Shown here: in pieces, positions 1-64,000 of the stretch
How the letters are laid out: each line of letters starts with the position of its first letter
How positions within the stretch are numbered: position 1 is the first letter of the stretch
NCBI GenBank assembly: GCA_019058315.1
Contig: JAHPZH010000003.1
Coordinates: forward strand, 684,451-748,450
Origin: Candidatus Helarchaeota archaeon
GTDB taxonomy: Archaea; Asgardarchaeota; Lokiarchaeia; Helarchaeales; RDOG01
Length of the DNA stretch: 64,000 nt
Direction: 5' to 3'
Position numbers and translations under genes: made by a program
The notes under the pieces: model-generated
Told to the model about the DNA's origin: nothing
Seen by the model: the letters and a program-made list of their open reading frames with translations, nothing else
The model's database searches: none

Positions 1-151
1 TCGTTATCAAATGGAGGAAAGAGGAGACCCACATTCTGACTTGATGCTTCCAGATGGAACAATAATGGATAATAATAAAGATTTTTGATATCAAAATAAA
101 TATTAATAATGAAAAGATTATTTAACTGATAATTTTTGAAGAGGTTTTAAA

Positions 152-1099
152 ATGATAATCGATGCACATACTCATTTATGGCAGCGGGATATGCTACCTG
201 AGAAATATTGGATAAATGCAGCTTGGATGATGTCTCAATTTATCCCCGGAGATATGTCGATTGATGTTATTCTAAAATCAGATGCTATGCAAAAATATAT
301 GGATGGTTCTGCGGAACGACTTTTGGCTGAAATGGAAGAAGCAAGTATCGATAAGGCAATAGTTTTCGGAACAGATTGGGGTCTAGCATTAGGAGAGCCC
401 AAAATTCCCGTTGATGATTTGAATAAATTTATTGCAGATAATGCTAAAGAATATTCGGATAAGTTTATTCCTTTTTTTACAATAGACCCAAGACGTCCAA
501 ATGCAGCTATATTATTTGAAACAGCTCTTACTAAATGGGAAATGAAAGGATTAAAGTTACACCCTACAACTGGCTACTATCCAGATGGGGAGGAATGTTA
601 TAAATTATTCGAAATTGCTGACAAATATCAAGTCCCTGTTATTACTCATACAGGTTATCTTACTGGATTAAAAGGTCGCACAGCATCCATAGAGTATTTT
701 GATGCACCTACTACTGATTTTCCGAAAATTAAATTCAGTTTTGCACATCTAAGCTTCGGGAAAATTGAAGATCTTATTGGTATTATAACTATGAAGCCAA
801 ATATTTATTGTGATATCTCTGCACATGGACAACTTCTTATAACGAATTCTCCCAGTGACTTCTATCGACAATTAAGGTTTATTATGAATCATCAGTTAGT
901 GTCAAACAAAGTAATGTTTGGGTCTGATTGGCCTGCTACAAGCTCACTTATGACTCTTTCTAAATGGGTTGGAACAATAAAAGATCTGGATAATCCAAAA
1001 ATTAGTGAAGTTCTCGATAAATTTGGATATAAAAAATTTAGAAATAAGGATATAAAACAGGTTTTGGGATTAAATGCGACTAAATTTTTAGGTTCATAA
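152..1099 (+). CDS. Amidohydrolase_2 family metal-dependent hydrolase
   Basis: N-terminal IIDAHTH, GLKLHP, HTG and C-terminal FGSDWP motifs. Confidence 0.9.
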   Translation: MIIDAHTHLWQRDMLPEKYWINAAWMMSQFIPGDMSIDVILKSDAMQKYMDGSAERLLAEMEEASIDKAIVFGTDWGLALGEPKIPVDDLNKFIADNAKEYSDKFIPFFTIDPRRPNAAILFETALTKWEMKGLKLHPTTGYYPDGEECYKLFEIADKYQVPVITHTGYLTGLKGRTASIEYFDAPTTDFPKIKFSFAHLSFGKIEDLIGIITMKPNIYCDISAHGQLLITNSPSDFYRQLRFIMNHQLVSNKVMFGSDWPATSSLMTLSKWVGTIKDLDNPKISEVLDKFGYKKFRNKDIKQVLGLNATKFLGS

Positions 1100-1177
1100 T
1101 GTTTAATTATTGATTAATTAAAATTTTTTTAGTATTATTGATATATTATTTAACAAAAAATATAAGCTGGTATTTTT

Positions 1178-2638
1178 TTGAAGTATAAGAATAAAATAGC
1201 TGGTTTGCTTATTGTGTTAATTTTTTGTTTATCATATAACATCGATTATATTTCTTATAAAATGGGTCCTGATTCTTATAGCATGGATCCCGATAATATA
1301 TCTCCAGATTTAATTTGGACTATGCTAGGGGAAAAAGTTCAAAGAGTCATTTTGATTAGTATCGACTCATGCAATCCAGATTATATTCGTCCAGACCTTA
1401 TGCCCCACTTATGGGAATTTATGTTTTATACGGGTTGTATGTTCATTAATGCAGAAACCATACTATCATCTGACACTGTTTCAGGTCATACGTCTATGCT
1501 TACTGGAGCATACCCTAATACCACCAAAATTTTTGGAAATCAATACACAAATGTAAGTCTATGGTTTCATCCATTTCCTGGATTTATGGCACCAAATAGA
1601 TTTTTTGATTATAACATAAGACAAGCTAATACAATTATTGAAGCAATAGAGCCGAATTTAACAATTGGAACACATTTCATTTCAAGTAAATGGTTACATT
1701 GGATGCTTGGTTGGGAATCGGATAGCTGGGTTGGACCAGAGTTTAAAATTGAATTTTCGCAAGGAGCTCCACGTTTTCTTCCAGCTAGTTCATATAGTTG
1801 GGCGAATCCTGATTATCAAAGTCAAGTTGGTAATGGTTATGGTGAGATGTTACCTATGGATCACTGGATCATTAATGCTTTAATAGAAAACTTAAGGAAT
1901 GAAAAATTTCCACAAAATTTCTACTTTGTAAATATAGGTTATACAGATGAAATGGGTCATGTTTATGGAGCCCGAAATGCTATGGCAGAACGGCAGATGA
2001 GAGAAGTGGATAATTTACTACATCGCTTATTTGTAGAAATTATTTCATCAGGTAAACTTTTCAATACATTATTTGTAATAACATCAGATCATGGAATGGA
2101 AACCATTCATGAAGAAGGAGTTAACTTAGAAGCACTTCTTAATGAAGCGGGAATTCCATGTTATATTCACAATGAAGGAGGAAGTGCATACATTGGTCTT
2201 CCCTTTATAGACAAAAATACAACTGGATATAAGAAAATGAAAGAATATACGCTTAATTATTTGGAATTAATAAATTCTAGATACTGGTTATTTGATGATA
2301 TAGTACCATCAGAAAATTATTCAAAATATAATATCCCTGAGGATGGTTGCGCAGGTGATATATTCTTATCTTTCCGAAAAGGAGCACGAATTCGAACCAA
2401 AAATGCTCCTGCTCATGCAAATGGAGAACATGGATCTATCAATGAACGGAAAATTGTGATGATGTGGCTGGGACCACACATTAAACGACGGGGCGTAATC
2501 TTTAATGAAGATCCTGTGTCTATTTGTGATATTGTGCCAACTATAGGGAGTTTAATGGGTTGGGACTTGTCAAAAATTGAAAATACTATTAATGGTCAAG
2601 ATTTAACCACAATATATAACTTGGGGGAGTCTGTTTAA
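1178..2638 (+). CDS. Alkaline phosphatase superfamily / nucleotide pyrophosphatase-phosphodiesterase, membrane-anchored
   Basis: LISIDS, T-x-SGHTSMLTG, DEMGH, TSDHG, GEHG motifs; N-terminal hydrophobic helix. Confidence 0.85.
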   Translation: MKYKNKIAGLLIVLIFCLSYNIDYISYKMGPDSYSMDPDNISPDLIWTMLGEKVQRVILISIDSCNPDYIRPDLMPHLWEFMFYTGCMFINAETILSSDTVSGHTSMLTGAYPNTTKIFGNQYTNVSLWFHPFPGFMAPNRFFDYNIRQANTIIEAIEPNLTIGTHFISSKWLHWMLGWESDSWVGPEFKIEFSQGAPRFLPASSYSWANPDYQSQVGNGYGEMLPMDHWIINALIENLRNEKFPQNFYFVNIGYTDEMGHVYGARNAMAERQMREVDNLLHRLFVEIISSGKLFNTLFVITSDHGMETIHEEGVNLEALLNEAGIPCYIHNEGGSAYIGLPFIDKNTTGYKKMKEYTLNYLELINSRYWLFDDIVPSENYSKYNIPEDGCAGDIFLSFRKGARIRTKNAPAHANGEHGSINERKIVMMWLGPHIKRRGVIFNEDPVSICDIVPTIGSLMGWDLSKIENTINGQDLTTIYNLGESV

Positions 2639-2639
2639 T

Positions 2640-3332
2640 ATGAATTTAGAATCAGTCAAGATTTTTTTTAGAAATTACGTCAGAATGATATATTCACCAA
2701 CAAAGGCAATAGATGAGATTCTAGAACGAGAAACCAATTTATTAGATTCAGTTTTATTGGTCTTAATTTCTAGTGTCCTAACAATTACTGGTGTTTTTAT
2801 ATTTCAAGGTCCATCAGGTCCAATTTATAATATTTTTCAATATTATAGCTCCACATTCCTTCTAGAATTATTAACATCATCATCAATATTTGGATATGAC
2901 CTTTTTACAACCCATTATCATTTGATATTTCTAAAAAATGTACTTTTTCTTATTAAAGCTTGGATTTACTTTAGTATTTTCGCTTATATATGGTTAAGAA
3001 TCTTGAAAGTTAAAGCTAGTTTCTTAAAGACTTTTGAAATAACTGCATGGTCTTTATTTCCTCTTCTTTCAATTACAATTATAATTTCATTTATTTGTAT
3101 AATATTGAATTTAATTCCTGGTATGGCTCTATACGCTTATTTACCATACTATATAGTATTAATGATACTTATAATAGTTGTAATTCCCCCCATCTTTAGT
3201 AATTTTATTATGAAAGCGTTTGATGTATCTGATGTAAAAGTTCTACTTCCATATTACCTGACATTGTATATCTTGTTTATAATCTTTACATATAACCATA
3301 TGGAAATTCTCGCAAGGTTTAGGTTCCTCTAA
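2640..3332 (+). CDS. Yip1-family membrane protein
   Basis: N-terminal 'MIYSPTKAIDEI' Yip1-like signature followed by ~5 TM helices. Confidence 0.6.
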   Translation: MNLESVKIFFRNYVRMIYSPTKAIDEILERETNLLDSVLLVLISSVLTITGVFIFQGPSGPIYNIFQYYSSTFLLELLTSSSIFGYDLFTTHYHLIFLKNVLFLIKAWIYFSIFAYIWLRILKVKASFLKTFEITAWSLFPLLSITIIISFICIILNLIPGMALYAYLPYYIVLMILIIVVIPPIFSNFIMKAFDVSDVKVLLPYYLTLYILFIIFTYNHMEILARFRFL

Positions 3333-3362
3333 TATTATTAATGACTTAAATAAGATGATAAT

Positions 3363-3944
3363 ATGAATTGGAAAGAGTTTATTATTAATTTCTTAAAAAA
3401 ACCATCAGAAACCATAGAATTTGTAGATGAAAACTATTCAATGAAGAAAATGATTATTCTAGGTTTGCTAGGCGGATTATTTTTATTACCAAATTTCATA
3501 ATTTTTCAATTTCGTGGAGAATATTGGATATATATTGCATTTTTACTGGGGTTAGTTGGACTTTTAGCTGCTGTTTATGTAAATTATCAAGTTGTTTTTT
3601 ATTTACTTTCAAAACTAATGTACAGAGATTCTGATTATCCATTCGATAAAATAAGAAAGTCAAATATCTGGTATGCTGCAACAGCATTTTTACTATGTAT
3701 GTTATTTGTTTTGCCTCTTCAATTGACATTTCTATATATTAAAGAATATGGTGTAGGTTTGTTTTTTTATTGGCTCGTGGTTATAATTTGGCATATATGG
3801 GCAATGGCTTTGGAATATCAGACAATTCAATTTTATGTTAAAGAAAATAATCTCAAAAACATGTATTTGACAATTATTACTCAAATTTGTGGTTTCTGTA
3901 TTTATCAAATTTTGATTTATATAGGAATTCTTTCGATGTATTAA
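3363..3944 (+). CDS. Yip1-family membrane protein
   Basis: 'FLKKPSETIEFV' signature plus ~5 TM helices; tandem with previous gene. Confidence 0.6.
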   Translation: MNWKEFIINFLKKPSETIEFVDENYSMKKMIILGLLGGLFLLPNFIIFQFRGEYWIYIAFLLGLVGLLAAVYVNYQVVFYLLSKLMYRDSDYPFDKIRKSNIWYAATAFLLCMLFVLPLQLTFLYIKEYGVGLFFYWLVVIIWHIWAMALEYQTIQFYVKENNLKNMYLTIITQICGFCIYQILIYIGILSMY

Positions 3945-4044
3945 ATTTAAAGGAATTATTAATATACTCTTTATTGACATTTTTCAACATAATTAGCTAA
4001 AAAAAAATAGATAATAAAGAAAAAAGTTTTGTTTGAGGTTCTGA

Positions 4045-5865
4045 ATGATGCTTTTTGGGTATAAAGGAAAACTTTTGCATCTTGATCTTAGCAAAAAAAC
4101 ATCTAAAAGCATAACCATTCCTGAAGTTATTTTAAAGAAGTATATAGGTGGACGTGGTCTAGGAGCAAAACTCTATTGGGATCTTATATCACCCGAGGCA
4201 ACTCCGCTTGGTCAAGAAAATATTTTTATGGTCTTAACTGGTCCTCTAGGAGGTACAATGGTGATTGGTTCAGGGAAACATGTTATAATTACAAAATCAC
4301 CTACTACTGGAGGTTGGTTAGAAACTTATTCTAGTGGTAGAATGACCCCAGAGATGAAATTTGCAGGATATGACGGATTAATTTTTACCGGTAAATTAAA
4401 GGATCTAAGTGGTGTTTTCATTAAAGATAATAAAGTGGAATTTTCTGATGCTGATTTTCTTAAGGGTAAAGGTTCATTTGAAACCGAGACTTATATTCGG
4501 GAAAATTTTCATCCAGACTGTGGTACTCTTTCTATTGGACCAGCTGGTGAAAATCTTCTTCCTATTGCGTGTATTGGAAGTGATTATTTTCGCAAAGCAG
4601 GTCGTGGAGGTTCAGGTGCAGTAATGGGCTCTAAGAATCTTAAATTTATTGCTATTAAGGGTAGCGGAGGAATTAATTGTGTAAATATGCAGGAACTTCA
4701 TAAATTAGTCCTCAAGCATCAAAAAAGAGTCAAGTTTAGAACCAGCACTCCTATGACTATGACTTTCACTAATTCCGCAGGAATGCTTCCCACGCGAAAT
4801 TTTTCCAAGGGTCAATTTAAAAGGGCAATTGGTAGAATAGATATTGAGGCCGTTAATAAGGTAAAAATAGCTAGAAGGGCATGTTACGCTTGCTTCGCAG
4901 CATGTGCAAGTATAACAAAAATTAGAGAGGGAGAGTTTAAGGGCATTACATTAGAAGGTCCTGAATATGAAACTCTCGCAATGCAAGGTGCTAATTTGGA
5001 AATTGACTACTTGCCAGCAATTTTGAAGGCAAACTATCTATGTGATGATCTTGGAATGGATACGATATCCTCAGGTGTAATAATAGGCTTCGCAATGGAA
5101 TGTTATGAGCGAGGAATTTTAACAAAAGAAGATACCGAAGGGTTGGATCTTAAATTTGGAAATTATAAAGCTGCACTTGAGTTACTGGAACTCATGGCTC
5201 ATAAAAAAGGTTTTGGAGCGTTTTGTGCCCAAGGAGTAAAAAAGATGGCAAAATCTCTAGGACATAATTCCGAGCATTTCGCAATGCATTCTAAAGGCTT
5301 GGAATTGCCTGCTTATGATCCACGTGCAGGGTGGAGCACAACTATAACATATTCAGTTACACCAAGAGGTGGATGTCATCGGAGAGCTTGGCCTCCATTA
5401 AAAGAAGTCCTCGGAGGTGTAAATCCTTTTACTATTAAAGGAAAAGCAGAGATGGTGATAGAGCTTATGAACGAAAGGTGTGTGATTCATTCCCTTTTAG
5501 TATGCGACATGTCTAATGCGGCTGTTCGGTTGAAAATTTCTGATTGGGCTAAGTATTTGAATATTGTGACTGGTTCAAATTATTCAAAAGAAGACCTAAA
5601 TTACCATGCAGAGATTATTGAAACCCTAATTAGACGAATTAATATTCGTGAAGGTTTTAGCTCCAAAGATGATTATCTGCCTAAACGCATTTTGGAAGAA
5701 AGTCATCCCGATGGTCCAACGAAGGGTAAAATTATTGGAACCGATAATTTCTTGAAAATGCGAACAGATTATTATTTGTGTCGAGGTTGGGACAGTGAAG
5801 GTGTTCCAACCGAAGAGACTATTGCTAAATATGAATTTGATTCAGAACCAACCATCAAAATTTAA
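4045..5865 (+). CDS. aor: Tungsten-containing aldehyde:ferredoxin oxidoreductase family protein
   Basis: YIGGRGLG, KSPTTG, AGRGGSGAVMGSKNLK, CxxCxxxC, GPEYET, DDLGMDTIS, PAYDPR. Confidence 0.93.
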   Translation: MMLFGYKGKLLHLDLSKKTSKSITIPEVILKKYIGGRGLGAKLYWDLISPEATPLGQENIFMVLTGPLGGTMVIGSGKHVIITKSPTTGGWLETYSSGRMTPEMKFAGYDGLIFTGKLKDLSGVFIKDNKVEFSDADFLKGKGSFETETYIRENFHPDCGTLSIGPAGENLLPIACIGSDYFRKAGRGGSGAVMGSKNLKFIAIKGSGGINCVNMQELHKLVLKHQKRVKFRTSTPMTMTFTNSAGMLPTRNFSKGQFKRAIGRIDIEAVNKVKIARRACYACFAACASITKIREGEFKGITLEGPEYETLAMQGANLEIDYLPAILKANYLCDDLGMDTISSGVIIGFAMECYERGILTKEDTEGLDLKFGNYKAALELLELMAHKKGFGAFCAQGVKKMAKSLGHNSEHFAMHSKGLELPAYDPRAGWSTTITYSVTPRGGCHRRAWPPLKEVLGGVNPFTIKGKAEMVIELMNERCVIHSLLVCDMSNAAVRLKISDWAKYLNIVTGSNYSKEDLNYHAEIIETLIRRINIREGFSSKDDYLPKRILEESHPDGPTKGKIIGTDNFLKMRTDYYLCRGWDSEGVPTEETIAKYEFDSEPTIKI

Positions 5866-5882
5866 TATAAAAGGGATTAAAT

Positions 5883-6455
5883 ATGGTTAAAAGAGTTTTA
5901 GTCATTCATGCAGAAAATTGTACAGGATGTCGAATGTGTGAACTAGCATGTTCAAGTGTTAAAGAAGGAGAGTTTATCCCGGAGCATTCACGTATTAGAA
6001 TCGTAACTAATGAATTAGAAGGATGGTCTAGACCAACTGTTTGTTTGCAATGTGAAAATCCAATGTGTATGGAAAAATGCCCAGTTGGAGCTATTTATAA
6101 GACAAAAACTCCACAAGGTGACTTTTTGGTTTTAGTGGATCAAGAAAAATGTACTGGGTGTAAACAATGCGTTGAAGCTTGTCCATTTGGAGTTATTTAT
6201 TTTTTTGATAAGTTAGGTGTTATCAAATGTGACTTATGTGGAGGTAATCCAACTTGTGTAGGGTTTTGTTCATATAAGTGTTTAGATTTCGTTGAGCTGT
6301 CAGATGAGGAATACCAAAATAGAATTAGGAAATTAAACGAGATAACTGTAAAAGCTTCCGAAAAGATCGATAAACTCAATTCGTATAAGCGTAAAATGCT
6401 CTATTCTCTAGATACATCAAAAATTTCTGTCAATTCAGTGAAAAACAAGAAATAG
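5883..6455 (+). CDS. 4Fe-4S polyferredoxin (DmsB/HydN-like), AOR partner subunit
   Basis: Four Cys clusters CTGCRMC, CLQCENPMC, CTGCKQC, CDLC; directly follows aor. Confidence 0.9.
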   Translation: MVKRVLVIHAENCTGCRMCELACSSVKEGEFIPEHSRIRIVTNELEGWSRPTVCLQCENPMCMEKCPVGAIYKTKTPQGDFLVLVDQEKCTGCKQCVEACPFGVIYFFDKLGVIKCDLCGGNPTCVGFCSYKCLDFVELSDEEYQNRIRKLNEITVKASEKIDKLNSYKRKMLYSLDTSKISVNSVKNKK

Positions 6456-6621
6456 AAATTATAACTAGAATAATAAAGAAATTATATCGTTTTTCTTTCA
6501 ATATAACAGATTTAAAAACAGTGCTTGCAAAAAAATTAGTGCATAAATCAAAATATTTTAAAAAAATCCTATTAGAATAAAAAAATCGAAAAATTTTATA
6601 TCAATCCTAAAGTGAAATAAA

Positions 6622-6963
6622 ATGTCTTTTGACGAAAAAGAAGTTGAAAAAGCAAAAGCTGTAGCAATTGCACATTATAAATTAATAACTGAAGGCAAAC
6701 AAGAAGAATGGCTAAAAACTATGGAACCAAATAAAAAGAGTACTGCAATTCGTTACTATTGGCCAGCAGGCAGAAAATGGATAGAAGCAGGAGGATCCTA
6801 TGAATTCAAATTTTTTGATACGAAATATAGTCAACCAACAAGATTAAAGTTCTTTTTCCATCGCTATGACAAAGATGGAAACCCTTCTGGTTCTGGACAA
6901 GTCCCAGTTATTATGGTAAAAGATAAAGCTGGTAAATGGATAGTAGATGTTGCAAGCTGGTAA
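6622..6963 (+). CDS. Hypothetical protein
   Basis: 113-aa ORF with host-like codon use, followed by a T-tract. Confidence 0.7.
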   Translation: MSFDEKEVEKAKAVAIAHYKLITEGKQEEWLKTMEPNKKSTAIRYYWPAGRKWIEAGGSYEFKFFDTKYSQPTRLKFFFHRYDKDGNPSGSGQVPVIMVKDKAGKWIVDVASW

Positions 6964-7227
6964 CTATCCCTTAATTTTTTTTCTTTTCAAAATTAATATT
7001 AAAAGGACTATCTGAGTAATATCAAACAAAAAATAATTGAAATGATACTAATTCCATTATGGAAGAATAAAAGATTAATTTCAGATTAATCAAATTTTAG
7101 TATTTATGCAGATTTTGTTAATTAGAATAATATTATTAACCGTAAATCACTAAAGAGAAAACCTATTCTTTTATATTGATGAGAAATATAATTTAATTTA
7201 GTATAATTCAATAGGGATAAATAATTA

Positions 7228-10200
7228 ATGTTTAATTTAACTCAAAATGATACTCTAAAACAAATTAATGAATTGCTACAGCAAGCAGCAGAAGAGGAGA
7301 ATAAATACAATTGGAATAAAGAAATTGAAATTTTGAAACGAGTAGACAAGATTAGTTCAGACTATAAATTAAGAGAAATTGAAGGCGACACTAATTATAA
7401 ATTGGGGGAGATATATGGAATTGCAGCTGACTTTGGAAATACTCAAGAAGAAATCGAAAATTTATTTCATTTATCCATAACAAGTTTTCAAAAAGCAGTT
7501 AATATATTTGAAGAATTAAAAATAGAACATAAGACAAATGCAGCATTAGGTCAAGTTAGCCTTCTTAAATCTATCTCTGGAGTTGAAGAAGGAAAAGAAA
7601 AAATTTTATTAGCATCAGTAATAAAACTTTTCAATAAAGCTAAAACTATTAATTTTGAGAGGGGAGATGCAAAAGAAACTTTAAAAATGGCAATTAGTGA
7701 GATTTCGGCTTTAGCATTTCTTTCTGGTAAAAGTGTTCTTCGCATTGATAAAAGAGTAGATCCAATAAAATTTCTTTCAGAATTTGATACTTTAATTAGT
7801 AAAGTCTGGAAAGAACTTAAAACTAAAGCAGATTTTCCTGAGATTTATATCTATCATTTTTTAAAGTCCATAACAGTATTTCTTGATGGGATGATTTGTT
7901 ATTTTCCTGCTAAAGGTTTTAATATTGAGCAATTTTATTTAAAGCAAATAGACGAAATCAAAGAATTTATCGAATTATTTGAAAACTCAAACAAAAACCT
8001 AATTTTTTGTGGAGCTCATATATTTTACTCATATGCGAATTCAGGATATGCAACTTTTTTTACTAATAATCAATTTGAAGTGAAAAAATATTATAATAAA
8101 GGACTTAAAAGGTTAAAGACAGCTGAAATTCTATTACAAAAATTCGAACTTAATAATAATATATTAAAAGTAATTTTCTACTCTAGTAGATTCATGGCTA
8201 CAGTAAATTTGTTAATCTTGGGTTATTCTACAAAAGATTTCAAGACATTTTTGGATGATTATGATTTTGGAATTAATTATGCTTTATTAATTTATCCTAG
8301 ATATATTGCTATATTTACTTTGATTCATCTAAATCTTCTTATATTAATGTTTGCTCATGCTCCTTTTATACCAGATATTGAACGTTTTAATATAGCTAAA
8401 AAATCTCTTGATATAATTAATTTGATAACACAAATATTTCCTATAATAAATGATCCGAGTAATACCTTAATAAATTTACAAAAAAATACTTGTTTAGGTT
8501 CAGCAAATGCAATATTAGGAGATTTGGCTAAAAAAGAGAAGGATAAATCAAGTTATCTTAATGAAGCTTCTAAAATTTTTTACACAACAGCTAAAGTTGA
8601 AATTGAAAAAGGAGAAGGTTCTTTTTTTTATGCCGGTCTTTATTATCATGCTTCTAGGACTGCAATGATATTAGCCAATAATAATTCAATAATATCAAAA
8701 CAAGTCGAATATTATCTGAAAGCAATTGATTTCTTATTAGTAAGCAAAGATTTCTTAATGAAAGATAATTATAGTTCTTTTCTTCTAGTTCAATACTTAA
8801 TCATAATTCCAAGCCTTTATTATAAGGTAGGAAGATTAACAAACGATGAAAAGATATTTAGAAAAGCTTATTCGGCTTATATAGATGCAATTACATATTA
8901 TAAAAACAGAGGGTATTCTAATTTAGTTGGCTCGGCTTATGTAAGAATTGCAGAAATTGAAGATCGACTTGGAAACTTCCTTTCTGCAGCAGATGATTAT
9001 CAAAAGGCTGTTGATTCTTACGAAAAAGCAATTCTAACACTCACCTATACCAGATTGGGTAAAAAAATTGAGACTTTAAAGAATTATTTAAAGGCATGGA
9101 ATTTAATTGAGATCGCGAAATCATTCCACGCAAATGAAGAACATGATCAAGCAGAATTGCACTATGAACAAGCCAGTAAATTGTTGAATTCTCTTCGTGA
9201 TTTTAGATATGAAGCCCCATTTTATATTGCTTGGGCCGCATTAGAGACTGCAGAAAATTTAAGTAAAAAAAATAAACATCAAGAATCTACTTTAATGTAT
9301 TTAGATTCTAAAAATAAGTTTGAAAATGCAATAGAAACTTTTAATTCTTTTTTTCATAAGAGGTCATTTTCACAAAGAGATAAAAATAGAATTTCAAAAT
9401 TGATAAAGGTCGCAGTCGTTAGGGAGCGATATTGTGATGCACGGTTCCAAATTGAAACCGCAAGGTTAGAAAGCAAAAAAGGAAATCACTTAATAGCTGC
9501 AGAATTATATAACAAAAGCAGTTCACTTTTTGAAAATTTATGTCACACTTATAGAATTGAGCGAGAAAAAGATGAATTAACTGCTGTATATTATTTATGT
9601 AAAGCTTGGGAACATATGGAACGGGCAGATGAAAAACAAAACGCATCCCTTTATGGGTTAGCTGCAGACCTATTTAAAAAAGCTGGGGATATATTTCCAG
9701 AGAGTAGGATGCAAAAACTATCCTTGGGAAATTCACTTTATTGTTCTGCTCTTCGATGTGGAAGTTTATTTGATAGAACTGCCGATTTAGATGACAAGAT
9801 TAAATTTTATAAAAAAATTAAAATGAATTTAAGAGAATCTTCAAAGAATTATCAATTAGGAGGTTTCGAGCAAGATGCTCAGTGGGCTTTAGCAACATCT
9901 ACCTTTTTTGATGGCATGTGGAATTTAATTCAAGCTGATAATGAAATTGATGGCTCTAAAAAAAGTCAATTTTTAAAAATAGCAACAAATTATCTCGAAT
10001 CGGCATCAAATATGTTTCAACATGCAGGATATACCCAAAAAAAAGATCTAATTTCAAATTATTTAAATATGATTAAAAATGAACAAGAAATTCTTACTTC
10101 TGCATTAAATGTTATTGAAAAGCCGGCAATTTCTGCAAGCAGCGTCGGAATTGTAGCTCCATCCTGTCCTATTGAAATTAGTTCCCAAATTAGCCTCGGG

Positions 10201-10641
10201 GAAATGCAGCAATACGATTTACAAACTGAATCTGAGATGAATTGGCGTAAAAGAATCCATCATATCTATTTCTATACTTCTGACGGTGGGTGTATTTATG
10301 ATCATGCCTTTAAAGTAGAAGAAGAAGTATCAGCTAATTTAGTTGCTGGGGGCTTAACAGGAGTTGATGCTTTAGTTCAGGAGGTTACTCGAACCGAAAC
10401 TAAAATAAAAATAATTGAAAAAGAAGACATGACTATTCTTCTAGAACACGGTAAGTACGTAAGTGCCGCCTTGGTTACAGACGAAAGCTTGATAACTTTA
10501 CGAAATAAATTAAAACAATCTATTCAAGAGATAGAAAATTTTTTCAAAGAAGAATTAGAGTGTTTTTCTGGAAATATAACTCCTTTCAATAAAATTGAAA
10601 AATTTGTTCATAAAATCTTTGAGCTTAAATCTAATTTGTAG
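7228..10641 (+). CDS. Large TPR/SNAP-like alpha-solenoid protein with C-terminal longin/roadblock-like domain
   Basis: Helical repeats (A..Y..A..Y); C-terminal 'IYFYTSDGGCIYDHAF...NLVAGGLTGVDALVQEV...ILLEHGKYVSAALV...F.GNI..F' typical of Asgard longin-like domains. Confidence 0.75.
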   Translation: MFNLTQNDTLKQINELLQQAAEEENKYNWNKEIEILKRVDKISSDYKLREIEGDTNYKLGEIYGIAADFGNTQEEIENLFHLSITSFQKAVNIFEELKIEHKTNAALGQVSLLKSISGVEEGKEKILLASVIKLFNKAKTINFERGDAKETLKMAISEISALAFLSGKSVLRIDKRVDPIKFLSEFDTLISKVWKELKTKADFPEIYIYHFLKSITVFLDGMICYFPAKGFNIEQFYLKQIDEIKEFIELFENSNKNLIFCGAHIFYSYANSGYATFFTNNQFEVKKYYNKGLKRLKTAEILLQKFELNNNILKVIFYSSRFMATVNLLILGYSTKDFKTFLDDYDFGINYALLIYPRYIAIFTLIHLNLLILMFAHAPFIPDIERFNIAKKSLDIINLITQIFPIINDPSNTLINLQKNTCLGSANAILGDLAKKEKDKSSYLNEASKIFYTTAKVEIEKGEGSFFYAGLYYHASRTAMILANNNSIISKQVEYYLKAIDFLLVSKDFLMKDNYSSFLLVQYLIIIPSLYYKVGRLTNDEKIFRKAYSAYIDAITYYKNRGYSNLVGSAYVRIAEIEDRLGNFLSAADDYQKAVDSYEKAILTLTYTRLGKKIETLKNYLKAWNLIEIAKSFHANEEHDQAELHYEQASKLLNSLRDFRYEAPFYIAWAALETAENLSKKNKHQESTLMYLDSKNKFENAIETFNSFFHKRSFSQRDKNRISKLIKVAVVRERYCDARFQIETARLESKKGNHLIAAELYNKSSSLFENLCHTYRIEREKDELTAVYYLCKAWEHMERADEKQNASLYGLAADLFKKAGDIFPESRMQKLSLGNSLYCSALRCGSLFDRTADLDDKIKFYKKIKMNLRESSKNYQLGGFEQDAQWALATSTFFDGMWNLIQADNEIDGSKKSQFLKIATNYLESASNMFQHAGYTQKKDLISNYLNMIKNEQEILTSALNVIEKPAISASSVGIVAPSCPIEISSQISLGEMQQYDLQTESEMNWRKRIHHIYFYTSDGGCIYDHAFKVEEEVSANLVAGGLTGVDALVQEVTRTETKIKIIEKEDMTILLEHGKYVSAALVTDESLITLRNKLKQSIQEIENFFKEELECFSGNITPFNKIEKFVHKIFELKSNL

Positions 10642-10707
10642 ATAAAAAATGAAAAAGTGATCCTATTTTTAAATTTTATTTCTTAAAATCATTAATGAGG
10701 ATACTTA

Positions 10708-11652
10708 ATGAGTTCTGAACTAAATGAAATCCAGAATAAATTCAAAAATGCATTTGAAGAAGATTTCATTATTCTAGATGGGGTAGTAAAACCTGACAGA
10801 TATGATAAAAATTATTGGCTAGTTAGGATAAAACCTAAGAAAAGTGGTCTTTTCATCATTAATCATTTCTTCGAAGATGAAACTGTATCAAAGGATGGTT
10901 ATTGCCATAAATCTCACGAATTTCATATTAGTGTGAAAGAAAAAGGGACACGTCGTACGAATCGATATAATGCAGCGGGACAAAGAAAACAGACTTGTCC
11001 GGATATTTGGCTTGGTGACACATTAATAATCCCGATTTTTATCATGGACTACGCTAAAGACCATAGATTTAGCAAAAAAACAAAATGGGCTGAAAATATG
11101 GATTGGTTAAAAAATTTTCATTTTGATAAAGATAGAATGAAATATGATATAGAATTGGATAAAAAGGATATAATTGATAGGGAAATAATGAATAAGAACC
11201 TCCCAGAATTAGAAGGGATAACTGTTAGGCAATATGACGAAATTCCCAGAAGAGGGATAGATATAAATTTTGATTTATTATTTGAAGCTAGAGCACCTTC
11301 GAATTTTAATTTGAAATTAAGTGGAAGTGGTTTTGCGGATGTTATTATTCCAATAAGAATTGTTCCTATAGATCAACCAATTGAATCATTAGCAAGTTAT
11401 GCAATGTTTAATGAGGCAAATGATGAATATAATTCTGCTCATAATTTATGGTTTCACTTAAATATCGCTACTCTCCGTCCAGGCGACAGATTATTGCTTA
11501 ATTTCTTTAAAAAAAGGTTTTTAAACATAAAAGATAGTGAGGGGGTTAAAGATAAAATTAAAGATATAACAATTAGTAAACTACCATTTTCAGCAGAACA
11601 CCATTCTACTCTTATATACAATCCATACGATTACTGGCTAGATAATAAATAA
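10708..11652 (+). CDS. Hypothetical protein
   Basis: 314-aa ORF with upstream GAGG; no motif recognised. Confidence 0.65.
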   Translation: MSSELNEIQNKFKNAFEEDFIILDGVVKPDRYDKNYWLVRIKPKKSGLFIINHFFEDETVSKDGYCHKSHEFHISVKEKGTRRTNRYNAAGQRKQTCPDIWLGDTLIIPIFIMDYAKDHRFSKKTKWAENMDWLKNFHFDKDRMKYDIELDKKDIIDREIMNKNLPELEGITVRQYDEIPRRGIDINFDLLFEARAPSNFNLKLSGSGFADVIIPIRIVPIDQPIESLASYAMFNEANDEYNSAHNLWFHLNIATLRPGDRLLLNFFKKRFLNIKDSEGVKDKIKDITISKLPFSAEHHSTLIYNPYDYWLDNK

Positions 11653-11699
11653 CTTGGAATGAGTTATAAATTTTGTAATTACCGCACCTTTAAGAACAA

Positions 11700-12011
11700 T
11701 TATAAACGGATTCCACCTTCTTTAATGGCATTTTCTAGCTCTTTATCCCTAAAGAAATCAACTTGTAAATTACATTTTTCACAGATTGTTAAAAACCCTG
11801 CTTTTCCCTCACCTTTATCCCAAGATTCATTAGAAGATTGAATTCCAAGCCAAAAAAGTTTTTCAGGAGTCTGTCCGCATTTTGGACAACTTTTTGCTTC
11901 ACTCAAATACATTTCTTTTGCAAATTTCATCGCAGTTGGAAATATAACCCAATCTATTTGGTCACGGTTTTTTTTAACTTCATCCCAGCTGAAAAATTTA
12001 CCTTCTTCCAT
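11700..12011 (-). CDS. Small Zn-ribbon protein
   Basis: CPKC ... CEKC. Confidence 0.65.
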   Translation of the reverse strand: MEEGKFFSWDEVKKNRDQIDWVIFPTAMKFAKEMYLSEAKSCPKCGQTPEKLFWLGIQSSNESWDKGEGKAGFLTICEKCNLQVDFFRDKELENAIKEGGIRL

Positions 12012-12057
12012 AAAAATAACCTAAAAAACAACTAAATTTTTTTAAAACACAGTTAAA

Positions 12058-12157
12058 TGGGGTTGCTGAGATTTGAACTCAGGATCACCTGCGCCCCAGG
12101 CAGGTATCATACCAATCTAGGGTTGAATTTTATTCAAACTAGCTAGACCACAACCCC
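12058..12157 (-). tRNA. tRNA-Pro(GGG) with 26-nt D-loop intron (12115-12140)
   Basis: Acceptor GGGGTTG/CAACCCC-A, anticodon arm CCTGC-CTGGGGC-GCAGG, T arm CTGAG-TTCAAAT-CTCAG; removing the intron gives a normal D arm GGTCTAGCTTGGTATGAT; CCA not encoded. Confidence 0.95.
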
Positions 12158-12190
12158 ACAATAGAGTGGGACCTTATGTTTTATTAATTC

Positions 12191-12277
12191 ATTAAGTTGG
12201 CGGCGATGTCTTGCAGACACATGCTCCATTCAGCTCCAATAACGGTTTCGCATCCTTTCATAGCTTTGCCGCTTAAT
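12191..12277 (-). promoter_or_regulatory. Candidate SECIS element in the selD 3' UTR
   Basis: GC-rich island immediately after the selD stop; closing stem ATTAAGCGGC/GCCGC-CAA-CTTAAT; contains AUGA and an inner AUGC-GAAA-CCGUU...AAUGG-A-GCAU hairpin. Confidence 0.55.
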
Positions 12278-12278
12278 T

Positions 12279-13325
12279 TTAAGTTTTTTGATACTCTATA
12301 ATTTCAATGTTTTCGTTAATATTAACCTTTCCAGTTCCACGTATTACTTTCCCAATGACATAAGGCTTAACTCCATTTTTCTTCAGAAGATTTATTAAAT
12401 TCTCTAGGTTATCTTTGCTTACAGAAATCAACATCCCACCAGCAGTTTCCGCTGCTTTACCTTCTAATAAAGGATATCCAAAGGTTTCTGCCATTTCTTT
12501 TGTCCCTTTAATAATTGGTAATTTTTCGATTATTATATCAACATTACTTTGCTTTGCCATCTCTTCAGCATGCCCTTTTATTCCAAACCCTGTGACATCA
12601 GTTGCTGCATTGACTGAAATTTCTTGCATGACCTTTGCAACGGGTTTATTTGAAGTTATCATTATATTAACAGCGATATCAATTGCTTTTTCCATTTTTT
12701 CTTGAGAAATCAATTCAAAAATTTCTTTCATAGGTTCGGGTTCTTTTATTAATCTATATGCAGCCATCGCCGGTTGAATTCCTAATGGTTTAGTTAATAA
12801 AAGAAAATCTCCGTCTTTAGCACCATTTAAATAAATAAGTTTATCTAGATCCGCGACAGCGATAGCACAACCACCAAGTAGAGGCCAAGGATTTTGAATT
12901 GATTGTCCTCCAACAATAAGACATCCTTCTTTCACACAAAATTCATGAAATCCTTTTAGCATTTCAGTTGCAATTATTTCAGGCATTTCTGGAGGATAAG
13001 CAATAAGCGAAACCATACTTAATGGATCCGGCCAGCCCATGGTATATATATCATTTAATACATTACATGCACAAATTTTACCTTGAATAACTGGATCGTC
13101 AATGATAGGGGTGAAAACATCAATTGTTTGAATGATTGCTAATTTTTCATTAATTTTTATAACTGCGGAATCGTCACCAATTCCTGCTAGAAGTCGTTCA
13201 TCTTTCACCATTGTTAAACCAGAATTTTTGAGTAATTTGGAAAGGTCATATTGAGGAATTTTACATGATCATCCATGAACTTGAACTGCTTTTGTTAAAC
13301 GGAATTCCTCAGTTACTGAATTCAC
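12279..13325 (-). CDS. selD: Selenide, water dikinase (selenophosphate synthetase), selenoprotein; UGA=Sec at 13269-13271
   Basis: Frame stays open upstream of the track ORF through one TGA: FRLTKAVQVHG-U-SCKIP (U-x-x-K catalytic motif); DDSAV, DVFTPIIDD, ATDVTGFG, ETAGG motifs; exact start uncertain (GTG 13325 or GTA 13316). Confidence 0.93.
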
Positions 13326-13409
13326 CTCCTTATAAAGAATTTTTTCTAAAGATTTGTTTTCTATTATTTTACAATTTAAATTATATATTTATTAATAAAT
13401 TTAATTTGT

Positions 13410-14546
13410 CTATTTTTGTTCTTTTATCTTTAAAATTGATTTAAGTTCCTCGTGTAGTGATTCTTTCAAAGCATCTTTACTCTTTATTTGGTCAAATTTT
13501 TCAGTACTTTTTAATTCAAGTGTTGTTTCTGGAGAAATTGATTGTATTGATTTTTTAAGAAATTCAATCCATTCAATTGTATTTTGATTGGCTTTTTCGA
13601 GCATTAAAAATCGGGATTCAATTGAAGAGGTCAAGTTAATTAATAGATTTAAAACTTGTTCTATTGAAGATCCCAATTCTTTTCCTTTTAATCCTGCTGA
13701 ACCTGTAATAATTAGATCACGAATACCTTTTATTACAGTTTTACTATCTCCCAAGCTGTTATAAATACTGTAAGGCGTTATTTCATATTCAAAATCTTTA
13801 AATTGAAATATTTCCTTGATTTCTTTTGATAGAAATTCAAATCTTTCTTTAATTTGTTCATCATCTTTGATATCGGGATCCATTTTATTTATTATAATTA
13901 GAAATCTAGGATTTTCTTTCAATAGCTCAACAATATTAGTAATCTCTTTCAGATAATCCAATGAATTCTCAAATTTCGAGGGATCTTGAATATCTATAAC
14001 AAACATTAAAAATACAATATTTAAAAAGTATCTATCTGCATTTTGTATATATTCTTTCCTATAAATCTCTTGTCCACCCATATCCACCATTACATATTTT
14101 AAACCTTTCTTATCATCGAATATTTTTTGATTTGGACCTAATGTTGGTGGTAATTGATCAAATATATCCAATTTTAATTTATCCTGGATAATTCGGAATA
14201 TTGCGGTCTTTCCAGCGTTATCCAATCCTACAATTGAAATTTTTTTAGATCCTAAAAACTCACCAATTTTACCTTCAGAAATCATCTTTGAAATAAACAT
14301 CCATACGTTTACATCATACGGATCAACACCTAACACTTTTAATGTTAGGAACTTGGAGTCATCTATTTCCATTCTTACGAAATCTTCAATTTTTCTTGCT
14401 TTTAATACATTATACATGGTAAAAGCTGCCTTACTACTGACTCCTTTAAAATAAGTCAAGTCTAATTTTAAAATATCTTTTAAATCCTTAATTTTTTCTG
14501 GGATATCTATAATATCTTTAAGTCTTTCACGAATTGATTCATTCAA
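13410..14546 (-). CDS. Arf-like small GTPase with N-terminal HhH-like domain and C-terminal coiled coil
   Basis: GLDNAGKT, PTLG, DMGGQ, NKMD. Confidence 0.9.
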   Translation of the reverse strand: MNESIRERLKDIIDIPEKIKDLKDILKLDLTYFKGVSSKAAFTMYNVLKARKIEDFVRMEIDDSKFLTLKVLGVDPYDVNVWMFISKMISEGKIGEFLGSKKISIVGLDNAGKTAIFRIIQDKLKLDIFDQLPPTLGPNQKIFDDKKGLKYVMVDMGGQEIYRKEYIQNADRYFLNIVFLMFVIDIQDPSKFENSLDYLKEITNIVELLKENPRFLIIINKMDPDIKDDEQIKERFEFLSKEIKEIFQFKDFEYEITPYSIYNSLGDSKTVIKGIRDLIITGSAGLKGKELGSSIEQVLNLLINLTSSIESRFLMLEKANQNTIEWIEFLKKSIQSISPETTLELKSTEKFDQIKSKDALKESLHEELKSILKIKEQK

Positions 14547-14577
14547 AAATACCTTCCTCCTTTAATTATTTTTTTGA

Positions 14578-15720
14578 TTATCCTATTTTTCTCATTTTTA
14601 ATAATTCCTTAAGTTCTGCTCGAAGAGATTGTTTTAAAGATTGAGTGTCTTGTAATTTTTTGAATCCTTTAGGGGCTTCTAATTTTGTAGGAAGTTCAGC
14701 TGGGATTTTAGGTTGAGGTGTTTTTGTATACGTACTCCATTCTCTAAAGTTTTGAATTGATTCTTCAATTTTTGAAAATCGTTCTTCCATCGTAGAACCA
14801 AAGGTGAGTACAATATTCATCATTCTTTCTAAGGATTCTATAACAAAATCTTTTAATTCTTGAAAACTTTCTGAATCAGTACTTAAAAAATCACGAATAT
14901 CTCTAACTACAGATTTATTATCCCCCAATGCATTAAAAATACTATAAGTTGTTATTTCATATTGGAAAGTTTTATCTTGTAGTATTTCATCTACCTTTTT
15001 TATTAAGTAGAGAACAGAACTTTGAATATCTTCTTGTTCCTTAATATCCGGATCTACTTTATGTATTATAACTAAAAATTCAGGATTTTCATTTAAAATT
15101 GACATAATTTTTATAATTTCTTCCAGATAGTGTAAAGCTTCCTCAAATTTATCTGGGTCTTGGACGTCAATAACAAAAATTAATAGACCAACTTTAAGAA
15201 AATACTTTTCAGCATGTTGGATATAGTCTTTTCTGTATGCTTGTTGACCACCCATATCTAAGATCATGTATTCAAAGCCAAGTTTTTCAATTACTTCTCT
15301 ATTAACACCTATTGTTGGTGCTAAACTACCAAATAAATCGATATTGACTTTATCTTGCAACACACGCAAAATAGCAGTTTTTCCAGCATTATCAAGACCC
15401 ACAAGAGATATTTTTCTCGGCCCAATATATTCTTCTATTTTACCTTTATTGAGGACTCTTGAAATAAAAACCCATACATTTAGGTCATAAGGATTAATTC
15501 CAAGAAATTTCAAATTCATGAATTCTTCTTCATTGATTTTTCTTTTTGCAAGGTCTTTTATTGTTTTAACATTTAGAACTTTTCGTAATACAGCAGCATC
15601 CTTAATACTGATTCCTTTGATGTGTGATAAATTAAGGTTTAAAATACGTTTAAGGGTTCTGACATTTTTTGGAATCTCAAGAAGATGTTCAAGCTTTTTG
15701 ACTATTGAATAACCCTTCAA
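14578..15720 (-). CDS. Arf-like small GTPase with N-terminal HhH-like domain and C-terminal coiled coil
   Basis: GLDNAGKT, PTIG, DMGGQ, HKVD. Confidence 0.9.
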   Translation of the reverse strand: MKGYSIVKKLEHLLEIPKNVRTLKRILNLNLSHIKGISIKDAAVLRKVLNVKTIKDLAKRKINEEEFMNLKFLGINPYDLNVWVFISRVLNKGKIEEYIGPRKISLVGLDNAGKTAILRVLQDKVNIDLFGSLAPTIGVNREVIEKLGFEYMILDMGGQQAYRKDYIQHAEKYFLKVGLLIFVIDVQDPDKFEEALHYLEEIIKIMSILNENPEFLVIIHKVDPDIKEQEDIQSSVLYLIKKVDEILQDKTFQYEITTYSIFNALGDNKSVVRDIRDFLSTDSESFQELKDFVIESLERMMNIVLTFGSTMEERFSKIEESIQNFREWSTYTKTPQPKIPAELPTKLEAPKGFKKLQDTQSLKQSLRAELKELLKMRKIG

Positions 15721-15846
15721 TTTATCACCAATATATTCATCTAATCTTTACATTTATATAATTCTATATAAAAATTTATTAGAATTTTAAAGACTATTTA
15801 TCATTAGGAACAAACAACTTCTCTTAGTATAATTTAAAAACCTATT

Positions 15847-17043
15847 TTATATAAGATCATCATCTCGGGTCTTTAATATTTCATTTTTTTTCGATTTTAA
15901 TACAGATTTTAGCTCCTTGCGGAGAGCTTCGTTTAAAGTCTTAAAAATTTTTACTTTATCGGTTTCTGGGGAAGGTTTTGTTTCTACGGTGGGTTTGGGG
16001 GTAAATTCGTGAGTTGTACTGAAATGTTCCATCCAATTTCTAAAGTCTTGCATACCCATTTCAAGATTTGATAACCTTTGTTCTACAGTTGAACTAAGAT
16101 TTATCACTATATTTAAAATTCGTTCCATTGAACTTTGTAAAATTACTTCTTCCTTGTGTTTATGCTCAACATCAGGAGATATTACCCCACTAGTTATAAA
16201 TTCACGAATTTCTTTTACTACTGCTTTATTATCTCCAATAAAATTAAATATACTAAAGGTCGTTATGTCAAAAACAAAATCTTTATCTTTAAATATTTCA
16301 ATAACTTTATCCCCTAAGTAATTAATCGAATCTTGAATTTCCTTAAAATCAGAAATGTCAGGATCCACTTTATGAATTACAATTAGAAATTCTGGTTCTT
16401 CTTTTAATAATTCTACAGTTTTAATGACATCTTGTAAATATTTTAATGATTCATCAAATCTTTTCGGATCTTGCACATCTATAACATACATTAAAAATTC
16501 AACTTTAAGAAAATAGCTTTCAGCGTTTTGAATATATTGTTTCCTATAGGCTTCTTGTCCTCCCATATCGAGTATTACATGTTGCATGCCATATCTTTCA
16601 ATTATCTCTCGATTTGCCCCCACCGTTGGTGCTAACTTGCTAAATATATTTACATTGAGTTTATTTTGTATAGCGTTCAATATTGCAGTTTTTCCTGCGT
16701 TATCAAGACCAACAATCAAGGTTTTTGAAGGACCTAAATACTTACTAATTTTTGCTTCAGATATCATTTTAGAGAAAAAAGACCAAATATTTAAATCGAA
16801 TTCGCTTATGCCTAATGATTTTAACATTAAATATTCTGAGTCATTTACCTCTCTTCTTGCCATCTCTTCGATAGTCATAACATGTAATACATTTTTTAAT
16901 GTTGTTGCTATTTTTACATCGATTCCTTTAACATGAATTAAATCTAGTTTTGAAATTTCATTTAGAGTTCCTACTCTTGCTGGAATATCAATAAAATTAC
17001 TTAGTTTTTCCCTCATTGATTTATCTAAAGGTATTAATTCCAA
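15847..17043 (-). CDS. Arf-like small GTPase with N-terminal HhH-like domain and C-terminal coiled coil
   Basis: GLDNAGKT, PTVG, DMGGQ, HKVD. Confidence 0.9.
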   Translation of the reverse strand: MELIPLDKSMREKLSNFIDIPARVGTLNEISKLDLIHVKGIDVKIATTLKNVLHVMTIEEMARREVNDSEYLMLKSLGISEFDLNIWSFFSKMISEAKISKYLGPSKTLIVGLDNAGKTAILNAIQNKLNVNIFSKLAPTVGANREIIERYGMQHVILDMGGQEAYRKQYIQNAESYFLKVEFLMYVIDVQDPKRFDESLKYLQDVIKTVELLKEEPEFLIVIHKVDPDISDFKEIQDSINYLGDKVIEIFKDKDFVFDITTFSIFNFIGDNKAVVKEIREFITSGVISPDVEHKHKEEVILQSSMERILNIVINLSSTVEQRLSNLEMGMQDFRNWMEHFSTTHEFTPKPTVETKPSPETDKVKIFKTLNEALRKELKSVLKSKKNEILKTRDDDLI

Positions 17044-17099
17044 AAAAATTTACCTCCAATATTATATAATAAGAATTTAAAAAAGGATTTTCTCTTTTT

Positions 17100-18230
17100 T
17101 TAGTCGGTTAATTTTTTCATTTTTAAAATGGATTTAAGTTCATCACGAAGAGCTTGGTTTATTGGGTAATGTTCTTTTATTTTTCCCGATTCTTTAACTT
17201 CTCTAGTAGGAGGCTTCGGTAGAGTTACAGCTTCACCTTTTCTAGTATATTCCATCCAGTGTCTAAAATTTTCCATTCTAGTTTCGATACTCGATAATCT
17301 TTGTTCTACCATTGAACTTAAGTTAATTACAATGTTCATAATGTGTTCTATTGATTCTTTTAACACAGAATCTTCTTTATGCTCATGCGCTTTTCCAGTA
17401 GTTATGAAAGTACGAATTTCTTTTACCATAGTTTTATTATCGCCAATAAGATTAAAGATACTGAAGGTTGTTATTTCAAAATCAAAATTTTTACTTTGTA
17501 ATATTTCATTATACTGATTTTTAAGAACTTGAATTGCATCTTGGGTTTCTTTTTTATCTCTAATATCTGGATCTACTTTATGAATTATCACTAGAATTTC
17601 TGGTTGTTCTTTTAATACTTCTAATAAATTAATAATTTCTAGAAAATAATTTTGGGCCTCTTGAAATCGATTTGGATCTTGAACGTCAATTACAAACATT
17701 ATGAACTCTACATTTAAAAAATAGCGCTCAGCATTTTGAATATATTGTTTTCTATAAGATTCTTGACCCCCCATATCAAGTACTATATGATCCATACCAT
17801 ATTTTTGGATTATCTCGCGACCCACACCTAATGTTGGGCTTAATTTTTCAAAGGTTTCTAGATCTAATTTATTTTGGATTGCTTGGAGTATGGCAGTTTT
17901 ACCTGCATTATCTAGTCCTATAATTAAAGTTTTAGAAGATCCGACTTCGAATTTTCCTTCAAAAATCATTTTACATAAAAATTTCCACAGATTTAAATCA
18001 TATTCGGGAATTCCTAACATTTTAAGCATTAAAAATTCTTCATCATTTATTTTTCTTAAAGCTAACTCTTCAATTGTTACAACATGTAAAACATTTTTTA
18101 AAGTCGTAGCAGTCTTTACATCAATACTCTTAAAATGAATTAAATCAAGTTGTGCAAGTTGTTTTAAAGTCGTAATTGATTCTGGAATGTCAATAACATT
18201 TTCAAGTTTGTTTTTTATAGATTCGTCCAT
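17100..18230 (-). CDS. Arf-like small GTPase with N-terminal HhH-like domain and C-terminal coiled coil
   Basis: GLDNAGKT, PTLG, DMGGQ, HKVD. Confidence 0.9.
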   Translation of the reverse strand: MDESIKNKLENVIDIPESITTLKQLAQLDLIHFKSIDVKTATTLKNVLHVVTIEELALRKINDEEFLMLKMLGIPEYDLNLWKFLCKMIFEGKFEVGSSKTLIIGLDNAGKTAILQAIQNKLDLETFEKLSPTLGVGREIIQKYGMDHIVLDMGGQESYRKQYIQNAERYFLNVEFIMFVIDVQDPNRFQEAQNYFLEIINLLEVLKEQPEILVIIHKVDPDIRDKKETQDAIQVLKNQYNEILQSKNFDFEITTFSIFNLIGDNKTMVKEIRTFITTGKAHEHKEDSVLKESIEHIMNIVINLSSMVEQRLSSIETRMENFRHWMEYTRKGEAVTLPKPPTREVKESGKIKEHYPINQALRDELKSILKMKKLTD

Positions 18231-18257
18231 AAATACAGCCTCAAATATTAAAATCCA

Positions 18258-19247
18258 TTATAAATGCTTGTGATTATTATTCTTTTTATTATTGTTATTT
18301 TCTTTCATAAATTTTAATACATTTTCCATAGAAGTCATTCCAGTTCTTGCTCCTACTTTAAGGCAATTTAAAGCCCCAGCAGCATTAGCAAAATTGGCGA
18401 TTTTATCTAAGTCCCAATCCTTTAAATAACCTACGGAAAATGCAGCATTAAATGCATCACCAGCACCAGTTGTATCAATGGGTTTTATATTATATGCAGG
18501 ATAAGTTTTTTGTTCGATTTTATCACCGTTTCTTGTAGAAATAACACAACCATCGCTTCCTAAAGTGACTGCAATAATTTTTATATTAGGTTTTTTTCCT
18601 AGCAAAATCTTTGCGGCAACTGTTGGGTCGTGCTTCCCAGTCAGTTCCATTATTCCCAGTCTTTGGGGAATTAGTATATCGACAAGATCCAAAAATTTTT
18701 CAATCTCATCATAACCGTATTGGACTGCAACTTGTTTTTCTAAATCAAATGAAATAATTATATCAGGATTATCCTTTTTTGAGGCTTTTATTATATATTC
18801 TGAAACATCCTTATGAATGGCTGTAGTATGAATTAATTTTGCACCCTTTATAAGTCTTAAATCAATATCTTCTGGAACCTTGAGCCTTGTTTTAATCATG
18901 TAAGGACTTTGAATAATTACCCGTTCTCCACTTCCTGTAACCATAATAAAATTTACTGCTGAACTGGAATCGTCTTTAATTTGTAATAAAGAAGTGTCAA
19001 CTCTTTCCTTTTCAAAATCCTGTAAAAGGGTTTCCCCAGCTGAATCATTTCCAATTGCACCCACAAAACCTGCTGGGATGCCTAATCGTGCAACGCCTGT
19101 AATATAATTACCTGTTACGCCACCAGGAAGATATACATAGCTTTCTGCATCAACTTTTTCATCGGGTTCTGGGAAATGTTTAATTTTTGCTATCATATCT
19201 AGGGCGCAAGCACCGACACCTAAAATTTCAGCCATTTTTAAGCCCAA
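18258..19247 (-). CDS. PfkB/ribokinase family carbohydrate kinase
   Basis: PGGVTGN, GAIGNDSAG, VTLGSDG, DTTGAGDAF. Confidence 0.92.
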   Translation of the reverse strand: MGLKMAEILGVGACALDMIAKIKHFPEPDEKVDAESYVYLPGGVTGNYITGVARLGIPAGFVGAIGNDSAGETLLQDFEKERVDTSLLQIKDDSSSAVNFIMVTGSGERVIIQSPYMIKTRLKVPEDIDLRLIKGAKLIHTTAIHKDVSEYIIKASKKDNPDIIISFDLEKQVAVQYGYDEIEKFLDLVDILIPQRLGIMELTGKHDPTVAAKILLGKKPNIKIIAVTLGSDGCVISTRNGDKIEQKTYPAYNIKPIDTTGAGDAFNAAFSVGYLKDWDLDKIANFANAAGALNCLKVGARTGMTSMENVLKFMKENNNNKKNNNHKHL

Positions 19248-19344
19248 TTTTATTATTTTTTAAATGTGTTTTTTGATAATTTTTAATTTATAATGGATTT
19301 TAAAAATATTCCTTCACATATAATTTCAAAAAAATTACAGTTAT

Positions 19345-19896
19345 TTATTCCACAGATGCATGTCTTGCATGGATGTAATCCTCGTCAATCTTTAATTCAT
19401 CCATTATAACTCTTGCTAGTGAATCAAATAGCGCAAATGCAGCAGTATCAAAAAGACTCGTATAGGGAGCTAGACTTTTAGTTTTTTCAACTTTTGTTTT
19501 ACTTTTCAAATCTATGATTATATCAGCTAATTTCCCTATTGTACATTCAGGATTTGAGGTAATTAAAACGAGTTTACCTCCAATTTCTCTAACTTTTTTT
19601 GCGAATGCAACAGTACTAATTGTTTCACCAGATCCTGATATCGCTATTAAAATATCTTTATCCGTAAAGCGGTGTGTAATGGTATCACCAATAAAACAAG
19701 ATTTTACTCCCAAATGCATGAGGCGATGTGCAAATGTTCGTCCCACAAGTCCCGATCTGCCAGCTCCATAAACAAACGTCATTCGACAATAATGAATTAA
19801 GTTAGTTATTCCTTTAATATCATGTTCATCAATTATTTCTGTTAATTTTTTAATATTATCCGCTATTTCAAGTATTGTATCATGAAAATTACCCAT
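19345..19896 (-). CDS. hxlB: SIS-domain 6-phospho-3-hexuloisomerase
   Basis: YGAGRSGLVG, ISGSGET, C-terminal RHASVE. Confidence 0.85.
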   Translation of the reverse strand: MGNFHDTILEIADNIKKLTEIIDEHDIKGITNLIHYCRMTFVYGAGRSGLVGRTFAHRLMHLGVKSCFIGDTITHRFTDKDILIAISGSGETISTVAFAKKVREIGGKLVLITSNPECTIGKLADIIIDLKSKTKVEKTKSLAPYTSLFDTAAFALFDSLARVIMDELKIDEDYIHARHASVE

Positions 19897-20006
19897 AAAA
19901 GCTCACTCACTTAGTAATTCTATTCTTTAAATAGGATTATTGTATAGATTATTAAAAATATAGTAATTAAAATTAGAATAAAAATGATTTCAAAGAGATT
20001 TTAATA

Positions 20007-20762
20007 ATGGAAAAAAATAAGTATCCAATTACAATTGAGGGTGAAACAGCCCAAATTAGGACTGCAGCAGAACTTGTAGTCGCGTTAGATGTCCTCCAAG
20101 GAAATCATGACCGTATGGTATTGCAGCAATTACATCAAAAAATAGTGGACATCATCAAGAGTCCTCAGGATTTATATATGATTTTAAAAGTTTTATCCGC
20201 AGATGACCAGATCTTTCTAATAGAAGCTCTGGGTGTAAATTTAGTTAAAGTAGTAAAAAGAGCCAGTGCTTTACGAGATATATTTGCTATGTTATCGGAA
20301 GGTAAAGTAGAAGAACAAATTTTAAAAGTTCTAGGTCCCAGTGGTCTACGTAGTTTGGTTCATTCAGCACGTGAATTATCTGAGATCCTCGAATGGGTAT
20401 ATGATATATGTGATAAATATGTCCTCGAATTGCTTGGTCCAGATTATTTGAGACGTATCTTTCAAAGTGGTGAAGAACTTAGCCTCGTTTTACATTCAAT
20501 CGATCATGATTGTCAAAATGGGCTAATTGAAATCATTGGTTGGGAACAGGTTGTATCTTTAGTTAGAAATAGACGTGATTTAGCACATCTACTAAGAGCA
20601 TTACCAAGTGAACTTAGTAAAAAATTGTTGAATTTTTTTACAAAAGAACAATTATGGGAGATAATTATCGATGATCACGGTTGGAAATATCTCTATAAAT
20701 ATCTTGAATCTGATGAGGCTAATTATCTAAGTGAGTTATTGGAGGTAGAAAAACATGCCTAA
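20007..20762 (+). CDS. Helical-repeat protein (about seven ~32-aa repeats)
   Basis: Recurring 'ii.s..eL..il..L' unit; overlaps the next gene. Confidence 0.7.
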   Translation: MEKNKYPITIEGETAQIRTAAELVVALDVLQGNHDRMVLQQLHQKIVDIIKSPQDLYMILKVLSADDQIFLIEALGVNLVKVVKRASALRDIFAMLSEGKVEEQILKVLGPSGLRSLVHSARELSEILEWVYDICDKYVLELLGPDYLRRIFQSGEELSLVLHSIDHDCQNGLIEIIGWEQVVSLVRNRRDLAHLLRALPSELSKKLLNFFTKEQLWEIIIDDHGWKYLYKYLESDEANYLSELLEVEKHA

Positions 20763-21810
20763 TGAAGCAATTCCAACTTGGACCAGAGATCCAACCAAAC
20801 CTGGATCTTTAACTCCTTTACGGGGAAGCAAATACGAAATGATTGATTCACATCTTCATGTAGTGAATTTTATTCAAGAAACCCCAGGCGGAAACGCTCT
20901 TATTAAAGCCATGGATAAAGCAAATGTAGGCAAGGCTGTTATTTTTGGACTGCCTGTTGCAAAAATATGGGCAGGACAAGACAGAGAGCCACCGGATTAT
21001 TATTTGGCAAATGATTCCCGTTGCTATTATTATAGTTACTCAGATGTAATTGTAGCAGAAATGGTTCGTGCTTTACCAAATAAACAACAAGAGCGTCTTT
21101 ATCCCTTAATATGTGGTTTCAATCCGACCGATAAATATGCATTTAGGCATATAGAGAGATTATACAATCAATACCCTGATGTATGGAGTGGTATCGGTGA
21201 AATACTGTTACGTCATGATGATCTCACAGCACTTACATATGGAGATGCCGCACGTGCTAACCATCGTGCACTTTGGCCAGTATATCAGTTCGCAGCAGAC
21301 CATGATTTACCAGTATTAATGCATCAAAATATAACTTCTGTTAGTAAAAGCGACCATCCGGTATATTTATATGAACTCGAGGAAGCACTTCGTGATTTCC
21401 CTAGGACTCGTTTTGTCTTGGCTCATTGTGGAATATCAAGACGAGTTAATGTTCCATTCTACCATGAAATGATTAAACGATTACTTGATCAATATCCTTT
21501 ATTGGTGGTGGATTACTCATGGATTATCTTTGATGTAGTCATCTGCCCTAATGGAAAGCCTCAAAAAGAATGGATAGAACTTACAGAAGAATATAGCGAA
21601 AGGATTTGTCTCGGATCAGATATGGTGACTAAATTTGAGCGCATAGGTCCAGAATTGCAACGTTATGATGTATTTCTTGATCAGCTTAGTGAGACAGCTC
21701 GTGCCAACATTTGTTGGCATACTCCAGAAAGAGTTTATAGCCGAAATAAAGGCAAAGTGAAACTAACTGAAACATCTCTTGACTATTATGCATCTATAAC
21801 TGGTTATTAA
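20755..21810 (+). CDS. Amidohydrolase family protein
   Basis: IDSHLH, GIGE, VLMH, LAHCG, LGSD. Confidence 0.88.
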   Translation: MPNEAIPTWTRDPTKPGSLTPLRGSKYEMIDSHLHVVNFIQETPGGNALIKAMDKANVGKAVIFGLPVAKIWAGQDREPPDYYLANDSRCYYYSYSDVIVAEMVRALPNKQQERLYPLICGFNPTDKYAFRHIERLYNQYPDVWSGIGEILLRHDDLTALTYGDAARANHRALWPVYQFAADHDLPVLMHQNITSVSKSDHPVYLYELEEALRDFPRTRFVLAHCGISRRVNVPFYHEMIKRLLDQYPLLVVDYSWIIFDVVICPNGKPQKEWIELTEEYSERICLGSDMVTKFERIGPELQRYDVFLDQLSETARANICWHTPERVYSRNKGKVKLTETSLDYYASITGY

Positions 21811-21951
21811 TCAGCGATTATCATGAGAACACTTAATAAAAAAATTATTATTAAACAAAATACTGAAAAACCATATCAATATCCTTTTTTTTATATTTTC
21901 GGATATAATATACTATATCAAGTTCTTTAATCGATTAATTTTGGAATGTAA

Positions 21952-22296
21952 TTAGTCTTCGTCATTAAGATCAGGGGGAGCTATTACTTCACCGACGCAA
22001 ACGCTGTTTTTATCAATAATCTTCAATTTTTTATTAATAGAAAATTGACAATCATGTCCATAACCAGATAATGGTCCACAATCTATAAAATAAGCTTTTT
22101 TCTTTTCAGTAATGGTTACTATAAAATCATTTACCAAATTTTCTAATCCAGAACTTAAATTTCCATAAACACCGAAATCTCCACTTTTCTTTAACGCCTC
22201 GTCCAAAATTTTTGCTATTCTATTTTTTTCATCTATATTCTTCTCTTTTTTGGAAATAAATCGTATCTTTGCTACAATATCGTCAAATTTAGACAT
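21952..22296 (-). CDS. Hypothetical protein
   Basis: 114-aa ORF with upstream GGGTGTGA. Confidence 0.6.
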   Translation of the reverse strand: MSKFDDIVAKIRFISKKEKNIDEKNRIAKILDEALKKSGDFGVYGNLSSGLENLVNDFIVTITEKKKAYFIDCGPLSGYGHDCQFSINKKLKIIDKNSVCVGEVIAPPDLNDED

Positions 22297-22499
22297 TTAT
22301 TTCACACCCTAATAACGGGATGATATTAATGAATTTATTAACATTTTTTCGCATATAATTATTCCCAACCATTCAAAATTACTAAAATAGTCAGTTTTTC
22401 TTTTCAAGTAAAAAAGAAAATTTATATTTTAGTGAACCGTTTACAATATGTGGAATAGAATTAATTAATAATGAGGAGAATACTATTAAAGAAATCGAA

Positions 22500-23090
22500 T
22501 TGGGAAATATTCTAGATGAAAAAAAGCTAGAAGAAGAAATTAATAAAATAAAGAAAAAGGGAAAGAGGTTATTCGATAAAGGAGATTATTTAGAGGCTCA
22601 AAAACTATTTAAAAATATGGAATCTAGTCTATTAAAAATAAATAGGAAAAATGAAGCATTATTTTTTTCTCGTAAATACGAGCAAATCAAAAATCTAACT
22701 GATCAGCGCAGAGAAACCTTAAAACTTTTAACACAAGCAAAATTTAAGAAAGATATTATTCAAGTGATAAATCTATATAATGAAATAATTGAAATTTCTA
22801 AAGAATTGAATGATATTGATGGTATAGAGATGTATAATGTAAAACTAAAAGAATATACTAAATCCTATAAAATTTCTATCCCTGAATTAGAATTGAAATT
22901 GATGGTTTTAGAAGAGCAAGCAGCAAAGTGTGAGAGTGAATATTTATATGGGGCAGCTTCCGATAATTACGAAAAATGTGAGAAAATATGTTTATTATTA
23001 AGACAATTAGGGGAAGAAGAAGAAGATAATTTAGAAAAATTTAGAAAAAAGAAAGAATCACTTCGAAATATAATTTCAAAACAAGAATAG
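22500..23090 (+). CDS. TPR-like helical protein
   Basis: 'GDYLEAQKLF' and 'YGAASDNYEKC' helical-pair motifs. Confidence 0.6.
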   Translation: MGNILDEKKLEEEINKIKKKGKRLFDKGDYLEAQKLFKNMESSLLKINRKNEALFFSRKYEQIKNLTDQRRETLKLLTQAKFKKDIIQVINLYNEIIEISKELNDIDGIEMYNVKLKEYTKSYKISIPELELKLMVLEEQAAKCESEYLYGAASDNYEKCEKICLLLRQLGEEEEDNLEKFRKKKESLRNIISKQE

Positions 23091-23251
23091 ATTTTCTTTT
23101 TTTATAAAATAGTTATTCTTCGCTTTATATGGTATAATCTCGGTGTTAAGATTTTTCTTTAAAGATTAATAAGTTTCTTTATAATATATATAAGGAGCGA
23201 TTTTAAGGAATTTAGAAATTAAAATATTAAATTATAATAAAGGTTAGGATA

Positions 23252-26200
23252 ATGCGAAGACATAAAATTTTAGGATTTTTAATATATTTATTTACAATCT
23301 TAATTATTATCCCCTCAAATTATTCCTTTTCAACCAATGAAACTCTTCCTTGGAATTTATTAATAACAAATGAAAATCGTTCTCCTTCAGTCTACGATCC
23401 AATACTATTATCTCCCTCCTACAGTCCATGGTCCAATGCAACGATAATTTCAGATGATTTCATTGGATGGAATAATGATTCAAGTCAGTTTGCGGATATT
23501 GCCACAGATATATATGGAAATGTGCATGTTGTTTGGGAGGATCAAACTATTGGTGAATGGGGAACTGATCATGAAATAATGTATGCAAATTATACAGGTT
23601 CGAGTTGGTCCAATTCCACAGTTATTTCAGACGATTTTACAGGGTGGAATACCGGTGATAGTCACAGACCAAGCATTGCTACAGATAGTAATGGAGATGT
23701 TCATGTTGTCTGGAATGATAACACTAATGGTCCATGGTATGATAGCGTAGGAGATTGGGAAATTATGTATGTAAATTATACATCATCGGGCTGGTCCAAT
23801 GCCACGGTGATTTCTGATGATTTCACAGGATGGAATGATCAGGGTAGTTATTGGCCTGACATCGCAGTGGATAAAAATGACAATTTGCATGTTGTTTGGG
23901 AGGATTGGACGGATGGTGAATGGGGAACGGATCGTGAAATAATGTATGTAAATTATACATCATCGGGTTGGTCCAATGCCACCGTGATTTCAGACGATTT
24001 TACTGGATGGAATAATGATACTAGTAATTACGCTAACATCGCCATAGATATATATGGAAATTTGCATGTGGTCTGGGAGGATTTTACAGTTGGTGAATGG
24101 GGATCTGATCATGAAGTAATGTATGTAAATTATACATCATCGGGTTGGTCCAATGCCACCGTTATTTCAGATGATTTTACAGGGTGGAATACCGGTGATA
24201 GTCACAGACCAAGCGTTGCAACAGATAATAATGGAGATGTGCACGTAGTCTGGAATGATGGCACAGATGGTACGTGGGGAACTGATTGGGAAATTATGTA
24301 TTCAAACAATTCTGCTGGAGGTTGGTCTAAGGCAACTGTGATTTCGGATGATAGTACCAATTGGAATTATGATGGTAGCTATCAACCTGAGATTGCTATA
24401 GATAAAAATGGAGATTATCATGTTGTCTGGAATGATTGGACGCCTGGTGAATGGGGAACAGATCATGAAATAATGTATGTAAAACATGTTGGTACAGGTT
24501 GGACTAACGCAACAGTGATCTCGGACGACGGTACTGGATGGAATAATGGTGATAGTTCTATCGCTCAGATTGCAACGGATAATAATAGCTATATTCACGT
24601 AGTCTGGCATGATGACACGGATGGTGAATGGGGAACTGATTATGAAATTATGTACTCACGGTATCTTTGGGAAAATAACCCTCCAACTTCAAATCACCCA
24701 AATAATATTACGACTCCGATAAGCGACACAGATAAGATTGGATGGATATTATATGATGATTATGATGAAGGTTATTATCGAGTCTGGGCAAATGATACAA
24801 ATGGAAATTATTACATACGGGAAGATTGGCAACCTTGGACCAATAATACGCTTTTGAATGTTACTATTAACCGCACTGCGTTAGGAATTTATAATTATAC
24901 AATAGAATATAATGATAGTGCAGGGATTTTTGGCAATCCCGACACTGTTATAGTTTACGTGGTTGGTAACAACGGTTCAAAACAATTTTTAAGCTCTGGA
25001 ATTAATTACATCTTTCAATATGATAATGAGAGCTTTTTATGGGTGAATTTAACGATTTTTGTATCATATGAAACTAATTTAACAATAACAACATATTTAA
25101 AAAAGCCTATAACCTTTGAAGATTTATCAGAGGGGTTTCTCTTTTTTGATTTAACATTAGAGGATCCAAACGCAATAGCTAATGTGATTATACGATTTCA
25201 TTATAATGAATCACTTCTTAATGGTATTGAGGAACAAAAAATTGTTCTATATATTTTTAATGAGGGAGCCGGGAAATGGGAAATACTCGATAATGCGACG
25301 TCTAATTATAATGATAACTATTTTCAAGTTAATTTAGCTCATCTGTCAAAATTTGCAATGGCACCTAAATCACAAAAAGAAATACCAATTATATTTCTTC
25401 CTCCTTCAGGTGGGGATAATTTGCTATTATATATCATTATCGGAGGAATAGCAATAACAACTATCGCTATTATTGTTGCTGTAAAAAAACGGAAGGAGGA
25501 ACTGGAACCTATTAAAAAAATGAAATTTAAGAAGGAAGAATTAAAAATTAAAAGAGCCTACGACTATTTAGGAGGGGATATTAGATATAAAGTAGTCGTA
25601 GAAAACATCTCCAAGGAAAACATTAGGGATATTTCAGTAGAATTAGATGTTAGCAAGGGATTTGAACAAACAAAACCAATAAATAAAATAAAGAAACTTG
25701 AGCCAGGAGAAAGCATTGGCTCTGATTTTACTCTCACTCCAATGACTTGTGGCAAGACAAGGATTCATGGAAAAGTTTCTTACATTAATGGAAAAGGTAA
25801 ACCGGTAACAACGGAGGTTTCCCCTTCTATAGTCCAAATTAAATGTCCCTTGGTGCAACCCAAAACAATTTCTTTATCAGAACTCATGAAATTGATGGGT
25901 AAGTTACAAAGCAGTCATACAGAAATTGAATATTCTAGACTTAGTAAGGCATTGGCATATCAAATTGCAAAGGAACAGGTTTCTTCGCTGGATGTTTTGG
26001 AAGTAGAAGAGAATGAGGATATTTTCCATGTAATTTATAGTGGTGAGGCTAAAGTCGGTGGAGACTTGATCATCATTGATTTAATTGTGAAAGATAAAAT
26101 AATTATCAATGTATACTTAAAAGATATTAAACAGGCTACGGGGTTTTTAGCTAACATTAAAAATTTGATAAATCTAGCAATAAAATATTCTTCAAGGATT

Positions 26201-27010
26201 TCAACTACTTTGGGTGTCATAACTTCCAAGATTTATAATTTATTTGAATTTGCTGGTCGACTCTCAGACCTAAATAACTTGTGCATCGAAAAAGCTCCAG
26301 TTGATGATATTCTTCTAGTGCTAAAAGAATTAAATATCAAGTCGAATTCTTATTTCTCAGGTTTAAAGATTGCCCAAACCCTTCAAGAAAATTTCAAGAA
26401 TTGGATAAATAATCTAGATCAAATCAAGGATGAAGAAATCTGGGACAGAACGTATCTAAACATGAGATACGATATTATCAACTTGATAGATGCAATCATC
26501 TTACTCTCAGAATCAAATTCAAAGAATTATTATGAAGCACCAGATTCTGAAGAAACTATAAAGAAAAACATCGAAATAGGAAATAAACAGTTAATAGATG
26601 AATATAAGAAAATTTTGGAGCAATATTCCAAAAATATCATATTCGCTTTGATGGTAATTGAGAAGAATGGAGGACTCAATTTGTACACGTATGATTTCAA
26701 GGAGGAAAAACTGGCATCGGATTTAATTGGTGGATTTTTAACTGCGATAAGAAGTTTTGGAACCGAAATATCAAAAGAAGAAACTATCATGAAAAAACTT
26801 TCGTATGAGCACTTTCAAATCGAGCTTTTAGAAGGACAACATATAATAGCTGCACTCTTTACTTCTGGAATTTCCGATCAACTAACTAAGGAACGGCTGA
26901 ATAAATTTTTAATCAAATTTGAAAAACAATTCAAAAACGAATTAGAAACATTCATGGGAGATATTTCACGATTCGAAAGGGCTAAAGATCTTATAAATCA
27001 AATTTTCTAA
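23252..27010 (+). CDS. Single-pass receptor-like protein: 7-blade extracellular propeller, Ig-like domains, TM, cytoplasmic appendage/platform-like and longin-like domains
   Basis: Signal peptide; seven ~60-aa WSNATVISDD..HVVW.D..GEWGTD.EIMY repeats; TM LLLYIIIGGIAITTIAIIVAV-KKRK; C-terminal 'LMVIEKNGGLNLY...DLIGGFLTAIRSFG'. Confidence 0.8.
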   Translation: MRRHKILGFLIYLFTILIIIPSNYSFSTNETLPWNLLITNENRSPSVYDPILLSPSYSPWSNATIISDDFIGWNNDSSQFADIATDIYGNVHVVWEDQTIGEWGTDHEIMYANYTGSSWSNSTVISDDFTGWNTGDSHRPSIATDSNGDVHVVWNDNTNGPWYDSVGDWEIMYVNYTSSGWSNATVISDDFTGWNDQGSYWPDIAVDKNDNLHVVWEDWTDGEWGTDREIMYVNYTSSGWSNATVISDDFTGWNNDTSNYANIAIDIYGNLHVVWEDFTVGEWGSDHEVMYVNYTSSGWSNATVISDDFTGWNTGDSHRPSVATDNNGDVHVVWNDGTDGTWGTDWEIMYSNNSAGGWSKATVISDDSTNWNYDGSYQPEIAIDKNGDYHVVWNDWTPGEWGTDHEIMYVKHVGTGWTNATVISDDGTGWNNGDSSIAQIATDNNSYIHVVWHDDTDGEWGTDYEIMYSRYLWENNPPTSNHPNNITTPISDTDKIGWILYDDYDEGYYRVWANDTNGNYYIREDWQPWTNNTLLNVTINRTALGIYNYTIEYNDSAGIFGNPDTVIVYVVGNNGSKQFLSSGINYIFQYDNESFLWVNLTIFVSYETNLTITTYLKKPITFEDLSEGFLFFDLTLEDPNAIANVIIRFHYNESLLNGIEEQKIVLYIFNEGAGKWEILDNATSNYNDNYFQVNLAHLSKFAMAPKSQKEIPIIFLPPSGGDNLLLYIIIGGIAITTIAIIVAVKKRKEELEPIKKMKFKKEELKIKRAYDYLGGDIRYKVVVENISKENIRDISVELDVSKGFEQTKPINKIKKLEPGESIGSDFTLTPMTCGKTRIHGKVSYINGKGKPVTTEVSPSIVQIKCPLVQPKTISLSELMKLMGKLQSSHTEIEYSRLSKALAYQIAKEQVSSLDVLEVEENEDIFHVIYSGEAKVGGDLIIIDLIVKDKIIINVYLKDIKQATGFLANIKNLINLAIKYSSRISTTLGVITSKIYNLFEFAGRLSDLNNLCIEKAPVDDILLVLKELNIKSNSYFSGLKIAQTLQENFKNWINNLDQIKDEEIWDRTYLNMRYDIINLIDAIILLSESNSKNYYEAPDSEETIKKNIEIGNKQLIDEYKKILEQYSKNIIFALMVIEKNGGLNLYTYDFKEEKLASDLIGGFLTAIRSFGTEISKEETIMKKLSYEHFQIELLEGQHIIAALFTSGISDQLTKERLNKFLIKFEKQFKNELETFMGDISRFERAKDLINQIF

Positions 27011-27179
27011 ACCTAGTTAAAATTTTAAACAAAAGCAAATAGAGAACATAGAAATAATTTTTTAAAATTTTTTGAAGTCTTGATTGAGTTAAAGAAAAAT
27101 ATGTTGAGCTAAACCATATTTATTTGATATTTTTGTTAAAATTAATAAATCATTATATCATCTTCTAGTTGGTGCATAA

Positions 27180-28535
27180 ATGTTTGAGAAGAAATATGAT
27201 GCGATTATTATTGGTGCGGGTTTAGGAGGGTTAATGACTGCAGCAGGATTGGTTCAAGCAAAAAAGAGAGTCCTTGTTCTAGAAAAAGCAGCTTTTATTG
27301 GAGGAAAATATACAGAAATTGATTATAAGGGATATAAAGTCACTACCGGAGCTTGGACAAATATGGGTAGTAATAGCCATATAGACCGATTTTGTCAAAA
27401 AGTTGGTGCACAAGTTGATTATATTACTTTAAAACAAATACGAAAGGAACGTGGAACTCCGGGTTTACTTGGAAAAATTAGATATAAAAACGGAAAAGAA
27501 TTTCTACCCACTTCAACCTTAAATTCACCATTTTCTGAAAGTGAGATGCAAGAATTTTCAAAAATAATGATTGGTATGGTTTCTAAAGAACTTGAAGGAA
27601 TTGATAGGTCAAAAAATGTATCAGTTTTTGAATATGCAAAAAATTTTACAAATTCTGACAAGATTATCAAATTATTAGATTCATTAATAGGAATTGCAAG
27701 CGGATTAAATTCAAAAACAATCCCTGCAAGTGAATATAAAATAATTTTAGATGATGGTTTTGGGATAGCATCTGGTAGCTTTGGATTTCCAATTGGTGGT
27801 ATTAAATCCATTATAGATGCTCTAGAGAAAGTTATTATCAATAAAGGCGGTGAAATTAGGACTAAAAGTGCAGTTGAAAAAATACTAATTGATAGTAATT
27901 CGGCTACAGGAGTGCAATTGTCAGATGGTAAATCAATTTATTCAGACTTAGTTGTTAGTAATGCGGGACCAAGAAATCTTCTAAAAATATGTGGGCGAAA
28001 TAAATTTCCATCCAGTTTTCTTAAACAAGTTGATTCATTAATTCCAATAGAGGCGCTAGCCATTATATGTGGTTTAAATGAGCCGCTCAGTGAAGATGTG
28101 CCTATGATTATCACTCCGGACTGCCAGAGAATAGCTGGAATTTTTCAACCTACCTTTTTCGACCCGAGTGTTGCACCTCCTGGAAAAACTATGATTGATA
28201 TATTTGCTCCTCTTAAAACAAAAGATATCAAAAAAGAAATAGATCTCACCGTAAAAGATTTAGAAGATTTATATCCCGGCATTCTTGATCCTTCTAATTT
28301 GGATTTTCAGCTAAATATGGTATTTGCTGGCGACTTTCCAGCTGCAGAGGGTGCACAAACGTTCCGCCAGACGGGTAATGATAGAATTGACCCGAGATTA
28401 CCAGTAAATAATTTATTTATGGTAGGAGCCGAAGCTATAGGAAGTGGTGTTGCTGCGGATCTCATACCTATAGGAGTTAACAAAGCATTAGAGTATATAT
28501 TAGGAACTGAAAAATGGCTTAAGGTTACTACTTAA
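27180..28535 (+). CDS. Phytoene dehydrogenase-like FAD-dependent oxidoreductase
   Basis: IIIGAGLGGL, LEK..FIGG, TTGA, FPIGG. Confidence 0.85.
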   Translation: MFEKKYDAIIIGAGLGGLMTAAGLVQAKKRVLVLEKAAFIGGKYTEIDYKGYKVTTGAWTNMGSNSHIDRFCQKVGAQVDYITLKQIRKERGTPGLLGKIRYKNGKEFLPTSTLNSPFSESEMQEFSKIMIGMVSKELEGIDRSKNVSVFEYAKNFTNSDKIIKLLDSLIGIASGLNSKTIPASEYKIILDDGFGIASGSFGFPIGGIKSIIDALEKVIINKGGEIRTKSAVEKILIDSNSATGVQLSDGKSIYSDLVVSNAGPRNLLKICGRNKFPSSFLKQVDSLIPIEALAIICGLNEPLSEDVPMIITPDCQRIAGIFQPTFFDPSVAPPGKTMIDIFAPLKTKDIKKEIDLTVKDLEDLYPGILDPSNLDFQLNMVFAGDFPAAEGAQTFRQTGNDRIDPRLPVNNLFMVGAEAIGSGVAADLIPIGVNKALEYILGTEKWLKVTT

Positions 28536-28637
28536 ATTTAATTTTGTAATTAAATTGATATACTTAAGATATTTTTCAAAAGTTGAATTAAGGTATAATC
28601 TATAACAAATTTATTAAAAAGACTTAGAGGATTTTCT

Positions 28638-29945
28638 TTGGCAGACTCGCAAGGAATAGAATTTTATGAAAAATTTACCTTTATGTTAAAAGATATGCAA
28701 ATGGCTTACCCTTTTGGAGTGGGTAAAGCAATATATTTATATTTTAGTAAATTACTTAAACAAATTCGGGATCCTAACAAAAAGAAAATATTATCAAACA
28801 TTGGTATTTGTCCGGAAATTTGTTATGCGATGGATTTAGTCCCGATTCAGCAAGAACTTACCAGTACTTTATGTGCAGCACTTGGAACATCAGTTGAATA
28901 TTTAGATTCTGCAATTGAGGCAGGAATGCCGCAAGGTTATCTTTGTAATTTCCAAAAAGTCTGGATTGGTGCAATGATATTGAAAAAGCTTCCCATACCA
29001 GATCTATTAGTATATGCTCCAGAACCTTGTGATTCAATGCATGAAAATTATCAATTCATTCAAAATCGTTATAATATTCCTGCATTTGGTTTTGACATTC
29101 CATATTGGACACATGAAAAGAGTTCTCCTTATTATAGTGACCGGATTTCAGAGTATGTAGGAAATCAAGTGAAAAAGATGGTTTCCTTTTTAGAAAAACA
29201 TACAAATTCAAAATTAGAGCCTGAAAAACTAAAAGAAACAATGGAAAAGTCAAATGCTGCTCGTCTAAATATGCTCGAAATACTTGAGTACTGTAAAGCC
29301 GTTCCAAGTCCGATGCCAAGTTCTATATTAACTCCATTCCTTATTTTACTTTCCTGCCTACTTGGTACAGATGAAGCTATAAATCTAACAAAATCGGTAA
29401 GAGACGAAGTTTACTCCAGATTTAAAAATAAACAAGGACATATTGCTTTAACTTATAAGAAAAAGACGGAAAAACTTAGACTATTATGGTTATTAATTCC
29501 AATAGCCTGGGATCTGGGAATAAGTAACTGGATGGAACGAAAATATGGTTGTATTACTATAATGGATATACTTTCAATTTACTTAACAAAACCAATCGAC
29601 ACAACAAGTTTAGAGTCCATATATAGAGATTTAGGAAAAGCAGTGATAGATTATCCAATGGGTCGTCAATATCGTGGACCAATCGAATTTTTTTTGGATG
29701 ATATGCTAAGAATTTGCAAGGATTATAAAATAGACGCGGCGGTATTGGGAGGTCATAATTGTAAAAACGTGTTTGCAGTCCGTAAATTGATTTCGGAAAC
29801 TTTAGATAAAGAGATGGGAATTAAAACCCTTGAACTGGAAGCAGATTCACTAGATCCCCGAGTAAAGCAAAAAAAAGATATAAAAAGAGCTTTAAGTCAA
29901 TTTTTAGATCGAATTACTAAAGAAAAATATGGGATAGAAAAATAA
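28638..29945 (+). CDS. 2-hydroxyacyl-CoA dehydratase / benzoyl-CoA reductase subunit (HgdB/FldB family)
   Basis: CPEICYAMD, YLC, PCD, FDIP, HNCK, LELEADSLDPR. Confidence 0.85.
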   Translation: MADSQGIEFYEKFTFMLKDMQMAYPFGVGKAIYLYFSKLLKQIRDPNKKKILSNIGICPEICYAMDLVPIQQELTSTLCAALGTSVEYLDSAIEAGMPQGYLCNFQKVWIGAMILKKLPIPDLLVYAPEPCDSMHENYQFIQNRYNIPAFGFDIPYWTHEKSSPYYSDRISEYVGNQVKKMVSFLEKHTNSKLEPEKLKETMEKSNAARLNMLEILEYCKAVPSPMPSSILTPFLILLSCLLGTDEAINLTKSVRDEVYSRFKNKQGHIALTYKKKTEKLRLLWLLIPIAWDLGISNWMERKYGCITIMDILSIYLTKPIDTTSLESIYRDLGKAVIDYPMGRQYRGPIEFFLDDMLRICKDYKIDAAVLGGHNCKNVFAVRKLISETLDKEMGIKTLELEADSLDPRVKQKKDIKRALSQFLDRITKEKYGIEK

Positions 29946-29974
29946 ATTTAAAGATTTTATTATTCAATTATGAG

Positions 29975-30715
29975 GTGAATTTTATGGAAAGGTTAAAAGC
30001 AATACCCATTTCTGCTCCTTTATATGAATTTAAGAAAAATGAGACATTTTTTTACCCTGATTCAAAATTTTTAATGGTTACGTTTAGTGTTGATAGAGAA
30101 GATATTAAAGAATTGGTTCCACCTCCGTTAATTGTCGGTAAATCACCAATGGTTATATGTTATGTAGCATATTTTAAAGATTCATTTGTGGGAAATTATC
30201 ACGAGGCAGCAACTTTTATTGAAGCACGATTAAAAACGAAAACAACTAAGGATATGGGTTGGTACTGTAATAGTATGTTTGTTGATAATGATGCAGCAAT
30301 GGCAGCAGGACGTGAAATTTACGGTTTTCCAAAAAAAATTGCAGAATTCAAGCTATTTACTGAAAAGGGAAAACAAATTGGCATTGTAAAAAGAAATGGG
30401 ATTGAAATAATGAAAATAGTAGTTGAACTTACAAATGAAGTAAATGAAATTCCTGGAGGACAAGTCATTAGAGCTTTAACTTTAAAACACATTACTAATC
30501 CAGAGAATAATGGAATTGAACTTTCCGAATTTGTAGCAACTGATTTAAAAGTGATTCCTAAAACAATTAAAAATGGGAGTACATCAGTTGAATTTAAAGA
30601 ATCAAAAAGAGATTTAATATATTTGCTTAAACCAAAAACGGATCCCTTGGGTTTTTATATAATTTCAAACGAAATGTATTTACCTCCCGGAAAAATAATA
30701 CATAAAATGGTTTAA
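29975..30715 (+). CDS. Acetoacetate decarboxylase family protein
   Basis: YHEAA and AAGREIYGFPKK motifs. Confidence 0.88.
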   Translation: MNFMERLKAIPISAPLYEFKKNETFFYPDSKFLMVTFSVDREDIKELVPPPLIVGKSPMVICYVAYFKDSFVGNYHEAATFIEARLKTKTTKDMGWYCNSMFVDNDAAMAAGREIYGFPKKIAEFKLFTEKGKQIGIVKRNGIEIMKIVVELTNEVNEIPGGQVIRALTLKHITNPENNGIELSEFVATDLKVIPKTIKNGSTSVEFKESKRDLIYLLKPKTDPLGFYIISNEMYLPPGKIIHKMV

Positions 30716-30891
30716 TTATACACGATTCTTTTATAAATATTTAGGAATTATCACAGTTAAGTTAATTACGTATCAAATTTTTAAATTATTATCATAAAGA
30801 ATATTTCATTGTAATAATTCATTTCATAAAAACAAAGTATCTTGTTTGATACTGGTTCTTTTTATATTTGGACTATTCACGATAGAGGTTT

Positions 30892-31074
30892 ATGAAATTG
30901 ATTCAAATTGATGATAAGAAATGTTGTGGTTGTAGTTATTGTGTATTAACTTGTCCTAAAGAGGCAATAACTTCCTATTATGGTGCTGAAGTTAATGAAA
31001 AGTGTACTAGCTGTGGGATTTGTGTACATAATTGTCCAAATTATGCCATTATAATTATACAAGGTGAAAAATAA
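30892..31074 (+). CDS. 2[4Fe-4S] ferredoxin
   Basis: CCGCSYCVLTCP and CTSCGICVHNCP. Confidence 0.9.
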   Translation: MKLIQIDDKKCCGCSYCVLTCPKEAITSYYGAEVNEKCTSCGICVHNCPNYAIIIIQGEK

Positions 31075-32439
31075 ATGTCTGAACAAGATTATGATACCAT
31101 CATTATAGGTGCTGGAATTGGGGGTTTAATGACAGCTGCTGGGTTATTACATGCTGGAAAAAGAAAAATTCTGGTTTTAGAAAAAGGAACGTTTATAGGA
31201 GGCAAGTATACAGAAATTAATCATAAGGGATACAAGGTAACTACGGGATCTTGGACTAGTATAGGTAAAAGTTCACATATCGGTCGTTTTTGCGAAGAAG
31301 TTGGAGCAAATGTTGAATATATAACTCTAAGACAAATGAAGAAAAAAGGTATTGGTTCTGGGTTATTTAGCAAGGTCAGATATACTGATGGAACTGAATA
31401 TTCACCAACATCAACTGAAACGACTCATTTTTCAGAAAAAGAGGGGGAAGAAATGACTACATTGTTGATGGGATTAGCTGCCAAAGAACTTAAAGGGATT
31501 GATAGGTCTAAGAATGTTTCCGTAAGACAATATGGAGAGAATTTTACAAAATCAGAAGGTATAATGGGACTTCTGGATTCTTTAATAGGCACAGCTGCTT
31601 GTTTAAATGTTGATACTATGCCAACAAGTGAGTTCCGGATCATTATGGAAGACGGTTTTAGATTAGCTGCTGCAAGGTTTGGTTTCCCAGTAGGAGGCGT
31701 TCGAGGTATTATTGATGCTTTGGAAAAAGTAATTAGAGAAAAAGGGGGAGAAATCCAAACCAAATGCAATGTTGAGAAAATAAACATTGATAATAATCGT
31801 GCAACTGGAGTCGAGTTATCTGATGGTAAAACAATTAATTCAAAAATCGTAGTTCACAACGCTGGACCAAGGAGACTTTTGGAACTTGGCGGAAGAAAAA
31901 ATTTCCCTAATGAATTAGTCAAAAAAATTGATAATCTAATCCCCGTCGAAGCCGCTGCAATTATATTGGGATTAAATAAGCCTATTTCTAAAGATATTCC
32001 ACTGATTTTAACCCCAGATTGCGAACGAATTGTTGGAATTTTCGAACCAACATTCTTTGGTGACGAGGCAGGTGTAGCTCCACCTGGAAAAACTATGATT
32101 GACTTATTCTGTCCAATTAAAACTCAAAATATTAAAAAAGAAGTTGACTTGGCGATCGAAGATATACAAAATTTATATCCAGGAATTTTAGACAAATCAA
32201 ACTTAGATTTTCAACAGAATATGATATTTTATAAGAACACTCCTGCGGCGGAATCAGGACAGACCTTCAATCAAACGGGGGATGATCGAATTGATCCAAA
32301 GACTCCAGTAAATAATTTATATTTTGTTGGCTTTGACGCGCATGGCTCAGGTGTAGCCGGAGATTTAATCCCAATAGGTGTTAGAAAGGCTTTGGATTAT
32401 ATTCTAAAAACAGAAAAATGGTTGAAAGTGGCTATATAG
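31075..32439 (+). CDS. Phytoene dehydrogenase-like FAD-dependent oxidoreductase (paralogue of 27180-28535)
   Basis: IIIGAGIGGL; long stretches shared with the upstream paralogue. Confidence 0.85.
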   Translation: MSEQDYDTIIIGAGIGGLMTAAGLLHAGKRKILVLEKGTFIGGKYTEINHKGYKVTTGSWTSIGKSSHIGRFCEEVGANVEYITLRQMKKKGIGSGLFSKVRYTDGTEYSPTSTETTHFSEKEGEEMTTLLMGLAAKELKGIDRSKNVSVRQYGENFTKSEGIMGLLDSLIGTAACLNVDTMPTSEFRIIMEDGFRLAAARFGFPVGGVRGIIDALEKVIREKGGEIQTKCNVEKINIDNNRATGVELSDGKTINSKIVVHNAGPRRLLELGGRKNFPNELVKKIDNLIPVEAAAIILGLNKPISKDIPLILTPDCERIVGIFEPTFFGDEAGVAPPGKTMIDLFCPIKTQNIKKEVDLAIEDIQNLYPGILDKSNLDFQQNMIFYKNTPAAESGQTFNQTGDDRIDPKTPVNNLYFVGFDAHGSGVAGDLIPIGVRKALDYILKTEKWLKVAI

Positions 32440-32462
32440 AAAAAGAAAAATTTATGTAAGTC

Positions 32463-33263
32463 TCATCTACATCTTGAACTTTGTCCTCCATCAACCGGAA
32501 GAATGACTGATGTAATAAATTTTGCTTCGTCAGATGCAAGGAAAAGTGCAGCATATGCTGAGTCCCATGCGTCTCCCATTCCGCCTTTTAATGGGACTAA
32601 TTTATTCCTCATTTTGATTATATCTTTTTTAGGTATCTTCGTTTCTCTCACAAATCCTTCGACAGCCATTGGTGTATTCATTAGACCGAGCATAATAGCA
32701 TTCACACGTATACCTTGACCAGCATACTCCTGAGCTAATTGATGAGTTAAAGAATTAACTCCAGACTTTGAAATCTTATAAGCCACAAATGGTGCAGCAC
32801 AAACAGCCGCAATAGAAGAGGTATTTATAATACATCCACTTTCTTGTTTCGCCATAATTGGTAAAACATATTTACACGAGAGAAACATTCCTTTTAAGTT
32901 TACAGTAAAAATTTTATCCCAAGATTCTTCGCTCAAACTGACTAATCTCTTATCTCCTTCTCCTATACCAACATTATTTACGAGAATATCGATCCTTCCA
33001 TAAACCTCAACACATTTCTCAGCCATTCGCTTGCAATCATCTGCTTTCGTAATATCAGCTTTAAAAATAAAAGATTCTCCACCTTCTTTATCGATCATCT
33101 CTTTTGTTTCTTTGGCAAGATCGGGATTAATATCAACCAGCATTACTTTTGCACCCTCACGGGCGAAAAGTATCGATATAGCTCTTCCATTTCCAATAGT
33201 ATCTCCGGGCTGTTGCCCTGCTCCGACAACTATAGCAACTTTATCTTTTAAACGATTTACCAT
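32463..33263 (-). CDS. Short-chain dehydrogenase/reductase
   Basis: GAG...IG, LVNNVG, YKISK, VDGG. Confidence 0.92.
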   Translation of the reverse strand: MVNRLKDKVAIVVGAGQQPGDTIGNGRAISILFAREGAKVMLVDINPDLAKETKEMIDKEGGESFIFKADITKADDCKRMAEKCVEVYGRIDILVNNVGIGEGDKRLVSLSEESWDKIFTVNLKGMFLSCKYVLPIMAKQESGCIINTSSIAAVCAAPFVAYKISKSGVNSLTHQLAQEYAGQGIRVNAIMLGLMNTPMAVEGFVRETKIPKKDIIKMRNKLVPLKGGMGDAWDSAYAALFLASDEAKFITSVILPVDGGQSSRCR

Positions 33264-33329
33264 TTTAGTCCTCCTTTATTTTTTTTATAATAATTATTGT
33301 ATATTGTTAAAAAAAAAGATTAATAGATT

Positions 33330-34838
33330 TTACTCGCTTTTTTTGTAGATAATTATAAGAACGATTGCAGCTATTATTGCTATTATTATTATAATAGGGA
33401 TTGCCCAAATCAATGTATCAGGTCCGGAAATCATTAATAACACTAATGGTAATAGATCAGTTGATTTACTAGGTCCTGAAAAAGATGCATACATTATTTC
33501 TTGATCATTTCCCCATTCACCGTCTGTTCCATCTTCCCACACAACATGTATTTTTCCATTAGGTTCAATAGCAATTTTAGAATCATAACTGTCACCGTCA
33601 TTCCAACCATAAAAGTCAGATATACAAGTTACATTAGTCCATTTCGTTCCAGTATATTTTACGTACATTATTTCTTCATCAGAACCCCATTCACCGTCAG
33701 TAGCTTCATTCCACGTTACATGTAAGATTCCTTGGTTATCTATTGCTATATCAGGAAAATCACTACTCATATCATTCCACCCAGTACTATCATCTGAGAT
33801 AACCGTTGCATTGGACCAGCCCGTAGCAGTATAGCTTGCATACATTATTTCTGTATCTGTTCCCCATTCAGTATCAGTATAATCATACCAAACAACATGA
33901 ACATTTCCATTATTATCAGTGGCAACTTTAGGTCTGTAGCTAGAACCATCATTCCATCCGTATAAATCGGAAATACAAGTTGCATTGGACCAACCTGAGG
34001 CGGTTCGATTTGCATACATTATTTCTGCGTCTGATCCCCATTCACCATTTGTAAGATCATGCCAAACTACATGTAAATATTCATTATTATCAATAGCAAT
34101 GATTGGGAAACGACTAGCACCATCATTCCACAAAGTATAATCATCTGAAATACAAGTTGCATTGGACCAACCAGTGGTAGTACAATTTGCATAAAATATT
34201 TCTTCATCTGTTTCCCATTCACCATCTGTATAATCATACCAGACTACATGTATTACACCATTATTATCTATAGCAATGTCGGGATTATAACTATCATCGT
34301 TATTCCATCCAGTATTATCATCTGAAATTACAGTTGCATTGGACCAACCTGTAGCAGTTCGATTTGCATACATAATTTCTTGGTCTGTTCCCCATTCACC
34401 AGGTGTATCATCATTCCAGACTACATGCAGATTTCCATTATTATCTAAATCAATTCTAGGGTTCTCACTAGAACCATTATTCCATCCATAAATATCCGAA
34501 ATACAAGTTGCATTAGACCAACCAGTGTTAGTATAATTTGCATAAAATATTTCTTCATCTGTTCCCCATTCACCAACTGTCCAATCATACCATACTACAT
34601 GTATATATCCATTTTTATCAACGACAATATCTGAATAATAGCTATTATCGTTGTTCCATCCAGTACTATCATCAGAAATCACAGTTGCATTGGACCAATT
34701 AGAAGTATTTAATGGAAAATTTTTATTATCGAGTGGAATAGACATCAAATTATTAAAAGAATTATTTGTTAGTACACTGAATATTGATAAAACTAGTATT
34801 TGAGATGTCAAAATATATATTAATATTTTTTTATTAAT
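33330..34838 (-). CDS. Membrane-anchored 7-blade propeller surface protein (likely ATT start at 34838)
   Basis: Seven WSNAT.ISD repeats homologous to those in 23252-27010; C-terminal TM; frame open to ATT 9 nt after GGAG, which completes a signal peptide (INKKILIYIL...). Confidence 0.8.
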   Translation of the reverse strand: MNKKILIYILTSQILVLSIFSVLTNNSFNNLMSIPLDNKNFPLNTSNWSNATVISDDSTGWNNDNSYYSDIVVDKNGYIHVVWYDWTVGEWGTDEEIFYANYTNTGWSNATCISDIYGWNNGSSENPRIDLDNNGNLHVVWNDDTPGEWGTDQEIMYANRTATGWSNATVISDDNTGWNNDDSYNPDIAIDNNGVIHVVWYDYTDGEWETDEEIFYANCTTTGWSNATCISDDYTLWNDGASRFPIIAIDNNEYLHVVWHDLTNGEWGSDAEIMYANRTASGWSNATCISDLYGWNDGSSYRPKVATDNNGNVHVVWYDYTDTEWGTDTEIMYASYTATGWSNATVISDDSTGWNDMSSDFPDIAIDNQGILHVTWNEATDGEWGSDEEIMYVKYTGTKWTNVTCISDFYGWNDGDSYDSKIAIEPNGKIHVVWEDGTDGEWGNDQEIMYASFSGPSKSTDLLPLVLLMISGPDTLIWAIPIIIIIAIIAAIVLIIIYKKSE

Positions 34839-34980
34839 TTTAAAAAACTCCTTTTATTTTAGATTTAAAATTTAAAATATATCATTTTAAATTAATTATG
34901 TTATACCTATTTTTAAAAGAATATTTATATTTCCAATTAAAGTTGTGATTCACCGTCAATAAATTAATGGAAATATAACT

Positions 34981-36210
34981 TTGGATAGAAATATAAAAAC
35001 TTTTTACATTAGGCAATTTTTTCATAACTTATGGTTCATCGTTCCTGTTCTTGTAAGTTTTTACAATGAACTGGGATTAACCTTTGGTCAAGTATTATTA
35101 TTACAATCTGTTTCAGCAATATCAGCCATTGTATTTAGTGTTCCATCTGGTTTATTAGCTGACAGAATCGGTCGCAAAAAAGTTCTTTTATTAGGTATAT
35201 TTTTACTTAACATCTTCATGTTTTTTTATTTATTTGTGGTCAATTTCTTTGAATTTGTAATTCTCGATATTATTTATGGAGCGTCTCTCGCTTTAATCTC
35301 TGCAGAGTTTCCTTTAGTTTCTGATACGTTAGTAGAAATTGACAAAGAAGAAATAACTACAAAAGTTTTTTCAAACGGAAACACAATCTTAATCCTTTCA
35401 TTTATGGCAAGCAATATAGCTCTAATATTTTTAATTGATTATGGATATCGATTTACAATTCTATGTTCCCTCATAGCATTTATCATAAGTTTTTTTATAG
35501 CTTTATTAGGTTTCAGAGAACCTAGAATTAAACATAGAGAAAAGGAACAAACTAAAAATTTCAGATTTCATTTAGGAAAAATGAATGAATACTGTAGGAA
35601 AGATCATTTCTTATTGTATTTAATAATTATTGGTTCAGTGTATCTTTCTATTTCATATTTAGCTTTTTGGGTCGTGCAACCATATTATACAGAATGCAAC
35701 TTGCCAATAGAATCGTTTGGGTTATTATTTGCAATAACTAATATGACTGAATTAATAGCTACTTACTTATCCTATAGAATCGAAAAGAAATTAGGAAAAA
35801 AAGCCACACTTTTAATTATTAATCTATTATTTCTTCTCGCTTTTTTAGGCATGAGCTTCATTTTCAATATTTTTGGATTAATTTTTGTTATTTTAAGACA
35901 AATTGGAAATGCTTTTGCGGTTCCAATATTTAATGCATATATAAGTGAAGAGATTACATATATGGAAAAATTAGAAAATGAAGATATTCCCTCCAGTAAA
36001 GCTACTATATATAGTGTTTATGCAATGTTAAACAATTTGATATTCTCAGTAGTATCTCCAATAACTGGATTTTTAGCAGATACAATATCCTTATCTTTTA
36101 CTCTAGTAATATTATTCCTTACGCTTTTTATATCACTAATTATTAATTTAATTCTATTAAGTAGACTGAGAATTATAAATAATAATGAATTAACCAAAAA
36201 ACTTTCATAA
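34981..36210 (+). CDS. MFS transporter
   Basis: PSGLLADRIGRKK motif A; ~12 TM helices. Confidence 0.9.
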   Translation: MDRNIKTFYIRQFFHNLWFIVPVLVSFYNELGLTFGQVLLLQSVSAISAIVFSVPSGLLADRIGRKKVLLLGIFLLNIFMFFYLFVVNFFEFVILDIIYGASLALISAEFPLVSDTLVEIDKEEITTKVFSNGNTILILSFMASNIALIFLIDYGYRFTILCSLIAFIISFFIALLGFREPRIKHREKEQTKNFRFHLGKMNEYCRKDHFLLYLIIIGSVYLSISYLAFWVVQPYYTECNLPIESFGLLFAITNMTELIATYLSYRIEKKLGKKATLLIINLLFLLAFLGMSFIFNIFGLIFVILRQIGNAFAVPIFNAYISEEITYMEKLENEDIPSSKATIYSVYAMLNNLIFSVVSPITGFLADTISLSFTLVILFLTLFISLIINLILLSRLRIINNNELTKKLS

Positions 36211-36242
36211 AAATATAAAATAGAAAAAATAGAAAATTAATC

Positions 36243-36575
36243 TTATACTGGGGGTTCTTTTCGGAATAATAACTTATACCAGAACCGTCTACCGTCTTTG
36301 GCGGTGACTGCTACAACAGTAGCTACTCCAAAAATTGCTGTAATGATAACTCCAATTAACAGAATTCTAAGGCCGTCAGATGGTAAATTCGTAAAGAATC
36401 CCAGAACACCTCCGGATCCCCAAACTAAATTAATTAGATCATCAAATGGATCGGCTGTAGCTGAATCCACAACAGCCCAAAGGGCACCAATAATTACAAG
36501 AACGATAAGAAATGGAACTAAAAAAACACAAGCTTCTTCAAAAACTCTTTGAATTTTCTCCACAGTATCCGTCAA
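36243..36575 (-). CDS. Small membrane protein
   Basis: Two hydrophobic helices. Confidence 0.6.
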   Translation of the reverse strand: MTDTVEKIQRVFEEACVFLVPFLIVLVIIGALWAVVDSATADPFDDLINLVWGSGGVLGFFTNLPSDGLRILLIGVIITAIFGVATVVAVTAKDGRRFWYKLLFRKEPPV

Positions 36576-36716
36576 AGCCTTTCACCAAAAATAAAAATAT
36601 TCGCTATAACAATTATCTATATTTATTATAATATAAAGTTTTATACTTTCCGTATTGATAATTTTTGTCGGAAATCAACGATTAGTAATATAAGAAACGA
36701 TAGGGGTAATAATTCT

Positions 36717-37322
36717 TTATATTTTTATTTCAAATTTATTAAGTTCCGATTTTAAATTTAAGTTCGAATTAAATAAAATCGTATTAATACCTAATTTTTC
36801 AGCTCCTAAGCAAAAACTTTTAACATCATCGATAAATAGACATTCCTCTGGTGTCAGTTTATATCTTTGAATTAAAATTTCATAAATTTCTTTTTCAGGT
36901 TTAATTACATTTTCTTTATATGATATCACCATACCATCAAAGACTTTAAAGAAATCAAATAACGAGTAAACATATTCAAATGCTTCTTTGACAAAATTTG
37001 AGAGTGCATAGGTATTATATCCGTTTAATTTTAATTCTTTTAATATTTCAATAGTATTTTGAATAGGTGCAAATAATTCTTTCCAATTATCGAAAAAATG
37101 ATTCAGTAATTCTTCTTCTTCGGGATGTTCTTTTAAAAAAATTTCTCTAGCTTTTGGAATAGATATCGTTCCTCGATCTAATTTTAACCAAGTTTTGCTA
37201 CTTGTCACCTTTGAAATAAATCCAATAATTCGTTCTTCATCTTGAGTAATTTGTGAGAGGAGCTCTTTCGGTCTAAAAGTCAGTAATACATTTCCTATAT
37301 CAAAAACTATATTTTTAATCAA
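36717..37322 (-). CDS. HAD family phosphatase (YihX-like)
   Basis: FDIGNVL, LSN, KPE, FIDD. Confidence 0.9.
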   Translation of the reverse strand: MIKNIVFDIGNVLLTFRPKELLSQITQDEERIIGFISKVTSSKTWLKLDRGTISIPKAREIFLKEHPEEEELLNHFFDNWKELFAPIQNTIEILKELKLNGYNTYALSNFVKEAFEYVYSLFDFFKVFDGMVISYKENVIKPEKEIYEILIQRYKLTPEECLFIDDVKSFCLGAEKLGINTILFNSNLNLKSELNKFEIKI

Positions 37323-37435
37323 ATTTCTCTTCCTTTTATTTCGCTAATAAAATTCTTTTTATCAAATTTTAAACAATTATTCTTAAATTAAAGAATTGTT
37401 CCTTAAAAAACAGATTACTTTTCAAGGTTTCAAAT

Positions 37436-37705
37436 ATGTCAGACATCGACCATTTCAAACTCCTTTTTAAACCAAAGAATGTTGCTGTAGTAGGTGCCAC
37501 AGCAAATGAAACAAAAGTTGGGGCAATGGTAGTAAGTAATATCAAAGCATGTGGGTATAAAAATGAAATTTTTTGTGTAAATCCAAGTGAGAAATATAAA
37601 AGTAAAAAAATTTTTGGTTTGAAAGTATATCCGAATTTAAAGAGTATTCCAGAACAGGTTGATCTTGCAACTATTGTTGTTCCTCCAGACCTTGTTGTTC
37701 ATAGT
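37436..37705 (+). pseudogene. Interrupted ADP-forming acyl-CoA synthetase (N-terminal CoA-binding domain only)
   Basis: LFKPKNVAVVGA...VNP...GLKVYPNLKSIPEQVDLATIVVP, then runs into the element-end hairpin at 37706; remainder not in the window. Confidence 0.85.
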
Positions 37706-37900
37706 ATGAACTACCATTCAGCAAGCTGAATGGTATTCGTCCCGAATTTGTCATCATACTCCTTGCGGAGTCGGAGGGACTGGCTGGTCCACGCAGCCCT
37801 TTGCCGAACATCTCAGAGACCTCTTGATGTAAGGCACTGTGTCAAAGTTCGTGAATTGTCGGGAGACTTTGCCCCGCTTTTATCCGTATTAAAGGCACCA
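37706..37900 (-). ncRNA. TnpB omegaRNA/reRNA scaffold and right end (5' boundary approximate)
   Basis: GC-rich tract after/overlapping the tnpB 3' end, ending on - in GAATACCATTCAGC-TT-GCTGAATGGTAGTTCAT, the IS200/IS605-type terminal hairpin + GTAGTTCA signature. Confidence 0.75.
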
Positions 37901-39216
37901 TTAAGCATGGCGGAGGCTGATAAATCCACATTATCCGCTGCCAACAATCTCACCTTCCGAACCATCGGAAAGTTCTTAACTGAAGGCACTTTTTTAAACT
38001 TTGACAGCAAATTTATATATCCTATTATTGTTTTTAACCCATTATTTATCTTATAAGCACCACTATACAAATCGATGAGCCCCTTTAGTGCAATGTTCAA
38101 TGAAGCATTTCTATCCCTATGATCGACATGACCACAATTGCTGCATTTAAACAATCTCTTATGTTTATGGGATTCTTTTTTAGTTTGGCAGAGCACACAG
38201 TTCTGGGAAGTATAGTGGGGACTCACGGCATAATTTGGATACCCGCGTATGAATGCTTTATACGTAATAAAATCTTGCAATTTTTTAAAACCCCAATGAT
38301 GGTACTTCAAATTATTCTTTTTACCCCAGTTTATATTATCCATAATATTTGTAAGATCTTCGAAAATAACCACAGGGTTTTGAAACTTCGAAATCCACTT
38401 AACTGCTACTTTGCTTGCGAGATGAAGGACATGATTTGTGATTTTTTGCTGCTTTCGCCCTATTTTTTTTATCATTGATTTATTGTTAACTTTTTGTAAT
38501 CTTTTTCGTATCTTAAAAAATTTATACCGTTGATAGACAAGGGGTGAAAAATCGATTATAAGTGATCCTAACACAACACCTCTGACATTCACGGCACTTA
38601 AAGCTACATTAGTCGTATTATTATCAATACCGATAAAAGTGTGATCCGTAGAACCATCAAATATCGGTTTTTTTCCTAAGTCCATATTAACAATCAAATA
38701 ATATTTTTTACCAATTTTCTTCAAATTTGCAGCCCCAAATTTTAGGGCTTCTGCAAGTCCCAGCTCGACTAATTTCATATGTCGCTCTGAACCTATAAAT
38801 TCCAAGATCAACCTTTCGTCCTTTCTCACACTAATTCTAACGCGATTTTTCGCTAAAATCTTATATCCTTCTTTATAATTGAGACGGGAAGTCATTAACC
38901 CATTCACAAGACTCGGTGGGCTTGCTCGTGGGTCCGTTTTTCGCTTTGCTAAATACGATTTTATCGATTCGCTAGTCACATCCCGGCAACATTGCCTAGT
39001 ATTTGCCAATATATTCGTTTTTACTTGACATTTCTCAAGAAAAGTTTTAGAATATCGACCGAGCTTGTTCCAATGCTCCAGATATTGGTTGTAGACCGCT
39101 CCAAACTCTCTCATAAGATCGTCCAATTGGTTTTTCACCTTTTTCGAGGTAACCAAAAGCTTGAATTTCAGCGCAATTATTAGGTTATCTTTTTTATTTT
39201 TACTATTCCATGGCAT
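37813..39216 (-). CDS. tnpB: RNA-guided endonuclease TnpB (Cas12f-like), catalytic triad intact
   Basis: RuvC-I FIGIDNN, RuvC-II IFEDL, YTSQNCVLC...CSNC Zn finger, RuvC-III HRDRNASLNI. Confidence 0.93.
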   Translation of the reverse strand: MPWNSKNKKDNLIIALKFKLLVTSKKVKNQLDDLMREFGAVYNQYLEHWNKLGRYSKTFLEKCQVKTNILANTRQCCRDVTSESIKSYLAKRKTDPRASPPSLVNGLMTSRLNYKEGYKILAKNRVRISVRKDERLILEFIGSERHMKLVELGLAEALKFGAANLKKIGKKYYLIVNMDLGKKPIFDGSTDHTFIGIDNNTTNVALSAVNVRGVVLGSLIIDFSPLVYQRYKFFKIRKRLQKVNNKSMIKKIGRKQQKITNHVLHLASKVAVKWISKFQNPVVIFEDLTNIMDNINWGKKNNLKYHHWGFKKLQDFITYKAFIRGYPNYAVSPHYTSQNCVLCQTKKESHKHKRLFKCSNCGHVDHRDRNASLNIALKGLIDLYSGAYKINNGLKTIIGYINLLSKFKKVPSVKNFPMVRKVRLLAADNVDLSASAMLNGAFNTDKSGAKSPDNSRTLTQCLTSRGL

Positions 39217-39497
39217 AACTTATTTATTATTCATTCATATATAAACCCCACTAATAATTTGGTTCAAAACAGACTTTTTCAAAACTTTATGACTATGAAC
39301 TTTAACATTCGCCGCTTTCCCCCGTTTCTCGACCTCATATCTGCTCTTAAATAAGCCTAGAGCCGGATTTGAGTCTAAAATCTTAAATTTATCATAAAGA
39401 AAAATGCATCAATTTTGCACTTTTTCGAAAGTGGTCTAAGAAAAAATTTAAATATTAGTCATCAAGCCCGACTACTACAAAATTTTTTCAAAAATTA

Positions 39498-42400
39498 ATG
39501 AAAATTTTGGAGTTGAAAAAGATGCCCGCAATGTCGTCATACTTTAATAAATTGAAATTACATCTAGAAAGGAATGATATTGAAGAAGATAAATTATATG
39601 AACATCAGAAAAGAGCTCACAAATTACTATTTGAGGGGTTTAATTTCTCAGCATTTGTTCCAACAGGTTTCGGAAAAACGGAAGACGCCCTTGCAGCTAT
39701 TGGACATGCCTTATATTGTAATTTGGTAGCGGTTTATCTTGTTCCCCGGGTGATGCTGCTCCACCAAAAAGCCAGACTATTGAAAACCTTCTTTAAGGGG
39801 GTAGCAAGGGTTATTGTCATCCAGGGGGATTTAAAACCTCATCCCAGGGAGTTGAAGGATCCATGGGGAAAGCTCATAATCGTAGCTACATTTGAAAGCT
39901 TCAGAGCTTTCCTATTTTCAGTCCAGAAAAGGCGATATTTTGATAGAAAAACGAATATCTTCGGTTCGGTAGTTATTGACGAAGTGCACATGCTCGGGGA
40001 TAGGACCCATGGACCTTCTCTTGAGACGATGCTGTATAAGTTGCACAAGGAACATGATTCTCAGTTTTGTTTTTTGAGTGGGAGTTTTGAAAAGAGCTCT
40101 GCTGATTGGTGGTGTAAAAGGTTCAACTGTAAATTAGAATACATGTCTCACGAAAGGGATTTTTATTGCTGGAATATTTACGCCGAGCAGTCTACTTTTA
40201 AATGGAAAGATGACAAGATCAAAGAATTATGCAATGAATTTTTAGAATTTCATATATCCCACGATATTCAGGATTTAGCAGAAATACGCCCCGGAAAGAT
40301 GGTGATTTTTATCAGTACTCGCAAAAGAACGGAAATTTATTGTAATAACGTTAAAAACTCCTTAGAATCGAGCAGACCGAACTATAAGGAACATTTTAAA
40401 TGCAGTTTTATTCATGCGGGCATGACATTGGAAGAAAGAAAACAAATTTTTGATGATTTTAACAGCGATAAAGGTGTTAGATTTCTTTTTTGTACAACAG
40501 TGATTGAAGTAGGTATCGATATAAAAAACATTGAAGTGGTCTTGATCGAAGATGCCCATAAATATTCAGCCATTAAAAGAACTCAAATGATTGGGAGGAT
40601 GAGGTTAAATCATGGAGTTGTCATAAATATGATTCCTCTATTTGCTAAACGCCGTTTTAAAAGATCTATCATATATGAGAAAACATATGCAGCGAAAAAG
40701 ATCTTACCTAGTGTAAATTTTGCACTGTTTAGCTGGTATTATTGGTTTTCTGGGAGAAAAAGAATATTTTGGAGTATAGAGTATCCTTCGGAAGAAAGTG
40801 AGAAAGATAGAACGATATTTCATTATTCTGATACAGAACCCATTAGAGGATATAAATTAGAAAAGATTACTAGCCGAATCGATCTTAGACATCTGCCTGA
40901 CCTAATCCTTGAATCGTTATTTCGAACCCAAAAGAGTTTATCACAAATAGAAGATCATTTAAAGAGCATAATGGGGGAGTATGTATTAGTAGATAGAAAT
41001 AAGAAAACGATCAAAAGGAAAATTCATGAATTCGTAGGTATGAAATATATAAGGTCTACTGGAAGCAAATTTAGTCTTACATATATTGGGGAGGCTATAG
41101 TGGAGGGACACTTACCATATTTTTTTGCTGATAGGATTCTAAGAACATTTGAGGTTTTTCCCGAGCTCCCTACTCGAGAAATAAAACTGTTAATTGGGGA
41201 ACTGGTCGCGATGAAAGAAGCTAGTTCCAAGAAGATGTGGGATGTAGAAATGTTCATTAAAAATTACAGTAAAGATCCGATTATATTTACCGAAAATCTT
41301 GAAAAATATAAAATTTTAAAAGGGGATGCGGAGGTTTATCGCCGTTGTGCTGCTTGGATAGCTAGCGCTATTTACCTACTCTATCGGGGATATCAATTTC
41401 ATAATTTTGTTGAAGAAATTCGAACTAACATCGAATGTATAAATTCTGTGTTGTTTTGGGCTAAATTTCATAGAAGAAACCTGGATTACCACCATGTGGC
41501 ACTAAAAGAGCCAAGGAAATTGTCTAAAAGAATTTGTAATAGAATAAATCGAATTATTAAAACGTTTCAAAAATCTGGGGTGAGGGTGAATCTGCAAAAA
41601 CCACCCATGTGGCCCTATCAGAAATATCATGATTCTAAAGGAGCTGCCGTTTTAAACAACAAGATTATTGAAGTATTAGGAGAATCTGATGATGAGGGAC
41701 TTACTATATTTGAAATGGCTCAAAAAATTAACTCTGACCCCGACTTCAAAAACACCCTTATTACAGAGTCCAGAATTGCAGGACGGTTGAAAAACAGCCT
41801 AGCATCACGGGTTGAGCGCATCAAGGTTTATACCAATACGGGGGCACCCCATTTTAGATATTACTTAAAGGGAAACCTGCCCGAGCAAAGCGAGTTCACA
41901 TGCGCAAATTGTAATAATTTTGAAAAAGACCCGGCTAAGCGAATTTCGACAGCGGGTACAGTTTATACCTGCCAAAAATTAGAGATGGCAGTAAACGCAA
42001 ATAACCCTTCGTGTGCTCATTTTGAGCCCTATGAAAATGAATCTAGGACGTTTGCTACTTTTCCATTCAAATGGAACATTGAAGTATGCCCCAAATGTAA
42101 TGCTAGAAAAACTATTAGAGTGCCTCAACATGGAGAAGCTACCATTTGTAAGCGCTGTAACGTCCTTGTTGAGCGAACGGACAACGGTACTTTTAGAGCG
42201 ACTACAAGGCATAAAGTCTCAGAAAATATTGTCCAAACTGACGATAAGGGGATGAAATATATTGAGACCGACCCGAATAAGAGGGTAGTTTATGTTCCAA
42301 CAGACCATACATTAACAACAGAATACATTCCCGAAGGAAATTATTATATAGTCAAAGTACGCGGACTTGGAATACGTTCTTTTTTAAAACAGGTCGCTGA

Positions 42401-45400
42401 AGTGGTCTTGGGAGGGGGGACAATTGGTGAAGATGCCAAAGAACTCTTAAAAGAGCATGAAATCAAAATAACAAATTATTCGGATGAGCAGGTCCAAGAG
42501 CTTGAAAGCAGAAAAAAACGGGAAAGTAAACTTCGCAGATTGCTTCGAAGCAAGAGAGTTAAGGGAGAATTATTAATAATTGCAAGGGAGCGGACTTATG
42601 CCAAAATAATCTCAGAGATATTATGTGTTAAGAAAATGGAGGAGCTTTTTCCAAAATATAAATCCCTTATTAACAGGACCATCAAAAAACAAATGGACCA
42701 GCTAATTAAAACTTATTTGGACACGACACGGGGGTCAGCTAGGGTAAAAAACAAAAAGGAAAAAGTTCAAAGTGTAATTAAGAAATTACGTATGATAGAA
42801 GGTATTGTTGCAGAGCTCGGGTGGATAGTCCCAAGAAGAATACTTGAGGATAAATGCCCCGAACTCAGCACCTATGGAAGGGGAAAGGGAAGATATGCCC
42901 GGTCTATAGTAAAAAGTAGGGGTAAAGCCCTTGATAAATTAAATGCGGTGATAAATTATCTGTATTACATGCTCCAAATAGAAGGTAGTGAGGCGTTCTA
43001 TGAAGCGGGATTTTCTAAACTATTCCCGGGACCGGGATTATTGCATTACAGGAGAAAAAAACCGAGAAAACGGGGAAGGAAATATAAAGCATTGTACTGG
43101 GCTATGACAAAAAGAAATACGGGAGCAATTTTTGATTTTATAGACCAATATAAACCCATCATAAATTTCTATGTATTCAAATTCATCCTTGATGGGGAAT
43201 TAGATCCTAAAACGGACATTTGGCAAAAATATGATGAACGAAAAAGAAGAATATATTTCCTTTCCCCACAAGGAAGAAATAAAGTAAAAGAGTTATTTGA
43301 GCAGATTTGTTCCTCAAAATTTGTATATAAAAATAAAAAATTCACTTTTAAGACCATAATGAAAAAAGAAGCTGAAAATCTGGCCAAATATTTGGAATCA
43401 AAGCGAAAAATTTCATATACGCCATTTATTTGCTTTGAAAATGAGGATGATGCAATATGGGCAAATAGTAATTTGCGATTCATACATAATATTTTGGGAA
43501 AGGGGAAATATCGAGGTTATATATCTCAGAATTTTGAAACCAAATATAGAAAAAAGAGTAATAGAGTGCGGCGTAGAAGACGGGTTGTTTCCCCCGAACC
43601 CGAACAATTACCTCTCAACGTAGTTATCGTGCATCACACCGATTTTGATGGGTTCAAATCCGCACTTAACCTTGTGTATAAGCACCTGGGCAATAGAATA
43701 CACCTTTTCTATGCAACAAACAATAAAGGGAGAAATTACATTGAATCAGTGCTTGAAAACAAAGTTGCGAGGGTGTTACACAGGAAGCTAAAAAACATAA
43801 TTTATATTGCAGATTTTCCGCTACCCATAGAACGTGAGGACTTCCTTGTGGATTTCTTTAATAGCTTAAAGAAGAGAGGGTTGATTTTTGAGCCCTACTG
43901 GTTTGACCACCACGATACTCCTGGAGTCCAGCAAATGAGGGAAGTGATACGAGAGTTTGGTGGAGAGTTCTTCCACACGAATGATGAGGATGTCGAAACA
44001 TATGACTTAATCATGAACCATATTAAAAGTACTAGGCCTAGAATTAGAGATGTAAAGGCTTACCAGCAACTTGACATTAATTCTGTAGAGGATTTTGATG
44101 AAAACTTGAAAACCATAAACACCTCTGCTAATCTATCTAATTGGCATGAGCAGTATGACTATCATAGGCTTGAATCCCACTATAAAATAAATTTTCTTAA
44201 CTTTTTCAAGCGTATGTGTGTGCATGAAATTAATAATAAGAACTCTAAAGATAAGAAACCTAAAGAAACTAAAGGATTTAAGCGATATCAAGTTAGGATC
44301 GAAGCACTCATTAAAAACCCACAGAAATTGTTATATTATTATGATTTTGGGGAAACTGGGTACGGGTTTAAATACGCATTTTTTATGTTTAAGAGGAGTT
44401 TTCCCATACGAAAAATTAATAAGCTCATTAAAACCTTGGGAAGAAATCCAGGTCAAATAGATATCAAAATTTATTACTGGCAAGACCATACCATATCATT
44501 ACGTGCAAAAAAATCAACACAGCTTAGTTTCCAAGGATTGCTTGGTGAGAAAATGGGACACAAAAAAGCTACTGGACTACGTTCACAGAAGGTCAAATTT
44601 GTCCCTCATAAAATAGATTCCAATTATCATCTTGATTTTGAATACGGGTACTTTACAAGCATAGCGGAATTCATGGCAAGGCTCAAGATTAGTCCCCTTC
44701 AACGAGCATCGGGAACGTTTTCAAAAATAAAAACCCACACATCAGCCTATGAAACGTATCAATATGATTTTATGCCCCCTTTGGCCATGGGAGAGCCTTG
44801 CTTTCCCACATTTTTAAAGAGCTTGGATAAAATATTAAGAGGATTTAATAGCGGGTCTATAAATTTGCTATTTTGTCATAAATATGATCAATATAGGCTG
44901 ATGTATTTTGTCAAATACTTGATGTTAATGGCACAACACGAAAATGGACTGCACTCAAAAAAAGTCGTGTGCATTGATACAACTGCACACACCTTTTATC
45001 GAACGATGCTTACCTTCTTGAATAAATACAAACAGTTTACCCTGGACAATCTTAAAAATATCTTTTTCATTGACGCTTTGAATTTACGAAAGTTAAACAA
45101 AGCGGTCGACGGATTAAAGGGAATGATAGAAACCTATCAACCGAAATTGGTGGTAATAACTTCCCCATTTATCAGTATTAGAAAGAAACACCCAATAAAA
45201 AACCACTTAATACCTTACGAGGTGGAAACAACCTCTATACGGTCAACGGAGGCGGCACGATTGGTCAGGAAAATTAGAAAAATAGCAAGAAATACAGGCA
45301 TGATATTCTTACTCACACACTTCGTAAATTGGTATAAAGTATTTAAGACCAAAAACCCCTACCTCTATAACTCTATAAGTTTTGATACCTCAATCTTCTT

Positions 45401-45941
45401 GAAAAAAGATAAAGACAACATTCTCAAGCTTGATATAATCCATGTATGGCGAAAAGACACAACTTGTAAAATAAAGCTTGATATGAAGCGAAAGAGGTTA
45501 CAATTGAAAGATATATGTCATGTACCTATTTTAAAAGGGATGAAGGTAATTCGCAACAATATTACCTCGAATTACCCCGAGCTGGCTTATTGCATGGAAG
45601 GGTATAATAAATATGGGGTAAAATTCCTTATTTTTAAGTTCAATCGAGGAGTTCGTGGAGTCCATAAGTTAAGAAACAGTCTAGGGATTAACAGAAGTCT
45701 AGATATTATTATAAGGGCGGATAATAAAATAGATTTTTATAACTTTGAACCCGAATTTATTAATTTAGACGCTCTATTACATTTTGGGGGAGTCCCAAAT
45801 GAAGAAACCATGATAATCGGTGGAAAAGAACGTTTTGTACGATGGATCCGGATGTATCCAGCATTATATAAAGAATTCTTCGATTCTTTTGAAGAGTTCT
45901 TTCTGCATTTTCTCAATATAAACCTTACAAACCCAAGATAG
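39498..45941 (+). CDS. Multidomain protein: SF2 Ski2/Hel308-like helicase - wHTH - Zn fingers - Cas1 - DHH/DHHA1 - degenerate RecA/RadB-like domain
   Basis: PTGFGKT, DEVH, TTVIEVGID, QMIGR; Cas1 region ~aa 928-1310 with LRMIEG (E1101), DKLNAVINYLY, GLLH (H1183), FDFIDQYKP (D1213/D1216); HHTDFDG, IADF, WFDHH, GHKKATG; PTFLKSLDKILRG, VVCIDT, PKLVVITS. Confidence 0.85.
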   Translation: MKILELKKMPAMSSYFNKLKLHLERNDIEEDKLYEHQKRAHKLLFEGFNFSAFVPTGFGKTEDALAAIGHALYCNLVAVYLVPRVMLLHQKARLLKTFFKGVARVIVIQGDLKPHPRELKDPWGKLIIVATFESFRAFLFSVQKRRYFDRKTNIFGSVVIDEVHMLGDRTHGPSLETMLYKLHKEHDSQFCFLSGSFEKSSADWWCKRFNCKLEYMSHERDFYCWNIYAEQSTFKWKDDKIKELCNEFLEFHISHDIQDLAEIRPGKMVIFISTRKRTEIYCNNVKNSLESSRPNYKEHFKCSFIHAGMTLEERKQIFDDFNSDKGVRFLFCTTVIEVGIDIKNIEVVLIEDAHKYSAIKRTQMIGRMRLNHGVVINMIPLFAKRRFKRSIIYEKTYAAKKILPSVNFALFSWYYWFSGRKRIFWSIEYPSEESEKDRTIFHYSDTEPIRGYKLEKITSRIDLRHLPDLILESLFRTQKSLSQIEDHLKSIMGEYVLVDRNKKTIKRKIHEFVGMKYIRSTGSKFSLTYIGEAIVEGHLPYFFADRILRTFEVFPELPTREIKLLIGELVAMKEASSKKMWDVEMFIKNYSKDPIIFTENLEKYKILKGDAEVYRRCAAWIASAIYLLYRGYQFHNFVEEIRTNIECINSVLFWAKFHRRNLDYHHVALKEPRKLSKRICNRINRIIKTFQKSGVRVNLQKPPMWPYQKYHDSKGAAVLNNKIIEVLGESDDEGLTIFEMAQKINSDPDFKNTLITESRIAGRLKNSLASRVERIKVYTNTGAPHFRYYLKGNLPEQSEFTCANCNNFEKDPAKRISTAGTVYTCQKLEMAVNANNPSCAHFEPYENESRTFATFPFKWNIEVCPKCNARKTIRVPQHGEATICKRCNVLVERTDNGTFRATTRHKVSENIVQTDDKGMKYIETDPNKRVVYVPTDHTLTTEYIPEGNYYIVKVRGLGIRSFLKQVAEVVLGGGTIGEDAKELLKEHEIKITNYSDEQVQELESRKKRESKLRRLLRSKRVKGELLIIARERTYAKIISEILCVKKMEELFPKYKSLINRTIKKQMDQLIKTYLDTTRGSARVKNKKEKVQSVIKKLRMIEGIVAELGWIVPRRILEDKCPELSTYGRGKGRYARSIVKSRGKALDKLNAVINYLYYMLQIEGSEAFYEAGFSKLFPGPGLLHYRRKKPRKRGRKYKALYWAMTKRNTGAIFDFIDQYKPIINFYVFKFILDGELDPKTDIWQKYDERKRRIYFLSPQGRNKVKELFEQICSSKFVYKNKKFTFKTIMKKEAENLAKYLESKRKISYTPFICFENEDDAIWANSNLRFIHNILGKGKYRGYISQNFETKYRKKSNRVRRRRRVVSPEPEQLPLNVVIVHHTDFDGFKSALNLVYKHLGNRIHLFYATNNKGRNYIESVLENKVARVLHRKLKNIIYIADFPLPIEREDFLVDFFNSLKKRGLIFEPYWFDHHDTPGVQQMREVIREFGGEFFHTNDEDVETYDLIMNHIKSTRPRIRDVKAYQQLDINSVEDFDENLKTINTSANLSNWHEQYDYHRLESHYKINFLNFFKRMCVHEINNKNSKDKKPKETKGFKRYQVRIEALIKNPQKLLYYYDFGETGYGFKYAFFMFKRSFPIRKINKLIKTLGRNPGQIDIKIYYWQDHTISLRAKKSTQLSFQGLLGEKMGHKKATGLRSQKVKFVPHKIDSNYHLDFEYGYFTSIAEFMARLKISPLQRASGTFSKIKTHTSAYETYQYDFMPPLAMGEPCFPTFLKSLDKILRGFNSGSINLLFCHKYDQYRLMYFVKYLMLMAQHENGLHSKKVVCIDTTAHTFYRTMLTFLNKYKQFTLDNLKNIFFIDALNLRKLNKAVDGLKGMIETYQPKLVVITSPFISIRKKHPIKNHLIPYEVETTSIRSTEAARLVRKIRKIARNTGMIFLLTHFVNWYKVFKTKNPYLYNSISFDTSIFLKKDKDNILKLDIIHVWRKDTTCKIKLDMKRKRLQLKDICHVPILKGMKVIRNNITSNYPELAYCMEGYNKYGVKFLIFKFNRGVRGVHKLRNSLGINRSLDIIIRADNKIDFYNFEPEFINLDALLHFGGVPNEETMIIGGKERFVRWIRMYPALYKEFFDSFEEFFLHFLNINLTNPR

Positions 45942-45966
45942 GATCTTTAAACCAAATCAGACCAAT

Positions 45967-46503
45967 TTATTCTATAAAATATTTTTTTATAAGATAAGAG
46001 GAAAATCCCTTATCATCCCTAAAATAATCATATTTATCTTCCTCACTCTCAAATCTTCGATCCTTATAAGTGCTTTCTACAATTGAATTAATAAATTCGA
46101 TAAAAAGATCGATATCTGATTTAAGTTCGTTAACTTCATGCCTTAATTTATCAACTAATTCTTTATTCTTAGGACTTTCAGTTAATTTTTTTGATACTCT
46201 CTTTCTCGATTGAGTCTGTAGCTCCAGTTTTTCCTTTTCTAGTTTTTGAACTTGAGTATTTAATTTTTTTAATTCATTATTAATTCCTATTATTTCTGAA
46301 AGATTTTGCATTGGAACCCACCAGATCCAAGATCCGCGATTTTTTGTCTGTTTTCCTTTAATTTTTCCCTCAATTGCTAATTTATCTAAACGGTTTTTTA
46401 TAATATGTCGTGGTTTTTTTAATAATTTGACAATTTCAGTTGTGGTATATGGTCTATTTGTATTTGAAAAAATTGATAAAATGTCTTGAATAATTTGAAC
46501 CAT
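45967..46503 (-). CDS. wHTH DNA-binding protein with coiled coil
   Basis: PYTTTEIVKLL...RLDKLAIEGKIKGKQ..SWIWW. Confidence 0.7.
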   Translation of the reverse strand: MVQIIQDILSIFSNTNRPYTTTEIVKLLKKPRHIIKNRLDKLAIEGKIKGKQTKNRGSWIWWVPMQNLSEIIGINNELKKLNTQVQKLEKEKLELQTQSRKRVSKKLTESPKNKELVDKLRHEVNELKSDIDLFIEFINSIVESTYKDRRFESEEDKYDYFRDDKGFSSYLIKKYFIE

Positions 46504-46843
46504 TTTTCTCCATCTTAACTTGTTAACTAACTAGTTAATGAACTAGTGTTTTTTTAAATTTTTCTAATTACTTATTTTATCAAAGATCGCTACACCCCTA
46601 ATTGGATTCCTTGTATGTTTATTGTTCTATCTTTGCTCTCGTTAATCAATCAATTTAAAAGCAATTTATAATAAAACAACTAAGAAATAGAGTTTCCTTA
46701 TCCAATCTTGTGGTAAAACTCTTTTTCTGGACTTCTATTTTTACGATTTGAGACCGACATATTCGATTTTTCATCTCTAACGCACAAGGAAAAAGTGAGA
46801 TGGCTTAAGGAGTTTGAAAATTATAAATTTATAAGTTAAAAAG

Positions 46844-47371
46844 TTGATATATTTAGAAATAAGTAGTGTATCAAATCTAAAAATAAGGAGTTTTGTGGGT
46901 GTTAAAAAAATGAGAGGAGCAAAAACGTTAAGCACAATTTGTTTTTTTCTAGCATTTGGATACTTTATTTATAACTTACAAAATCTTGAACTTTATTATC
47001 CATTAATTTTACTCTTTCTCGGATTAGGAGCTTTATTTCTTATACTATCACCAACTGAAGCTATAGAGAAACAAACTGAGAAAATTTCAGTCTATGACCA
47101 AGACTATTTGGAAAGATATGGAGATAATAGTCAAATTGAAAATTATAACCAAAAAGATCATAAATATAGTATCGCAATTAGTAGAGCTTTTAAAAAAGTT
47201 GACGAAGCTCTGAAGATAAATCCAAATTTAACTATTGAAGAACAGCTTAAATTGGCTCAACTTGAAAAAACACAAGTCTCATGTCCAATTTGTAACAATT
47301 TCTTATTTGTATATTATAAATTTTTAGTCTATTGTTCAAATTGTGAGAAATTTATTTCAGAATTAAAATAA
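46844..47371 (+). CDS. Two-TM membrane protein with C-terminal Zn ribbon (probable start at MRGAK)
   Basis: Two hydrophobic helices; CPIC...CSNC. Confidence 0.6.
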   Translation: MIYLEISSVSNLKIRSFVGVKKMRGAKTLSTICFFLAFGYFIYNLQNLELYYPLILLFLGLGALFLILSPTEAIEKQTEKISVYDQDYLERYGDNSQIENYNQKDHKYSIAISRAFKKVDEALKINPNLTIEEQLKLAQLEKTQVSCPICNNFLFVYYKFLVYCSNCEKFISELK

Positions 47372-47412
47372 TTTTCAAATGATATTTTATATTTGATGTA
47401 GGAGGTGAGTTA

Positions 47413-47523
47413 ATGGATGAATATTCAACGGGAAAGAAAGTAGCTGCAGCCATCGGGGCAATTTTACTAATCTTGTTTGGAATTATTATGATATATGTTA
47501 CTATATTTGGGTTTCCGAGGTAA
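47413..47523 (+). CDS. 36-aa single-TM peptide (not in ORF track)
   Basis: GGAGGTGA SD at 47401; MMEYSTGKKVAAAIGAILLILFGIIMIYVTIFGFPR. Confidence 0.6.
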   Translation: MDEYSTGKKVAAAIGAILLILFGIIMIYVTIFGFPR

Positions 47524-47680
47524 AAACTTGGGATCTACTTCCAAAAATGATGATGAATCGGGGGTTATCTCTTATGAATTTCAACATTAGTAAAGGGTTG
47601 GAAAAGGAGGATGAGTTTTTGGAAGGCAAATATTTATCGAGTCTAAAGATAACTGAGTATAATCATAAGGAGTTGTTTAT

Positions 47681-48652
47681 TTGATTAATAATAATGAATT
47701 CATTCCAGATTCAACAGAAAAAAAACAACTGGTAATTGATCTAAATAAGAAATTATATTCAAGAAAATCATTTCCCACAAGAATTTATTACCAATATGGT
47801 GTCATTAGTGGTCAAAAAGCTGTAAGATTATATATTGATGATGAGCTTATTGCCACGAGGAAGTGTAAATCTTATCAAAATGAGGAAGACGCTGCTTTTG
47901 CGGCTCTTCTATTAAGATTTTCTCATTTAGAAGATTGTGGTGTTCAAAGTCTAAATTCTGCCCGATCCCAACGTGAAAAAACTCTTAAAGCAATTGTCCA
48001 AGAGATTTTTAATTCAATTGGTTATAAAGAGATACAAAATCCCCTATACGGATATCGTCCTGACCTAGTTTTTGAAAATGATAATCACACTTTAATACTT
48101 GAATTAAAGGCGTTCTATAAAGATACTATTGTAGCAGAGCCTCAGATAGGTCAAATTGCAAAGTATGGTCTTGCTTCAACAGAATTAGAGGTTAAGAACA
48201 AGATTCGTTTATTATTAATTACCACAGGAAAATTAATACAGATTCCAGATGCAATTTTTTTTCAAAATGACGACCCTGATGTTAAAGAATTTGCTGAAAA
48301 AAGGTATGGTTCCTTAATAAAAGGGATTATAAATCCAACATATTTAGACGAATGGGAACGACTGTGGATGTATAGGAAATTTCTAAATAATTTTTGGAAA
48401 AAAATCACATTTCCTAGATGGAGTGATGAAAACTGGAAACAAATACGATTTAAGATAAAACAAATTCTTAATATGGAGGAATTCAACAAGTTTATACAAA
48501 TGAAAGAAAAAATACTAATAGGATTCATTTCAGAAATTGGATTAAAACAAATTCTAAAGCATTTAAATAAATCAAAAATGATTGATAAATTGCTTAAACT
48601 TGTAAATACTCGATTAGAAAATTTAATTATTAATAAGGATATATTGGCTTAA
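47681..48652 (+). CDS. PD-(D/E)XK nuclease with N-terminal dsRBD-like domain
   Basis: RPDLVF...ILELKA...GQIAKY; N-terminal alpha-beta-beta-beta-alpha pattern ending KSYQNEEDAAFAALL. Confidence 0.7.
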   Translation: MINNNEFIPDSTEKKQLVIDLNKKLYSRKSFPTRIYYQYGVISGQKAVRLYIDDELIATRKCKSYQNEEDAAFAALLLRFSHLEDCGVQSLNSARSQREKTLKAIVQEIFNSIGYKEIQNPLYGYRPDLVFENDNHTLILELKAFYKDTIVAEPQIGQIAKYGLASTELEVKNKIRLLLITTGKLIQIPDAIFFQNDDPDVKEFAEKRYGSLIKGIINPTYLDEWERLWMYRKFLNNFWKKITFPRWSDENWKQIRFKIKQILNMEEFNKFIQMKEKILIGFISEIGLKQILKHLNKSKMIDKLLKLVNTRLENLIINKDILA

Positions 48653-48737
48653 TCATTTAATTTATCTATATGAACATATTATTTAAGTTTAAATATCTAT
48701 TTTATTAAAAATAATTAGAAAAATGTAGGTAAAAAAA

Positions 48738-48809
48738 GAGCCCAACCCTCGTAATCTACTTTTTAACCCCCTCCTCCCTACATTCCCCTTTTTAACGAGG
48801 GTTGGGTTC
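48738..48809. repeat. 15-bp inverted repeat with 42-nt pyrimidine-rich loop
   Basis: GAGCCCAACCCTCGT (48738-48752) / ACGAGGGTTGGGTTC (48795-48809). Confidence 0.9.
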
Positions 48810-48846
48810 ACCAAAATGCATATTTAAGGTCAGAGCATTCAAATTA

Positions 48847-48960
48847 ATTAAAAAGTTAAAAATGTTAAAAAAGTTAAAATGTTTAAGAAATTTAAAAAGT
48901 TTAAAATTTTAAAAATCTTAAAAAATTTAAATAAATTAAGAATTTTAAAAAATTGAAAAA
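48847..48960 (+). repeat. Degenerate ~10-bp tandem repeat (TTAAAAA core), about 11 units
   Basis: ttaaaaag-ttaaaaatg-ttaaaaaag-ttaaaatgt-ttaagaaat-ttaaaaagt-ttaaaattt-... running up to the next start codon. Confidence 0.75.
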
Positions 48961-48962
48961 CA

Positions 48963-49379
48963 TTGAGCCAACACATTCCTATGAAAGAAGCTACACACGA
49001 TAGACTCGTAGCACTGAAAGGAAAACTAAGAGCGAAGAAAACTCATAGGAATTTCGGAAAAAATATGAGCGAGGTCCTACATTTCTTACTTCGTTATTTT
49101 TCTTTTGGCGAATCAGAAAGGAACCAGAATAAAGATCTTGAAGATATGTTTCAACAACTTACCTTACCTGATAGTGAGGATAAAAAGTTGGATAAACATA
49201 TTGCTGTGACCAAGGCGGTCTATGATAAGACCGTAACACTGCAAGGAAATTTACTAGCAAGTGAAACTCATAGAATATTTGGGAAATCCTTCAATAATGT
49301 TATTGAGTTGTTATTAGATTATTTTTATACTGATCAAGAAAGACAGTCTGGGAAGGGTAAGACCTTTCTTGATGAATAA
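48963..49379 (+). CDS. Tandem ribbon-helix-helix (CopG/ParG/antitoxin-like) DNA-binding protein
   Basis: Internal duplication HIPMKEATHDRLVALKG...GKNMSEVLHFLLRYF / HIAVTKAVYDKTVTLQG...GKSFNNVIELLLDYF. Confidence 0.65.
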   Translation: MSQHIPMKEATHDRLVALKGKLRAKKTHRNFGKNMSEVLHFLLRYFSFGESERNQNKDLEDMFQQLTLPDSEDKKLDKHIAVTKAVYDKTVTLQGNLLASETHRIFGKSFNNVIELLLDYFYTDQERQSGKGKTFLDE

Positions 49380-49392
49380 TAATATAAATTTC

Positions 49393-49905
49393 TCAAGATA
49401 TTTTATTATAAATCCAACCAACAAAACCGAACACATTTCTAAACATAAGAAGATGTTCACCCATTTGAATGCGTTCTCCGCCATGAACTATTCTATTCCT
49501 TAAATCGATTAACTGTTCTAAAGTTTCATAAAATGTAGGTTCATAATAATCTCTAGCTTTTAGAATTTTAAGACATTTTCTTAATGATTTTGGATCTTCG
49601 TAAATATTCAAGTCTTTCTCTATATGTAATTTTAACTCTCTCTCAAGAATTCTTGCACATATCATTGCTGTCGCGTTCCAAAATGCCCCTCCAAGACAAC
49701 CTAACGCCTCATCAAGATCCTTGATTAACTCACTATCCATTTGTAAAAATAGGGGATCGGGAAACACATCTTGACATCTTAAGTTTTTTTCTTTCACGGA
49801 TAGAGGAGTTAAGAGTGCTATTGAATCCAACATTTTATTAAAACAAATCTTACAAATACGAACTTTAGATATTACGTTTAAGTCACAAGTTTCGCATTTA
49901 ACCAT
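49393..49905 (-). CDS. HEPN (DUF4145-like) protein with N-terminal Zn finger
   Basis: EALGCL...ATAMICARILE and RNRIVH (R-x4-H); CETC...CKIC. Confidence 0.75.
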   Translation of the reverse strand: MVKCETCDLNVISKVRICKICFNKMLDSIALLTPLSVKEKNLRCQDVFPDPLFLQMDSELIKDLDEALGCLGGAFWNATAMICARILERELKLHIEKDLNIYEDPKSLRKCLKILKARDYYEPTFYETLEQLIDLRNRIVHGGERIQMGEHLLMFRNVFGFVGWIYNKIS

Positions 49906-49967
49906 ATTTTTCAGACTTCTCTATTATTTTTCCATAAAAGATATTGAGTGAACATACGTTCTCTCTT

Positions 49968-50162
49968 CTAATAATGTTTTCTCTCGTATCTTATTAATGC
50001 ACCATTTAATGGAAAGTAAAAAGCATCCTCTGTCTTAAAAATCGTCTTGATATCATTAATTTTCGCTATTTTGGTAAATTCATCTTTATCTTCAACAGTT
50101 AACATCAAACTTCCTGTGTGTTTTTTGGCTTTAATTATAAGAATTTTAGATTTTTTCTCCAA
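49968..50162 (-). CDS. Small hypothetical protein
   Basis: GGAGGTG SD upstream of TTG. Confidence 0.55.
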   Translation of the reverse strand: MEKKSKILIIKAKKHTGSLMLTVEDKDEFTKIAKINDIKTIFKTEDAFYFPLNGALIRYERKHY

Positions 50163-50200
50163 ATTTTAACACCTCCAACTTCAGCAAATCATTCCCATTT

Positions 50201-50437
50201 TTAGGATTTTTTTTCTTTTTCAAGTAGTGCTAATGATAGTGTAGGACTTAATGTACAAATTAAAACTATTACAATTAAAAGATTAGATGGTAAATTGCTA
50301 AAAAATCCGTAATATATCAAAATAACATATAAAATAACATTACTGGCTATCAATTGAATTAAAACATAATATACCATTCGGTTCTGTTTAAACATAACAA
50401 ATCCTCCATTAATAATTTCGTTATTTTTATTTATCAT
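50201..50437 (-). CDS. Small two-TM membrane protein
   Basis: Two hydrophobic helices; GGAGG precedes the internal ATG (MFKQN). Confidence 0.55.
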   Translation of the reverse strand: MINKNNEIINGGFVMFKQNRMVYYVLIQLIASNVILYVILIYYGFFSNLPSNLLIVIVLICTLSPTLSLALLEKEKKS

Positions 50438-50480
50438 AAGGTCTTTTAAATTTTTTAAAAATAATACAAATCATTACCTT

Positions 50481-50642
50481 ATGACATATAAAATTGAATA
50501 TTTTTATTTTGATTACAGTTTGGTCTTAACGTGTGAATGTGGTAGAGTTTCTAAGCAATTCGGTTCGAACCATACCAATACATTCAAGTGTCCGTGCGGG
50601 TTAACCTATAAAGTGTTGCCAGAAGTAGTTAAAATTAAATAA
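50481..50642 (+). CDS. 53-aa CxC..CxC Zn-ribbon microprotein, copy 1 (not in ORF track)
   Basis: MTYKIEYFYFDYSLVLTCECGRVSKQFGSNHTNTFKCPCGLTYKVLPEVVKIK; 5 of 8 changed codons versus copy 2 are synonymous. Confidence 0.7.
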   Translation: MTYKIEYFYFDYSLVLTCECGRVSKQFGSNHTNTFKCPCGLTYKVLPEVVKIK

Positions 50643-50679
50643 TTATAATACTATATTATTATACATCCTTAACTTATTC

Positions 50680-50904
50680 ATGGTTGGTGGAGGTGAAAAC
50701 TTGGAGAAAAGAAAAGATAAAAAATTAAATACTTTTGAATGCAAGCAATGTCCTGTTTGTGGCTCAAAAAATTTTAGTGAAAAAAAGAAACTTAAAATTT
50801 ACCGTTGGAAAAGGGGACGACCTTGGAATATAATATTTACAGTTCTAATTTGTCAAGATTGTTCCTATGCAATGTTTTTTTACACTGAAGGAGAGTTTGA
50901 GTGA
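50680..50904 (+). CDS. Small Zn-ribbon protein
   Basis: CPVC...CQDC; GGAGGTGA precedes TTG at 50701. Confidence 0.65.
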   Translation: MVGGGENLEKRKDKKLNTFECKQCPVCGSKNFSEKKKLKIYRWKRGRPWNIIFTVLICQDCSYAMFFYTEGEFE

Positions 50905-51045
50905 TGAAAAGACTATACTCCTACTTACCTGTATTTTTCAAAGGGGGGATGCTAGGAGTAATAATTTTAGATAATATTATAAAGAGAAATCTAAGAAGCA
51001 GCACACTCATCTAAATATAAATAGATGATGGTATAACATTACCTT

Positions 51046-51207
51046 ATGACGTATAAAATTGAATATTTTTATTTTGATTACAGTTTGGTATTAACGTGTT
51101 CATGTGGTAGAGTTTCTAAGCAATTCGGTTCGAACCATACCAATACGTTCAAGTGTTCGTGCGGATTAACATTTAAAGTGTTGCCAGAAGTAGTTAAAAT
51201 TAAATAA
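51046..51207 (+). CDS. 53-aa Zn-ribbon microprotein, copy 2
   Basis: MTYKIEYFYFDYSLVLTCSCGRVSKQFGSNHTNTFKCSCGLTFKVLPEVVKIK; 51037-51207 is a direct repeat of 50472-50642. Confidence 0.7.
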   Translation: MTYKIEYFYFDYSLVLTCSCGRVSKQFGSNHTNTFKCSCGLTFKVLPEVVKIK

Positions 51208-51319
51208 AAGGTTTATCTCAACAAAAAATTTAATAATTATAAACGACAATTTTTTAATCACAAGCTATTAGAGAGGGCATATTGTAATTGCGCTTTAAGA
51301 GCTTAAATTCTATTATTTC

Positions 51320-51892
51320 ATGAGGGTTAGAATGGATAGATCAAAATTTTTATTCTTAACAACTAAACACGGGAGACTTTCATTCGAAAGACCACCTAAG
51401 GGAATGAAAGATGTTATAATTGCAATTACCAGAAAAAATTTAGAGATAAAATCTAAAAAAACAGGAGAAATAAAGAAAATTCCTCTCAAACAGATAGAAA
51501 TGGCAGAAAAAATAGATAGTTCAAAAACTAGCTATGTAGGAACAGCCTTGTTTGGGACACCTCCGACTCAAGATAGAAAAATATACACAAAAATAATAGC
51601 TAAAAAAAGAAAACCTTTTTATATTACATTTATAAGTGGAATGTCTGGTTGGCAAGTGGATTTACACGATGAGTTCTATTCAATTTTGAAATCTAGAATT
51701 GATAAAATAGAAAAAGAAAGCGAATTACAAAAGTTAAAAGAATTGCAAAAACCCACCAATGTTTTTTATATAAATATTCCACCACAGACAAAATTAGCAG
51801 CTTTAAAATGTCCTTCATGCCAAGCACCATTAGAATATATGCCCCCTTGTAAATGTGAGCATTGTGGAGTCATGATTGAGTTAATGAAATAA
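51320..51892 (+). CDS. PH-like domain protein with conserved C-terminal Zn-ribbon tail
   Basis: Beta-rich 'KHGR' domain, IPLKQI, terminal helix; CPSC...CEHC tail. Confidence 0.65.
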   Translation: MRVRMDRSKFLFLTTKHGRLSFERPPKGMKDVIIAITRKNLEIKSKKTGEIKKIPLKQIEMAEKIDSSKTSYVGTALFGTPPTQDRKIYTKIIAKKRKPFYITFISGMSGWQVDLHDEFYSILKSRIDKIEKESELQKLKELQKPTNVFYINIPPQTKLAALKCPSCQAPLEYMPPCKCEHCGVMIELMK

Positions 51893-51895
51893 AAA

Positions 51896-52048
51896 ATGGG
51901 ATCAAAGGGAATGTCTGAAATTACTCTATTTGAAGCAGCTCGACATTGTTATTATTCATTAGAACCTAAGGGAGATAAAATCGATGTCTTTCTCAAAATC
52001 ACTAAAAATGAGTTAAAAATTTGGGTTAAGGTGCTCGATAAAGATTAG
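51896..52048 (+). pseudogene. Truncated fragment of the PH-like family
   Basis: LFEAARHCYYSLEP..DVFLKITKNELKI resembles LFFAEKHGRYSVQRP..DSFIKISKENLTI. Confidence 0.45.
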
Positions 52049-52104
52049 CCATAAGAGATTAAAGGTTAAATGTGAATGATAAAAATAAATGGGAGTAACA
52101 CACC

Positions 52105-52881
52105 TTGAAAGAATTTCTTGAACGATTGGAATGGATGAAAATAAACAAAATCAAAAATAATTCAGAAAAAAATGCACTAGTTGAGTTAAAAAATAGATAC
52201 GGATTACAAAATGAAGACTTTGAATTGGATAAAAGTGGTCATATAATAAAACTGAAAATAATCGGCAAGAAATTACATTTAATTCCAGAAATTTTAAGTG
52301 TCTTTTCCCAGTTACAAGATTTGAATCTTTCAAATAATGAAATTGTGAAAATAGAAAAGCTTGAAAATTTAACCCAATTAAAAGAATTAGACCTTAGTAA
52401 AAATCAGATAACAAAGATATCGGGTCTAGAAGACTTTACTAAGTTCCGAAAATTAGATCTTATGGGAAATCCTCTAGAGAAAGAAGATCAAGTTGTATAT
52501 AAAAAGGGAATAGCTACAGTAATTAAATATTGCCAAAAAAATAAAAGAATAGAGCTATTTAAAAAAAACTTACTTGATTATATTGCTCCTTATGATGAAA
52601 TGACATTTAAAAAAATAGCAGATCATTTCGAATTGGATGTGCTATTTGTTGAAAATGAGATTAAAAATATGTTAGAAAGTAAAAAAATTATTGGCAGATT
52701 GTTTCCTGATAAAATTATCTTAAGAGAATTAAGTCCGAAAATCGATCAGACTGTATATATAACAATTCCACCTAAAACAAAATTGACTGCCTTAAAATGT
52801 CCTTCTTGTCAAGCACCCCTAGAATACATACCTCCCTGTAAATGTGAGCATTGTGGGGTTATGATTGAATTAATGAAATAA
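52105..52881 (+). CDS. Leucine-rich repeat + PCI/wHTH protein with the same Zn-ribbon tail
   Basis: LQDLNLSNNEI, LKELDLSKNQI, LDLMGNP; PYDEMTFKKIADHF..VENEIKNMLESKKIIGRL. Confidence 0.8.
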   Translation: MKEFLERLEWMKINKIKNNSEKNALVELKNRYGLQNEDFELDKSGHIIKLKIIGKKLHLIPEILSVFSQLQDLNLSNNEIVKIEKLENLTQLKELDLSKNQITKISGLEDFTKFRKLDLMGNPLEKEDQVVYKKGIATVIKYCQKNKRIELFKKNLLDYIAPYDEMTFKKIADHFELDVLFVENEIKNMLESKKIIGRLFPDKIILRELSPKIDQTVYITIPPKTKLTALKCPSCQAPLEYIPPCKCEHCGVMIELMK

Positions 52882-52978
52882 GAGAAGAAATTTTATGTTT
52901 AATACGGTTGGTACATAAATGATCCCCGTTGGCATCCTGAACAATGTTTAGATGATGAAAATATAGTAACTACATATA

Positions 52979-53092
52979 TTAACTTGTGCATGTGGTAGAG
53001 TATCCAAGCAATTAGGTTTGAACCATACAAATACATTCAAGTGTCCGTACGGGTTAACATATAAAGTGTTGCCGGAAGTAGTTAAAATTTAA
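52979..53092 (+). pseudogene. 5'-truncated third copy of the Zn-ribbon microgene
   Basis: LTCACGRVSKQLGLNHTNTFKCPYGLTYKVLPEVVKI*; no start codon, last Cys changed to Tyr. Confidence 0.75.
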
Positions 53093-53185
53093 TAATTATA
53101 CATATTAATAATAATTGATATATTAATTCAAAGATTATTTGAGGATCTTTTTTGAGGAGAAAATTATGAAATGGAGGTTTAAACC

Positions 53186-54172
53186 ATTACCGTAAGATCC
53201 GAAGATGTATTATTTCATTGTGAGAAACATGGCAGATTTACAAAGGAAATGACCTATTTTTATAGGATGATAGATTCAAGAATCTCAATAATTAATAAAA
53301 TTATTATAATTAGCCCGAAGAAGAGAAACCTTGGTGAAGTACGGATAGATATTGATAAAATCAAAACGATTAAGATGCATAAAGATAGCTTGAAAGGACC
53401 GGAACCATATTATGAAATTATTCTTGATAATAAAGAAAAATTTTTCATTACTTTTGCCTCTACATGGGGTTCTTCTACAAAAAATCTTCATAAACAATTT
53501 AAAGAAGTATTAAACCAGAAGTTAGGTATTTCTATAAAGCAAGGAATAGATAGAACTGGACCACCTGCATTTTCTTTTAAAATGGCTCCCAGAACGAGTT
53601 TAAAAGAAGAAAAACCATCATTATTTTTTGCTGAAAAACACGGTAGATATTCCGTGCAAAGACCACCAAAAGGATTAAAGGATTCATTTATAAAAATCAG
53701 CAAAGAGAATTTAACAATAGCAATAAAGATTTCTGGAGAGAGAATTAGAGTTCCACTTATAAATATAGATGTTGCTGAAAGAATCGATAGCTCTAAAACA
53801 AGTTATGTTGGCACAGCATTATTCGGAACTCCTCCTGTTCAACAAAGGAAAATTTATACTAAGATTATAACCAAAACGGGACAATCTTTCTATGTAACAT
53901 TTATAAGCGGAATGTCGGGTTGGCAAGTAGAACTACACGATGAATTTTATGCAATTTTAAGGTCACAGCTTGATAGAATTCAAAAGGAAAAAGAATTAGA
54001 AGAACTTAAGAAGATGCAGAAACCAACCAACGTATTTTACATAAATATCCCACCACAAACAAAATTATCTGCTCTAACAGCTTTAAAATGTCCTTCATGT
54101 CAAGCACCTTTGGAATATATGCCACCCTGTAAATGTGAGCATTGCGGGGTTATGATTGAATTAATGAAATAA
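53186..54172 (+). CDS. Tandem PH-like domain protein with the same Zn-ribbon tail (likely ATT start at 53186)
   Basis: Upstream in-frame LFHCEKHGRF matches the second domain LFFAEKHGRY; GGAGGT 7 nt before ATT; second domain is a close paralogue of 51320-51892. Confidence 0.7.
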   Translation: MTVRSEDVLFHCEKHGRFTKEMTYFYRMIDSRISIINKIIIISPKKRNLGEVRIDIDKIKTIKMHKDSLKGPEPYYEIILDNKEKFFITFASTWGSSTKNLHKQFKEVLNQKLGISIKQGIDRTGPPAFSFKMAPRTSLKEEKPSLFFAEKHGRYSVQRPPKGLKDSFIKISKENLTIAIKISGERIRVPLINIDVAERIDSSKTSYVGTALFGTPPVQQRKIYTKIITKTGQSFYVTFISGMSGWQVELHDEFYAILRSQLDRIQKEKELEELKKMQKPTNVFYINIPPQTKLSALTALKCPSCQAPLEYMPPCKCEHCGVMIELMK

Positions 54173-54196
54173 ATAGAAGTAGAATGAGGAAAAGAT

Positions 54197-55156
54197 ATGA
54201 CAGACATAAATGATCTTTCTATTTTCGGGGATTATTCTAATCTGGAGAATAGGGTGACTGTTGCTCTATTACATATTTTTAATGCTGGTAAAGAAGAACT
54301 CATTAGGTTTATTGCCAACAAAATCAAGATAACTCTGCCTTCTAGTGAGATTGATATAATATCCCAAGAAAAGCAACAAGAATCTATTCCAGATGGCACA
54401 TTAAAATGTGGTTTTATGTTTAATCTCTTTATTGAGAGTAAAATAAAACAAAATAGTATAAATACAACTCAGTTAATGAACCATAAAAAAGCTGTAGAAA
54501 AAGTAACCCTAACGAATCCTAACTCATTTTTGTTATATCTCACACCAGACACCAATAAACCAACAGAGCTTGATGAGGAGGTTTACTGGACTAATTGGGA
54601 TTCAATAATTTCTTGGCTAAAAGAATACATTGAGTCCCATGAAGAAGAAGAACTGAAATCCAATTCACTTCTGATCTACTTGGTGGAACAACTTGAAGTC
54701 CTACTTATTAACAAGTCTATAATTTCAGGTGAATGGAATTTTAGTCAGAACGATAAAGTACTGATAGTCGGTGGTAAGGACTTTGGAGAAAAAACTGCAA
54801 TTGAATGTGGTAAATATTTCAGTCAGGGTAATAGGACTTTCCGACCTTCTGGATATATAGCGTTTTATTACAACCATCGAATAGAATATTGTTTTGAGAT
54901 TATTGAACCACCCAAAGAGAACCAAAAATTAATGGACTATCAAGATCTATTTAATATCATCAAAGAAAAGGGTGCTGAAAATGCAGATTGGGTTAAAGAA
55001 CCAAAGAGAATTTTTATTTTAGGAAAACGAGTCCCCATTCAAATAATCCATAATGATAAAAAGAATAGACATGGCGATCCTACTGCTTTCACTTACAATC
55101 AGACTTATACAACTATTGACAAATTAAAAAAAGCAAAATTAACTTCAGAATTATGA
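54197..55156 (+). CDS. PD-(D/E)XK restriction-like nuclease with C-terminal putative base-reader domain
   Basis: ENRVT, IPDGTL, FIESKI, QLMNH. Confidence 0.7.
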   Translation: MTDINDLSIFGDYSNLENRVTVALLHIFNAGKEELIRFIANKIKITLPSSEIDIISQEKQQESIPDGTLKCGFMFNLFIESKIKQNSINTTQLMNHKKAVEKVTLTNPNSFLLYLTPDTNKPTELDEEVYWTNWDSIISWLKEYIESHEEEELKSNSLLIYLVEQLEVLLINKSIISGEWNFSQNDKVLIVGGKDFGEKTAIECGKYFSQGNRTFRPSGYIAFYYNHRIEYCFEIIEPPKENQKLMDYQDLFNIIKEKGAENADWVKEPKRIFILGKRVPIQIIHNDKKNRHGDPTAFTYNQTYTTIDKLKKAKLTSEL

Positions 55157-55184
55157 TTAAATTGAAATGCAGTGAATGGTTAGC

Positions 55185-55651
55185 ATGATTTTTCATGTAA
55201 TAGGTCTCCATTGTGCTGGAAAATCCACATTCATCAAAAAAAATTTCCAAGTGCAGTAGTCCTGGACATGAAAAAATTCTATAAAACCCATGATTTCCTA
55301 CCCGCAACCTCCTATCATGACAGGACCGCACATACTTTGGAACATGAATTTCAAGATTGCCTGAAGGAGGCAAAAAAGAACAATAAAATCTTGGTCGTGG
55401 AGAGTTCGGGGACAAATCAGAGGGTGAATCAGTTGGTTGCGGAACATGACCATATCACCATTTTAGTCGTGACTCCCTTGGAGATTGTAAGGGAACGGAT
55501 TGAGAAGGAGAAAGATCCGGAGTTTGATGCGGAAACGCTGAATAATGCGGTATTGGAGGGGCTGGCAGCGGGGAGGGTGCAATTTGATACGAAATATTTT
55601 ACTCAGTTAGATAGATTTTATCCTGATTTGAAAATTAAAGAATTTGGATAA
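55185..55651 (+). CDS. P-loop nucleotide kinase-like protein split by a -1 frameshift at 55236-55247
   Basis: MIFHVIGLHCAGKSTFIKK (Walker A) in one frame; FPSAVVLD...LVVESSG...RERIEK in the -1 frame. Confidence 0.7.
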
Positions 55652-56303
55652 TGGTGAAATATTTTGTCGATTATTGATTTAATTACGGTTTTAAATATTA
55701 AAATGCTCATCTAATTTATGAAGGGGAGTTTTAAAAAAAATAATAAAAAGAAAAAATTTAGATAATATAACAGAAAATTATCCTAAATAAAAAAAAGGAT
55801 AATTTAGACAAATTTTAAAAAATATACTTTATTATGAAATAGATTTTTGATTAATTAGCGAATTCCTAATAAAAAATATTAATTAAATCATAAATATAAA
55901 GAAAATAAAGAAAATTAAAAAAAATGGACATTTGAAAATGAAATAAAAATTTTAAAAAAATTAAATTACAAATTGGAGATGTTAAAAAGAGAAGGTATTG
56001 TCAAAAAGAGAAAATAATAAGAAGTTAAGTAAAAGGAACTTTGGTTATCCCATTTTTAAGCTTAAACTTAAAAAAGACAAAATCAGGTCGACATCCATTA
56101 TTCTGTCATATTAGGACAACCTGGTTCCGAAATAACTTACTCTTTCTTCTTTAAAAAAGTTTGGATTTCTAAAGACATGTCAATAACTATCTAAAGATTT
56201 ATCTAAAAGAACATGACGATTTCTAAAAAGTATAATCATTTATCTAATTAAAATTTCATTTCTCAAAATCCTCCAAAACATTATATCTGAAAAGAAAAAA
56301 GGA

Positions 56304-56915
56304 TTGTTATTAAATCTGACTGAACTAAAAAAACCAATTGATAAAAATCAATATAAAAAAAGCGAAATTGATTTTATAAAATATTTTAAAGTGAATAGAA
56401 TTGAATCAATAATAAATCAATTTACTATACTTTTAGAAAAATCAAGTAAAGAAGAAGAGATTCAAAAATTTTTAGAAAAATATCCTATTCTAATCAATCA
56501 ATATTCCAAAGTCTATCCAAAATTTAAATTAGGTGAAAATTACATAACGGATTTTGTTATTAAAAATATACTTGACCAAGGGATTCATTATACTTTAGTT
56601 GAAATAGAAAAATCAAATATGCGAGTGTTAAATAAGGATCGGACTTTCACCTCAGATTTTAACAAGGCATATAAGCAAGTTTTGGATTGGAAAGTGTGGC
56701 TCCAAAAAAATCAAGTTTATATCCAAGGGAAATTGGAAGGTTTTGAAAGCCCATCATTCATAATTATTGGTGGGCGTTCAGAAGGTATTTCAGAAAAGGG
56801 AAAAGAAAATATTCGAGCATGGAATAGGAGCCAAAATAATATCAAATTTTATACTTATGATGATATTTTAAAAAGAGTAGAAGAATATTTAAATAACATA
56901 AAGCAATATTCGTAA
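56304..56915 (+). CDS. sduA: Shedu (SduA, DUF4263) nuclease domain protein
   Basis: EEEIQKFLEKYP, ITDFVI, LVEIEKS, AYKQVLDW, IIIGGRS, TYDDIL. Confidence 0.8.
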   Translation: MLLNLTELKKPIDKNQYKKSEIDFIKYFKVNRIESIINQFTILLEKSSKEEEIQKFLEKYPILINQYSKVYPKFKLGENYITDFVIKNILDQGIHYTLVEIEKSNMRVLNKDRTFTSDFNKAYKQVLDWKVWLQKNQVYIQGKLEGFESPSFIIIGGRSEGISEKGKENIRAWNRSQNNIKFYTYDDILKRVEEYLNNIKQYS

Positions 56916-56923
56916 GGGATAAA

Positions 56924-57274
56924 TTGTCAAAAGAAAGGGAACTCATTGTAGAGTTCGAGAAATACAAGAGGAACAAAATTGAAAATTTCAAATATGAACA
57001 TAGATCACGTCTTAAAGACCAGTTCCGTTTTTTAGTAGATTTGATAGTGAATAAGATTCCCTTGGACTCGGAAGTGGATTTTGGGGGGTTAAGTGGGATG
57101 TGTAAGTGTGGGAAGAAAATAAGTAGGGGGTCTTTATACAAGGATGGTACGGTCGTAGGTTCTACCTGTGCAAGAACCTTGAGTAATATTGCCACCGAAT
57201 TTTCCATGATCGAGCAATTTATTTTATTGAAAGAAGAGGAATTAAATAGGAAATTAAAAGAATTAAGAGGTTAA
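56924..57274 (+). CDS. Hypothetical protein, possible Zn-binding
   Basis: CKCGKKI...VGSTCA. Confidence 0.55.
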   Translation: MSKERELIVEFEKYKRNKIENFKYEHRSRLKDQFRFLVDLIVNKIPLDSEVDFGGLSGMCKCGKKISRGSLYKDGTVVGSTCARTLSNIATEFSMIEQFILLKEEELNRKLKELRG

Positions 57275-57705
57275 GCGTGATAATCCCTAATTAATTCTTC
57301 CCTCAATTCTGCCTTTAAACTCTTTTTAATGTTTAATATTAAATCTTTTCTAATTTGGTATTGTTTTTGACTTCCTTTTATCTGTTCAATCTGTTCATTA
57401 AAAAATTTTGATATTTTATCTATGGGATCTCTATCAAATCCTAATTCTGTTTGTATATCATCAAAACATTCCTTACAGAAGTCATCAATAGACTGACAAA
57501 TTTCATAATCTGAACTATATGATAGATTTTTTCCACAAATTAGGCATTTATTATACGTTTCTTCTTCTTTCTTCTTATCAATTTTATAAAAAACCCAATA
57601 AATAAAATATTGAATGTCATCTGGTTTGAAAAATGTGTGGTTATAGACTTCTTTAACACTTTTTACCAAATTTTTTATTAACTTGAATTTTTCATTTCTG
57701 TTCAT
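57271..57705 (-). CDS. Hypothetical Zn-finger protein
   Basis: CLIC...CKEC. Confidence 0.55.
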   Translation of the reverse strand: MNRNEKFKLIKNLVKSVKEVYNHTFFKPDDIQYFIYWVFYKIDKKKEEETYNKCLICGKNLSYSSDYEICQSIDDFCKECFDDIQTELGFDRDPIDKISKFFNEQIEQIKGSQKQYQIRKDLILNIKKSLKAELREELIRDYHA

Positions 57706-57758
57706 TTTTTGCCACCATTTTATATCATTTTATATATATCCATTTCATTCTCTAAAGT

Positions 57759-58805
57759 CTATGGTAGAATCCCACCCCATTTTTGAAAAATTATTTTTTC
57801 TTTTTTTAATCGAGGTAAGTCAAATTCATTTACAGGAATATTCGATTCTCCATGTCTTTGATAATATGTTAATTTATCTGTTTTAACTGCGTATAATTGA
57901 GGCATTCTTGGAATAAAAAAGACCAATACTATTTTGCCATTTTTAAGTTTGATTTCGTTGTAAATAACACCTTTTGTAGGTTCTAGAAATGGTGAAAGGT
58001 GGTTAAAAGAATTAAGAACATGTTGAACTTCACTTGGTGAAATTCCTTTTATTTCTTTAATTTGACTATTTTCTTCAAAAATCCCAATAATTATATGCCC
58101 TCCTTTGGTATTGGCAAATGCAGATATGGTTTTTGCTAACTTTTCTCCCTTTGAAATTGATTTAAATTCAATGAAGACACGTTTATTATGGTCAAGAAAA
58201 GAACCTTCCCGAATTAACTTATTTTTTAATTTAATTATAGTATCCATAGTAACATTTTCAATAGAATCAGGTATTAAATAATTAATTTCATGGAGAGAAT
58301 ATCTACCCAATTCTGTAATTTCCCAGTAAGAATTTCTAATAATTTTTGCTAAATCTTCGAGATAAATTCCTATATCATCATAGAGAAAATCTTTAATTTT
58401 TTCATAATCTTCTTTTTTTGAATTTATTTCCTCAAAAATATCTTTATAATAAACAAAACAATGTGTTGGATTTCTTTCCCAAGCTTTATTTAATATCCTT
58501 AAGACATCATCCCCTACTTTTTTAAAGAATTGAGTTTCTAAGAATTCTTCATGGACTAATATTCCATAAGAACCGATTTGTAATTCGAAAAATTCCTCAT
58601 CAACATCTCCCTGAGCTGCTATCCAAACATAAAATCCTTTAGATTTGCCATCATATAATGCTCTTTTTAATTGAACTATTTCAATATGTTTATAATTTTT
58701 TTGAAGATAATCTAATACCTCAGTAAATTTAGATGGTTTTCCTTCTAATTTCTTATCATATAAAAACTTAATAGTTACTTTTTGTATTGCAGTAATTTCA
58801 AACAA
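57759..58805 (-). CDS. Schlafen/AlbA_2 domain protein with N-terminal wHTH-like repeats
   Basis: IEFKS...LAKTISAFANTKGGHIIIGI...YYQRHGES. Confidence 0.85.
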   Translation of the reverse strand: MFEITAIQKVTIKFLYDKKLEGKPSKFTEVLDYLQKNYKHIEIVQLKRALYDGKSKGFYVWIAAQGDVDEEFFELQIGSYGILVHEEFLETQFFKKVGDDVLRILNKAWERNPTHCFVYYKDIFEEINSKKEDYEKIKDFLYDDIGIYLEDLAKIIRNSYWEITELGRYSLHEINYLIPDSIENVTMDTIIKLKNKLIREGSFLDHNKRVFIEFKSISKGEKLAKTISAFANTKGGHIIIGIFEENSQIKEIKGISPSEVQHVLNSFNHLSPFLEPTKGVIYNEIKLKNGKIVLVFFIPRMPQLYAVKTDKLTYYQRHGESNIPVNEFDLPRLKKEKIIFQKWGGILP

Positions 58806-59123
58806 TCATGATACCTCCAATCCAACGCTTATTAACTCAGAACGGACAATCCGATAAAATAAATTAGATAATAATTTTTTAGCTAGATAATAAATTGAAT
58901 TAGTGGGTACTTTATCAAATGAGATATGAATACTTTTTTTAGTCACTTTAACTTTAAAATCTAATAATTTGAACTTGGAAAGGGTAGGATAAGAATATTT
59001 CATAATTAGTTCAAATTTCTTTTTCGAATTTTCAACACCTTCTTGAAGTACTCTTGAAATATTGTCAAAACCTTCAATGCTACCTGACCTAACTTTAATC
59101 TTATTCCATCTTAAATTATACAA
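58806..59123 (-). CDS. Hypothetical protein
   Basis: 105-aa ORF abutting the Schlafen gene; contains that gene's SD GGAGGT. Confidence 0.45.
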   Translation of the reverse strand: MYNLRWNKIKVRSGSIEGFDNISRVLQEGVENSKKKFELIMKYSYPTLSKFKLLDFKVKVTKKSIHISFDKVPTNSIYYLAKKLLSNLFYRIVRSELISVGLEVS

Positions 59124-59377
59124 TTTATATTTCTTCCAAGATCCTTATTAAAATTTACTCCATAAGTAAAATTTTCCCGTTATCTGTTATTTTTTAACAG
59201 TTTCTTACTTATTAATTTTAAGTCATCTCTCTCCCCTCTTAAGAACCTAAGATTAAGTGACATATTTTGACTTTGAACCCCGACTCACATAGTCGTTTCG
59301 ACATAATTTTCGGTAAAAAGGGAAAGAGTTATACAAAAACCAAAAGAATTAATAACCGATCTTCGGGGTATTAAACA

Positions 59378-59824
59378 ATGAGTGATGACAACACATTGCC
59401 GACCTCAAGAATCCCACCTCTTGATAAAATTTTTTCTTCTAAGGGTAGGATAAGTATATTATTCACCCTCTTAGAAGCGTTAGAACTCAATATAACCGAA
59501 ATAGTAAGGAGAACCCGCTTAAACCATGCAACTGCGGTAAAACATTTGGAGAAATTAGCTGCTTATAAGGTGGTTATAGAAAAGGTATACGGAGTGGGTG
59601 GGAGTATTCGAATTTTTCGGTTAAATGTGGAAAATTCCTTTATAAAATTATTGCGATTTGTGTATCAAATCTTCAAAAAAAAGGGACTTCTGAGTGAAGA
59701 TGACATGGATAGAGTAATGCAGTTTAATATTTTCACGGAGAACCTCGGAAAAGGGGCTAATACTGATAAAGACCTGAGACATTTGATTGATCATTGGAAA
59801 GTGACGTATGGGAATTCTTCATAA
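59378..59824 (+). CDS. ArsR-like wHTH transcriptional regulator
   Basis: IFSSKGRISIL...ELNITEIVRRTRLNHATAVKHLEKL...IRIFRLN. Confidence 0.85.
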   Translation: MSDDNTLPTSRIPPLDKIFSSKGRISILFTLLEALELNITEIVRRTRLNHATAVKHLEKLAAYKVVIEKVYGVGGSIRIFRLNVENSFIKLLRFVYQIFKKKGLLSEDDMDRVMQFNIFTENLGKGANTDKDLRHLIDHWKVTYGNSS

Positions 59825-59869
59825 TCAATTACTTTATCCTCTCTTTTTTTCCTAAAAAATTCTCTTCAT

Positions 59870-60523
59870 TTATTCTTTATCGACTTTTTCTACTCTACTT
59901 TCTAAAAAAAATAATATTCCAGTTTTCATCATGGCAGCTGTTAAAGGTAATGCTGCAAGGATCCACCATAGGGAATCGATCATTGAAGGTATTTTCAAAT
60001 AATCGATAATTTTAACAATAAGGAAACTCGGCACACAAAGAACAGACCAAAAATAATAATTCATATAAGCTTTTAAAAAAAAGGGAGCAAATACCAGATT
60101 AATACAGCTAAAAGAGTAAATTAAAAAACCAGAAATTAGACCCAACTTTTGATAGTGTAAGATATTATTTTGTTTAATAAAATTAATTCCAAATAATAAA
60201 AAAAAGAAAGCTAATGAGATATATTCAAAATATTGCAGTCTTAATTGCTCAAATAATTCTGTTGGAACAGAAATAACACGTGGTCTTATAAAATTATAAA
60301 AGAGAGTATAAAAACCTAGATATAATGAAAAGAAAAAAATAAACAGAGAAAATTTTGTTTTATCTGATTTATATGATTCAATGCATGTAAATCCCACTAA
60401 AATATAGCTTCCACAAAATAAATAAGGTAAGATTACATGATCGAGACTAAAAAAGAGCCTTAAAATTTGAAGAACAGAATACATAAGTGCACCTATTCCT
60501 CCTAATATGTATAATTGTTTCAA
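59870..60523 (-). CDS. Multi-pass membrane protein
   Basis: About six hydrophobic helices. Confidence 0.65.
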   Translation of the reverse strand: MKQLYILGGIGALMYSVLQILRLFFSLDHVILPYLFCGSYILVGFTCIESYKSDKTKFSLFIFFFSLYLGFYTLFYNFIRPRVISVPTELFEQLRLQYFEYISLAFFFLLFGINFIKQNNILHYQKLGLISGFLIYSFSCINLVFAPFFLKAYMNYYFWSVLCVPSFLIVKIIDYLKIPSMIDSLWWILAALPLTAAMMKTGILFFLESRVEKVDKE

Positions 60524-60695
60524 AAGAATCCCTTTTAATCTTATAATAAAAGAACTTGATTAGTTTCTAATATTTAAGAATTCCTACTTTTTGGTAGAAA
60601 TTTCCTTAAAGATAGTTGCTTGAAATTAATTACGATTTTGTAAGTTCCATAGAAATAAATTGCCTTCATTCAGTAATATTAATAGCTAAGAACAT

Positions 60696-61205
60696 CTATA
60701 TTTTATTTCCACATTTCATACAAAATTTTGAATTAGAAGGGATTTTTTCCCCACATTGAGGGCAGAAAATACCGTCTATGGAAGTTGCCGAAATTTTTGA
60801 ATTTAAGAAATCATAGATATCTTCTAATAAATTTATGTCAAAATTAGTCCACTTACTAAATACCGTTATAAAATGTTCAGTATCGTCTGTTTCTATAATT
60901 TTAATCCAAAATGCTCCATCCCACCAAGCTTTAGTTCCCCTAGCAAGACTTTTTGCTATTTTGGAACCAGTTCCTTCTCTCCATCTTATCTTTTTTAACT
61001 CTTTAATTTGTTTAATCGGTATTATTATATCATCATATTTTTTTTTCTTCGGTAAAATTGAAAGAAGATCATCTGTAATAGTTATTACTGAATCGAGTGC
61101 TCCTGATCCACAAAAAGTAAATGAACTTTTCCTTATTTTGCCTTCTTCATTTCTATACTTTCCATGTTTTTTTATATTAAATTCTTCCGTTTTTATCCAC
61201 CTCAT
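60696..61205 (-). CDS. PH-like domain + zinc-ribbon protein
   Basis: KKHGKY, IIIPIKQIKE; FCPQCG...FCMKCG. Confidence 0.7.
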   Translation of the reverse strand: MRWIKTEEFNIKKHGKYRNEEGKIRKSSFTFCGSGALDSVITITDDLLSILPKKKKYDDIIIPIKQIKELKKIRWREGTGSKIAKSLARGTKAWWDGAFWIKIIETDDTEHFITVFSKWTNFDINLLEDIYDFLNSKISATSIDGIFCPQCGEKIPSNSKFCMKCGNKI

Positions 61206-61337
61206 TTAAAAGTTGAAAAAAAATAGTGATTAATTATTTACTCCTCTTACTCACCATTCTTTTTGATAATATATTTTTTATTATGTTTTAAGTGATATTA
61301 ATAAATTTACTTTTTTCCATAGGAGAGTCGTCTATAT

Positions 61338-61439
61338 TTTAATATCTTCACGGAGAACCTCGGAAAAGGGTATGCTACTGATGAAGACTTGAAACATTTG
61401 ATTGATCATTGGAAAGTGACGTACGGGAATTCTTCATAG
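61338..61439 (+). repeat. 102-bp direct repeat of the 3' end of the wHTH gene (59723-59824)
   Basis: FNIFTENLGKGYATDEDLKHLIDHWKVTYGNSS* versus FNIFTENLGKGANTDKDLRHLIDHWKVTYGNSS*. Confidence 0.92.
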
Positions 61440-61507
61440 TATATTGCTTTATTCTACATTTTTCTTTTATAAAAAAAGAGATTTAAAGATATGCATTGAA
61501 CCGTTTT

Positions 61508-62335
61508 TCACGGGATTAATGATTGAATTAATAACGTCAATCCCGCACCAGTATAACCTAACTGGATTGAACCACTAGCACCATATTTATAAGTTTGTAC
61601 TTGGATTAAATGTTGTCCCGGAGTGACATTATAAATAAGTTGTTGAAAGAATACAGTCATCCAATGAGGAGTCCCGCCGGGGCTGATTTGATGGATCGGC
61701 GGATCTTGGTTAATTCCATCAAGAGTAAATCTAAAACGAGTAATGGCATCCACATATCCTGGACAACTAAAACTTAAATATAGGGAAACATTATTTTTAC
61801 CTTCAATAAATATCGTATTATTCATTCCTGTTATGTTTACAAAGCTTGTGCTAGAGGAAGTAAATCCTTCATTATAATAAGTATACCAAGTTTTTATTAC
61901 ACCGGATTGTGGTGTATTATTTATCAATATCCAAACTTCATCTTTTCCGATTTTACTTGAAGCATCGGTAGCGACTATGGTAATGTTATACCAACCATTA
62001 GTAAAAGTGGTCGTATTCCATTCCAAAGGTACAGTTGTTCCTATCTCGGTACCATTTCGAAGAACTGAAACTGTATAAGCCGAAGCTGCCCATACCATCG
62101 CCCTAATGGTAACATTACCCGAATACATCTCTCCATGATCTGGGTCCAATATACCAACGACCGGATCTCCAGCTGCACCTTGGTCTCCTTCTGGAGCGGA
62201 TATAGCTGACAATATTAATATTGGGTTTATTGGTTCTGATTTTGTTGTTACTAAATATCCAAAAGTTAGTCCAAAAGCTCCTATAACAATAGCAATTATA
62301 GTAATAGCTTTTAAAGTATTTTTCTCCATTATCAA
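61508..62335 (-). CDS. Secreted/anchored Ig-like domain protein with C-terminal beta-sandwich
   Basis: N-terminal TM; short Gly-X-Y stretch; WNTTTFTNGWYNITIVATD bacterial-Ig motif. Confidence 0.7.
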   Translation of the reverse strand: MIMEKNTLKAITIIAIVIGAFGLTFGYLVTTKSEPINPILILSAISAPEGDQGAAGDPVVGILDPDHGEMYSGNVTIRAMVWAASAYTVSVLRNGTEIGTTVPLEWNTTTFTNGWYNITIVATDASSKIGKDEVWILINNTPQSGVIKTWYTYYNEGFTSSSTSFVNITGMNNTIFIEGKNNVSLYLSFSCPGYVDAITRFRFTLDGINQDPPIHQISPGGTPHWMTVFFQQLIYNVTPGQHLIQVQTYKYGASGSIQLGYTGAGLTLLIQSLIP

Positions 62336-62763
62336 TCCTCCAATTTTAAATGAAAATATGTTTTTTATTATGGTCTGAATGGTATTAATAATTTTACTTT
62401 TTTCTATAGTCGGAGTAGTCTGAAAATAAAAGAGATAGAGTAATTTGGATGATAATATTTTACCTTCATTCGGTAATTTTTATTCTTTGGAAGGAAAAAT
62501 TGTAACTGGCTAACCAAACTATTTTACTGACAAAAATAATCTATATCTGTGAGTTTTTAGTCAAATAATTTTATTAATTGACTAATTTAACTGTACAATA
62601 TCGAATTTTACATTTATTGCGACAAAAAATTGATCATAGTAGTTCCAAGTCAACATAATCAGGTGATGAATCAACGTCCTATGTTACAAGGAAACAATAC
62701 CAACTGCCCAAGTTACAAGAAGTCTTTGATTTTGACACGTTAATCACTGACGGTCTGGAAGCA

Positions 62764-64000
62764 TTGAAACGTGTATGGGGAATGGGGAGGGTTAATATAC
62801 AATTTAAGTTATATTTCAAATATCCCAATCTGAATTATGTCAATATCGGCAGAGCGGAATGGAAAATTAGGGCAAAAGAACTATCCGAGAAAATTAATAA
62901 TGGGTTTTCGAGGGTTGAACAGTTTTATTCCGCATTTGAAAAAAAATTCCTTGCACTTAATTTTTACGAATTTGGCTACCCAATGATATGTACCCTTGCG
63001 AAAGAAAAGGACTATTGGGAAAAGGAAATCACTTTTTCAATTCCCCATCTCACTCCATCCTTGCTGGTCTCCATGAACATATTTTTACAGCACATTCTTG
63101 GGACACATATTTTTAATTACGCATATAAGGTCAGATTTACCATTCAAATTACTCAAGTGCAAGATGGAAAACTGCATACCATTACACTATTTGAGGAATA
63201 CGCCAAAATAGTTAAGTTTTATGGATATTTGAGCTTAAAAAATAAACCTAAATTATTAGAATATTATGAAAAAGTTGCTCCGTTTATGGTTACATCTTGT
63301 CAAGGGTACCCCATTACAGCAGACCAACTCAAACGTGGCGAAACGCTATTCAGACGGCATATCCGAAAAGATGGTAAGAAGGATTCGATTTCGATCAATG
63401 GTCCTGATGAAATTGTAAACTATATTAAGGAAGAGGATTTTGGGGGATTTTATCATTCTGTTCAAAAAAGCGATAAAACTGTCGGCATGGGGGTAATTGA
63501 CCTCGATCCGAAGCGGGGAATTAAGCAAGTACTGGGTCAGAAAGTGCTGTGGAAGATATTATTCAAATTTGCTGGGGATCTGGTGAAAAATGCATCCAGT
63601 CACGGTCTTGAGGGGCTTGCTATAAAATTTAGTGGGGAAAAGGCATCCATTTGTATTTTTCGCTGGCGGATGATGCACTAGCTGGTGAACAGATCGATTA
63701 TGATTCCTATATTATTGCACTACGGATTGTGGAGGATGAACTTGAGGGAAAAAAAGCTACGGCAAGTTTTTTGAATCCCTTTAAAGCATTAAAATTTTCA
63801 TTACAGGCCCTTGCTCTTGATACTATGTTTGGATATTGTAGGTGGGTGAAAGAAACATGGCTGAAAAAGTGCAATGACATACGTGAGAAAGCTCATTTAT
63901 TCACATTAACGAATGATAATGAAAATTATTTCAAAATATTCATTGATTTTGCCTCTAATATGCCTCAAGGAGTCTTTCGGACTATCTTAAGTGTCCATGC
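62764..64000 (+). CDS. Archaeo-eukaryotic primase (AEP)/LigD-polymerase-like protein, -1 frameshift near 63634-63642, runs off window
   Basis: Motif I IDLDP; KFSG then (-1 frame) KGIHLYF = motif II; later KIFIDF..N...FRTILSVH = motif III region; -1 frame open to 64000. Confidence 0.8.

What the first reader, a model, noticed from the sequence alone, without database searches (positions are those of the whole stretch)
37436..64000. Probable new large mobile element: terminal TnpB guided against its own insertion site, paired with a Cas1 fusion and an AEP
Seen: the acyl-CoA synthetase gene stops exactly at the TnpB right-end hairpin (37706). Its remainder is not found beyond the tnpB start (39217-39497) or anywhere else in the window, so the insertion appears much larger than an IS. 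No Y1 or serine TnpA is present; tnpB is head-to-head with the Cas1 fusion. Established: TnpB omegaRNA takes its guide from DNA flanking the right end and cuts the empty allele to favour retention/homing. Here the guide would be ACTATGAACAACAAGGTCTG from the broken host gene. Inference: a >26 kb casposon-like element that uses Cas1 for integration, an AEP instead of PolB for synthesis and TnpB as an RNA-guided homing nuclease.
Basis: partly seen in the sequence, partly recalled or inferred. Interest (0 to 1): 0.9.

Follow-up and report, generated by a model that had tools for sequence, protein, structure and literature searches.

The report
40-kb Cas1-helicase/TnpB cargo element
A 39.9-kb block of DNA that starts with an RNA-guided nuclease gene (tnpB) and a giant Cas1-helicase fusion gene and ends with SSB and RadA-like genes has replaced most of an acyl-CoA synthetase gene; the tnpB/Cas1-helicase pairing is already published for Asgard archaea, but this large, defence-gene-carrying form with both ends mapped appears not to be.

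Summary
The ADP-forming acyl-CoA synthetase (ACS) gene breaks at 37705|37706, where three tnpB copies in this genome begin to align.

The missing ACS part is not in the window. Its last 23 codons lie 13.6 kb past the window end (window-equivalent 77571-77642). They are followed by the same three genes that follow the intact orthologue on a public contig. So a 39,865-bp block (37706-77570) replaces ACS codons 91-469.

Block contents:
- tnpB, with catalytic residues intact
- a 2147-aa fusion of helicase, Cas1, DHH and a weak RecA-like domain (Cas1H)
- about 30 kb of variable, defence-rich cargo
- SSB-like and RadA-like genes at the far end

Two further copies share the same ends and gene order but carry different cargo. 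The genome has no Y1 or serine TnpA.

The tnpB/Cas1H module recurs in other genomes and was published by Altae-Tran et al. (2023). The casposon analogy fails: no PolB, terminal inverted repeat or target-site duplication. The AEP call is weak, and that gene is missing from the sister copies.

Verdict: a large cargo-bearing variant of the known Asgard aCas1-TnpB transposon (confidence about 0.55). The main rival is a compact 8.2-kb transposon sitting at the edge of a separate island.

The parts
37436..37705 (+). 5' fragment (codons 1-90) of an ADP-forming acyl-CoA synthetase gene; the left flank of the element and the source of the putative TnpB guide (37686-37705)
   Evidence: Pfam CoA_binding_2 E=4.9e-13. 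74% identical to the first 90 aa of the intact 492-aa orthologue P0003.
37706..37935 (-). Element left terminus and putative omega-RNA scaffold. It overlaps the tnpB 3' end and ends in a hairpin plus ...GGTAGTTCAT at 37706.
   Evidence: Homology among three copies starts at 37706. This 250-bp bin is the most conserved of the tnpB half between copies 1 and 2 (90% against 74-85%). The terminal motif CCATTCA-N11-GGTAGTTCAT is shared with the divergent C6 copy. The predicted fold shows no compensatory changes with only two sequences.
37813..39216 (-). tnpB, 467 aa, RuvC D198/E286/D368 and a CxxC...CxxC zinc finger
   Evidence: Pfam Cas12f1-like_TNB E=3.5e-18. PDB TnpB/Cas12f matches down to 3.5e-10. 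Motif positions.
39498..45941 (+). Cas1H: a 2147-aa fusion. Domains: SF2 DExH helicase (aa 35-368), Zn ribbons (aa ~800-890), Cas1 (aa ~966-1320; E1101, H1183, D1213, D1216), DHH phosphoesterase (aa ~1374-1472), and a weak RecA/Rad51-like C-terminus.
   Evidence: Pfam DEAD, Helicase_C and Cas_Cas1. Invariant residues across 7 homologues. The best solved match is the casposase 6OPM, weak at E=0.031. Rad51 E=0.011.
45967..46503 (-). Winged-helix/coiled-coil gene that follows Cas1H; a backbone gene also present after the C7 paralogue and at the start of contig C2
46504..64000 (.). Variable cargo, continuing to window-equivalent ~75700. It includes HEPN (49393-49905), LRR/PCI (52105-52881), Shedu SduA (56304-56915), Schlafen AlbA_2 (57759-58805) and a possible AEP (62764-64826). 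Beyond the window lie PRTase-CE (66592-70203), PNP-NACHT (70801-75234), SSB-like OB (75741-76442, -), RadA-like (76439-77494, -) and the right terminus ...CAAGGTTATCCGAAGAC at 77570. The ACS 3' remnant is at 77571-77642.
   Evidence: Pfam and PADLOC. Mosaic matches to C2:1-14647 in the same order. Right terminus shared with C2:377252-377312. ACS remnant and downstream synteny with L055.

Best explanation
The block 37706-77570 (39,865 bp) is one cargo-carrying mobile element of the Asgard aCas1(Cas1H)-TnpB kind, and it landed in the ACS gene.

Inferred mechanism:
- The Cas1-helicase-DHH fusion is the integrase/transposase that acts on two unlike ends: left ATGAACTACC..., right ...TATCCGAAGAC.
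- TnpB, with an omega-RNA that runs out of the left end, takes its guide from the flanking ACS sequence. It would cut a site that has lost the element, favouring retention by repair from a sister copy.
- The RadA-like and SSB genes at the other end would assist strand exchange or replication.
- The roughly 30 kb between Cas1H and SSB is exchangeable cargo, mostly defence genes.

Shown: the ends, the gene order, the multiple copies, the gene disruption, intact catalytic motifs, absence of TnpA, and recurrence of the tnpB-Cas1H pair.

Inferred: who catalyses movement, omega-RNA expression and guide use, and that the whole block moves as one unit.
For: 1. Both junctions fall in one gene. ACS codons 1-90 abut 37706 and ACS codons 470-492 abut 77570. 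The same three genes that follow the intact orthologue on L055 follow the remnant: a 74-79-aa ORF, a metallo-beta-lactamase and a 150-aa ORF.

2. The left terminus is shared by three copies with unrelated flanks. The right-terminal ~55 bp is shared with copy 3 (C2:377252-377312), again with unrelated flanks.

3. Copy 2 (C11:835919-843982 plus C2:1-14647) has the same order: tnpB, Cas1H, wHTH, backbone pieces, SSB (95% aa) and RadA-like (68% aa). Its cargo is different and shorter. Copy 3 has a tnpB-Cas1H deletion joint, other cargo, then a RadA-like remnant.

4. A RadA-like gene lies directly after Cas1H, convergent, in two unrelated contigs (L054, L061). One lies 13-14 kb away at the C7 and C1 paralogues.

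5. A divergent tnpB sits next to Cas1H in L019, L050, L051, L052, L060 and L062/63.

6. The Cas1 E/H/D/D residues, the DExH helicase motifs and the DHH motifs are invariant in 7 homologues. The TnpB D/E/D residues are intact.

7. No Y1_Tnp or Resolvase domain is found in the genome.

8. Logan contigs from another study follow the host flank at 97-100% identity and stop fitting at 37707 (records 14 and 30).

9. Altae-Tran et al. 2023 propose aCas1 as the transposase of TnpB-bearing Asgard transposons.
Against: - There is no target-site duplication, terminal inverted repeat or att-like repeat of 10 bp or more at the junctions. 1137 bp of target DNA are missing, so a clean cut-and-paste or Cas1-type insertion is not demonstrated.
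- Homology between copies 1 and 3 stops at the Cas1H stop codon (45936). On contig L058, housekeeping shikimate-pathway genes follow a Cas1H gene directly. Both fit a compact ~8-kb unit.
- Copy 2's right end is only weakly recognisable. Its joining across two contigs (C11 end to C2 start) is inferred, not observed.
- Pairing of the C8 left end with copy 3 is also inferred.
- Cargo pieces occur elsewhere in the genome without Cas1H (C1:20-25 kb, C10:188-198 kb).
- No excision or circle junction was examined, and no RNA data exist.
Confidence: 0.55

Rival explanations
1. The mobile unit is only the compact tnpB-Cas1H transposon (37706-45936, 8.2 kb). It sits at the edge of a separately formed 31.6-kb island (45937-77570) that had already disrupted the ACS gene, or the two were joined by recombination between copies.
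For: Homology with copy 3 ends within 6 nt of the Cas1H stop codon. L058 shows Cas1H followed at once by housekeeping genes. The published description is of an aCas1-TnpB locus flanked by repeats. Cargo segments also occur away from any Cas1H.
Against: All three family copies in this genome keep the order tnpB-Cas1H-cargo-RadA-like. RadA-like genes recur next to or near Cas1H in unrelated contigs. Under this reading the transposon would have had to land exactly at the island's edge inside the same broken gene. No terminal motif was found at 45936 that resembles the left end.
Confidence: 0.25
2. This is not a mobile element but a chromosomal variable or defence island bounded by Cas1H and RadA-like genes and copied by segmental duplication. 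Cas1H and TnpB would be domesticated repair or defence genes.
For: The cargo is defence-rich: SduA, PRTase, PNP-NACHT, HEPN and Schlafen. There is no TSD or TIR. The C7 and C1 paralogues lack tnpB.
Against: The block interrupts a gene that is intact and collinear in a relative. The ends are sharp to the base and lie next to unrelated flanks in three copies. Assembly contigs break at these copies. Contigs from other samples diverge at the junction.
Confidence: 0.12
3. This is an integrated plasmid or virus that uses another integrase, with tnpB-Cas1H as passengers.
For: Replication-type genes (SSB, RadA-like, a possible AEP) lie in the block.
Against: No tyrosine or serine recombinase was detected in the block, and no Resolvase in the genome. 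There are no PHROG matches to ten backbone or cargo proteins. No tRNA gene or att repeat is present.
Confidence: 0.05

Closest known systems
Asgard aCas1 (Cas1H)-TnpB transposons (groups Cas1H-Asgard-1/-2; Altae-Tran et al. 2023 PNAS, PMC10691335; Cas1 diversity in Makarova et al. 2020 CRISPR J, which I could not read here)
   Same: tnpB is adjacent to a Cas1-helicase fusion and there is no TnpA. The copies have defined ends, and the region downstream of tnpB is taken as the omega-RNA/guide. The family is rare (25 hits in 1.84 billion representatives).
   Different: Here the unit appears to extend about 31 kb further, through defence cargo to SSB and RadA-like genes, with both ends mapped. The published GTTCACTCA motif downstream of a hypervariable stretch was not seen. 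This family ends in ...GGTAGTTCAT directly before the variable flank.
Casposons
   Same: A Cas1-family integrase is the presumed transposase. The best solved-structure match of the Cas1 part is the casposase 6OPM, weak at E=0.031.
   Different: There is no PolB in the element, no terminal inverted repeats and no 14-15-bp target-site duplication. Cas1 is fused to helicase and DHH domains.
IS200/IS605-family TnpB-only elements (IS1341-like)
   Same: TnpB with a 3' omega-RNA region ends at the element boundary in a terminal hairpin. The ends are asymmetric.
   Different: It is 40 kb (or 8.2 kb) rather than about 1.5 kb. No Y1 TnpA exists anywhere in the genome to mobilise it. No left end lies next to the tnpB start.
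Tn7-like/CAST elements with defence cargo
   Same: A large transposon with core genes at the ends, variable defence cargo in the middle and an RNA-guided protein on board.
   Different: There are no TnsABC/TniQ genes. The TnpB nuclease residues are intact, so nuclease-driven retention or homing is the expected role, not RNA-guided insertion.

Membership tests
aCas1(Cas1H)-TnpB Asgard transposon | tnpB adjacent to a Cas1-helicase fusion gene | tested here: met
   Window. The same divergent pair occurs in L001, L019, L050-52, L060 and L062/63.
aCas1(Cas1H)-TnpB Asgard transposon | Multiple copies with defined ends or flanking repeats | tested here: met
   Three copies share the left end and two share the right end, with unrelated flanks. 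No flanking repeats were found.
aCas1(Cas1H)-TnpB Asgard transposon | Hypervariable stretch downstream of tnpB followed by a conserved GTTCACTCA-like motif | tested here: not met
   The flanks of the three copies share no such motif. A GTTCAT motif lies upstream of the variable flank.
aCas1(Cas1H)-TnpB Asgard transposon | Asgard archaeal host | tested here: inconclusive
   Genome names are coded. Phylum-mates carry Cas1H. A Vps28 search was uninformative because its controls were silent.
Cas1 | Cas1 fold with conserved metal-binding E, H and D residues | tested here: met
   Pfam Cas_Cas1 34.1 bits on the excised region, above the cut-off of 22.3. E1101, H1183, D1213 and D1216 are invariant in 7 homologues. 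The fold was not modelled.
Casposon | Family B DNA polymerase inside the element | tested here: not met
   No PolB was found among the block's ORFs. A PolB lies just outside the tnpB end of the C6 copy.
Casposon | Terminal inverted repeats and target-site duplication | tested here: not met
   No direct or inverted repeat of 10 bp or more at the junctions. The TSD test is blunted by the 1137-bp target deletion.
TnpB/OMEGA | RuvC D-E-D triad and zinc finger | tested here: met
   D198, E286, D368 and C340/C343/C358/C361.
TnpB/OMEGA | Omega-RNA transcribed from the 3' end, with its guide from the flank | not testable with these tools
   Only conservation is available (90% in the terminal 250 bp) and a predicted fold without covariation. 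No RNA run is listed. There is no Rfam hit.
IS200/IS605 | Y1 (or serine) TnpA in the element or in trans | tested here: not met
   Zero Y1_Tnp and zero Resolvase matches in the whole genome, with controls ringing.
Archaeo-eukaryotic primase (AEP) | Significant match to an AEP/PrimPol model, or an AEP fold | tested here: inconclusive
   LigD_Prim-Pol 18.4 bits, below the 27.4 cut-off. Protein-atlas leads to PriS/PrimPol clusters score 0.81-0.90. The single-sequence AF2 model is unusable, pLDDT 38.

The most novel reading that the evidence does not exclude
A previously undescribed class of large (10-40 kb) Asgard transposons. A Cas1-helicase-DHH fusion moves a unit bounded by a TnpB/omega-RNA end and a RadA-like/SSB end, and this unit ferries exchangeable defence islands. 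The shared left-end motif across two unrelated TnpB clades would imply that Cas1H, not TnpB, reads the ends.
Probability: 0.4. Interest if true: 0.75.

Novelty: new variant of a known kind. Interest (0 to 1): 0.6.

Why it matters
The link between Cas1 integrases and TnpB nucleases bears on how type V CRISPR systems arose. The published Asgard aCas1-TnpB loci were described only briefly and mostly from fragmented metagenome contigs.

This locus offers:
- both ends to the base;
- a disrupted target gene with an intact orthologue to compare against;
- sister copies in one near-complete genome;
- a conserved partner module (RadA-like and SSB);
- about 30 kb of defence cargo.

That makes concrete tests possible: end-joining by Cas1H, omega-RNA mapping, and TAM determination. 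It also suggests how defence islands may travel in Asgard archaea.

Tried and rejected
- A DNA search of the left flank in 40 relatives found no collinear locus, so no empty site could be taken from the held genomes.
- A word-based protein search with the Cas1 region found nothing.
- Makarova et al. 2020 (PMC7307682) is not held.
- Rfam gave no hit in the window.
- No RNA holder is listed for the stretch.
- Logan contigs of X2-X4 cover the element only patchily, and the letters beyond 37707 were not printed, so the alternative allele could not be read. The 39508-to-46256 joint in X1 has only 24 letters on one side and was ignored.
- The AF2 single-sequence model of the putative AEP was unusable.
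- PHROGs gave no hits for ten backbone or cargo proteins.
- The Vps28 search to place the host was uninformative.
- I first read 77507-77556 as degraded ACS sequence. I rejected that when the same stretch matched copy 3's end.
- I looked for a shared motif upstream of RadA-like genes at C7, C1 and G304 and found none.
- GGTAGTTCAT is absent from the G003, G006 and L060 tnpB ends.
- TAM inference failed. The right-end flanks of the window and copy 3 share no motif, and copy 2's right end is uncertain.
Full report
**Setting.** The window is C11:684451-748450 of a 5.8-Mb, 12-contig, 30% GC archaeal assembly. The contig continues 95 kb past the window end, which proved decisive.

**Observation.**
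- ORF 37436-37729 is the N-terminal CoA-binding part of an ADP-forming acyl-CoA synthetase (ACS). tnpB lies at 37813-39216 (-). A 2147-aa DEAD/Helicase_C/Cas1 protein lies at 39498-45941 (+).
- Two more tnpB copies exist, at C11:835919 and at the start of contig C8. All three become alignable exactly at 37706 (ATGAACTACC, then a hairpin), and their flanks to the left are unrelated. So 37705|37706 is a real element boundary.
- A Logan contig of the probable source run bridges this junction (record 2).
- No ACS continuation lies between tnpB and the fusion gene or elsewhere in the window. A full-length paralogue finds no orphan C-terminal piece in the assembly.

**Where the gene resumes.**
- The closest full-length relative of the 90-aa fragment is P0003 (492 aa, 74% identity). 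It lies on Logan contig L055.
- On L055 the ACS gene is followed by a 79-aa ORF, a metallo-beta-lactamase gene and a 151-aa ORF, all on the opposite strand.
- In this genome the same trio lies at window-equivalent 77667-79420. Directly before it, on the + strand, 77571-77642 encodes KITVDILKKLIEYRKFLEANNAL*. This matches the last residues of P0003 (tblastn E=8e-8).
- Both ACS fragments match this orthologue much better than any of the roughly 27 in-genome paralogues. They are therefore two pieces of one gene.
- The block 37706-77570 (39,865 bp) thus replaces ACS codons 91-469 (1137 bp).
It is not a clean insertion, however. Target DNA is missing, and no direct or inverted repeat of 10 bp or more marks the junctions.

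**The right end.**
- The last ~55 bp before the ACS remnant (...ATCTCTTTATAAATCTTTTTGT...CAAGGTTATCCGAAGAC) recur at C2:377252-377312, next to a RadA-like remnant. Beyond that point the flanks are unrelated.
- That locus is the far end of copy 3. Its near end (C2:383459-384600) is a deletion joint between tnpB codon 29 and Cas1H codon 1925.

**Copy 2.**
- Copy 2 runs off the end of C11 inside Cas1H (81% identity over 8.1 kb). It most likely resumes at the start of C2.
- There, the wHTH start, several backbone pieces, SSB (95% aa) and RadA-like (68% aa) follow in the window's order. They span 14.6 kb rather than 31 kb.
- This joining is inferred. The break coincides with a stretch that is 96-97% identical to the window.

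**Contents.**
- TnpB has D198/E286/D368 and two CxxC pairs.
- Cas1H domains:
  - a DExH helicase (K60, D161-E162-x-H164);
  - Zn ribbons;
  - a Cas1 domain whose E1101, H1183, D1213 and D1216 are invariant in seven homologues;
  - a DHH phosphoesterase domain with all signature motifs;
  - a weak Rad51-like C-terminus.
- The cargo includes HEPN, LRR/PCI, Shedu SduA, Schlafen AlbA_2, a PRTase-CE protein and a PNP-NACHT protein. No PHROG hits or recombinases were found.
- The far end carries an SSB-like OB-fold gene and a RadA-like ATPase gene.

**The AEP.** The putative AEP (62764-64826) scores below Pfam's threshold and gets only protein-atlas leads. It is absent from copies 2 and 3. It is therefore cargo at best, not a core replicase.

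**Comparative evidence.**
- The Cas1H family is very rare: 25 hits in 1.84 billion representative proteins. Among 400 genomes of the phylum, full-length Cas1H genes were seen only in this genome and in G003, G006 and G304.
- A divergently transcribed tnpB sits next to Cas1H in the C6 paralogue, G003, G006 (twice) and an ENA contig.
- A convergent RadA-like gene directly follows Cas1H in L061 and L054. One lies 13-14 kb away at the C7 and C1 paralogues.
- On L058, housekeeping genes follow Cas1H at once, so the RadA-like partner is not universal.
- The tnpB next to the C6, G003 and G006 fusions belongs to another clade (about 20% identity, no zinc finger). Even so, the C6 copy ends in the same CCATTCA-N11-GGTAGTTCAT motif as the window family. 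This hints that the ends are read by Cas1H rather than by TnpB.
- The genome has no Y1 or serine TnpA at all, yet it has six tnpB loci.

**Literature.**
- Altae-Tran et al. 2023 (PMC10691335) place aCas1-associated TnpBs in two Asgard groups, Cas1H-Asgard-1 and -2. They propose aCas1 as the transposase because the loci are often flanked by repeats.
- Koonin and Makarova 2022 (PMC8730458) note that some Asgard Cas1 homologues may belong to new mobile elements.
- The pairing is therefore known. I found no description of a 40-kb cargo-bearing form with a RadA-like/SSB end, but I could not read the 2020 source paper.

**Population hint.** In three sediment metagenomes from another study, contigs follow the host flank at 97-100% identity. 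Two of them stop fitting the window at 37707 and run on for 16-18 unlike letters. The element itself is covered only patchily. This fits an allele without this junction, but those letters were not available to read.

**Verdict.**
- Best explanation (0.55): one 39.9-kb aCas1-TnpB element with defence cargo and a RadA-like/SSB end, inserted in ACS with loss of 1.1 kb of target. Cas1H acts as transposase, and TnpB acts as a retention nuclease guided by the flank.
- Main rival (0.25): only the 8.2-kb tnpB-Cas1H unit is mobile, and the rest is a neighbouring island.
- The casposon label fails on PolB, terminal inverted repeats and target-site duplication.
- The AEP role is unsupported.

Noticed in passing
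L019:5169-7760 (G000:C6:300168-302759): A family B DNA polymerase gene (863 aa, DNA_pol_B E=8e-56) starts about 100 bp outside the tnpB terminus of the C6 tnpB-Cas1H copy, on the same strand as tnpB. It could be a host PolB or an element partner; this is unresolved.
   Followed up: partly
window 45706-46683 vs the end of C11 (843982) and C2:1-265: A roughly 1-kb stretch spanning the Cas1H 3' end and the wHTH gene is 96-97% identical between copies that are otherwise about 80% identical. Two contigs break there, which suggests recent gene conversion between copies.
   Followed up: partly
window 50425-53100; also C11:586148-586394, C1:20559-20728, C2:3029-3212, C11:940-1176: A ~170-bp repeat, also noted by first readers as a Zn-ribbon microgene, is interleaved with the cargo genes and recurs at several loci and contig ends.
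   Followed up: no
window 33330-34811 and C11:256-272 kb, C3:540 kb, C2:294 kb: The 493-aa gene left of the locus (weak BNR_4/DUF4258) belongs to a large paralogue family with a tandem array of eight or more copies at C11:256-272 kb.
   Followed up: no
whole genome: About 27 paralogues of the ADP-forming acyl-CoA synthetase N-terminal domain are present. Loss of one copy is probably cheap for the host.
   Followed up: no
L015:1001-10279 (G000:C7:21001-30279): Giant HEAT-repeat proteins (2543 and 557 aa) form the 'cargo' after the C7 Cas1H paralogue (2766 aa), which has no tnpB. A HEAT-repeat protein also lies next to the C1 paralogue.
   Followed up: no
G000:C6:150809, C3:1385706, C5:818580: Three further tnpB loci are not linked to Cas1H, in a genome with no detectable TnpA of either type.
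   Followed up: no
L059:8363-8959 (JGI 3300033153): One distant Cas1H locus has a serine recombinase (Resolvase/MerR) 1.3 kb downstream, unlike all the others.
   Followed up: no

Follow-up and report, generated by a model that had tools for sequence, protein, structure and literature searches.

The open reading frame at 39498-45941 on the plus strand of the window, by which we mean the whole stretch of 64,000 nucleotides analysed here, runs without interruption for 2147 codons and encodes a single chain of 2147 residues. In order, this giant protein carries an SF2 (Hel308/Ski2-like) helicase, two Cys4 clusters, Cas1, a DHH/DHHA1 phosphoesterase and a Rad51/RadA-fold domain that has no P-loop. 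We lean towards the reading that it is the Cas1-family integrase of a mobile element of the Asgard "aCas1-TnpB" type, fused to its own helper enzymes. The gene lies in a conserved unit of 8,229 bp (37706-45934), recognised by homology between copies and consisting of a guide-RNA end, tnpB, a divergent intergenic region and the giant gene. In this protein an intact Cas1 site shares one chain with a helicase, a DHH nuclease-like enzyme and a scaffold resembling Rad51, and its travelling companion is TnpB, from which Cas12 descends.

Domain architecture of the giant protein

Domains were assigned with HMMs, profiles, two AlphaFold models and PDB fold searches, and all nucleotide positions in this section refer to the plus strand. 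These methods support the original prediction, made from the letters alone, that one ORF fuses helicase, Cas1, DHH and RecA-like domains. The predicted order and the intactness of the Cas1, helicase and DHH sites also proved correct. The catalytic residues are all invariant in an alignment of about 15 relatives. At the level of sequence, the three putative catalytic centres are strongly conserved.

The helicase core (aa 28-405, 39579-40712) is matched by Pfam DEAD (aa 35-199, E 1e-18) and Helicase_C (aa 262-368, E 3e-18), and among solved structures it is closest to the Ski2-type Hjm/Hel308 helicase and to the helicase domain of Pol theta. Motifs I (PTGFGKT, aa 55), II (DEVH, aa 161) and VI (QMIGR, aa 363) are intact, as had been proposed, and K60, D161-E162-x-H164, Q363, G366 and R367 are invariant in the family alignment. 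The accessory region that follows (aa 406-790, 40713-41867) gives weak Pfam matches only, to HVO_A0261_N (aa 498-538, E 0.004, below the cut-off) and Helicase_dom4_arc (aa 601-642); the first of these would be the winged helix-turn-helix that was predicted in this protein, and we describe the region as a possible winged helix. Beyond it are the two predicted Cys4 clusters (aa 802-839 and 864-887, 41901-42158), the second of which is a zinc ribbon. All eight cysteines (802, 805, 825 and 839; 864, 867, 884 and 887) are invariant across the giant family, and the region matches Pfam Zn_Ribbon_TF with an E value of 2.8e-4, below the cut-off.

The Cas1 domain (aa 930-1320, 42285-43457; E1101, N1149, H1183, D1213 and D1216) was identified by Pfam, profiles and alignment. 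PF01867 matches with 33.5 bits (cut-off 22.3) over aa 900-1340, covering both Cas1 domains, and NCBIfam TIGR00287 scores 42.9 bits, under its equivalog cut-off of 71.7. A profile of the giant family matches the solved Cas1 4n06 (E 1.2e-11) and the casposase 6opm (E 6e-7), in support of the Cas1 fold proposed for aa 928-1310. E1101, H1183, D1213 and D1216 align to the metal sites of Cas1 and casposases and are invariant wherever relatives retain the region, in agreement with the metal-binding triad E1101/H1183/D1216 put forward earlier. The very basic insert that was noticed, separating the catalytic His from the Asp (aa 1184-1211, 43047-43130), is also borne out by the family alignment: it is 30 residues long and basic in this protein, and occurs with varying length in every family member. 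All five Cas1 matches in the source genome are giant fusions.

The DHH/DHHA1 phosphoesterase (aa 1373-1695, 43614-44582), with motifs I-IV, was missed by Pfam and was recognised from an AlphaFold2 model, a PDB fold search, a profile and the alignment. The model of aa 1360-1745 (pLDDT 82.9, pTM 0.80) has the two lobes, DHH and DHHA1, of this fold, and its best 50 matches in the PDB all belong to the DHH/DHHA1 family (from E 2e-10, probability 1.0). The giant-family profile also retrieves stand-alone DHH proteins. H1380, D1382, D1384, D1439 and D1470-H1471-H1472 are invariant, and the GGGH-like motif IV is present as G1687-H1688 in most family members. The assignment made from the letters is therefore upheld; by PDB fold search the domain is as close to NrnA and the pAp phosphatases as to RecJ.

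For the RecA/RadB-like domain with degenerate Walker motifs that had been predicted next, the fold proved to be that of Rad51/RadA (aa 1772-1998, 44811-45491). The AlphaFold2 model of aa 1765-2147 (pLDDT 73.4) matches RAD51/RadA with a Foldseek E value of 1.7e-12 and a VIA Z of 20.5 (rmsd 2.7 Å over 203 residues), the nearest folds being RAD51, RAD51C and XRCC3, and RadB, DnaB and KaiC score about 3 Z units lower. In all members CHKYDQY occupies the P-loop position and VVITS/IIVNS that of Walker B, the aspartate of which is absent. This part is accordingly a pseudo-ATPase and not a working recombinase. The same model and a fold search place a beta-rich domain at the C-terminus (aa 2010-2147, 45525-45938). 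Because the unit ends two codons ahead of the stop of the giant gene, the stop codon comes from the flank.

The tnpB partner and the boundaries of the unit

Head-to-head with the giant gene, on the minus strand, lies tnpB (37813-39216, 467 aa), whose product matches Pfam Cas12f1-like_TNB (E 3.5e-18) and has the RuvC D/E/D residues and a CxxC zinc finger; its active site was read from an alignment with six further giant-linked TnpBs. The first description of the giant ORF omitted this partner, although other notes on the window by the same reader mention it. The 281-bp divergent intergenic region (39217-39497) separates the two genes in a head-to-head layout seen at 7 loci, which come from 4 genomes or metagenomes and involve TnpBs of two different clades. 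The presumed omegaRNA scaffold forms the right end of the tnpB module (37706-37900, minus strand) and is conserved in three copies to the last base, terminating ...GGTAGTTCAT. It contains a perfect hairpin with a 10-bp stem (37713-37734), its RNA fold has a z of -2.45, and the region matches no Rfam family.

The boundary at 37706 is exact to the base: homology to copy B (C11:835920 onward, 81% DNA identity) and to a piece on contig C8 begins precisely there, and DNA comparison finds the flanks of the three copies mutually unrelated. At the other end, position 45934 is where homology to an internally deleted copy on contig C2 stops, a single comparison with a rearranged copy. From these two ends follows a unit of about 8.2 kb, of which the source genome holds two full-length, diverged copies and the internally deleted one. 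It contains only two genes, tnpB and the giant gene, and tnpB of this type has no occurrence in the genome other than those beside giants A and B and the one within the deleted copy. The unit, most of it the giant gene, is probably a mobile element.

It sits within a host gene. In the left flank (37436-37705, plus strand), an ADP-forming acyl-CoA synthetase gene is present for its first 90 codons, which run to the junction, where the insertion cuts the gene. Compared with a full-length paralogue on C2, this stretch shows 50% identity. As the remainder of the interrupted gene is missing, this copy does not represent a clean and simple insertion. Logan contigs that cross the 37706 junction come from the source sample itself and are not independent evidence.

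An ordinary host enzyme of DNA repair or replication restart, merely duplicated together with a neighbouring tnpB and with no role in mobility, would account for the age of the copies (76-80% identity) and for paralogue D, which is without tnpB. We nevertheless consider this very unlikely. The base-exact common end speaks against it, as does a distribution that is very rare and patchy: 12 genomes out of 400 in the phylum carry giants, a search of 1.84 billion representative proteins gives 32 matches, and the genomes that have giants have several. Several contigs also break at or within the loci, and the giant ORFs of copy B, of G003 and of both G006 copies run off contig ends.

Candidate transposase and partners

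Searches of the source genome (94% complete) found no Y1 transposase (TnpA, PF01797), no serine recombinase (PF00239), no cas2 (PF09827) and no ordinary cas1, which leaves the Cas1 giant as the best candidate transposase. A search between 34 and 50 kb of the window found no array-like repeats, and family B DNA polymerase is absent from the 8.2-kb unit; the earlier remark that the window lacks array, cas2 and PolB agrees with this within these scopes.

If the giant is the integrase, its Cas1 domain would insert the element by strand transfer, the helicase and DHH nuclease may prepare or process single-stranded ends, and the dead RadA-like domain may bind DNA or recruit host RadA. In IS200/IS605 elements, TnpB cuts empty sites and the element is copied back; by analogy, TnpB guided by the host sequence at its end would do the same here. 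The common left end of the three copies at unrelated sites and the junction inside host-gene codons favour this reading, as does a split form in another Asgard family that carries the same parts: a Cas1 protein, an SF2 helicase, a calcineurin-type phosphoesterase, TnpB and LAGLIDADG. Of the two functions first suggested, mobilising the element is the better supported, because the giant gene sits in a sharply bounded multi-copy unit; capture of DNA gains no support, the guide-RNA end being followed by host codons and by no repeat or array.

Several observations count against the integrase reading. Casposase-type integration yields terminal inverted repeats and a target-site duplication, and neither was found: the end sequences, ATGAACTACC... 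and ...ACAAACCC, do not form an inverted pair, the right one being drawn from one comparison, and the flanks share no duplication. A search for an empty site found none. With differences of 6-20% between them, the copies give no evidence of a recent jump. An IS607-type serine transposase lies near one relative, and in close relatives the place of TnpB is taken by RAMP modules, which are not known to be mobile. The partners of the giants are TnpB (7 loci), array-less RAMP modules (3 loci) and a LAGLIDADG gene (1). The RAMP-adjacent relatives are P0009, P0017, paralogue E and shorter helicase-Cas1 forms (~1340 aa) of another family.

These three unrelated kinds of site-specific nuclease module would suit a helper in break processing: the partner would cut, the giant would resect with its helicase and DHH domains in the manner of RecQ/RecJ, the RadA-like part would load host RadA, and the element would be copied by homologous recombination, with a minor or altered role for Cas1. 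A genuine RadA gene adjoins two RAMP-linked relatives, the nuclease domain is exchanged among relatives (DHH here, the calcineurin-type enzyme in the split form), and the missing inverted repeats and duplication would be no surprise. Such a role is unlikely in our judgement, because no member departs from the Cas1 E/H/D/D site, an argument for Cas1 having to perform strand transfer or cleavage, and because homing alone leaves copies at three unrelated sites unexplained. Doubtful to a slightly greater degree is a combined scheme of nuclease-directed transposition, in which TnpB, RAMP or LAGLIDADG would pick and cut the site and the giant would unwind, trim, recruit RadA and join the DNA through Cas1. 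If true, mobility would be directed by a nuclease and need no transposase of the Y1, serine or DDE kind, and the finding would be relevant to how Cas1 originally came to act alongside RNA-guided effectors.

Cas1 is known as the spacer integrase of CRISPR and as the transposase of casposons. The former role suggests a module of adaptation or defence, CRISPR-like and without an array, in which the giant would capture foreign DNA and supply or write guides for TnpB or RAMP effectors. The partners are indeed RNA-guided or derived from CRISPR effectors, and defence-type genes, encoding Shedu SduA_C, Schlafen AlbA_2 and a HEPN protein, are found farther to the right in the window. What follows the guide-RNA scaffold, however, is ordinary host-gene codons, with no repeat or array beyond and with unrelated sequence in each of the three flanks; with no cas2 in the genome either, we hold this improbable. 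Should Cas1 move the element, as we prefer to think, this would be a third use of Cas1 and a transposase that carries its own DNA-processing enzymes.

Comparison with known systems

Loci of the aCas1-TnpB class (TnpB groups "Cas1H-Asgard-1/-2") were predicted computationally, with aCas1 proposed as their transposase (Altae-Tran et al. 2023, PMC10691335); for the Cas1 homologues, that paper cites Makarova et al. 2020 (CRISPR J). The head-to-head tnpB places the present element in this class, with which it shares a highly diverged Cas1 homologue adjoining tnpB and the lack of TnpA, array and cas2; the host here may also be an Asgard archaeon. The published loci are flanked by repeats, and downstream of tnpB a variable stretch leads to a conserved GTTCACTCA motif (PMC10691335), whereas we found no flanking repeats around this unit and no exact GTTCACTCA near its tnpB end, the sole exact match being 4 kb outside the unit. 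A further difference is the fusion of Cas1 to helicase, DHH/DHHA1 and pseudo-RadA in one chain, an architecture that may be new. The class being already predicted, the gain is a well-defined example, in which the left end is fixed to the base, the right end has a candidate position, and domain boundaries and catalytic residues have been assigned.

Asgard array-less RAMP systems (ARAMP) are described as having "a distinct form of Cas1" (Koonin and Makarova 2022, PMC8730458). Relatives of the giant likewise adjoin RAMP genes, although this copy pairs with TnpB, and the family offers a natural place to study how integrases came to partner RNA-guided effectors. CRISPR adaptation modules differ in their cas2 partner and adjacent array. 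Casposons, such as that of the Methanosarcina mazei casposase (PDB 6opm), also combine a Cas1-family enzyme, the presumed integrase, with the lack of Cas2 and array, but the present unit has no PolB and no detected inverted repeats or duplication, and the giant is about five times larger than the casposase, with three additional enzyme-like domains.

The unit resembles IS200/IS605 tnpB elements in a guide-RNA scaffold reaching the element end, a subterminal hairpin, asymmetric ends, no target-site duplication and a host flank in the guide position; in place of a Y1 (TnpA) or serine transposase, found neither in the element nor in the genome, it has the 6.4-kb Cas1 fusion gene. With end resection of the RecQ-RecJ type and with Rad51 paralogues, the giant has in common that an SF2 helicase occurs together with a DHH/DHHA1 enzyme and a domain of Rad51 fold, but it holds all of these plus Cas1 in one polypeptide, and its Rad51-like part has no ATP site. 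Around the locus there are also eukaryote-like genes, encoding PCI, LRR and TBPIP-like winged-helix proteins and an Arf/Ras GTPase.

Domain composition of the giant protein

The giant gene (39498–45941, + strand) is an uninterrupted ORF of 2147 codons. The original prediction had assigned to its product an SF2 helicase, two Cys4 clusters, a Cas1 domain with E1101, H1183 and D1216 at the metal-binding positions, a DHH/DHHA1 phosphoesterase, and a RecA/RadB-like domain with degenerate Walker A and B motifs, and all of these assignments held up against domain searches, alignments and structure models. The helicase core comprises a DEAD/DEAH domain (Pfam, residues 35–199, E value 1e-18) and a Helicase_C domain (residues 262–368). 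The closest solved structures are those of Ski2-type Hjm/Hel308 and the helicase domain of DNA polymerase theta, and the top NCBIfam model for the protein is the archaeal Hel308-type DNA helicase. Cas_Cas1 (PF01867) was recognized by Pfam at residues 966–1187 (scanned piece, residues 900–1340) at a score of 33.5 bits, above the cut-off of 22.3. A profile made from eight members of the family matched the structures of Archaeoglobus Cas1 (4n06, E value 1.2e-11) and Methanosarcina casposase (6opm, E value 6e-7), and in the alignments to both E1101, N1149, H1183, D1213, and D1216 occupy the Cas1 catalytic positions. The sole match in a word-indexed protein search was paralogue D, a further giant Cas1 paralogue of the same genome.

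In the C-terminal 800 residues, Pfam identified no DHH domain and gave Rad51 an E value of only 0.01. A profile search with the C-terminal part returned 32 proteins at E ≤ 1e-3 among 1.84 billion representative proteins. About ten of these are giants of 1800–2600 residues with an identical layout, and the weaker matches at the tail are stand-alone DHH phosphoesterases and Rad51/RadA proteins, an assignment that Pfam confirmed. The fold search on AlphaFold models that had been proposed earlier recovered both domains. For the AlphaFold2 model of residues 1360–1745 (14-sequence alignment, pLDDT 82.9, pTM 0.80), the 50 best PDB matches are without exception DHH/DHHA1 enzymes, from E value 2e-10, including NrnA, pAp phosphatase, Rv2837c, GdpP, and RecJ. 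The model of residues 1765–2147 (pLDDT 73.4) matches RAD51, RAD51 paralogues, and RadA over ~230 columns (E value 1.7e-12); by VIA-align the RAD51/RadA match has a Z score of 20.5 and an rmsd of 2.7 Å, and it exceeds RadB, DnaB, and KaiC by about three Z units. The profile search and the two models settle the predicted DHH and Rad51-type identities. Because the Walker A and B positions are non-ATP-binding in every member, the RadA-like domain is classed as a pseudo-ATPase. The final ~140 residues are beta-rich; no fold match of their own was obtained, since the RadA-like domain fills the match list.

Conservation and integrity of the ORF

Conservation was assessed in an alignment of 17 sequences: the five paralogues of the window's genome, three giant ORFs that two related genomes contribute (one of which recurs among the profile matches as P0005), and nine further metagenomic matches. 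Wherever the respective region is present, helicase residues K60, D161/E162/H164, and Q363/G366/R367, the Cas1 residues E/N/H/D/D, the DHH residues H1380, D1382, D1384, D1439, and D1470-H-H, and the eight cysteines of the two clusters are invariant. Members of the giant family are only 24–37% identical, and selection therefore acts on the helicase, Cas1, and DHH sites alike. A chimeric mis-assembly, which had been considered as a possible origin of the ORF, is excluded because the identical architecture occurs in many independent assemblies. Overlapping Logan contigs of the source sample tile the giant gene, which speaks for contiguity only and is not independent evidence; those from one low-coverage related sample add no independent support beyond contiguity.

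The probably mobile unit and its ends

The giant gene lies head-to-head with tnpB (37813–39216, − strand), which encodes a TnpB with the RuvC D/E/D residues and a zinc finger, and 281 bp separate the two. The genome (5.79 Mb in 12 contigs, 94% complete) carries five paralogues of the giant Cas1 gene; no ordinary Cas1 gene was found in it. A second full-length copy (B) is located ~113 kb downstream of the window copy (A) on the same contig; its giant protein is 76.5% identical to that of A and its tnpB 80% identical. DNA homology between A and B starts exactly at 37706, 107 nt beyond the tnpB stop. In a third, internally deleted copy (C), the 3' end of the giant gene is joined to the interior of tnpB at the end of contig C2, and we infer that the start of contig C8 is the remainder of this copy, joined across an unassembled gap. 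The C8 piece has a left end identical to that of A and B (37706), and homology in the C2 piece ends at 45934, two codons ahead of the giant ORF stop. Comparison of the three copies thus defines a unit of ~8.2 kb that holds tnpB, its guide-RNA end, and the giant gene, and nothing else. A 40-kb element extending beyond the window was not adopted because the deleted copy stops at 45934 and the sequence further right is found elsewhere on its own.

The left flanks of the three copies are mutually unrelated. A likeness of 'TGGATTTAAA' in two of them was dismissed as chance, as these flanks are otherwise unrelated. In copy A, the flank is the initial 90-codon stretch of a gene for an ADP-forming acyl-CoA synthetase and reaches the junction; the remaining part of that gene was found neither near the element nor in the rest of the contig. 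A perfect hairpin (37713–37734) lies 7 nt inside the left end. A candidate hairpin near the right end was rejected, as it folds no better than shuffles. Neither TIRs nor a TSD were found at the ends, only weak AT-rich chance pairs. Matches to the GTTCACTCA motif are no commoner than chance, with none at the tnpB end, and no Rfam family was matched in 36.5–47 kb. No empty site for the third copy was recovered from five related genomes, in none of which the two flank genes adjoin.

The original prediction had left two roles for the giant protein, mobilizing the element or capturing DNA. Host sequence occupies the guide position, as is usual for TnpB. A guide-writing or DNA-capture role is disfavoured and in our judgment quite improbable, since this 'guide' DNA consists of host codons with nothing repeat-like beyond it. 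Mobilization is the better-supported of the two. No Y1 transposase, serine recombinase, or Cas2 was found in the 94%-complete genome, which extends to that assembly the lack of cas2 reported for the window, and the Cas1 domain is the sole candidate recombinase within the element. On balance, and by a modest degree of belief, we favour the giant protein as the integrase or transposase of the element, with its helpers built in.

Relatives and their partners

The giant gene with a head-to-head tnpB was found at seven loci, namely A, B, C, three in two related genomes, and one on a metagenomic contig, and the giants are paired with two TnpB clades. In one related genome (G006), the giants on two contigs (L019 and L020) are 93% identical in DNA, whereas their TnpBs are only 48% identical. 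The exchange point is the tnpB start codon, where homology begins, and from these sequences the tnpB modules appear to have been swapped by recombination. On two metagenomic contigs (L059 with protein match P0009, L061 with P0017), relatives of the giant stand head-to-head with a three-gene RAMP/DUF8574 module, and a true RadA gene adjoins both loci. Paralogue E, a shorter form of helicase-Cas1-LRR layout, lies close to the genome's single RAMP gene. In another Asgard family, a genome can carry as many as four helicase-Cas1 genes of ~1340 aa; a Pfam-confirmed RAMP gene follows one, and similar-sized ORFs follow the others. Paralogue D is preceded by a LAGLIDADG gene. A further Asgard family has split genes (L055 on contig C246 of genome G121; also L053 and L054) for TnpB, LAGLIDADG-HTH, Cas1 (1359 aa), an SF2 (DEAD) helicase, and a phosphoesterase of the MZB-calcineurin type.

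The main rival to an integrase is a protein that processes the break cut by its nuclease partner and so promotes copying via recombination. Such a role would account for the changing partners and for the missing TIRs and TSD, but it leaves unexplained both the invariant Cas1 site and the copies at three unrelated places, and we consider it unlikely. In a sample of the phylum, 12 of 400 genomes had a match, and the >2000-aa form was confined to the order to which the window belongs. A plain host repair enzyme would fit poorly with this rarity, with the copy number, and with the exact shared end, and merits little credence. Contig DATKTP010000038.1 (L023), from a genome that our search placed in the window's order, carries the public title 'Candidatus Deferrimicrobium sp.'; Deferrimicrobium is a bacterial name, and the label is probably wrong.

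Relation to published Asgard Cas1 systems

The primary paper on Asgard Cas1 homologues is reportedly that of Makarova et al. 2020. Among the papers covered by a literature search, none was relevant to the Asgard Cas1-DHH-RadA combination. In Altae-Tran et al. 2023 (PMC10691335), variants of Cas1 from Asgard archaea (aCas1) take the place of the usual transposases beside TnpB, in two TnpB groups, and aCas1 is proposed as the transposase. Koonin and Makarova (2022, PMC8730458) noted a distinct Cas1 in most Asgard RAMP (ARAMP) systems and suggested that Asgard Cas1 homologues may be part of new mobile elements. Given these aCas1-TnpB and ARAMP descriptions, the kind is already known by computation, and the fusion of helicase, Cas1, DHH, and pseudoRadA in one chain may be an undescribed variant. 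To our knowledge, no member of the aCas1-TnpB class has been tested at the bench.

Neighbouring features

Directly to the right of the giant gene, 45967–46503 (− strand) encodes a 178-aa winged-helix coiled-coil protein with a weak TBPIP/Hop2-like match. It has only three copies in the genome: this one, one after paralogue D that is 55% identical to it, and one at the start of C2, a contig end that may connect to the end of copy B. None of the related loci retrieved from other genomes or metagenomes has the gene, and it was therefore excluded from the unit. The segment 46419–50550 recurs piecewise at 83–97% identity at the start of C2 and in contig C1 (20.6–25.2 kb), independently of the Cas1 unit, which suggests a second repeated segment or else a variable island. 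Defence-type genes are found rightward: HepT/HEPN-like (49393–49905, −), Shedu SduA_C (56304–56915, +), and Schlafen AlbA_2 (57759–58805, −). On the other side, four tandem 177-nt repeats (34003–34707) lie within a 493-aa ORF (− strand) with a weak BNR-like match, which looks like a repeat-containing surface protein.

Follow-up and report, generated by a model that had tools for sequence, protein, structure and literature searches.

The locus described here raises the question of how a short repeat came to stand three times in direct orientation with genes in between. The window, i.e. the whole stretch of 64,000 nt that was analyzed, belongs to the metagenome-assembled genome (MAG) of an Asgard archaeon, Candidatus Helarchaeota (5.8 Mb, 94% complete, 6.6% contamination). 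All comparisons but one were made within this single MAG, the exception being L026, an external contig from another MAG of the same genus (GCA_048940975.1). An earlier note on this DNA had likened the layout to an integron cassette array or to a CRISPR-like array with gene-sized spacers, and had speculated that target duplication by Cas1 could be its source.

Repeat searching returned one direct-repeat family, with members at 50472-50642, 51037-51207 and 52925-53095. The first two are 95% identical, in agreement with their description as near-identical; the third is 71% alike over its whole length, and its blastn match to copies 1 and 2 (88-91%) is confined to 52977-53095. Since identity upstream of 52977 is at chance level, copy 3 is 5'-truncated, as the earlier note had seen. 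It is moreover a pseudogene: the start codon is missing, stops interrupt the frame upstream, and Tyr replaces a Cys of the second CxC. The alignment reveals an early stop codon common to this copy and to the one at the start of the same contig, C11. The gene carried by the repeat, hereafter F1, and its leader are arranged as follows.

50423..50480, plus strand: F1 leader, about 58 nt, AT-rich, conserved (seven copies aligned with their flanks)
50481..50642, plus strand: coding sequence of F1 copy 1, an intact 53-aa CxCG...CxCG zinc-ribbon microgene
51037..51207, plus strand: F1 copy 2 (coding sequence 51046-51207), intact, 94% aa identity to copy 1
52977..53095, plus strand: F1 copy 3, a 5'-truncated pseudogene that begins at about nt 45 of the coding sequence

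Some 30 nt ahead of the ATG the leader contains a TATA-box-like TTTAAATTTTTT, and it may act as a promoter. It accompanies copy 1 and the copies at the C11 start, on contig C2, on contig C1 and at 586 kb of C11; it is missing at copy 2, whose homology to the other copies extends only from about 12 nt before the ATG to the stop codon. Across independent contexts, conservation begins at about -58 and ends 0 to 20 nt past the stop codon. Several F1 copies are followed by oligo-T runs, as read from the sequence.

A census of the genome gave six intact and one truncated F1 copies at five loci. Contig C11 carries five of these seven copies (four loci), and two paralogs lie near contig ends (C11:996 and C2:3031). 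Copies 1 and 2 are both intact ORFs, so that the repeat does encode a 53-aa CxC/CxC protein. The six intact copies form 15 pairs, each with a dN/dS within 0.03-0.18; variable sites are distributed 6/5/16 over the three codon positions, and the remaining two frames are interrupted by many stops. The repeat is a genuine gene, and one under strong purifying selection. The previous statement that copies 1 and 2 differ mostly by synonymous changes barely holds for that pair (nine differing sites, five synonymous and four non-synonymous, the latter causing three residue changes; dN/dS 0.18), but across the six copies selection on the reading frame is clear.

Against DUF1922 (PF09082) the F1 protein scores 22.2 and 20.4 bits, below the Pfam gathering cut-off of 30, and it aligns with MTH1184 (1gh9) through the CxCGR...KCxCG motifs at an E-value of 0.21. 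Like these proteins it is a small archaeal zinc ribbon of similar size with two CxCG knuckles and a CxCGR...KCxCG.T..V pattern; unlike them it has an extra N-terminal beta-hairpin (YKIEYFYFDY). The AF2 model (pLDDT 70.5) consists of five short strands. Fold search with this model against the PDB gave no match at E<=0.001, the best loose rows being CSL/Kti11-type zinc fingers (E about 3), and a feature search of the ESM Atlas gave sub-threshold leads only. A predicted complex of F1 with the downstream protein F2_190 scored 0.00, which argues neither for nor against an association of the two. Relatives were found neither by six-frame search of 6 genomes of the order and 399 of the phylum, nor by F1 peptide patterns in GTDB contigs, JGI metagenomes and IMG/VR, nor with a degenerate DNA pattern built on the C-terminal motif. 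F1 is also missing from a collection of 5.8 billion proteins, even for its own genome; small ORFs may go uncalled there. The sole metagenome match to the F1 DNA pattern (L028) was discarded as a chance match in high-GC DNA. As judged from these searches, F1 appears to be a lineage-specific zinc-ribbon gene.

The genes around and between the copies are listed below.

39498..45941, plus strand: giant 2147-aa helicase-Cas1-like gene, 4.5 kb upstream of F1
49968..50162, minus strand: F8, a 64-aa gene of the conserved left arm common to the paralogous island C1:20.5-25 kb
50201..50437, minus strand: F4, a 78-aa hydrophobic protein, divergent from F1 copy 1, also in the C2-start and C1 islands
50680..50904, plus strand: ZnR74, a 74-aa CxxC...CxxC zinc-ribbon gene, the sole gene between copies 1 and 2
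51320..51892, plus strand: F2_190, 190 aa, in which a PH-like domain and a long helix precede a Zn-ribbon tail at the C-terminus
51896..52048, plus strand: 50-aa ORF, a degenerate F2 fragment corresponding to residues 124-161 of F2_307 (blastp 46% over 39 aa, E 4e-5)
52105..52881, plus strand: 258-aa chimera of LRR repeats, a PCI domain and an F2-type Zn-ribbon tail (52756-52881)
52882..52976, no strand: unique 95-nt stretch, ending at the non-homologous junction where truncated F1 begins
53249..54172, plus strand: F2_307, 307 aa, an extra N-terminal PH-like module followed by F2 core and tail
54197..55156, plus strand: 319-aa gene, single-copy, filling a variable slot between F2 and F9
55211..55651, plus strand: F9, 146 aa, a conserved gene that anchors the island backbone on the right

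Pfam domains of the giant gene are DEAD, Helicase_C and Cas_Cas1 (27.1 bits, residues 966-1187), and tblastn places a paralog, 76% identical, at the end of the same contig. On the left arm, 49966-50641 matches C1:21235-20559 at 93% (blastn); F8 has 87.5% aa identity to its C1 counterpart (tblastn; dS 0.41, dN/dS 0.14), and F4 has 86-91% aa identity to C2:2760-2987 and C1:20763-20978. Two hydrophobic stretches in its sequence indicate that F4 is probably a membrane protein. ZnR74 is single-copy, tblastn of the genome returning only itself, and weakly matches Lar_restr_allev (E 1.3e-4, below cut-off). The AF2 model of F2_190 (pLDDT 75) matches PH-domain folds, namely the SSRP1 NTD and the Btk PH domain (E about 1e-3, prob 1.00). 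The chimera matches LRR_4 (4e-16) and PCI (4e-6), and beyond 52900 up to copy 3 blastn found no match in the genome. F9 is 90% identical at the nucleotide level to C11:3915-4382 and 88% to L026:2788-3249, and homologs of it are present in Helarchaeota MAGs.

The genes between the repeats had been taken as unrelated; this does not hold for all of them. F2_190, the 50-aa fragment, the tail of the LRR-PCI gene and F2_307 all belong to the F2 group: F2_190 is 72% identical to residues 125-307 (the C-terminal 183) of F2_307 (E 6e-96), and the 126-nt tail of the chimera is 84% identical in nucleotides to that of F2_190, its aa identity being 77-86%. The first interval, occupied by ZnR74, is without a paralog, and F2 homology is found in the other two. 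Because F2 paralogs follow copies 2 and 3, these inter-repeat segments are mutually homologous. The earlier note had itself named such homology as counting against its array reading, and in part this is what was found. F1 and F2 are also linked at the C11 start, and L026 carries a truncated F1, a copy-2-type spacer, F2, a 193-aa gene and F9. F1 and F2 form an ancestral pair in the lineage of this genome.

Comparison of the five loci and L026, by maps and blastn mosaics, revealed conserved flanks with differing content. Homology of the window with a second island copy begins on the left at 37701, and the region 45-59 kb is a mosaic of paralogous segments found at C11:1-7 kb, the C11 end, C2:1-10.7 kb and C1:20.5-25 kb. 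Each F1 locus lies inside such a mosaic island, that of the window directly downstream of the giant helicase-Cas1-like gene; a second island is probably also downstream of a giant gene, by way of a join that we infer between the C11 end and the C2 start. Behind F1 stand, depending on the locus, ZnR74, F2_190 and F2_307; a 344-aa (Rx4H), a 262-aa (HExxH) and a 445-aa gene; HEPN177 and PD-(D/E)XK229; or CxxCxxCC275, a 435-aa and a WD40 gene. As different genes follow F1 at each of the five loci, the cargo varies. The slot between F2 and F9 is likewise filled by HEPN172 and a 331-aa gene at the C11 start, by the 193-aa gene in L026 and by the 319-aa gene in the window. The comparison of homologous elements suggested in the earlier note is thus answered in two ways, with different genes beside a conserved F1 and homologous segments after copies 2 and 3. 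Cargo across the islands includes HEPN, Shedu SduA_C, Schlafen/AlbA_2 and PD-(D/E)XK-like genes. At three loci (C11 start, C1 and C2), the first two genes behind F1 include a HEPN-type gene; that of the window is three genes upstream of F1, on the opposite strand. PADLOC recognised none of ten cargo proteins, six from window positions 50680-55648 and four from two paralogous islands.

The ages of neighbouring elements are discordant. F2_190 and F2_307 are saturated at synonymous sites (dS 2.3-2.6) whereas F1 copies differ by a dS of 0.18-0.31 (about 0.2 for the adjacent ones), so that the F1 copies are about ten times younger at these sites than the neighbouring F2 paralogs. The unit made of copy 3 and F2_307 (52977-54175) has a counterpart at C11:1039-2239, at a distance of 735 kb along the contig, with 95.9% identity over 1201 nt (blastn; dS 0.147); identity to neighbouring F2_190 is just 74%. 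Within F1, 23 of 45 informative site pairs fail the four-gamete test (tree-only simulations, P 0.002-0.013, with only 10 informative sites), a pattern that points to gene-conversion mosaicism among the copies.

These observations are probably best explained by non-allelic recombination among island paralogs, without a dedicated cassette recombinase. F1 would be a conserved backbone gene marking the left boundary of a variable region whose genes are mostly unknown or defence-like, on an ancestral backbone composed of F1, F2, a variable slot and F9. The array of the window would consist of three F1-headed pieces in tandem: F1 and the 74-aa Zn-ribbon gene; F1 with F2_190, the F2 fragment and the LRR-PCI/F2-tail chimera; and truncated F1 with F2_307, the 319-aa gene and F9. 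Non-allelic recombination between island paralogs would have assembled these pieces, homologous exchange and gene conversion within F1 would keep the copies alike, and at least one illegitimate junction (52976/52977) would have removed the 5' end of copy 3. Two observations sit poorly with this scheme. Homology of F1 contexts stops 0-20 nt from the stop codon at every locus, i.e. the 3' boundaries are tidier than random breakpoints, which could reflect a specific site or simply selection that keeps the gene whole where the genome is compact. Furthermore, a leaderless copy 2 reduced to the gene itself is not predicted by simple homologous exchange. A retro-copy origin of copy 2 was considered and rejected: only its boundaries favour it, and old diverged flanks with gene conversion explain them equally well. 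Recombination intermediates or polymorphic forms were not seen in contigs, which are blind to rare forms.

An in-situ tandem duplication of the F1-F2 unit, with its left breakpoint inside F1 and later divergence and decay without exchange between loci, is unlikely. A breakpoint inside a gene yields exactly the succession of intact gene, segment and truncated gene, F2 paralogs do follow copies 2 and 3 with an F2 fragment in between, and copies 1 and 2 have in common two private synonymous variants (nt 15 and 72 of the coding sequence). Divergence is, however, unequal across the supposed unit: F2 is saturated, yet the F1 remnant, although free of selection, has kept 88-91% identity to copies 1 and 2; truncated F1 and F2_307 are closest to the distant locus and not to adjacent F2_190; and F1 sites are phylogenetically incompatible.

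Within the recombination scheme, F1 and its leader could be more than a passive anchor. They might form a portable recombination handle, by which the island copies, five or more in number, shuffle, stack and swap cargo through homologous exchange behind one conserved, expressed entry point. We regard this as a rather long shot. The same role might fall to F9 and to 3' ends of further core genes (for example the 59723/61338 repeat), and the helicase-Cas1-RecA-like giant protein might help. If true, this would be integron-like gene capture in an Asgard archaeon without a site-specific integrase.

The layout might instead reflect a functional two-part module, in which F1 serves the downstream genes as a zinc-ribbon regulator or partner, or its 3' end carries their promoter; this is quite improbable. 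The next gene invariably reads in the direction of F1 and lies 37-157 nt downstream of it, and the F1-F2 adjacency is kept in four places and two genomes, even where F1 is reduced to its 3' part. The two genomes share the final 36 nt of the F1 coding sequence, stop codon included, without a single difference; this stretch closes with an AT-rich, TATA-like run, and HEPN-type genes occur near F1 as described above. However, at a GC content of 30% TATA-like runs are frequent, the oligo-T runs suggest that F1 may be monocistronic, and F2_190 has orthologs (77-78%) in Helarchaeota MAGs without F1.

A cassette platform is very unlikely. On this reading the F1 3' border would be attI-like and a recombinase, either the Cas1 domain of the giant protein or TnpB, would insert cassettes and duplicate its target. 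It agrees with the arrest of context homology at most 20 nt from the stop codon at all five loci, with cargo that differs at each of them, with a Cas1-like domain and a TnpB gene 4.5-12 kb upstream, and with a second pattern of intact gene, insert and 3' fragment at 59723-59859 / 61338-61476. Searches for the corresponding machinery were negative. The whole genome has just two genes with the tyrosine recombinase domain PF00589 (C5:822820 and C7:268825), none of them on C11 or near F1 loci, and Pfam scans of all neighbours revealed no recombinase. In integrons each cassette ends in an attC site, an imperfect palindrome that forms a hairpin in single-stranded DNA. Single-stranded DNA folds of both repeat strands gave no attC-like hairpin (z -0.44 to +0.83 against shuffles), and an Rfam search of 46-58 kb at E<=1 gave no match. 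The F1 3'-end motif is confined to the seven F1 copies and never stands at the far end of a cargo segment, and truncation points differ, at nt 45 of the coding sequence in the window and at about nt 72 in L026. Nor is the repeat of CRISPR type. In CRISPR arrays near-identical, non-coding repeats of about 23-50 nt alternate with short spacers of regular size; the present repeat is 171 nt long, coding and selected at the protein level (dN/dS about 0.1), its copies are 71-95% alike, the intervals of 394 nt and 1769 nt bear genes, and TRF detected no array. Neither Cas2, a CRISPR leader, TIR nor a 14-15-bp target duplication was seen. Inverted repeats in 48-56 kb are at most 44 nt long and mostly 70-83% complementary (one 24-nt pair 92%), which is chance level, and they do not bracket the segments. 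In known Cas1 reactions the duplicated DNA is a single CRISPR repeat or, with casposases, 14-15 bp; the F1 duplication, at 119-171 nt, is far above these, and a Cas1-made insertion is therefore unsupported. Of the earlier comparison with integrons and CRISPR, what survives is the cargo differing at five loci; the recurring piece is a selected gene without hairpin, integrase or recurring junction, and an integron-like, CRISPR-like or Cas1-made array is not supported.

An apparent array made by collapsed or chimeric strain variants is barely credible: the MAG has some contamination and F1 paralogs near contig ends probably broke the assembly, but the three copies differ, so that collapse did not create them, and Logan contigs, from a run that may be the source sample and is thus not fully independent, span 50613-51081 and 51178-53168 at flank depth (about 18-19x) without alternative joints. 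These contigs, blind to rare forms, showed no joints, circles or deletions over the locus; it was listed in one DNA run (a sediment metagenome, probably the source sample) and in no RNA run.

With recombination among island paralogs as the preferred explanation, the attractive reading of an integron- or CRISPR-like array built by a CRISPR-less Cas1 is removed. It is replaced by a multi-copy family of mosaic islands in an Asgard archaeon, in which variable slots, some with defence-like content, lie between conserved anchors, and a zinc-ribbon microgene restricted to this lineage would evolve in concert across island copies. The surprise is modest, since the proposed mechanism is ordinary recombination. 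These results may be of use for annotating small genes overlooked by gene callers and for understanding the genome plasticity of Asgard archaea, and they give a context for the giant helicase-Cas1 fusion.

Several known systems resemble the F1 islands in part. Integrons are reported also in Archaea in a preprint (bioRxiv 10.1101/2022.02.06.479319). As in integron cassette arrays, co-directional genes are separated by a recurring sequence and content differs between related arrays; unlike in integrons, the integrase is absent and the recurring piece is a selected, hairpin-less coding gene that heads units instead of ending them. CRISPR arrays and casposons come to mind through direct repeats alternating with unique DNA and through the Cas1-like domain in the neighbourhood, but the repeat is long, coding and diverged, and the "spacers" are 0.4-1.8 kb of genes. 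Polymorphic toxin loci (Rhs/CDI) carry orphan-cassette arrays, in which repeated, partly truncated conserved stretches each precede different genes, as here; by analogy, recombination between repeats could swap genes behind an intact, expressed copy. In the F1 array, however, an entire small gene is repeated, where those loci repeat the 3' portion of a large toxin gene, and toxin/immunity pairs are not evident. Variable hotspots flanked by conserved genes are known from defence islands and P2/P4-type elements, and the F1 islands are like them in that conserved anchors (F4/F1, F2, F9, F13-like) alternate with differing slots. They are set apart from known hotspots by their Asgard host, by their tie to a giant helicase-Cas1-like gene, and by an anchor that is a 53-aa orphan microgene, triplicated at one locus.

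The direct repeats at 50472-50642 and 51037-51207 are 95% alike by repeat search, and the same search returned 52925-53095 as a third member (71% over its full length). With blastn the match of this third copy to the others is limited to 52977-53095 (88-91%), identity further upstream being at chance level. The near-identical pair and the diverged, 5'-truncated third copy described in the earlier note were thus borne out. A 24-nt probe taken from the 3' end of the repeat matches three places in the window (none expected by chance), all of them copies of the repeat. In copies 1 and 2 the 53-aa ORF is intact and has two CxC(G) knuckles; in copy 3 stop codons just upstream close the frame, a start codon is lacking and the second knuckle is CPY. 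Six-frame searching across the complete 5.8-Mb assembly (12 contigs) turned up six intact copies of this gene, F1, and one truncated copy.

Copies of F1 and the genes downstream of each (C11 is the contig containing the window, which spans C11:684451-748450)
Window 50472-50642, copy 1: ZnR74, a 74-aa gene
Window 51037-51207, copy 2: F2_190, of the PH-like/Zn-ribbon family F2
Window 52977-53095, copy 3, truncated: F2_307, of the same family
C11:996, contig start: F2_307, HEPN protein, 331-aa gene, then F9, a 146-aa right-hand anchor
C11:586178, minus strand: CxxCxxCC, 435-aa gene, WD40 gene
C2:3031, contig start: 344-aa Rx4H protein, 262-aa HExxH protein, 445-aa protein
C1:20561, minus strand: HEPN-like and PD-(D/E)XK-like genes

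The 15 pairwise comparisons among intact copies give dN/dS of 0.03-0.18 at dS 0.18-0.53, variable sites at codon positions 1/2/3 number 6/5/16, and stops fill the other two frames; the repeat therefore encodes a protein, as had been proposed. Aligned with its flanks, the conserved unit runs from about 58 nt 5' of the ATG through the stop codon, and contexts diverge 0-20 nt beyond. The leader is rich in A and T and has a TATA-like TTTAAATTTTTT some 30 nt upstream, from which we infer a promoter role. The protein matches DUF1922 below threshold (22 bits; cut-off 30), and the MTH1184 structure 1gh9 aligns to it on the CxCGR...KCxCG motifs (E 0.21). Its AF2 model is a small beta-rich domain (pLDDT 70.5), for which a fold search against PDB gave no significant match. 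We read F1 as a small zinc ribbon; it is a new gene family.

The genes between the copies were then considered. The first interval holds a single gene, ZnR74 (CxxC...CxxC, single-copy), and the second holds three: F2_190, a 50-aa ORF that represents a fragmentary member of the F2 family, and a 258-aa LRR and PCI protein whose C-terminus is the same 126-nt tail as that of F2_190. In the model of F2_190 (190 aa), a PH-like domain (Foldseek: SSRP1 NTD and Btk PH matched at E ~1e-3, prob 1.00) leads into a long helix, and a Zn-ribbon tail closes the protein. Over 183 residues F2_307 and F2_190 share 72% identity (E 6e-96), so that two of the three "cassettes" are mutually paralogous. The claim that unrelated genes separate the repeats holds for ZnR74 and fails for the F2 paralogs, and the same match speaks in part against the cassette reading itself, against which the earlier note had counted any homology between inter-repeat segments. 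At least 20 ORFs across the whole genome (for example C5:970623, C9:31149, C11:235930 and C3:719980-723326), 143-370 aa long and differing in their N-terminal parts, close with the F2-type tail (CPSCQAPLEY..C.CEHCG), a promiscuous C-terminal module here. Helarchaeota and Hodarchaeota MAGs also have PCI-domain proteins that bear this tail.

Searches of six other genomes of the order, 399 of the phylum, GTDB contigs, JGI metagenomes and IMG/VR gave no F1. The gene is missing from a collection of 5.8 billion proteins even for its own genome, and so was evidently never called as a gene. The sole external trace, reached via a homolog of a neighbouring gene, is on a 4.5-kb contig of a Promethearchaeota MAG (L026): a 5'-truncated F1 with the last 29 codons present at 89% nt identity, of which the final 36 nt of CDS, stop codon included, are identical in the two genomes. 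Homologs from Promethearchaeota, Helarchaeota and Hodarchaeota MAGs put the window's genome in the Asgard archaea. Two contigs of Helarchaeota MAGs have an F2_190-like gene next to an F9-like one and no F1. The F2/F9 pair hence predates the island context and is more widespread, F1 being a recent addition of narrow distribution. The F2_190-like and F9-like genes (77-78% and 77-80% aa, respectively) are divergent neighbours at L027:5406-6567 and L029:2003-3164, surrounded by ordinary genes (TauE, HD, ARMT1-like).

Within the assembly, window 37.7-45.8 kb, which contains TnpB and a giant 2147-aa gene (DEAD, Helicase_C and Cas1-like domain), is 81% identical to C11:835914-843982, the latter running off the contig end. 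The region 46-59 kb is a patchwork of blastn matches to other islands.

Window segments matching other islands
46419-46683: C2:1-265, 97%
46745-47372 and 49966-50641: C1, 93%
50208-50661: C2:2758-3212, 93%
52977-54175: C11:1039-2239, 96%
55185-55651: C11:3915-4382, 90%
56912-57269: C11 and C2, 87%

The giant gene has a close paralog in the genome, at 76% aa, and three distant paralogs at 27-34% aa.

Loci of the giant-gene family
Window 39498-45941
C11:837712-843981
C6:304856-312496
C7:32486-39220
C1:395906-399778

At the end of contig C2 (C2:383459-384600) a TnpB fragment (88% to window 38658-39132) directly abuts the 3'-terminal 666 nt of a paralog of the giant gene (86% to window 45269-45934); this is either an assembly seam or a derivative of the element that has lost about 6 kb. 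Elsewhere in the window, about 12 tandem copies of a 9-nt unit (consensus AAAAATTTA) at 48850-48960, between 323-aa and 138-aa genes, could be an iteron-like or regulatory spacer. Segments 23429-24920 and 33585-34865 are parts of 1252-aa and 493-aa ORFs, internally periodic repeat-domain proteins of a very large family, which has dozens of stretches at 65-76% identity spread over many contigs.

Upstream of F1, the left-arm genes F4 (small, hydrophobic) and F8 are divergent in the window, C2 and C1. The order F1 - F2 - slot - F9 is kept as a backbone, and what fills the slot differs from one occurrence to the next: a 319-aa gene in the window, HEPN and 331-aa genes at the C11 start, a 193-aa gene in L026. 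Gene maps of the F1 loci thus confirm that cargo beside the conserved gene varies among homologous elements. The two genes 3' of the C2 copy (C2:3256-5124) carry Rx4H (RDLESH) and HExxH (HEIGH) motifs, and are possibly a HEPN-like and zincin pair; a Pfam search of them gave no significant match.

Synonymous divergence between F2_190 and F2_307 is saturated (dS 2.3-2.6, dN/dS 0.07), whereas the F1 copies preceding them stand at dS ~0.2. The unit of truncated F1 and F2_307 is at dS 0.147 from the C11-start unit, with a premature stop at codon 53 in common, and has just 74% identity to the neighbouring F2_190. Left-arm genes common to the window and C1 show dS of 0.08-0.41, like F1. In F1, 23 of 45 informative site pairs fail the four-gamete test (P = 0.002 in no-recombination simulations on the NJ tree; 0.013 with only 40 mutable sites). 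Together, the dS contrasts, the likeness to the C11 start and the four-gamete failures argue that F1 copies probably exchange sequence by gene conversion, and that the array would be a composite whose pieces have their relatives in different island copies, and not the product of a single local duplication that aged in place.

The left arm would be of C1 type (F6 ... F8, F4, F1), followed by a middle block of ZnR74 and of F1, F2_190, the F2 fragment and the LRR-PCI/F2-tail chimera; the right arm would be of C11-start type (truncated F1, F2_307 ... F9 ... F13-like). At the seam 52976/52977 unique DNA meets the interior of F1, which makes this junction illegitimate; the seams to the left, located in or at F1, could be homologous. 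Such a layout may come from a homologous crossover in F1 with an illegitimate end-join (homology-facilitated illegitimate recombination, known from bacterial transformation), from Campbell-type insertion of a circle bearing a partial F1, or from unequal exchange between two island copies, three routes that all fit. The assembled order itself is supported by Logan contigs of the single run containing the locus, a run that is possibly the source sample. Their spans, 50613-51081 and 51178-53168, have a flank-like depth of ~18-19x and show no alternative joints. An "intact gene - insert - 3' fragment" layout like that of F1 copy 3 is also seen where the 3' end of a 148-aa wHTH gene (59723-59859) recurs at 61338-61476 (85%, about 1.6 kb downstream; also at C10:197875-198009), the two bracketing a pair of minus-strand genes.

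Assembly from island pieces leaves some odd points: divergence right after the F1 stop in all contexts, a leaderless copy 2, and F1 3' fragments retained before F2 in two genomes. They leave room for the F1 3' end acting as promoter or partner for the next gene and, less likely, for a specific site at the F1 3' border. This 3' end does not recur at other cargo junctions in the window or the genome, and truncation points differ (~nt 45 in the window, ~nt 72 in L026). The integron- or CRISPR-like array, possibly Cas1-made, of the earlier note is not supported: no recombinase domain was found among the neighbour genes (the two tyrosine recombinase genes of the whole genome are both off contig C11), the repeat as single-stranded DNA folds no better than shuffles, Rfam gave no match, and neither a CRISPR-type array nor inverted repeats bracketing the segments were found. 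Known Cas1 reactions duplicate one CRISPR repeat or 14-15 bp, unlike the 119-171 nt of a selected gene duplicated here. The defining features that were tested are lacking, so the array belongs to neither the integron, the CRISPR nor the casposon family.

The island is multi-copy, and its architecture is a variable hotspot set between conserved anchors, among them an orphan zinc-ribbon microgene that is locally multiplied. This is a new example, in Asgard archaea, of a known kind of genome architecture, and somewhat resembles the orphan-cassette arrays of polymorphic toxin loci, in which homologous exchange acts on repeated conserved stretches.

Follow-up and report, generated by a model that had tools for sequence, protein, structure and literature searches.

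A repeated gene 3' end as a candidate linker in an array of exchangeable gene slots in a Helarchaeota archaeon

Why should the last 102 bp of a gene, down to its stop codon, be found a second time beyond two genes of the opposite strand? The question is raised by a locus in a 64,000-nt stretch of a Candidatus Helarchaeota archaeon genome (hereafter the window), where a preliminary description had read the arrangement as an insertion at a gene 3' end, flanked by a duplication of its target. Asgard archaea have large genomes with abundant, poorly characterised mobile DNA, and, to our knowledge, the gain and shuffling of cargo by their mobile elements is largely not understood.

The duplicated gene tail

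The gene concerned (59378-59824, plus strand) is an open reading frame of 148 aa with a weak HTH_5 match and a Csa3-like winged-helix (wHTH) match. Its last 34 codons and stop (59723-59824) recur at 61338-61439, 92 of the 102 positions being identical (90.2%) and the longest exact run between the copies measuring 30 nt. With the part beyond the stop included, the repeat covers 137 nt (59723-59859 versus 61338-61474; 85% identity, spacing 1615; E = 5e-39 by BLAST of the 3.9-kb region against itself), identity falling to about 65% across the ~37 nt past the stop. The stop codon stands in the same register in both copies (TAA in the first, TAG in the second) and the frame of the second copy is open through its 34 codons; because an in-frame TAG lies ahead of this copy at 61320-61322 and it lacks a start codon, it is an orphan fragment. 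Two minus-strand open reading frames (59870-60523 and 60696-61205) lie between the copies. These observations bear out the preliminary description, which had taken the repeat for a single pair; two more copies were found on contig C10, one of them also an orphan (C10:197875-198009) and the other a 57-nt piece (C10:194958-195014). The four copies are labelled here W0 (59723-59864), W1 (61338-61491), V1 (C10:197875-198009) and Vs (C10:194958-195014).

Residues 1 to ~105 of the wHTH protein match an archaeal wHTH family of ~100 aa whose members (98-111 aa) end near residue 105, and residues ~106-148 form an extension that carries the repeated tail. Comparison of the tail with this family gives a hint that it could be what is left of the genuine C-terminus of a member gene: shuffling against one paralogue gave p 0.008, and hhalign gave P 0.025 at the C-terminal helix of the family. 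The tail was not found by DNA search in 40 related genomes, and among species-representative genomes the wHTH protein had only ~100-aa homologues without the tail. A search of 5.8 billion proteins returned the protein itself and one distant 93-aa match only, and exact-pattern scans of metagenome and genome collections gave no relative of the tail pattern outside the source genome, and hence no empty site for comparison.

Slots and linkers in two arrays

On the 3' side of the wHTH gene, four single-gene slots are set apart by three short types of linker, which we call T, X and D2. The first T linker, W0 (plus strand), consists of the last 102 nt of the gene and ~40 nt of post-stop sequence with a T-run, and the stop codon of the slot-1 gene (59870-60523, minus strand) lies 5 nt from its end; this open reading frame encodes a 217-aa membrane protein, hydrophobic by eye, with no Pfam or family match. 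It is followed by a diverged first copy of X (60614-60683, plus strand), which has 67% identity both with 62414-62483 (E 2e-5) and, on a further contig, with C7:665-737 (E 1.5e-5), and by the slot-2 gene (60696-61205, minus strand), which encodes a 169-aa protein with a C-terminal zinc ribbon (Pfam Zn_Ribbon_1). Next come a D2 copy of ~60 nt (61264-61329, plus strand) and the T copy W1 (plus strand), made up of the orphan tail with its TAG end and ~52 nt; the conserved core of D2 reads TATTAATAA..TTTTTT..ATAG, then GAGAGTC. The slot-3 gene (61508-62335, minus strand), an open reading frame with a domain match, encodes 275 aa, which include a TM segment at the N-terminus and an Ig-like domain of the Big_7 family. 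Beyond it lie a second D2 copy (62351-62409, plus strand; 85% identical to 61264-61322), a second copy of X joined to a conserved AEP gene leader (62414-62763, plus strand; 62342-62933 is 88-89% identical to C7:597-1186) and, in slot 4, the 5' part of an AEP-type primase-polymerase gene (62764-63681, plus strand; weak LigD_Prim-Pol match) that runs past the window.

D2 stands before most T and X copies, and all six of its copies in the 5.8-Mb genome lie in two arrays (nhmmer E 1e-11 to 4e-16; next match E 0.6). The four T copies are likewise confined to these arrays, and a genome-wide repeat or MITE was rejected as an identity for the tail or D2. A lone match to the D2 core outside the genome (L029) had no flanking similarity and was therefore ascribed to chance. 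X aligned best with the wHTH gene at the site expected of a third, older tail copy (59695-59734); its likeness to the wHTH 3' region is not significant (E of 0.05 for a search space of 1 kb; z only 2-3.8) and this assignment was not accepted, so that a common origin of all linkers is no more than a possibility. No known RNA family was found in the linkers, and the three window cargo genes had no PADLOC match.

The array is present twice in the genome, in the window (W) and at the end of C10 and start of C7 (V), so that the comparison concerns two arrays in one MAG (94% complete, 6.6% contamination). We infer the join of C10 to C7 from synteny and from shared TPR repeats, the C7 start being the sole contig end that shares those of the C10 end; no overlapping sequence was found between the two ends. 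The window segment that runs from the Zn-ribbon gene through D2 and the orphan tail to 52 nt beyond it (60697-61491) matches C10:197226-198023 at 94.8%, with the wHTH gene absent nearby and the homology ceasing at the end of W1 (61491). Upstream, 59808-59864 within W0 is 92% identical to C10:194958-195014, and downstream 62374-62933 matches C7:628-1186 at 89%; between the C10 and C7 matches there is exactly one gene per locus. The short T copy on C10 is preceded by D2 and followed by an M6 peptidase gene, after which come a D2 half with X and, next, the Zn-ribbon gene; both arrays therefore have their linkers in the order T-X-T-X.

Two slots differ in content between the arrays. Slot 1 holds the membrane protein gene in W and the unrelated M6 peptidase gene in V, and slot 3 holds the Big_7 gene on the minus strand in W and an unrelated NTPase-TPR gene on the plus strand in V, whose cargo genes lie on both strands. 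The linkers shared by the arrays are 85-95% identical, and the homology breakpoints (59864/5, 60696/7, 61491/2 and 62373/4) sit at linker edges in both variable slots. The AEP gene on C7 comprises its first 57 codons only, and the contig of the second array has no Cas1 gene. The two genes between the window tails had been taken for one inserted unit; the occurrence of the Zn-ribbon gene, D2 and T on C10 without the other gene argues against this, and the X linker at 60614-60683 separates the two.

Age of the duplication and exchange of cargo

Tails at the same position in the two arrays (W0-Vs, 92%; W1-V1, 91%) are more alike than tails at different positions (87-90% in the coding part, 57-65% past the stop), and the T duplication is therefore older than the split of the arrays. 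The idea of a fresh target duplication, made when the present genes were inserted, consequently fails, the window copies themselves differing by 10% in the coding part and by 35% after the stop. Nor did the replacement of cargo between fixed linkers involve new duplications: Big_7 versus NTPase-TPR and membrane protein versus M6 peptidase are differences that came with no new tail. The Zn-ribbon proteins of the two loci are identical at 168 of 169 residues, and their genes show 1 mismatch in ~508 nt (60707-61214) next to a linker that is ~8% diverged, which indicates that this gene has probably undergone recent conversion between the window and C10 loci.

Given that different genes stand between the same linkers, the repeat is best read as a mark of gene swapping by recombination, as opposed to a single fresh insertion. 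We accordingly favour, at a probability of roughly 0.55, the reading that the 102-bp repeat is a linker in an array of swappable slots whose cargo is exchanged by recombination at the linkers. The T duplication would have arisen by tandem duplication of a two-slot unit or in an early Campbell-type event, and slot genes would afterwards have been swapped by recombination with endpoints at or inside the linkers. Sister arrays or elements probably exchanged genes by homologous recombination and gene conversion, for which the linkers, 60-230 nt long, would have been the anchors. Two genes that stand distally in two sister elements with 87% conservation, one of the Rad51 family and one SSB-like with an OB fold, may assist the exchange. 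Both homologous recombination as the means of exchange and the way in which wholly new genes first enter the slots are matters that we infer: homologous recombination swaps genes between arrays that share linkers, and does not explain the first arrival of unrelated genes. The exchange endpoints lie a few nt (2-18) past stop codons and, ahead of start codons, within less than about 90 nt; random crossovers would be less tidy, and a dedicated mechanism could be at work.

Gene tails are also repeated elsewhere. The tail of the AEP gene, just past the window (L019:690-838), has an orphan copy 5.7 kb downstream (L019:6370-6518), with a 422-aa gene and a PRTase-CE gene between the two; a sister element at C11:1-16000 has the orphan only, and the DNA between such gene tails differs among sister copies. 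At 51-54 kb, a common 126-nt tail closes three intact genes that have different bodies. A uniform, coarse genome-wide screen returned ~7 pairs of a gene tail and a downstream orphan in 5.8 Mb, and only one of them, the wHTH pair, lies near a Cas1-fusion gene; hence there is no clear enrichment of gene-end repeats in Cas1-fusion elements of the kind that had been anticipated. When three more regions associated with Cas1 were checked by hand, along with two sister copies, no other gene-tail pair came to light, only a repeated small-ORF-like segment on C1.

Of the alternatives, the one nearest to the original proposal is possible, with clearly lower odds than exchange at linkers. It holds that circular cassettes of cargo, D2 and T were each taken up through one crossover within the wHTH tail, whether catalysed by some site-specific enzyme or based on homology over ~100 nt, so that the gene was rebuilt each time and the older tail pushed outward, new cassettes adjoining the intact gene in integron-like fashion. 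The att-type geometry does hold, in that a tail including the stop is duplicated around cargo with the wHTH gene intact and the AEP gene is arranged likewise; it is the single fresh insertion that does not. The 30-nt exact core inside the repeat, the cargo trimmed tightly around its open reading frames and the constant attachment of D2 to orphan T copies on their 5' side, as for a cassette-borne site, are all consistent with such capture, and the short C10 copy, which groups with the gene-attached tail and has another D2-T junction, could represent a second independent joining. Against this, a Pfam search of open reading frames of at least 100 aa across 37.8-82 kb, together with the two insert genes, found no tyrosine or serine recombinase or integrase in or beside the insert or across the region. 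The linkers show no excess secondary structure, D2+T and D2+X folding no better than shuffled sequence in a search for attC-like hairpins (z 0.15, 0.41). Cargo was replaced without new tails after a duplication that predates the split of the arrays, and the stretch between W0 and W1 is composite, with an X linker inside.

A more doubtful explanation is that the tails are passive relics, left as fragments by one old local tandem duplication and subsequent deletions, the cargo differences being illegitimate insertions or deletions and the linkers having no part in recombination; they would be kept as terminators (the post-stop T-run) or promoters (the TATA-like D2 core). T does end in a T-run of the sort usual in archaeal terminators, D2 includes its 5' half only beside a minus-strand neighbouring gene, as for a promoter module, and the similar tail-plus-orphan pairs elsewhere in the genome amount to ~1 per Mb. 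Such relics do not account well for variable-slot breakpoints that coincide with linker edges, for a recent conversion tract bounded by linkers, or for tails that survive without the gene body, as they do in V and, at the C11 start, in the sister element.

Still more tentative is the proposal that T, D2 and X serve as the sites of recombination for a gene-capture process of Asgard mobile elements that resembles integron capture but needs no integrase; it would take single ORF-trimmed genes in either orientation into tandem slots and be driven perhaps by the Rad51-like/SSB pair or by the Cas1-helicase fusion. A long target-site duplication, made by the Cas1-helicase fusion (39498-45941) or TnpB (gene at 37813-39216) through staggered cuts ~100-140 nt apart and fill-in, is very improbable: both genes lie 14-20 kb upstream and direct duplications are made by Cas1 integrases, but the characterised casposon duplication is of 15 bp beside TIRs (PMC5137440), short, identical when made and abutting them, whereas the tail repeat spans 102-137 nt at 85-90% identity with no TIRs at its inner edges (the lone inverted pair is a 20-nt T/A run) and is shared by a second locus on a contig without a Cas1 gene.

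The locus is a clean, internally controlled case, with one scaffold in two arrays, two slots that differ and a third freshly converted; the shared scaffold, the differing slots and the converted gene together argue that gene-sized cassettes are exchanged at fixed short sequences, some of which are gene-end relics. A long 'duplication' around genes thus need not mean an insertion event. Should the linkers turn out to be active in recombination, they would constitute an archaeal counterpart of integron-like cassette systems that is free of an integrase; if they are inactive, gene-tail relics would still be a useful marker pattern for cargo hotspots in such elements.

Comparison with known systems

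Aloposons, which are giant-gene, tRNA-targeting elements (PMC8813620), were ruled out as relatives. A published Asgard unit, the aCas1-TnpB locus with flanking repeats (Altae-Tran et al. 2023, PMC10691335), is of the kind represented by the aCas1-helicase/TnpB pair 14 kb upstream of the window array; in the part of that account considered here there is no mention of linkers derived from gene tails or of slots for cassettes. Unlike these elements, the second array lies on a contig that carries no aCas1 gene.

In integrons, IntI acts with attI and a common promoter, and the attC sites are imperfect inverted repeats that fold as single-strand hairpins, with cassettes in one orientation. The present arrays resemble them in their tandem single-gene cassettes, trimmed near the open reading frame and each followed by a recurring site. 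They differ in having no IntI-like gene, linkers without attC-type hairpins and cassettes in both orientations, most of which seem to carry their own ~85-nt upstream region. Elements bounded by attL and attR insert into a tRNA or protein gene at its 3' end, which they restore, and encode an integrase in or beside the insert. They share with the array an intact gene and a copy of its 3' end beyond the inserted DNA, but here there is no integrase, the copies have diverged by 10-35% with an exact core of at most 30 nt, the insert is composite and the tail was duplicated before the two arrays diverged.

An Rhs/CDI orphan retains a conserved piece of the core, behind which come a different toxin tip and an immunity gene (Koskiniemi et al. 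2014, PMC3967940). The likeness lies in fragments of a main gene standing downstream of it with other genes between, and in the homology that these provide for recombination altering expression of the locus. The wHTH orphan, in contrast, is the extreme 3' end (34 codons and the same stop), with no start and no alternative coding part, and the variable parts of the array are whole independent genes in either orientation.

Lambdoid phages undergo mosaic (modular) exchange at short conserved boundaries, and P2/P4-like elements have cargo hotspots between conserved flanks. The features of mosaic exchange are seen here, with conserved boundaries around unrelated segments, breakpoints at those boundaries and, in the apparent conversion of the Zn-ribbon gene, ongoing recombination. 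As in those systems, unrelated genes occupy one position between short conserved sequences of sister elements, and homologous recombination in the flanks would explain the exchange with no need for a dedicated integrase. What distinguishes the Helarchaeota arrays is that the anchors are relics of gene 3' ends, stop codon included, together with a 60-nt element, and that they stand in tandem within one array, giving several single-gene slots in a row in an Asgard host.

A repeated gene tail and its linkers

A repeat search of the window recovered a direct repeat at 59723-59859 and 61338-61474 (137 nt, 85% identity; E = 5e-39 when the local 3.9 kb was compared with itself by BLAST), confirming the 102-bp gene-end repeat around two opposite-strand genes reported in the preliminary description. 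The first copy forms the end of a 148-aa ORF (59378-59824) with a weak ArsR/Csa3-like winged helix, the wHTH gene. The two copies agree at 92 of the 102 positions that end with the stop codon (longest exact run, 30 nt), and over the ~37 nt past it identity falls to 65%. In the second copy the frame is intact and the stop, TAG in place of TAA, falls at the equivalent position; with an in-frame TAG ahead of it (61320-61322) and no start codon, this copy is an orphan. Between the two are a pair of ORFs on the minus strand, one of 217 aa (59870-60523) with no family match and one of 169 aa (60696-61205) with a C-terminal zinc ribbon.

The wHTH homologues are ~100 aa long and end close to residue 105; the tail thus belongs to an extension of ~45 aa that only this gene has. 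It weakly resembles the C-terminal helix of the wHTH family (p 0.008; hhalign P 0.025), a hint that the tail linker, T, may derive from the end of a different wHTH gene of the family. In a Thermoprotei MAG (L022:4760-6291) and a Heimdallarchaeota MAG (L024:4761-6261), the ~100-aa homologue comes straight after a gene of ~406-408 aa and overlaps its end, that gene being of Orc1/Cdc6 length and, judged by eye, Orc1/Cdc6 look; the window wHTH gene, which adjoins an AEP primase gene, may thus belong to a replication module. Just upstream of the wHTH gene lie a Shedu SduA_C nuclease-domain gene (56304-56915) and a Schlafen/AlbA_2 gene (57759-58805), defence-type cargo of the same region.

The assembly (5.8 Mb in 12 contigs, here C1, C2 and so on; ~30% GC), in which the window occupies C11:684451-748450, has two more copies of the tail, both detached from any wHTH gene: one spans C10:197875-198009, the other is a 57-nt fragment (C10:194958-195014). 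The stretch 60697-61491 matches C10:197226-198023 at 94.8%, covering the zinc-ribbon gene with the region upstream of it, the orphan tail and a further 52 nt; hence the orphan tail travels with the zinc-ribbon gene rather than with the proposed two-gene insert. Immediately 5' of the orphan tail is a 59-nt element, D2 (61264-61322), with a second window copy at 62351-62409 (85% identity). A profile search of the whole genome returned six D2 copies (next match, E = 0.6), all at gene junctions of the two arrays described below and each followed by either T or a third linker, X. The X copies after D2 lie at 62414-62483, C7:665-737 and C10:197181-197213; a diverged X (67%, E 2e-5) separates the two insert genes at 60614-60683. 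With four tail and six D2 copies in whole-genome searches, a dispersed repeat was rejected.

Two colinear arrays

The window array, W, has a counterpart, V, at the end of C10 and the start of C7. C10 ends within an NTPase-TPR gene and C7 starts with the same 102-nt TPR repeats, being the only contig end to share them; C10 and C7 very probably adjoin one another. The break falls in a long gene of near-identical repeats (C10:198111-200306, C7:1-609), and C7:628-1186 matches 62374-62933 at 89%. Reading C10 into C7, both arrays have the linker order T-X-T-X, with single-gene slots between linkers. Upstream are the wHTH gene in W and, in V, a minus-strand 168-aa Zn-ribbon/TM gene with D2. T in W and a short T in V precede slot 1, which holds a 217-aa membrane protein (minus strand) in W and an M6 peptidase (plus) in V. 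X in W and half a D2 plus X in V lead to slot 2, with a minus-strand 169-aa Zn-ribbon protein in both. D2 plus T in both arrays introduce slot 3, a Big_7 protein (minus) in W and the NTPase-TPR (plus) in V. D2 plus X in W, and half a D2 plus X in V, precede slot 4, occupied by the AEP primase-polymerase (plus) in W and a 57-codon AEP remnant in V. The arrays share a scaffold of positionally orthologous linkers on which cargo has been replaced: the genes in slots 1 and 3 are unrelated between W and V, and slot 2 has the same gene in both. Homology breaks at linker edges (59864/5, 60696/7, 61491/2 and 62373/4), 2-18 nt past stop codons and within ~90 nt ahead of start codons.

The relative ages of the tails were compared over the region common to all four copies. 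The gene-attached W copy and the short V piece, both at array position 1, are 92% identical; the position-3 orphans show 91% identity in their coding part and have four differences from the gene-attached copy in common; across positions, coding identity is 87-90% and post-stop identity 57-65%. The copies therefore group by position and not by locus, and the T duplication thus predates the W/V split; after that split the genes between linkers were exchanged for others with no further duplication. The zinc-ribbon gene carries 1 mismatch in ~508 nt (60707-61214 against C10:197236-197744), while its adjoining linker is ~8% diverged, which points to recent gene conversion between W and V and with it to ongoing recombination. 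Flanks of the two loci are 5-10% diverged, and we estimate ~8 silent differences in the gene had its synonymous sites diverged like the linker. The near-identical tract almost coincides with the ORF.

Tail repeats elsewhere

Just beyond the window, the last ~150 nt of the AEP gene (L019:690-838; window coordinates 64690-64838) recur at L019:6370-6518 (70370-70518) with 73-80% identity and 5.7 kb spacing, around genes of 422 aa and 1203 aa, the latter a PRTase-CE. A third AEP tail, without an AEP body, lies in a sister element at C11:10400-10592, and an aligned stop codon terminates all three. At 51-54 kb one 3' tail is reused by different genes: a 126-nt zinc-ribbon tail (~42 aa; 51767-51892, 52756-52881 and 54047-54172; 74-84% DNA identity) closes three consecutive, intact genes of 190, 258 and 307 aa with different bodies, the middle one with LRR and PCI-like domains. 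A 53-aa Cys-rich microgene is repeated at 50481-50642 and 51046-51207 (95% identity), partially at 52925-53095, and again in sister elements on C1, C2 and C11. On C2 (1-14.6 kb), C11 (1-11 kb) and C1 (20-27 kb) lie sister copies of the cargo region, which have short segments of 87-96% identity in common, interrupted by unrelated DNA; the whole wHTH-to-AEP block is missing from the C2 copy.

A uniform genome screen (direct repeats of at least 70 nt and at least 78% within 12 kb, pairing an ORF tail with a downstream orphan) gave ~7 cases in 5.8 Mb, only the present one near a Cas1 fusion, so that the suggested enrichment near such fusions was not shown. Pairs far from any Cas1 fusion (C5:683086-683537/685667-686119, C1:342816-342919/345968-346071 and C5:8526-8646/9644-9764) reach 453 nt at 93%; the signature is not confined to these elements. 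A 68-nt repeat (82%) at C1:388329-388396 and 393246-393313, 4.9 kb apart, surrounds four minus-strand genes downstream of a more distant Cas1-helicase gene; its sequence resembles the final part of a basic microprotein of ~30 aa and closes in TAA.

Mechanism of slot turnover

We favour, at a probability of roughly 0.55, a reading in which T, X and D2 are an inherited scaffold of linkers and sister arrays would swap slot genes through homologous recombination or gene conversion, for which the linkers serve as anchors. The data show the scaffold itself, the positional orthology of its linkers, the replacement of cargo and a recent conversion tract; which enzymes act, and by what route new genes first enter, is what we infer here. 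At the distal end of the element an SSB-like OB-fold gene adjoins a Rad51/RadA-family gene (L019:11741-13494, window ~75741-77494; L018:13127-14796), a pair 87% conserved in the C2 copy, and the element may therefore own a recombination module. The Cas1-helicase/TnpB pair upstream belongs to the aCas1-TnpB type already published for Asgard archaea; the V contig carries no Cas1 gene.

Campbell/att-type capture of circular cargo-D2-T cassettes at a gene tail is a possible, distinctly less probable route: D2 plus T do adjoin as such cassettes would have it. A recognisable att system was rejected: the ORFs between 37.8 and 82 kb include neither a tyrosine nor a serine recombinase. That the linkers are passive relics with promoter or terminator function only seems unlikely. 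Integron-like sites were also rejected, as D2+T and D2+X showed no excess folding over shuffled sequence (z 0.15 and 0.41). No Rfam family matched in the region. A long duplication made by a transposase is very improbable: target-site duplication was ruled out, no terminal inverted repeats being found at the inner edges of the repeat copies and the characterised Cas1-type duplication being 15 bp (PMC5137440). Of the original proposal, insertion with a long target duplication, the geometry stands, its age and inserted unit do not, and its mechanism probably does not. The locus is a case of modular cassette exchange that differs from the known forms, and its interest would become high should the linkers prove to be dedicated recombination sites.
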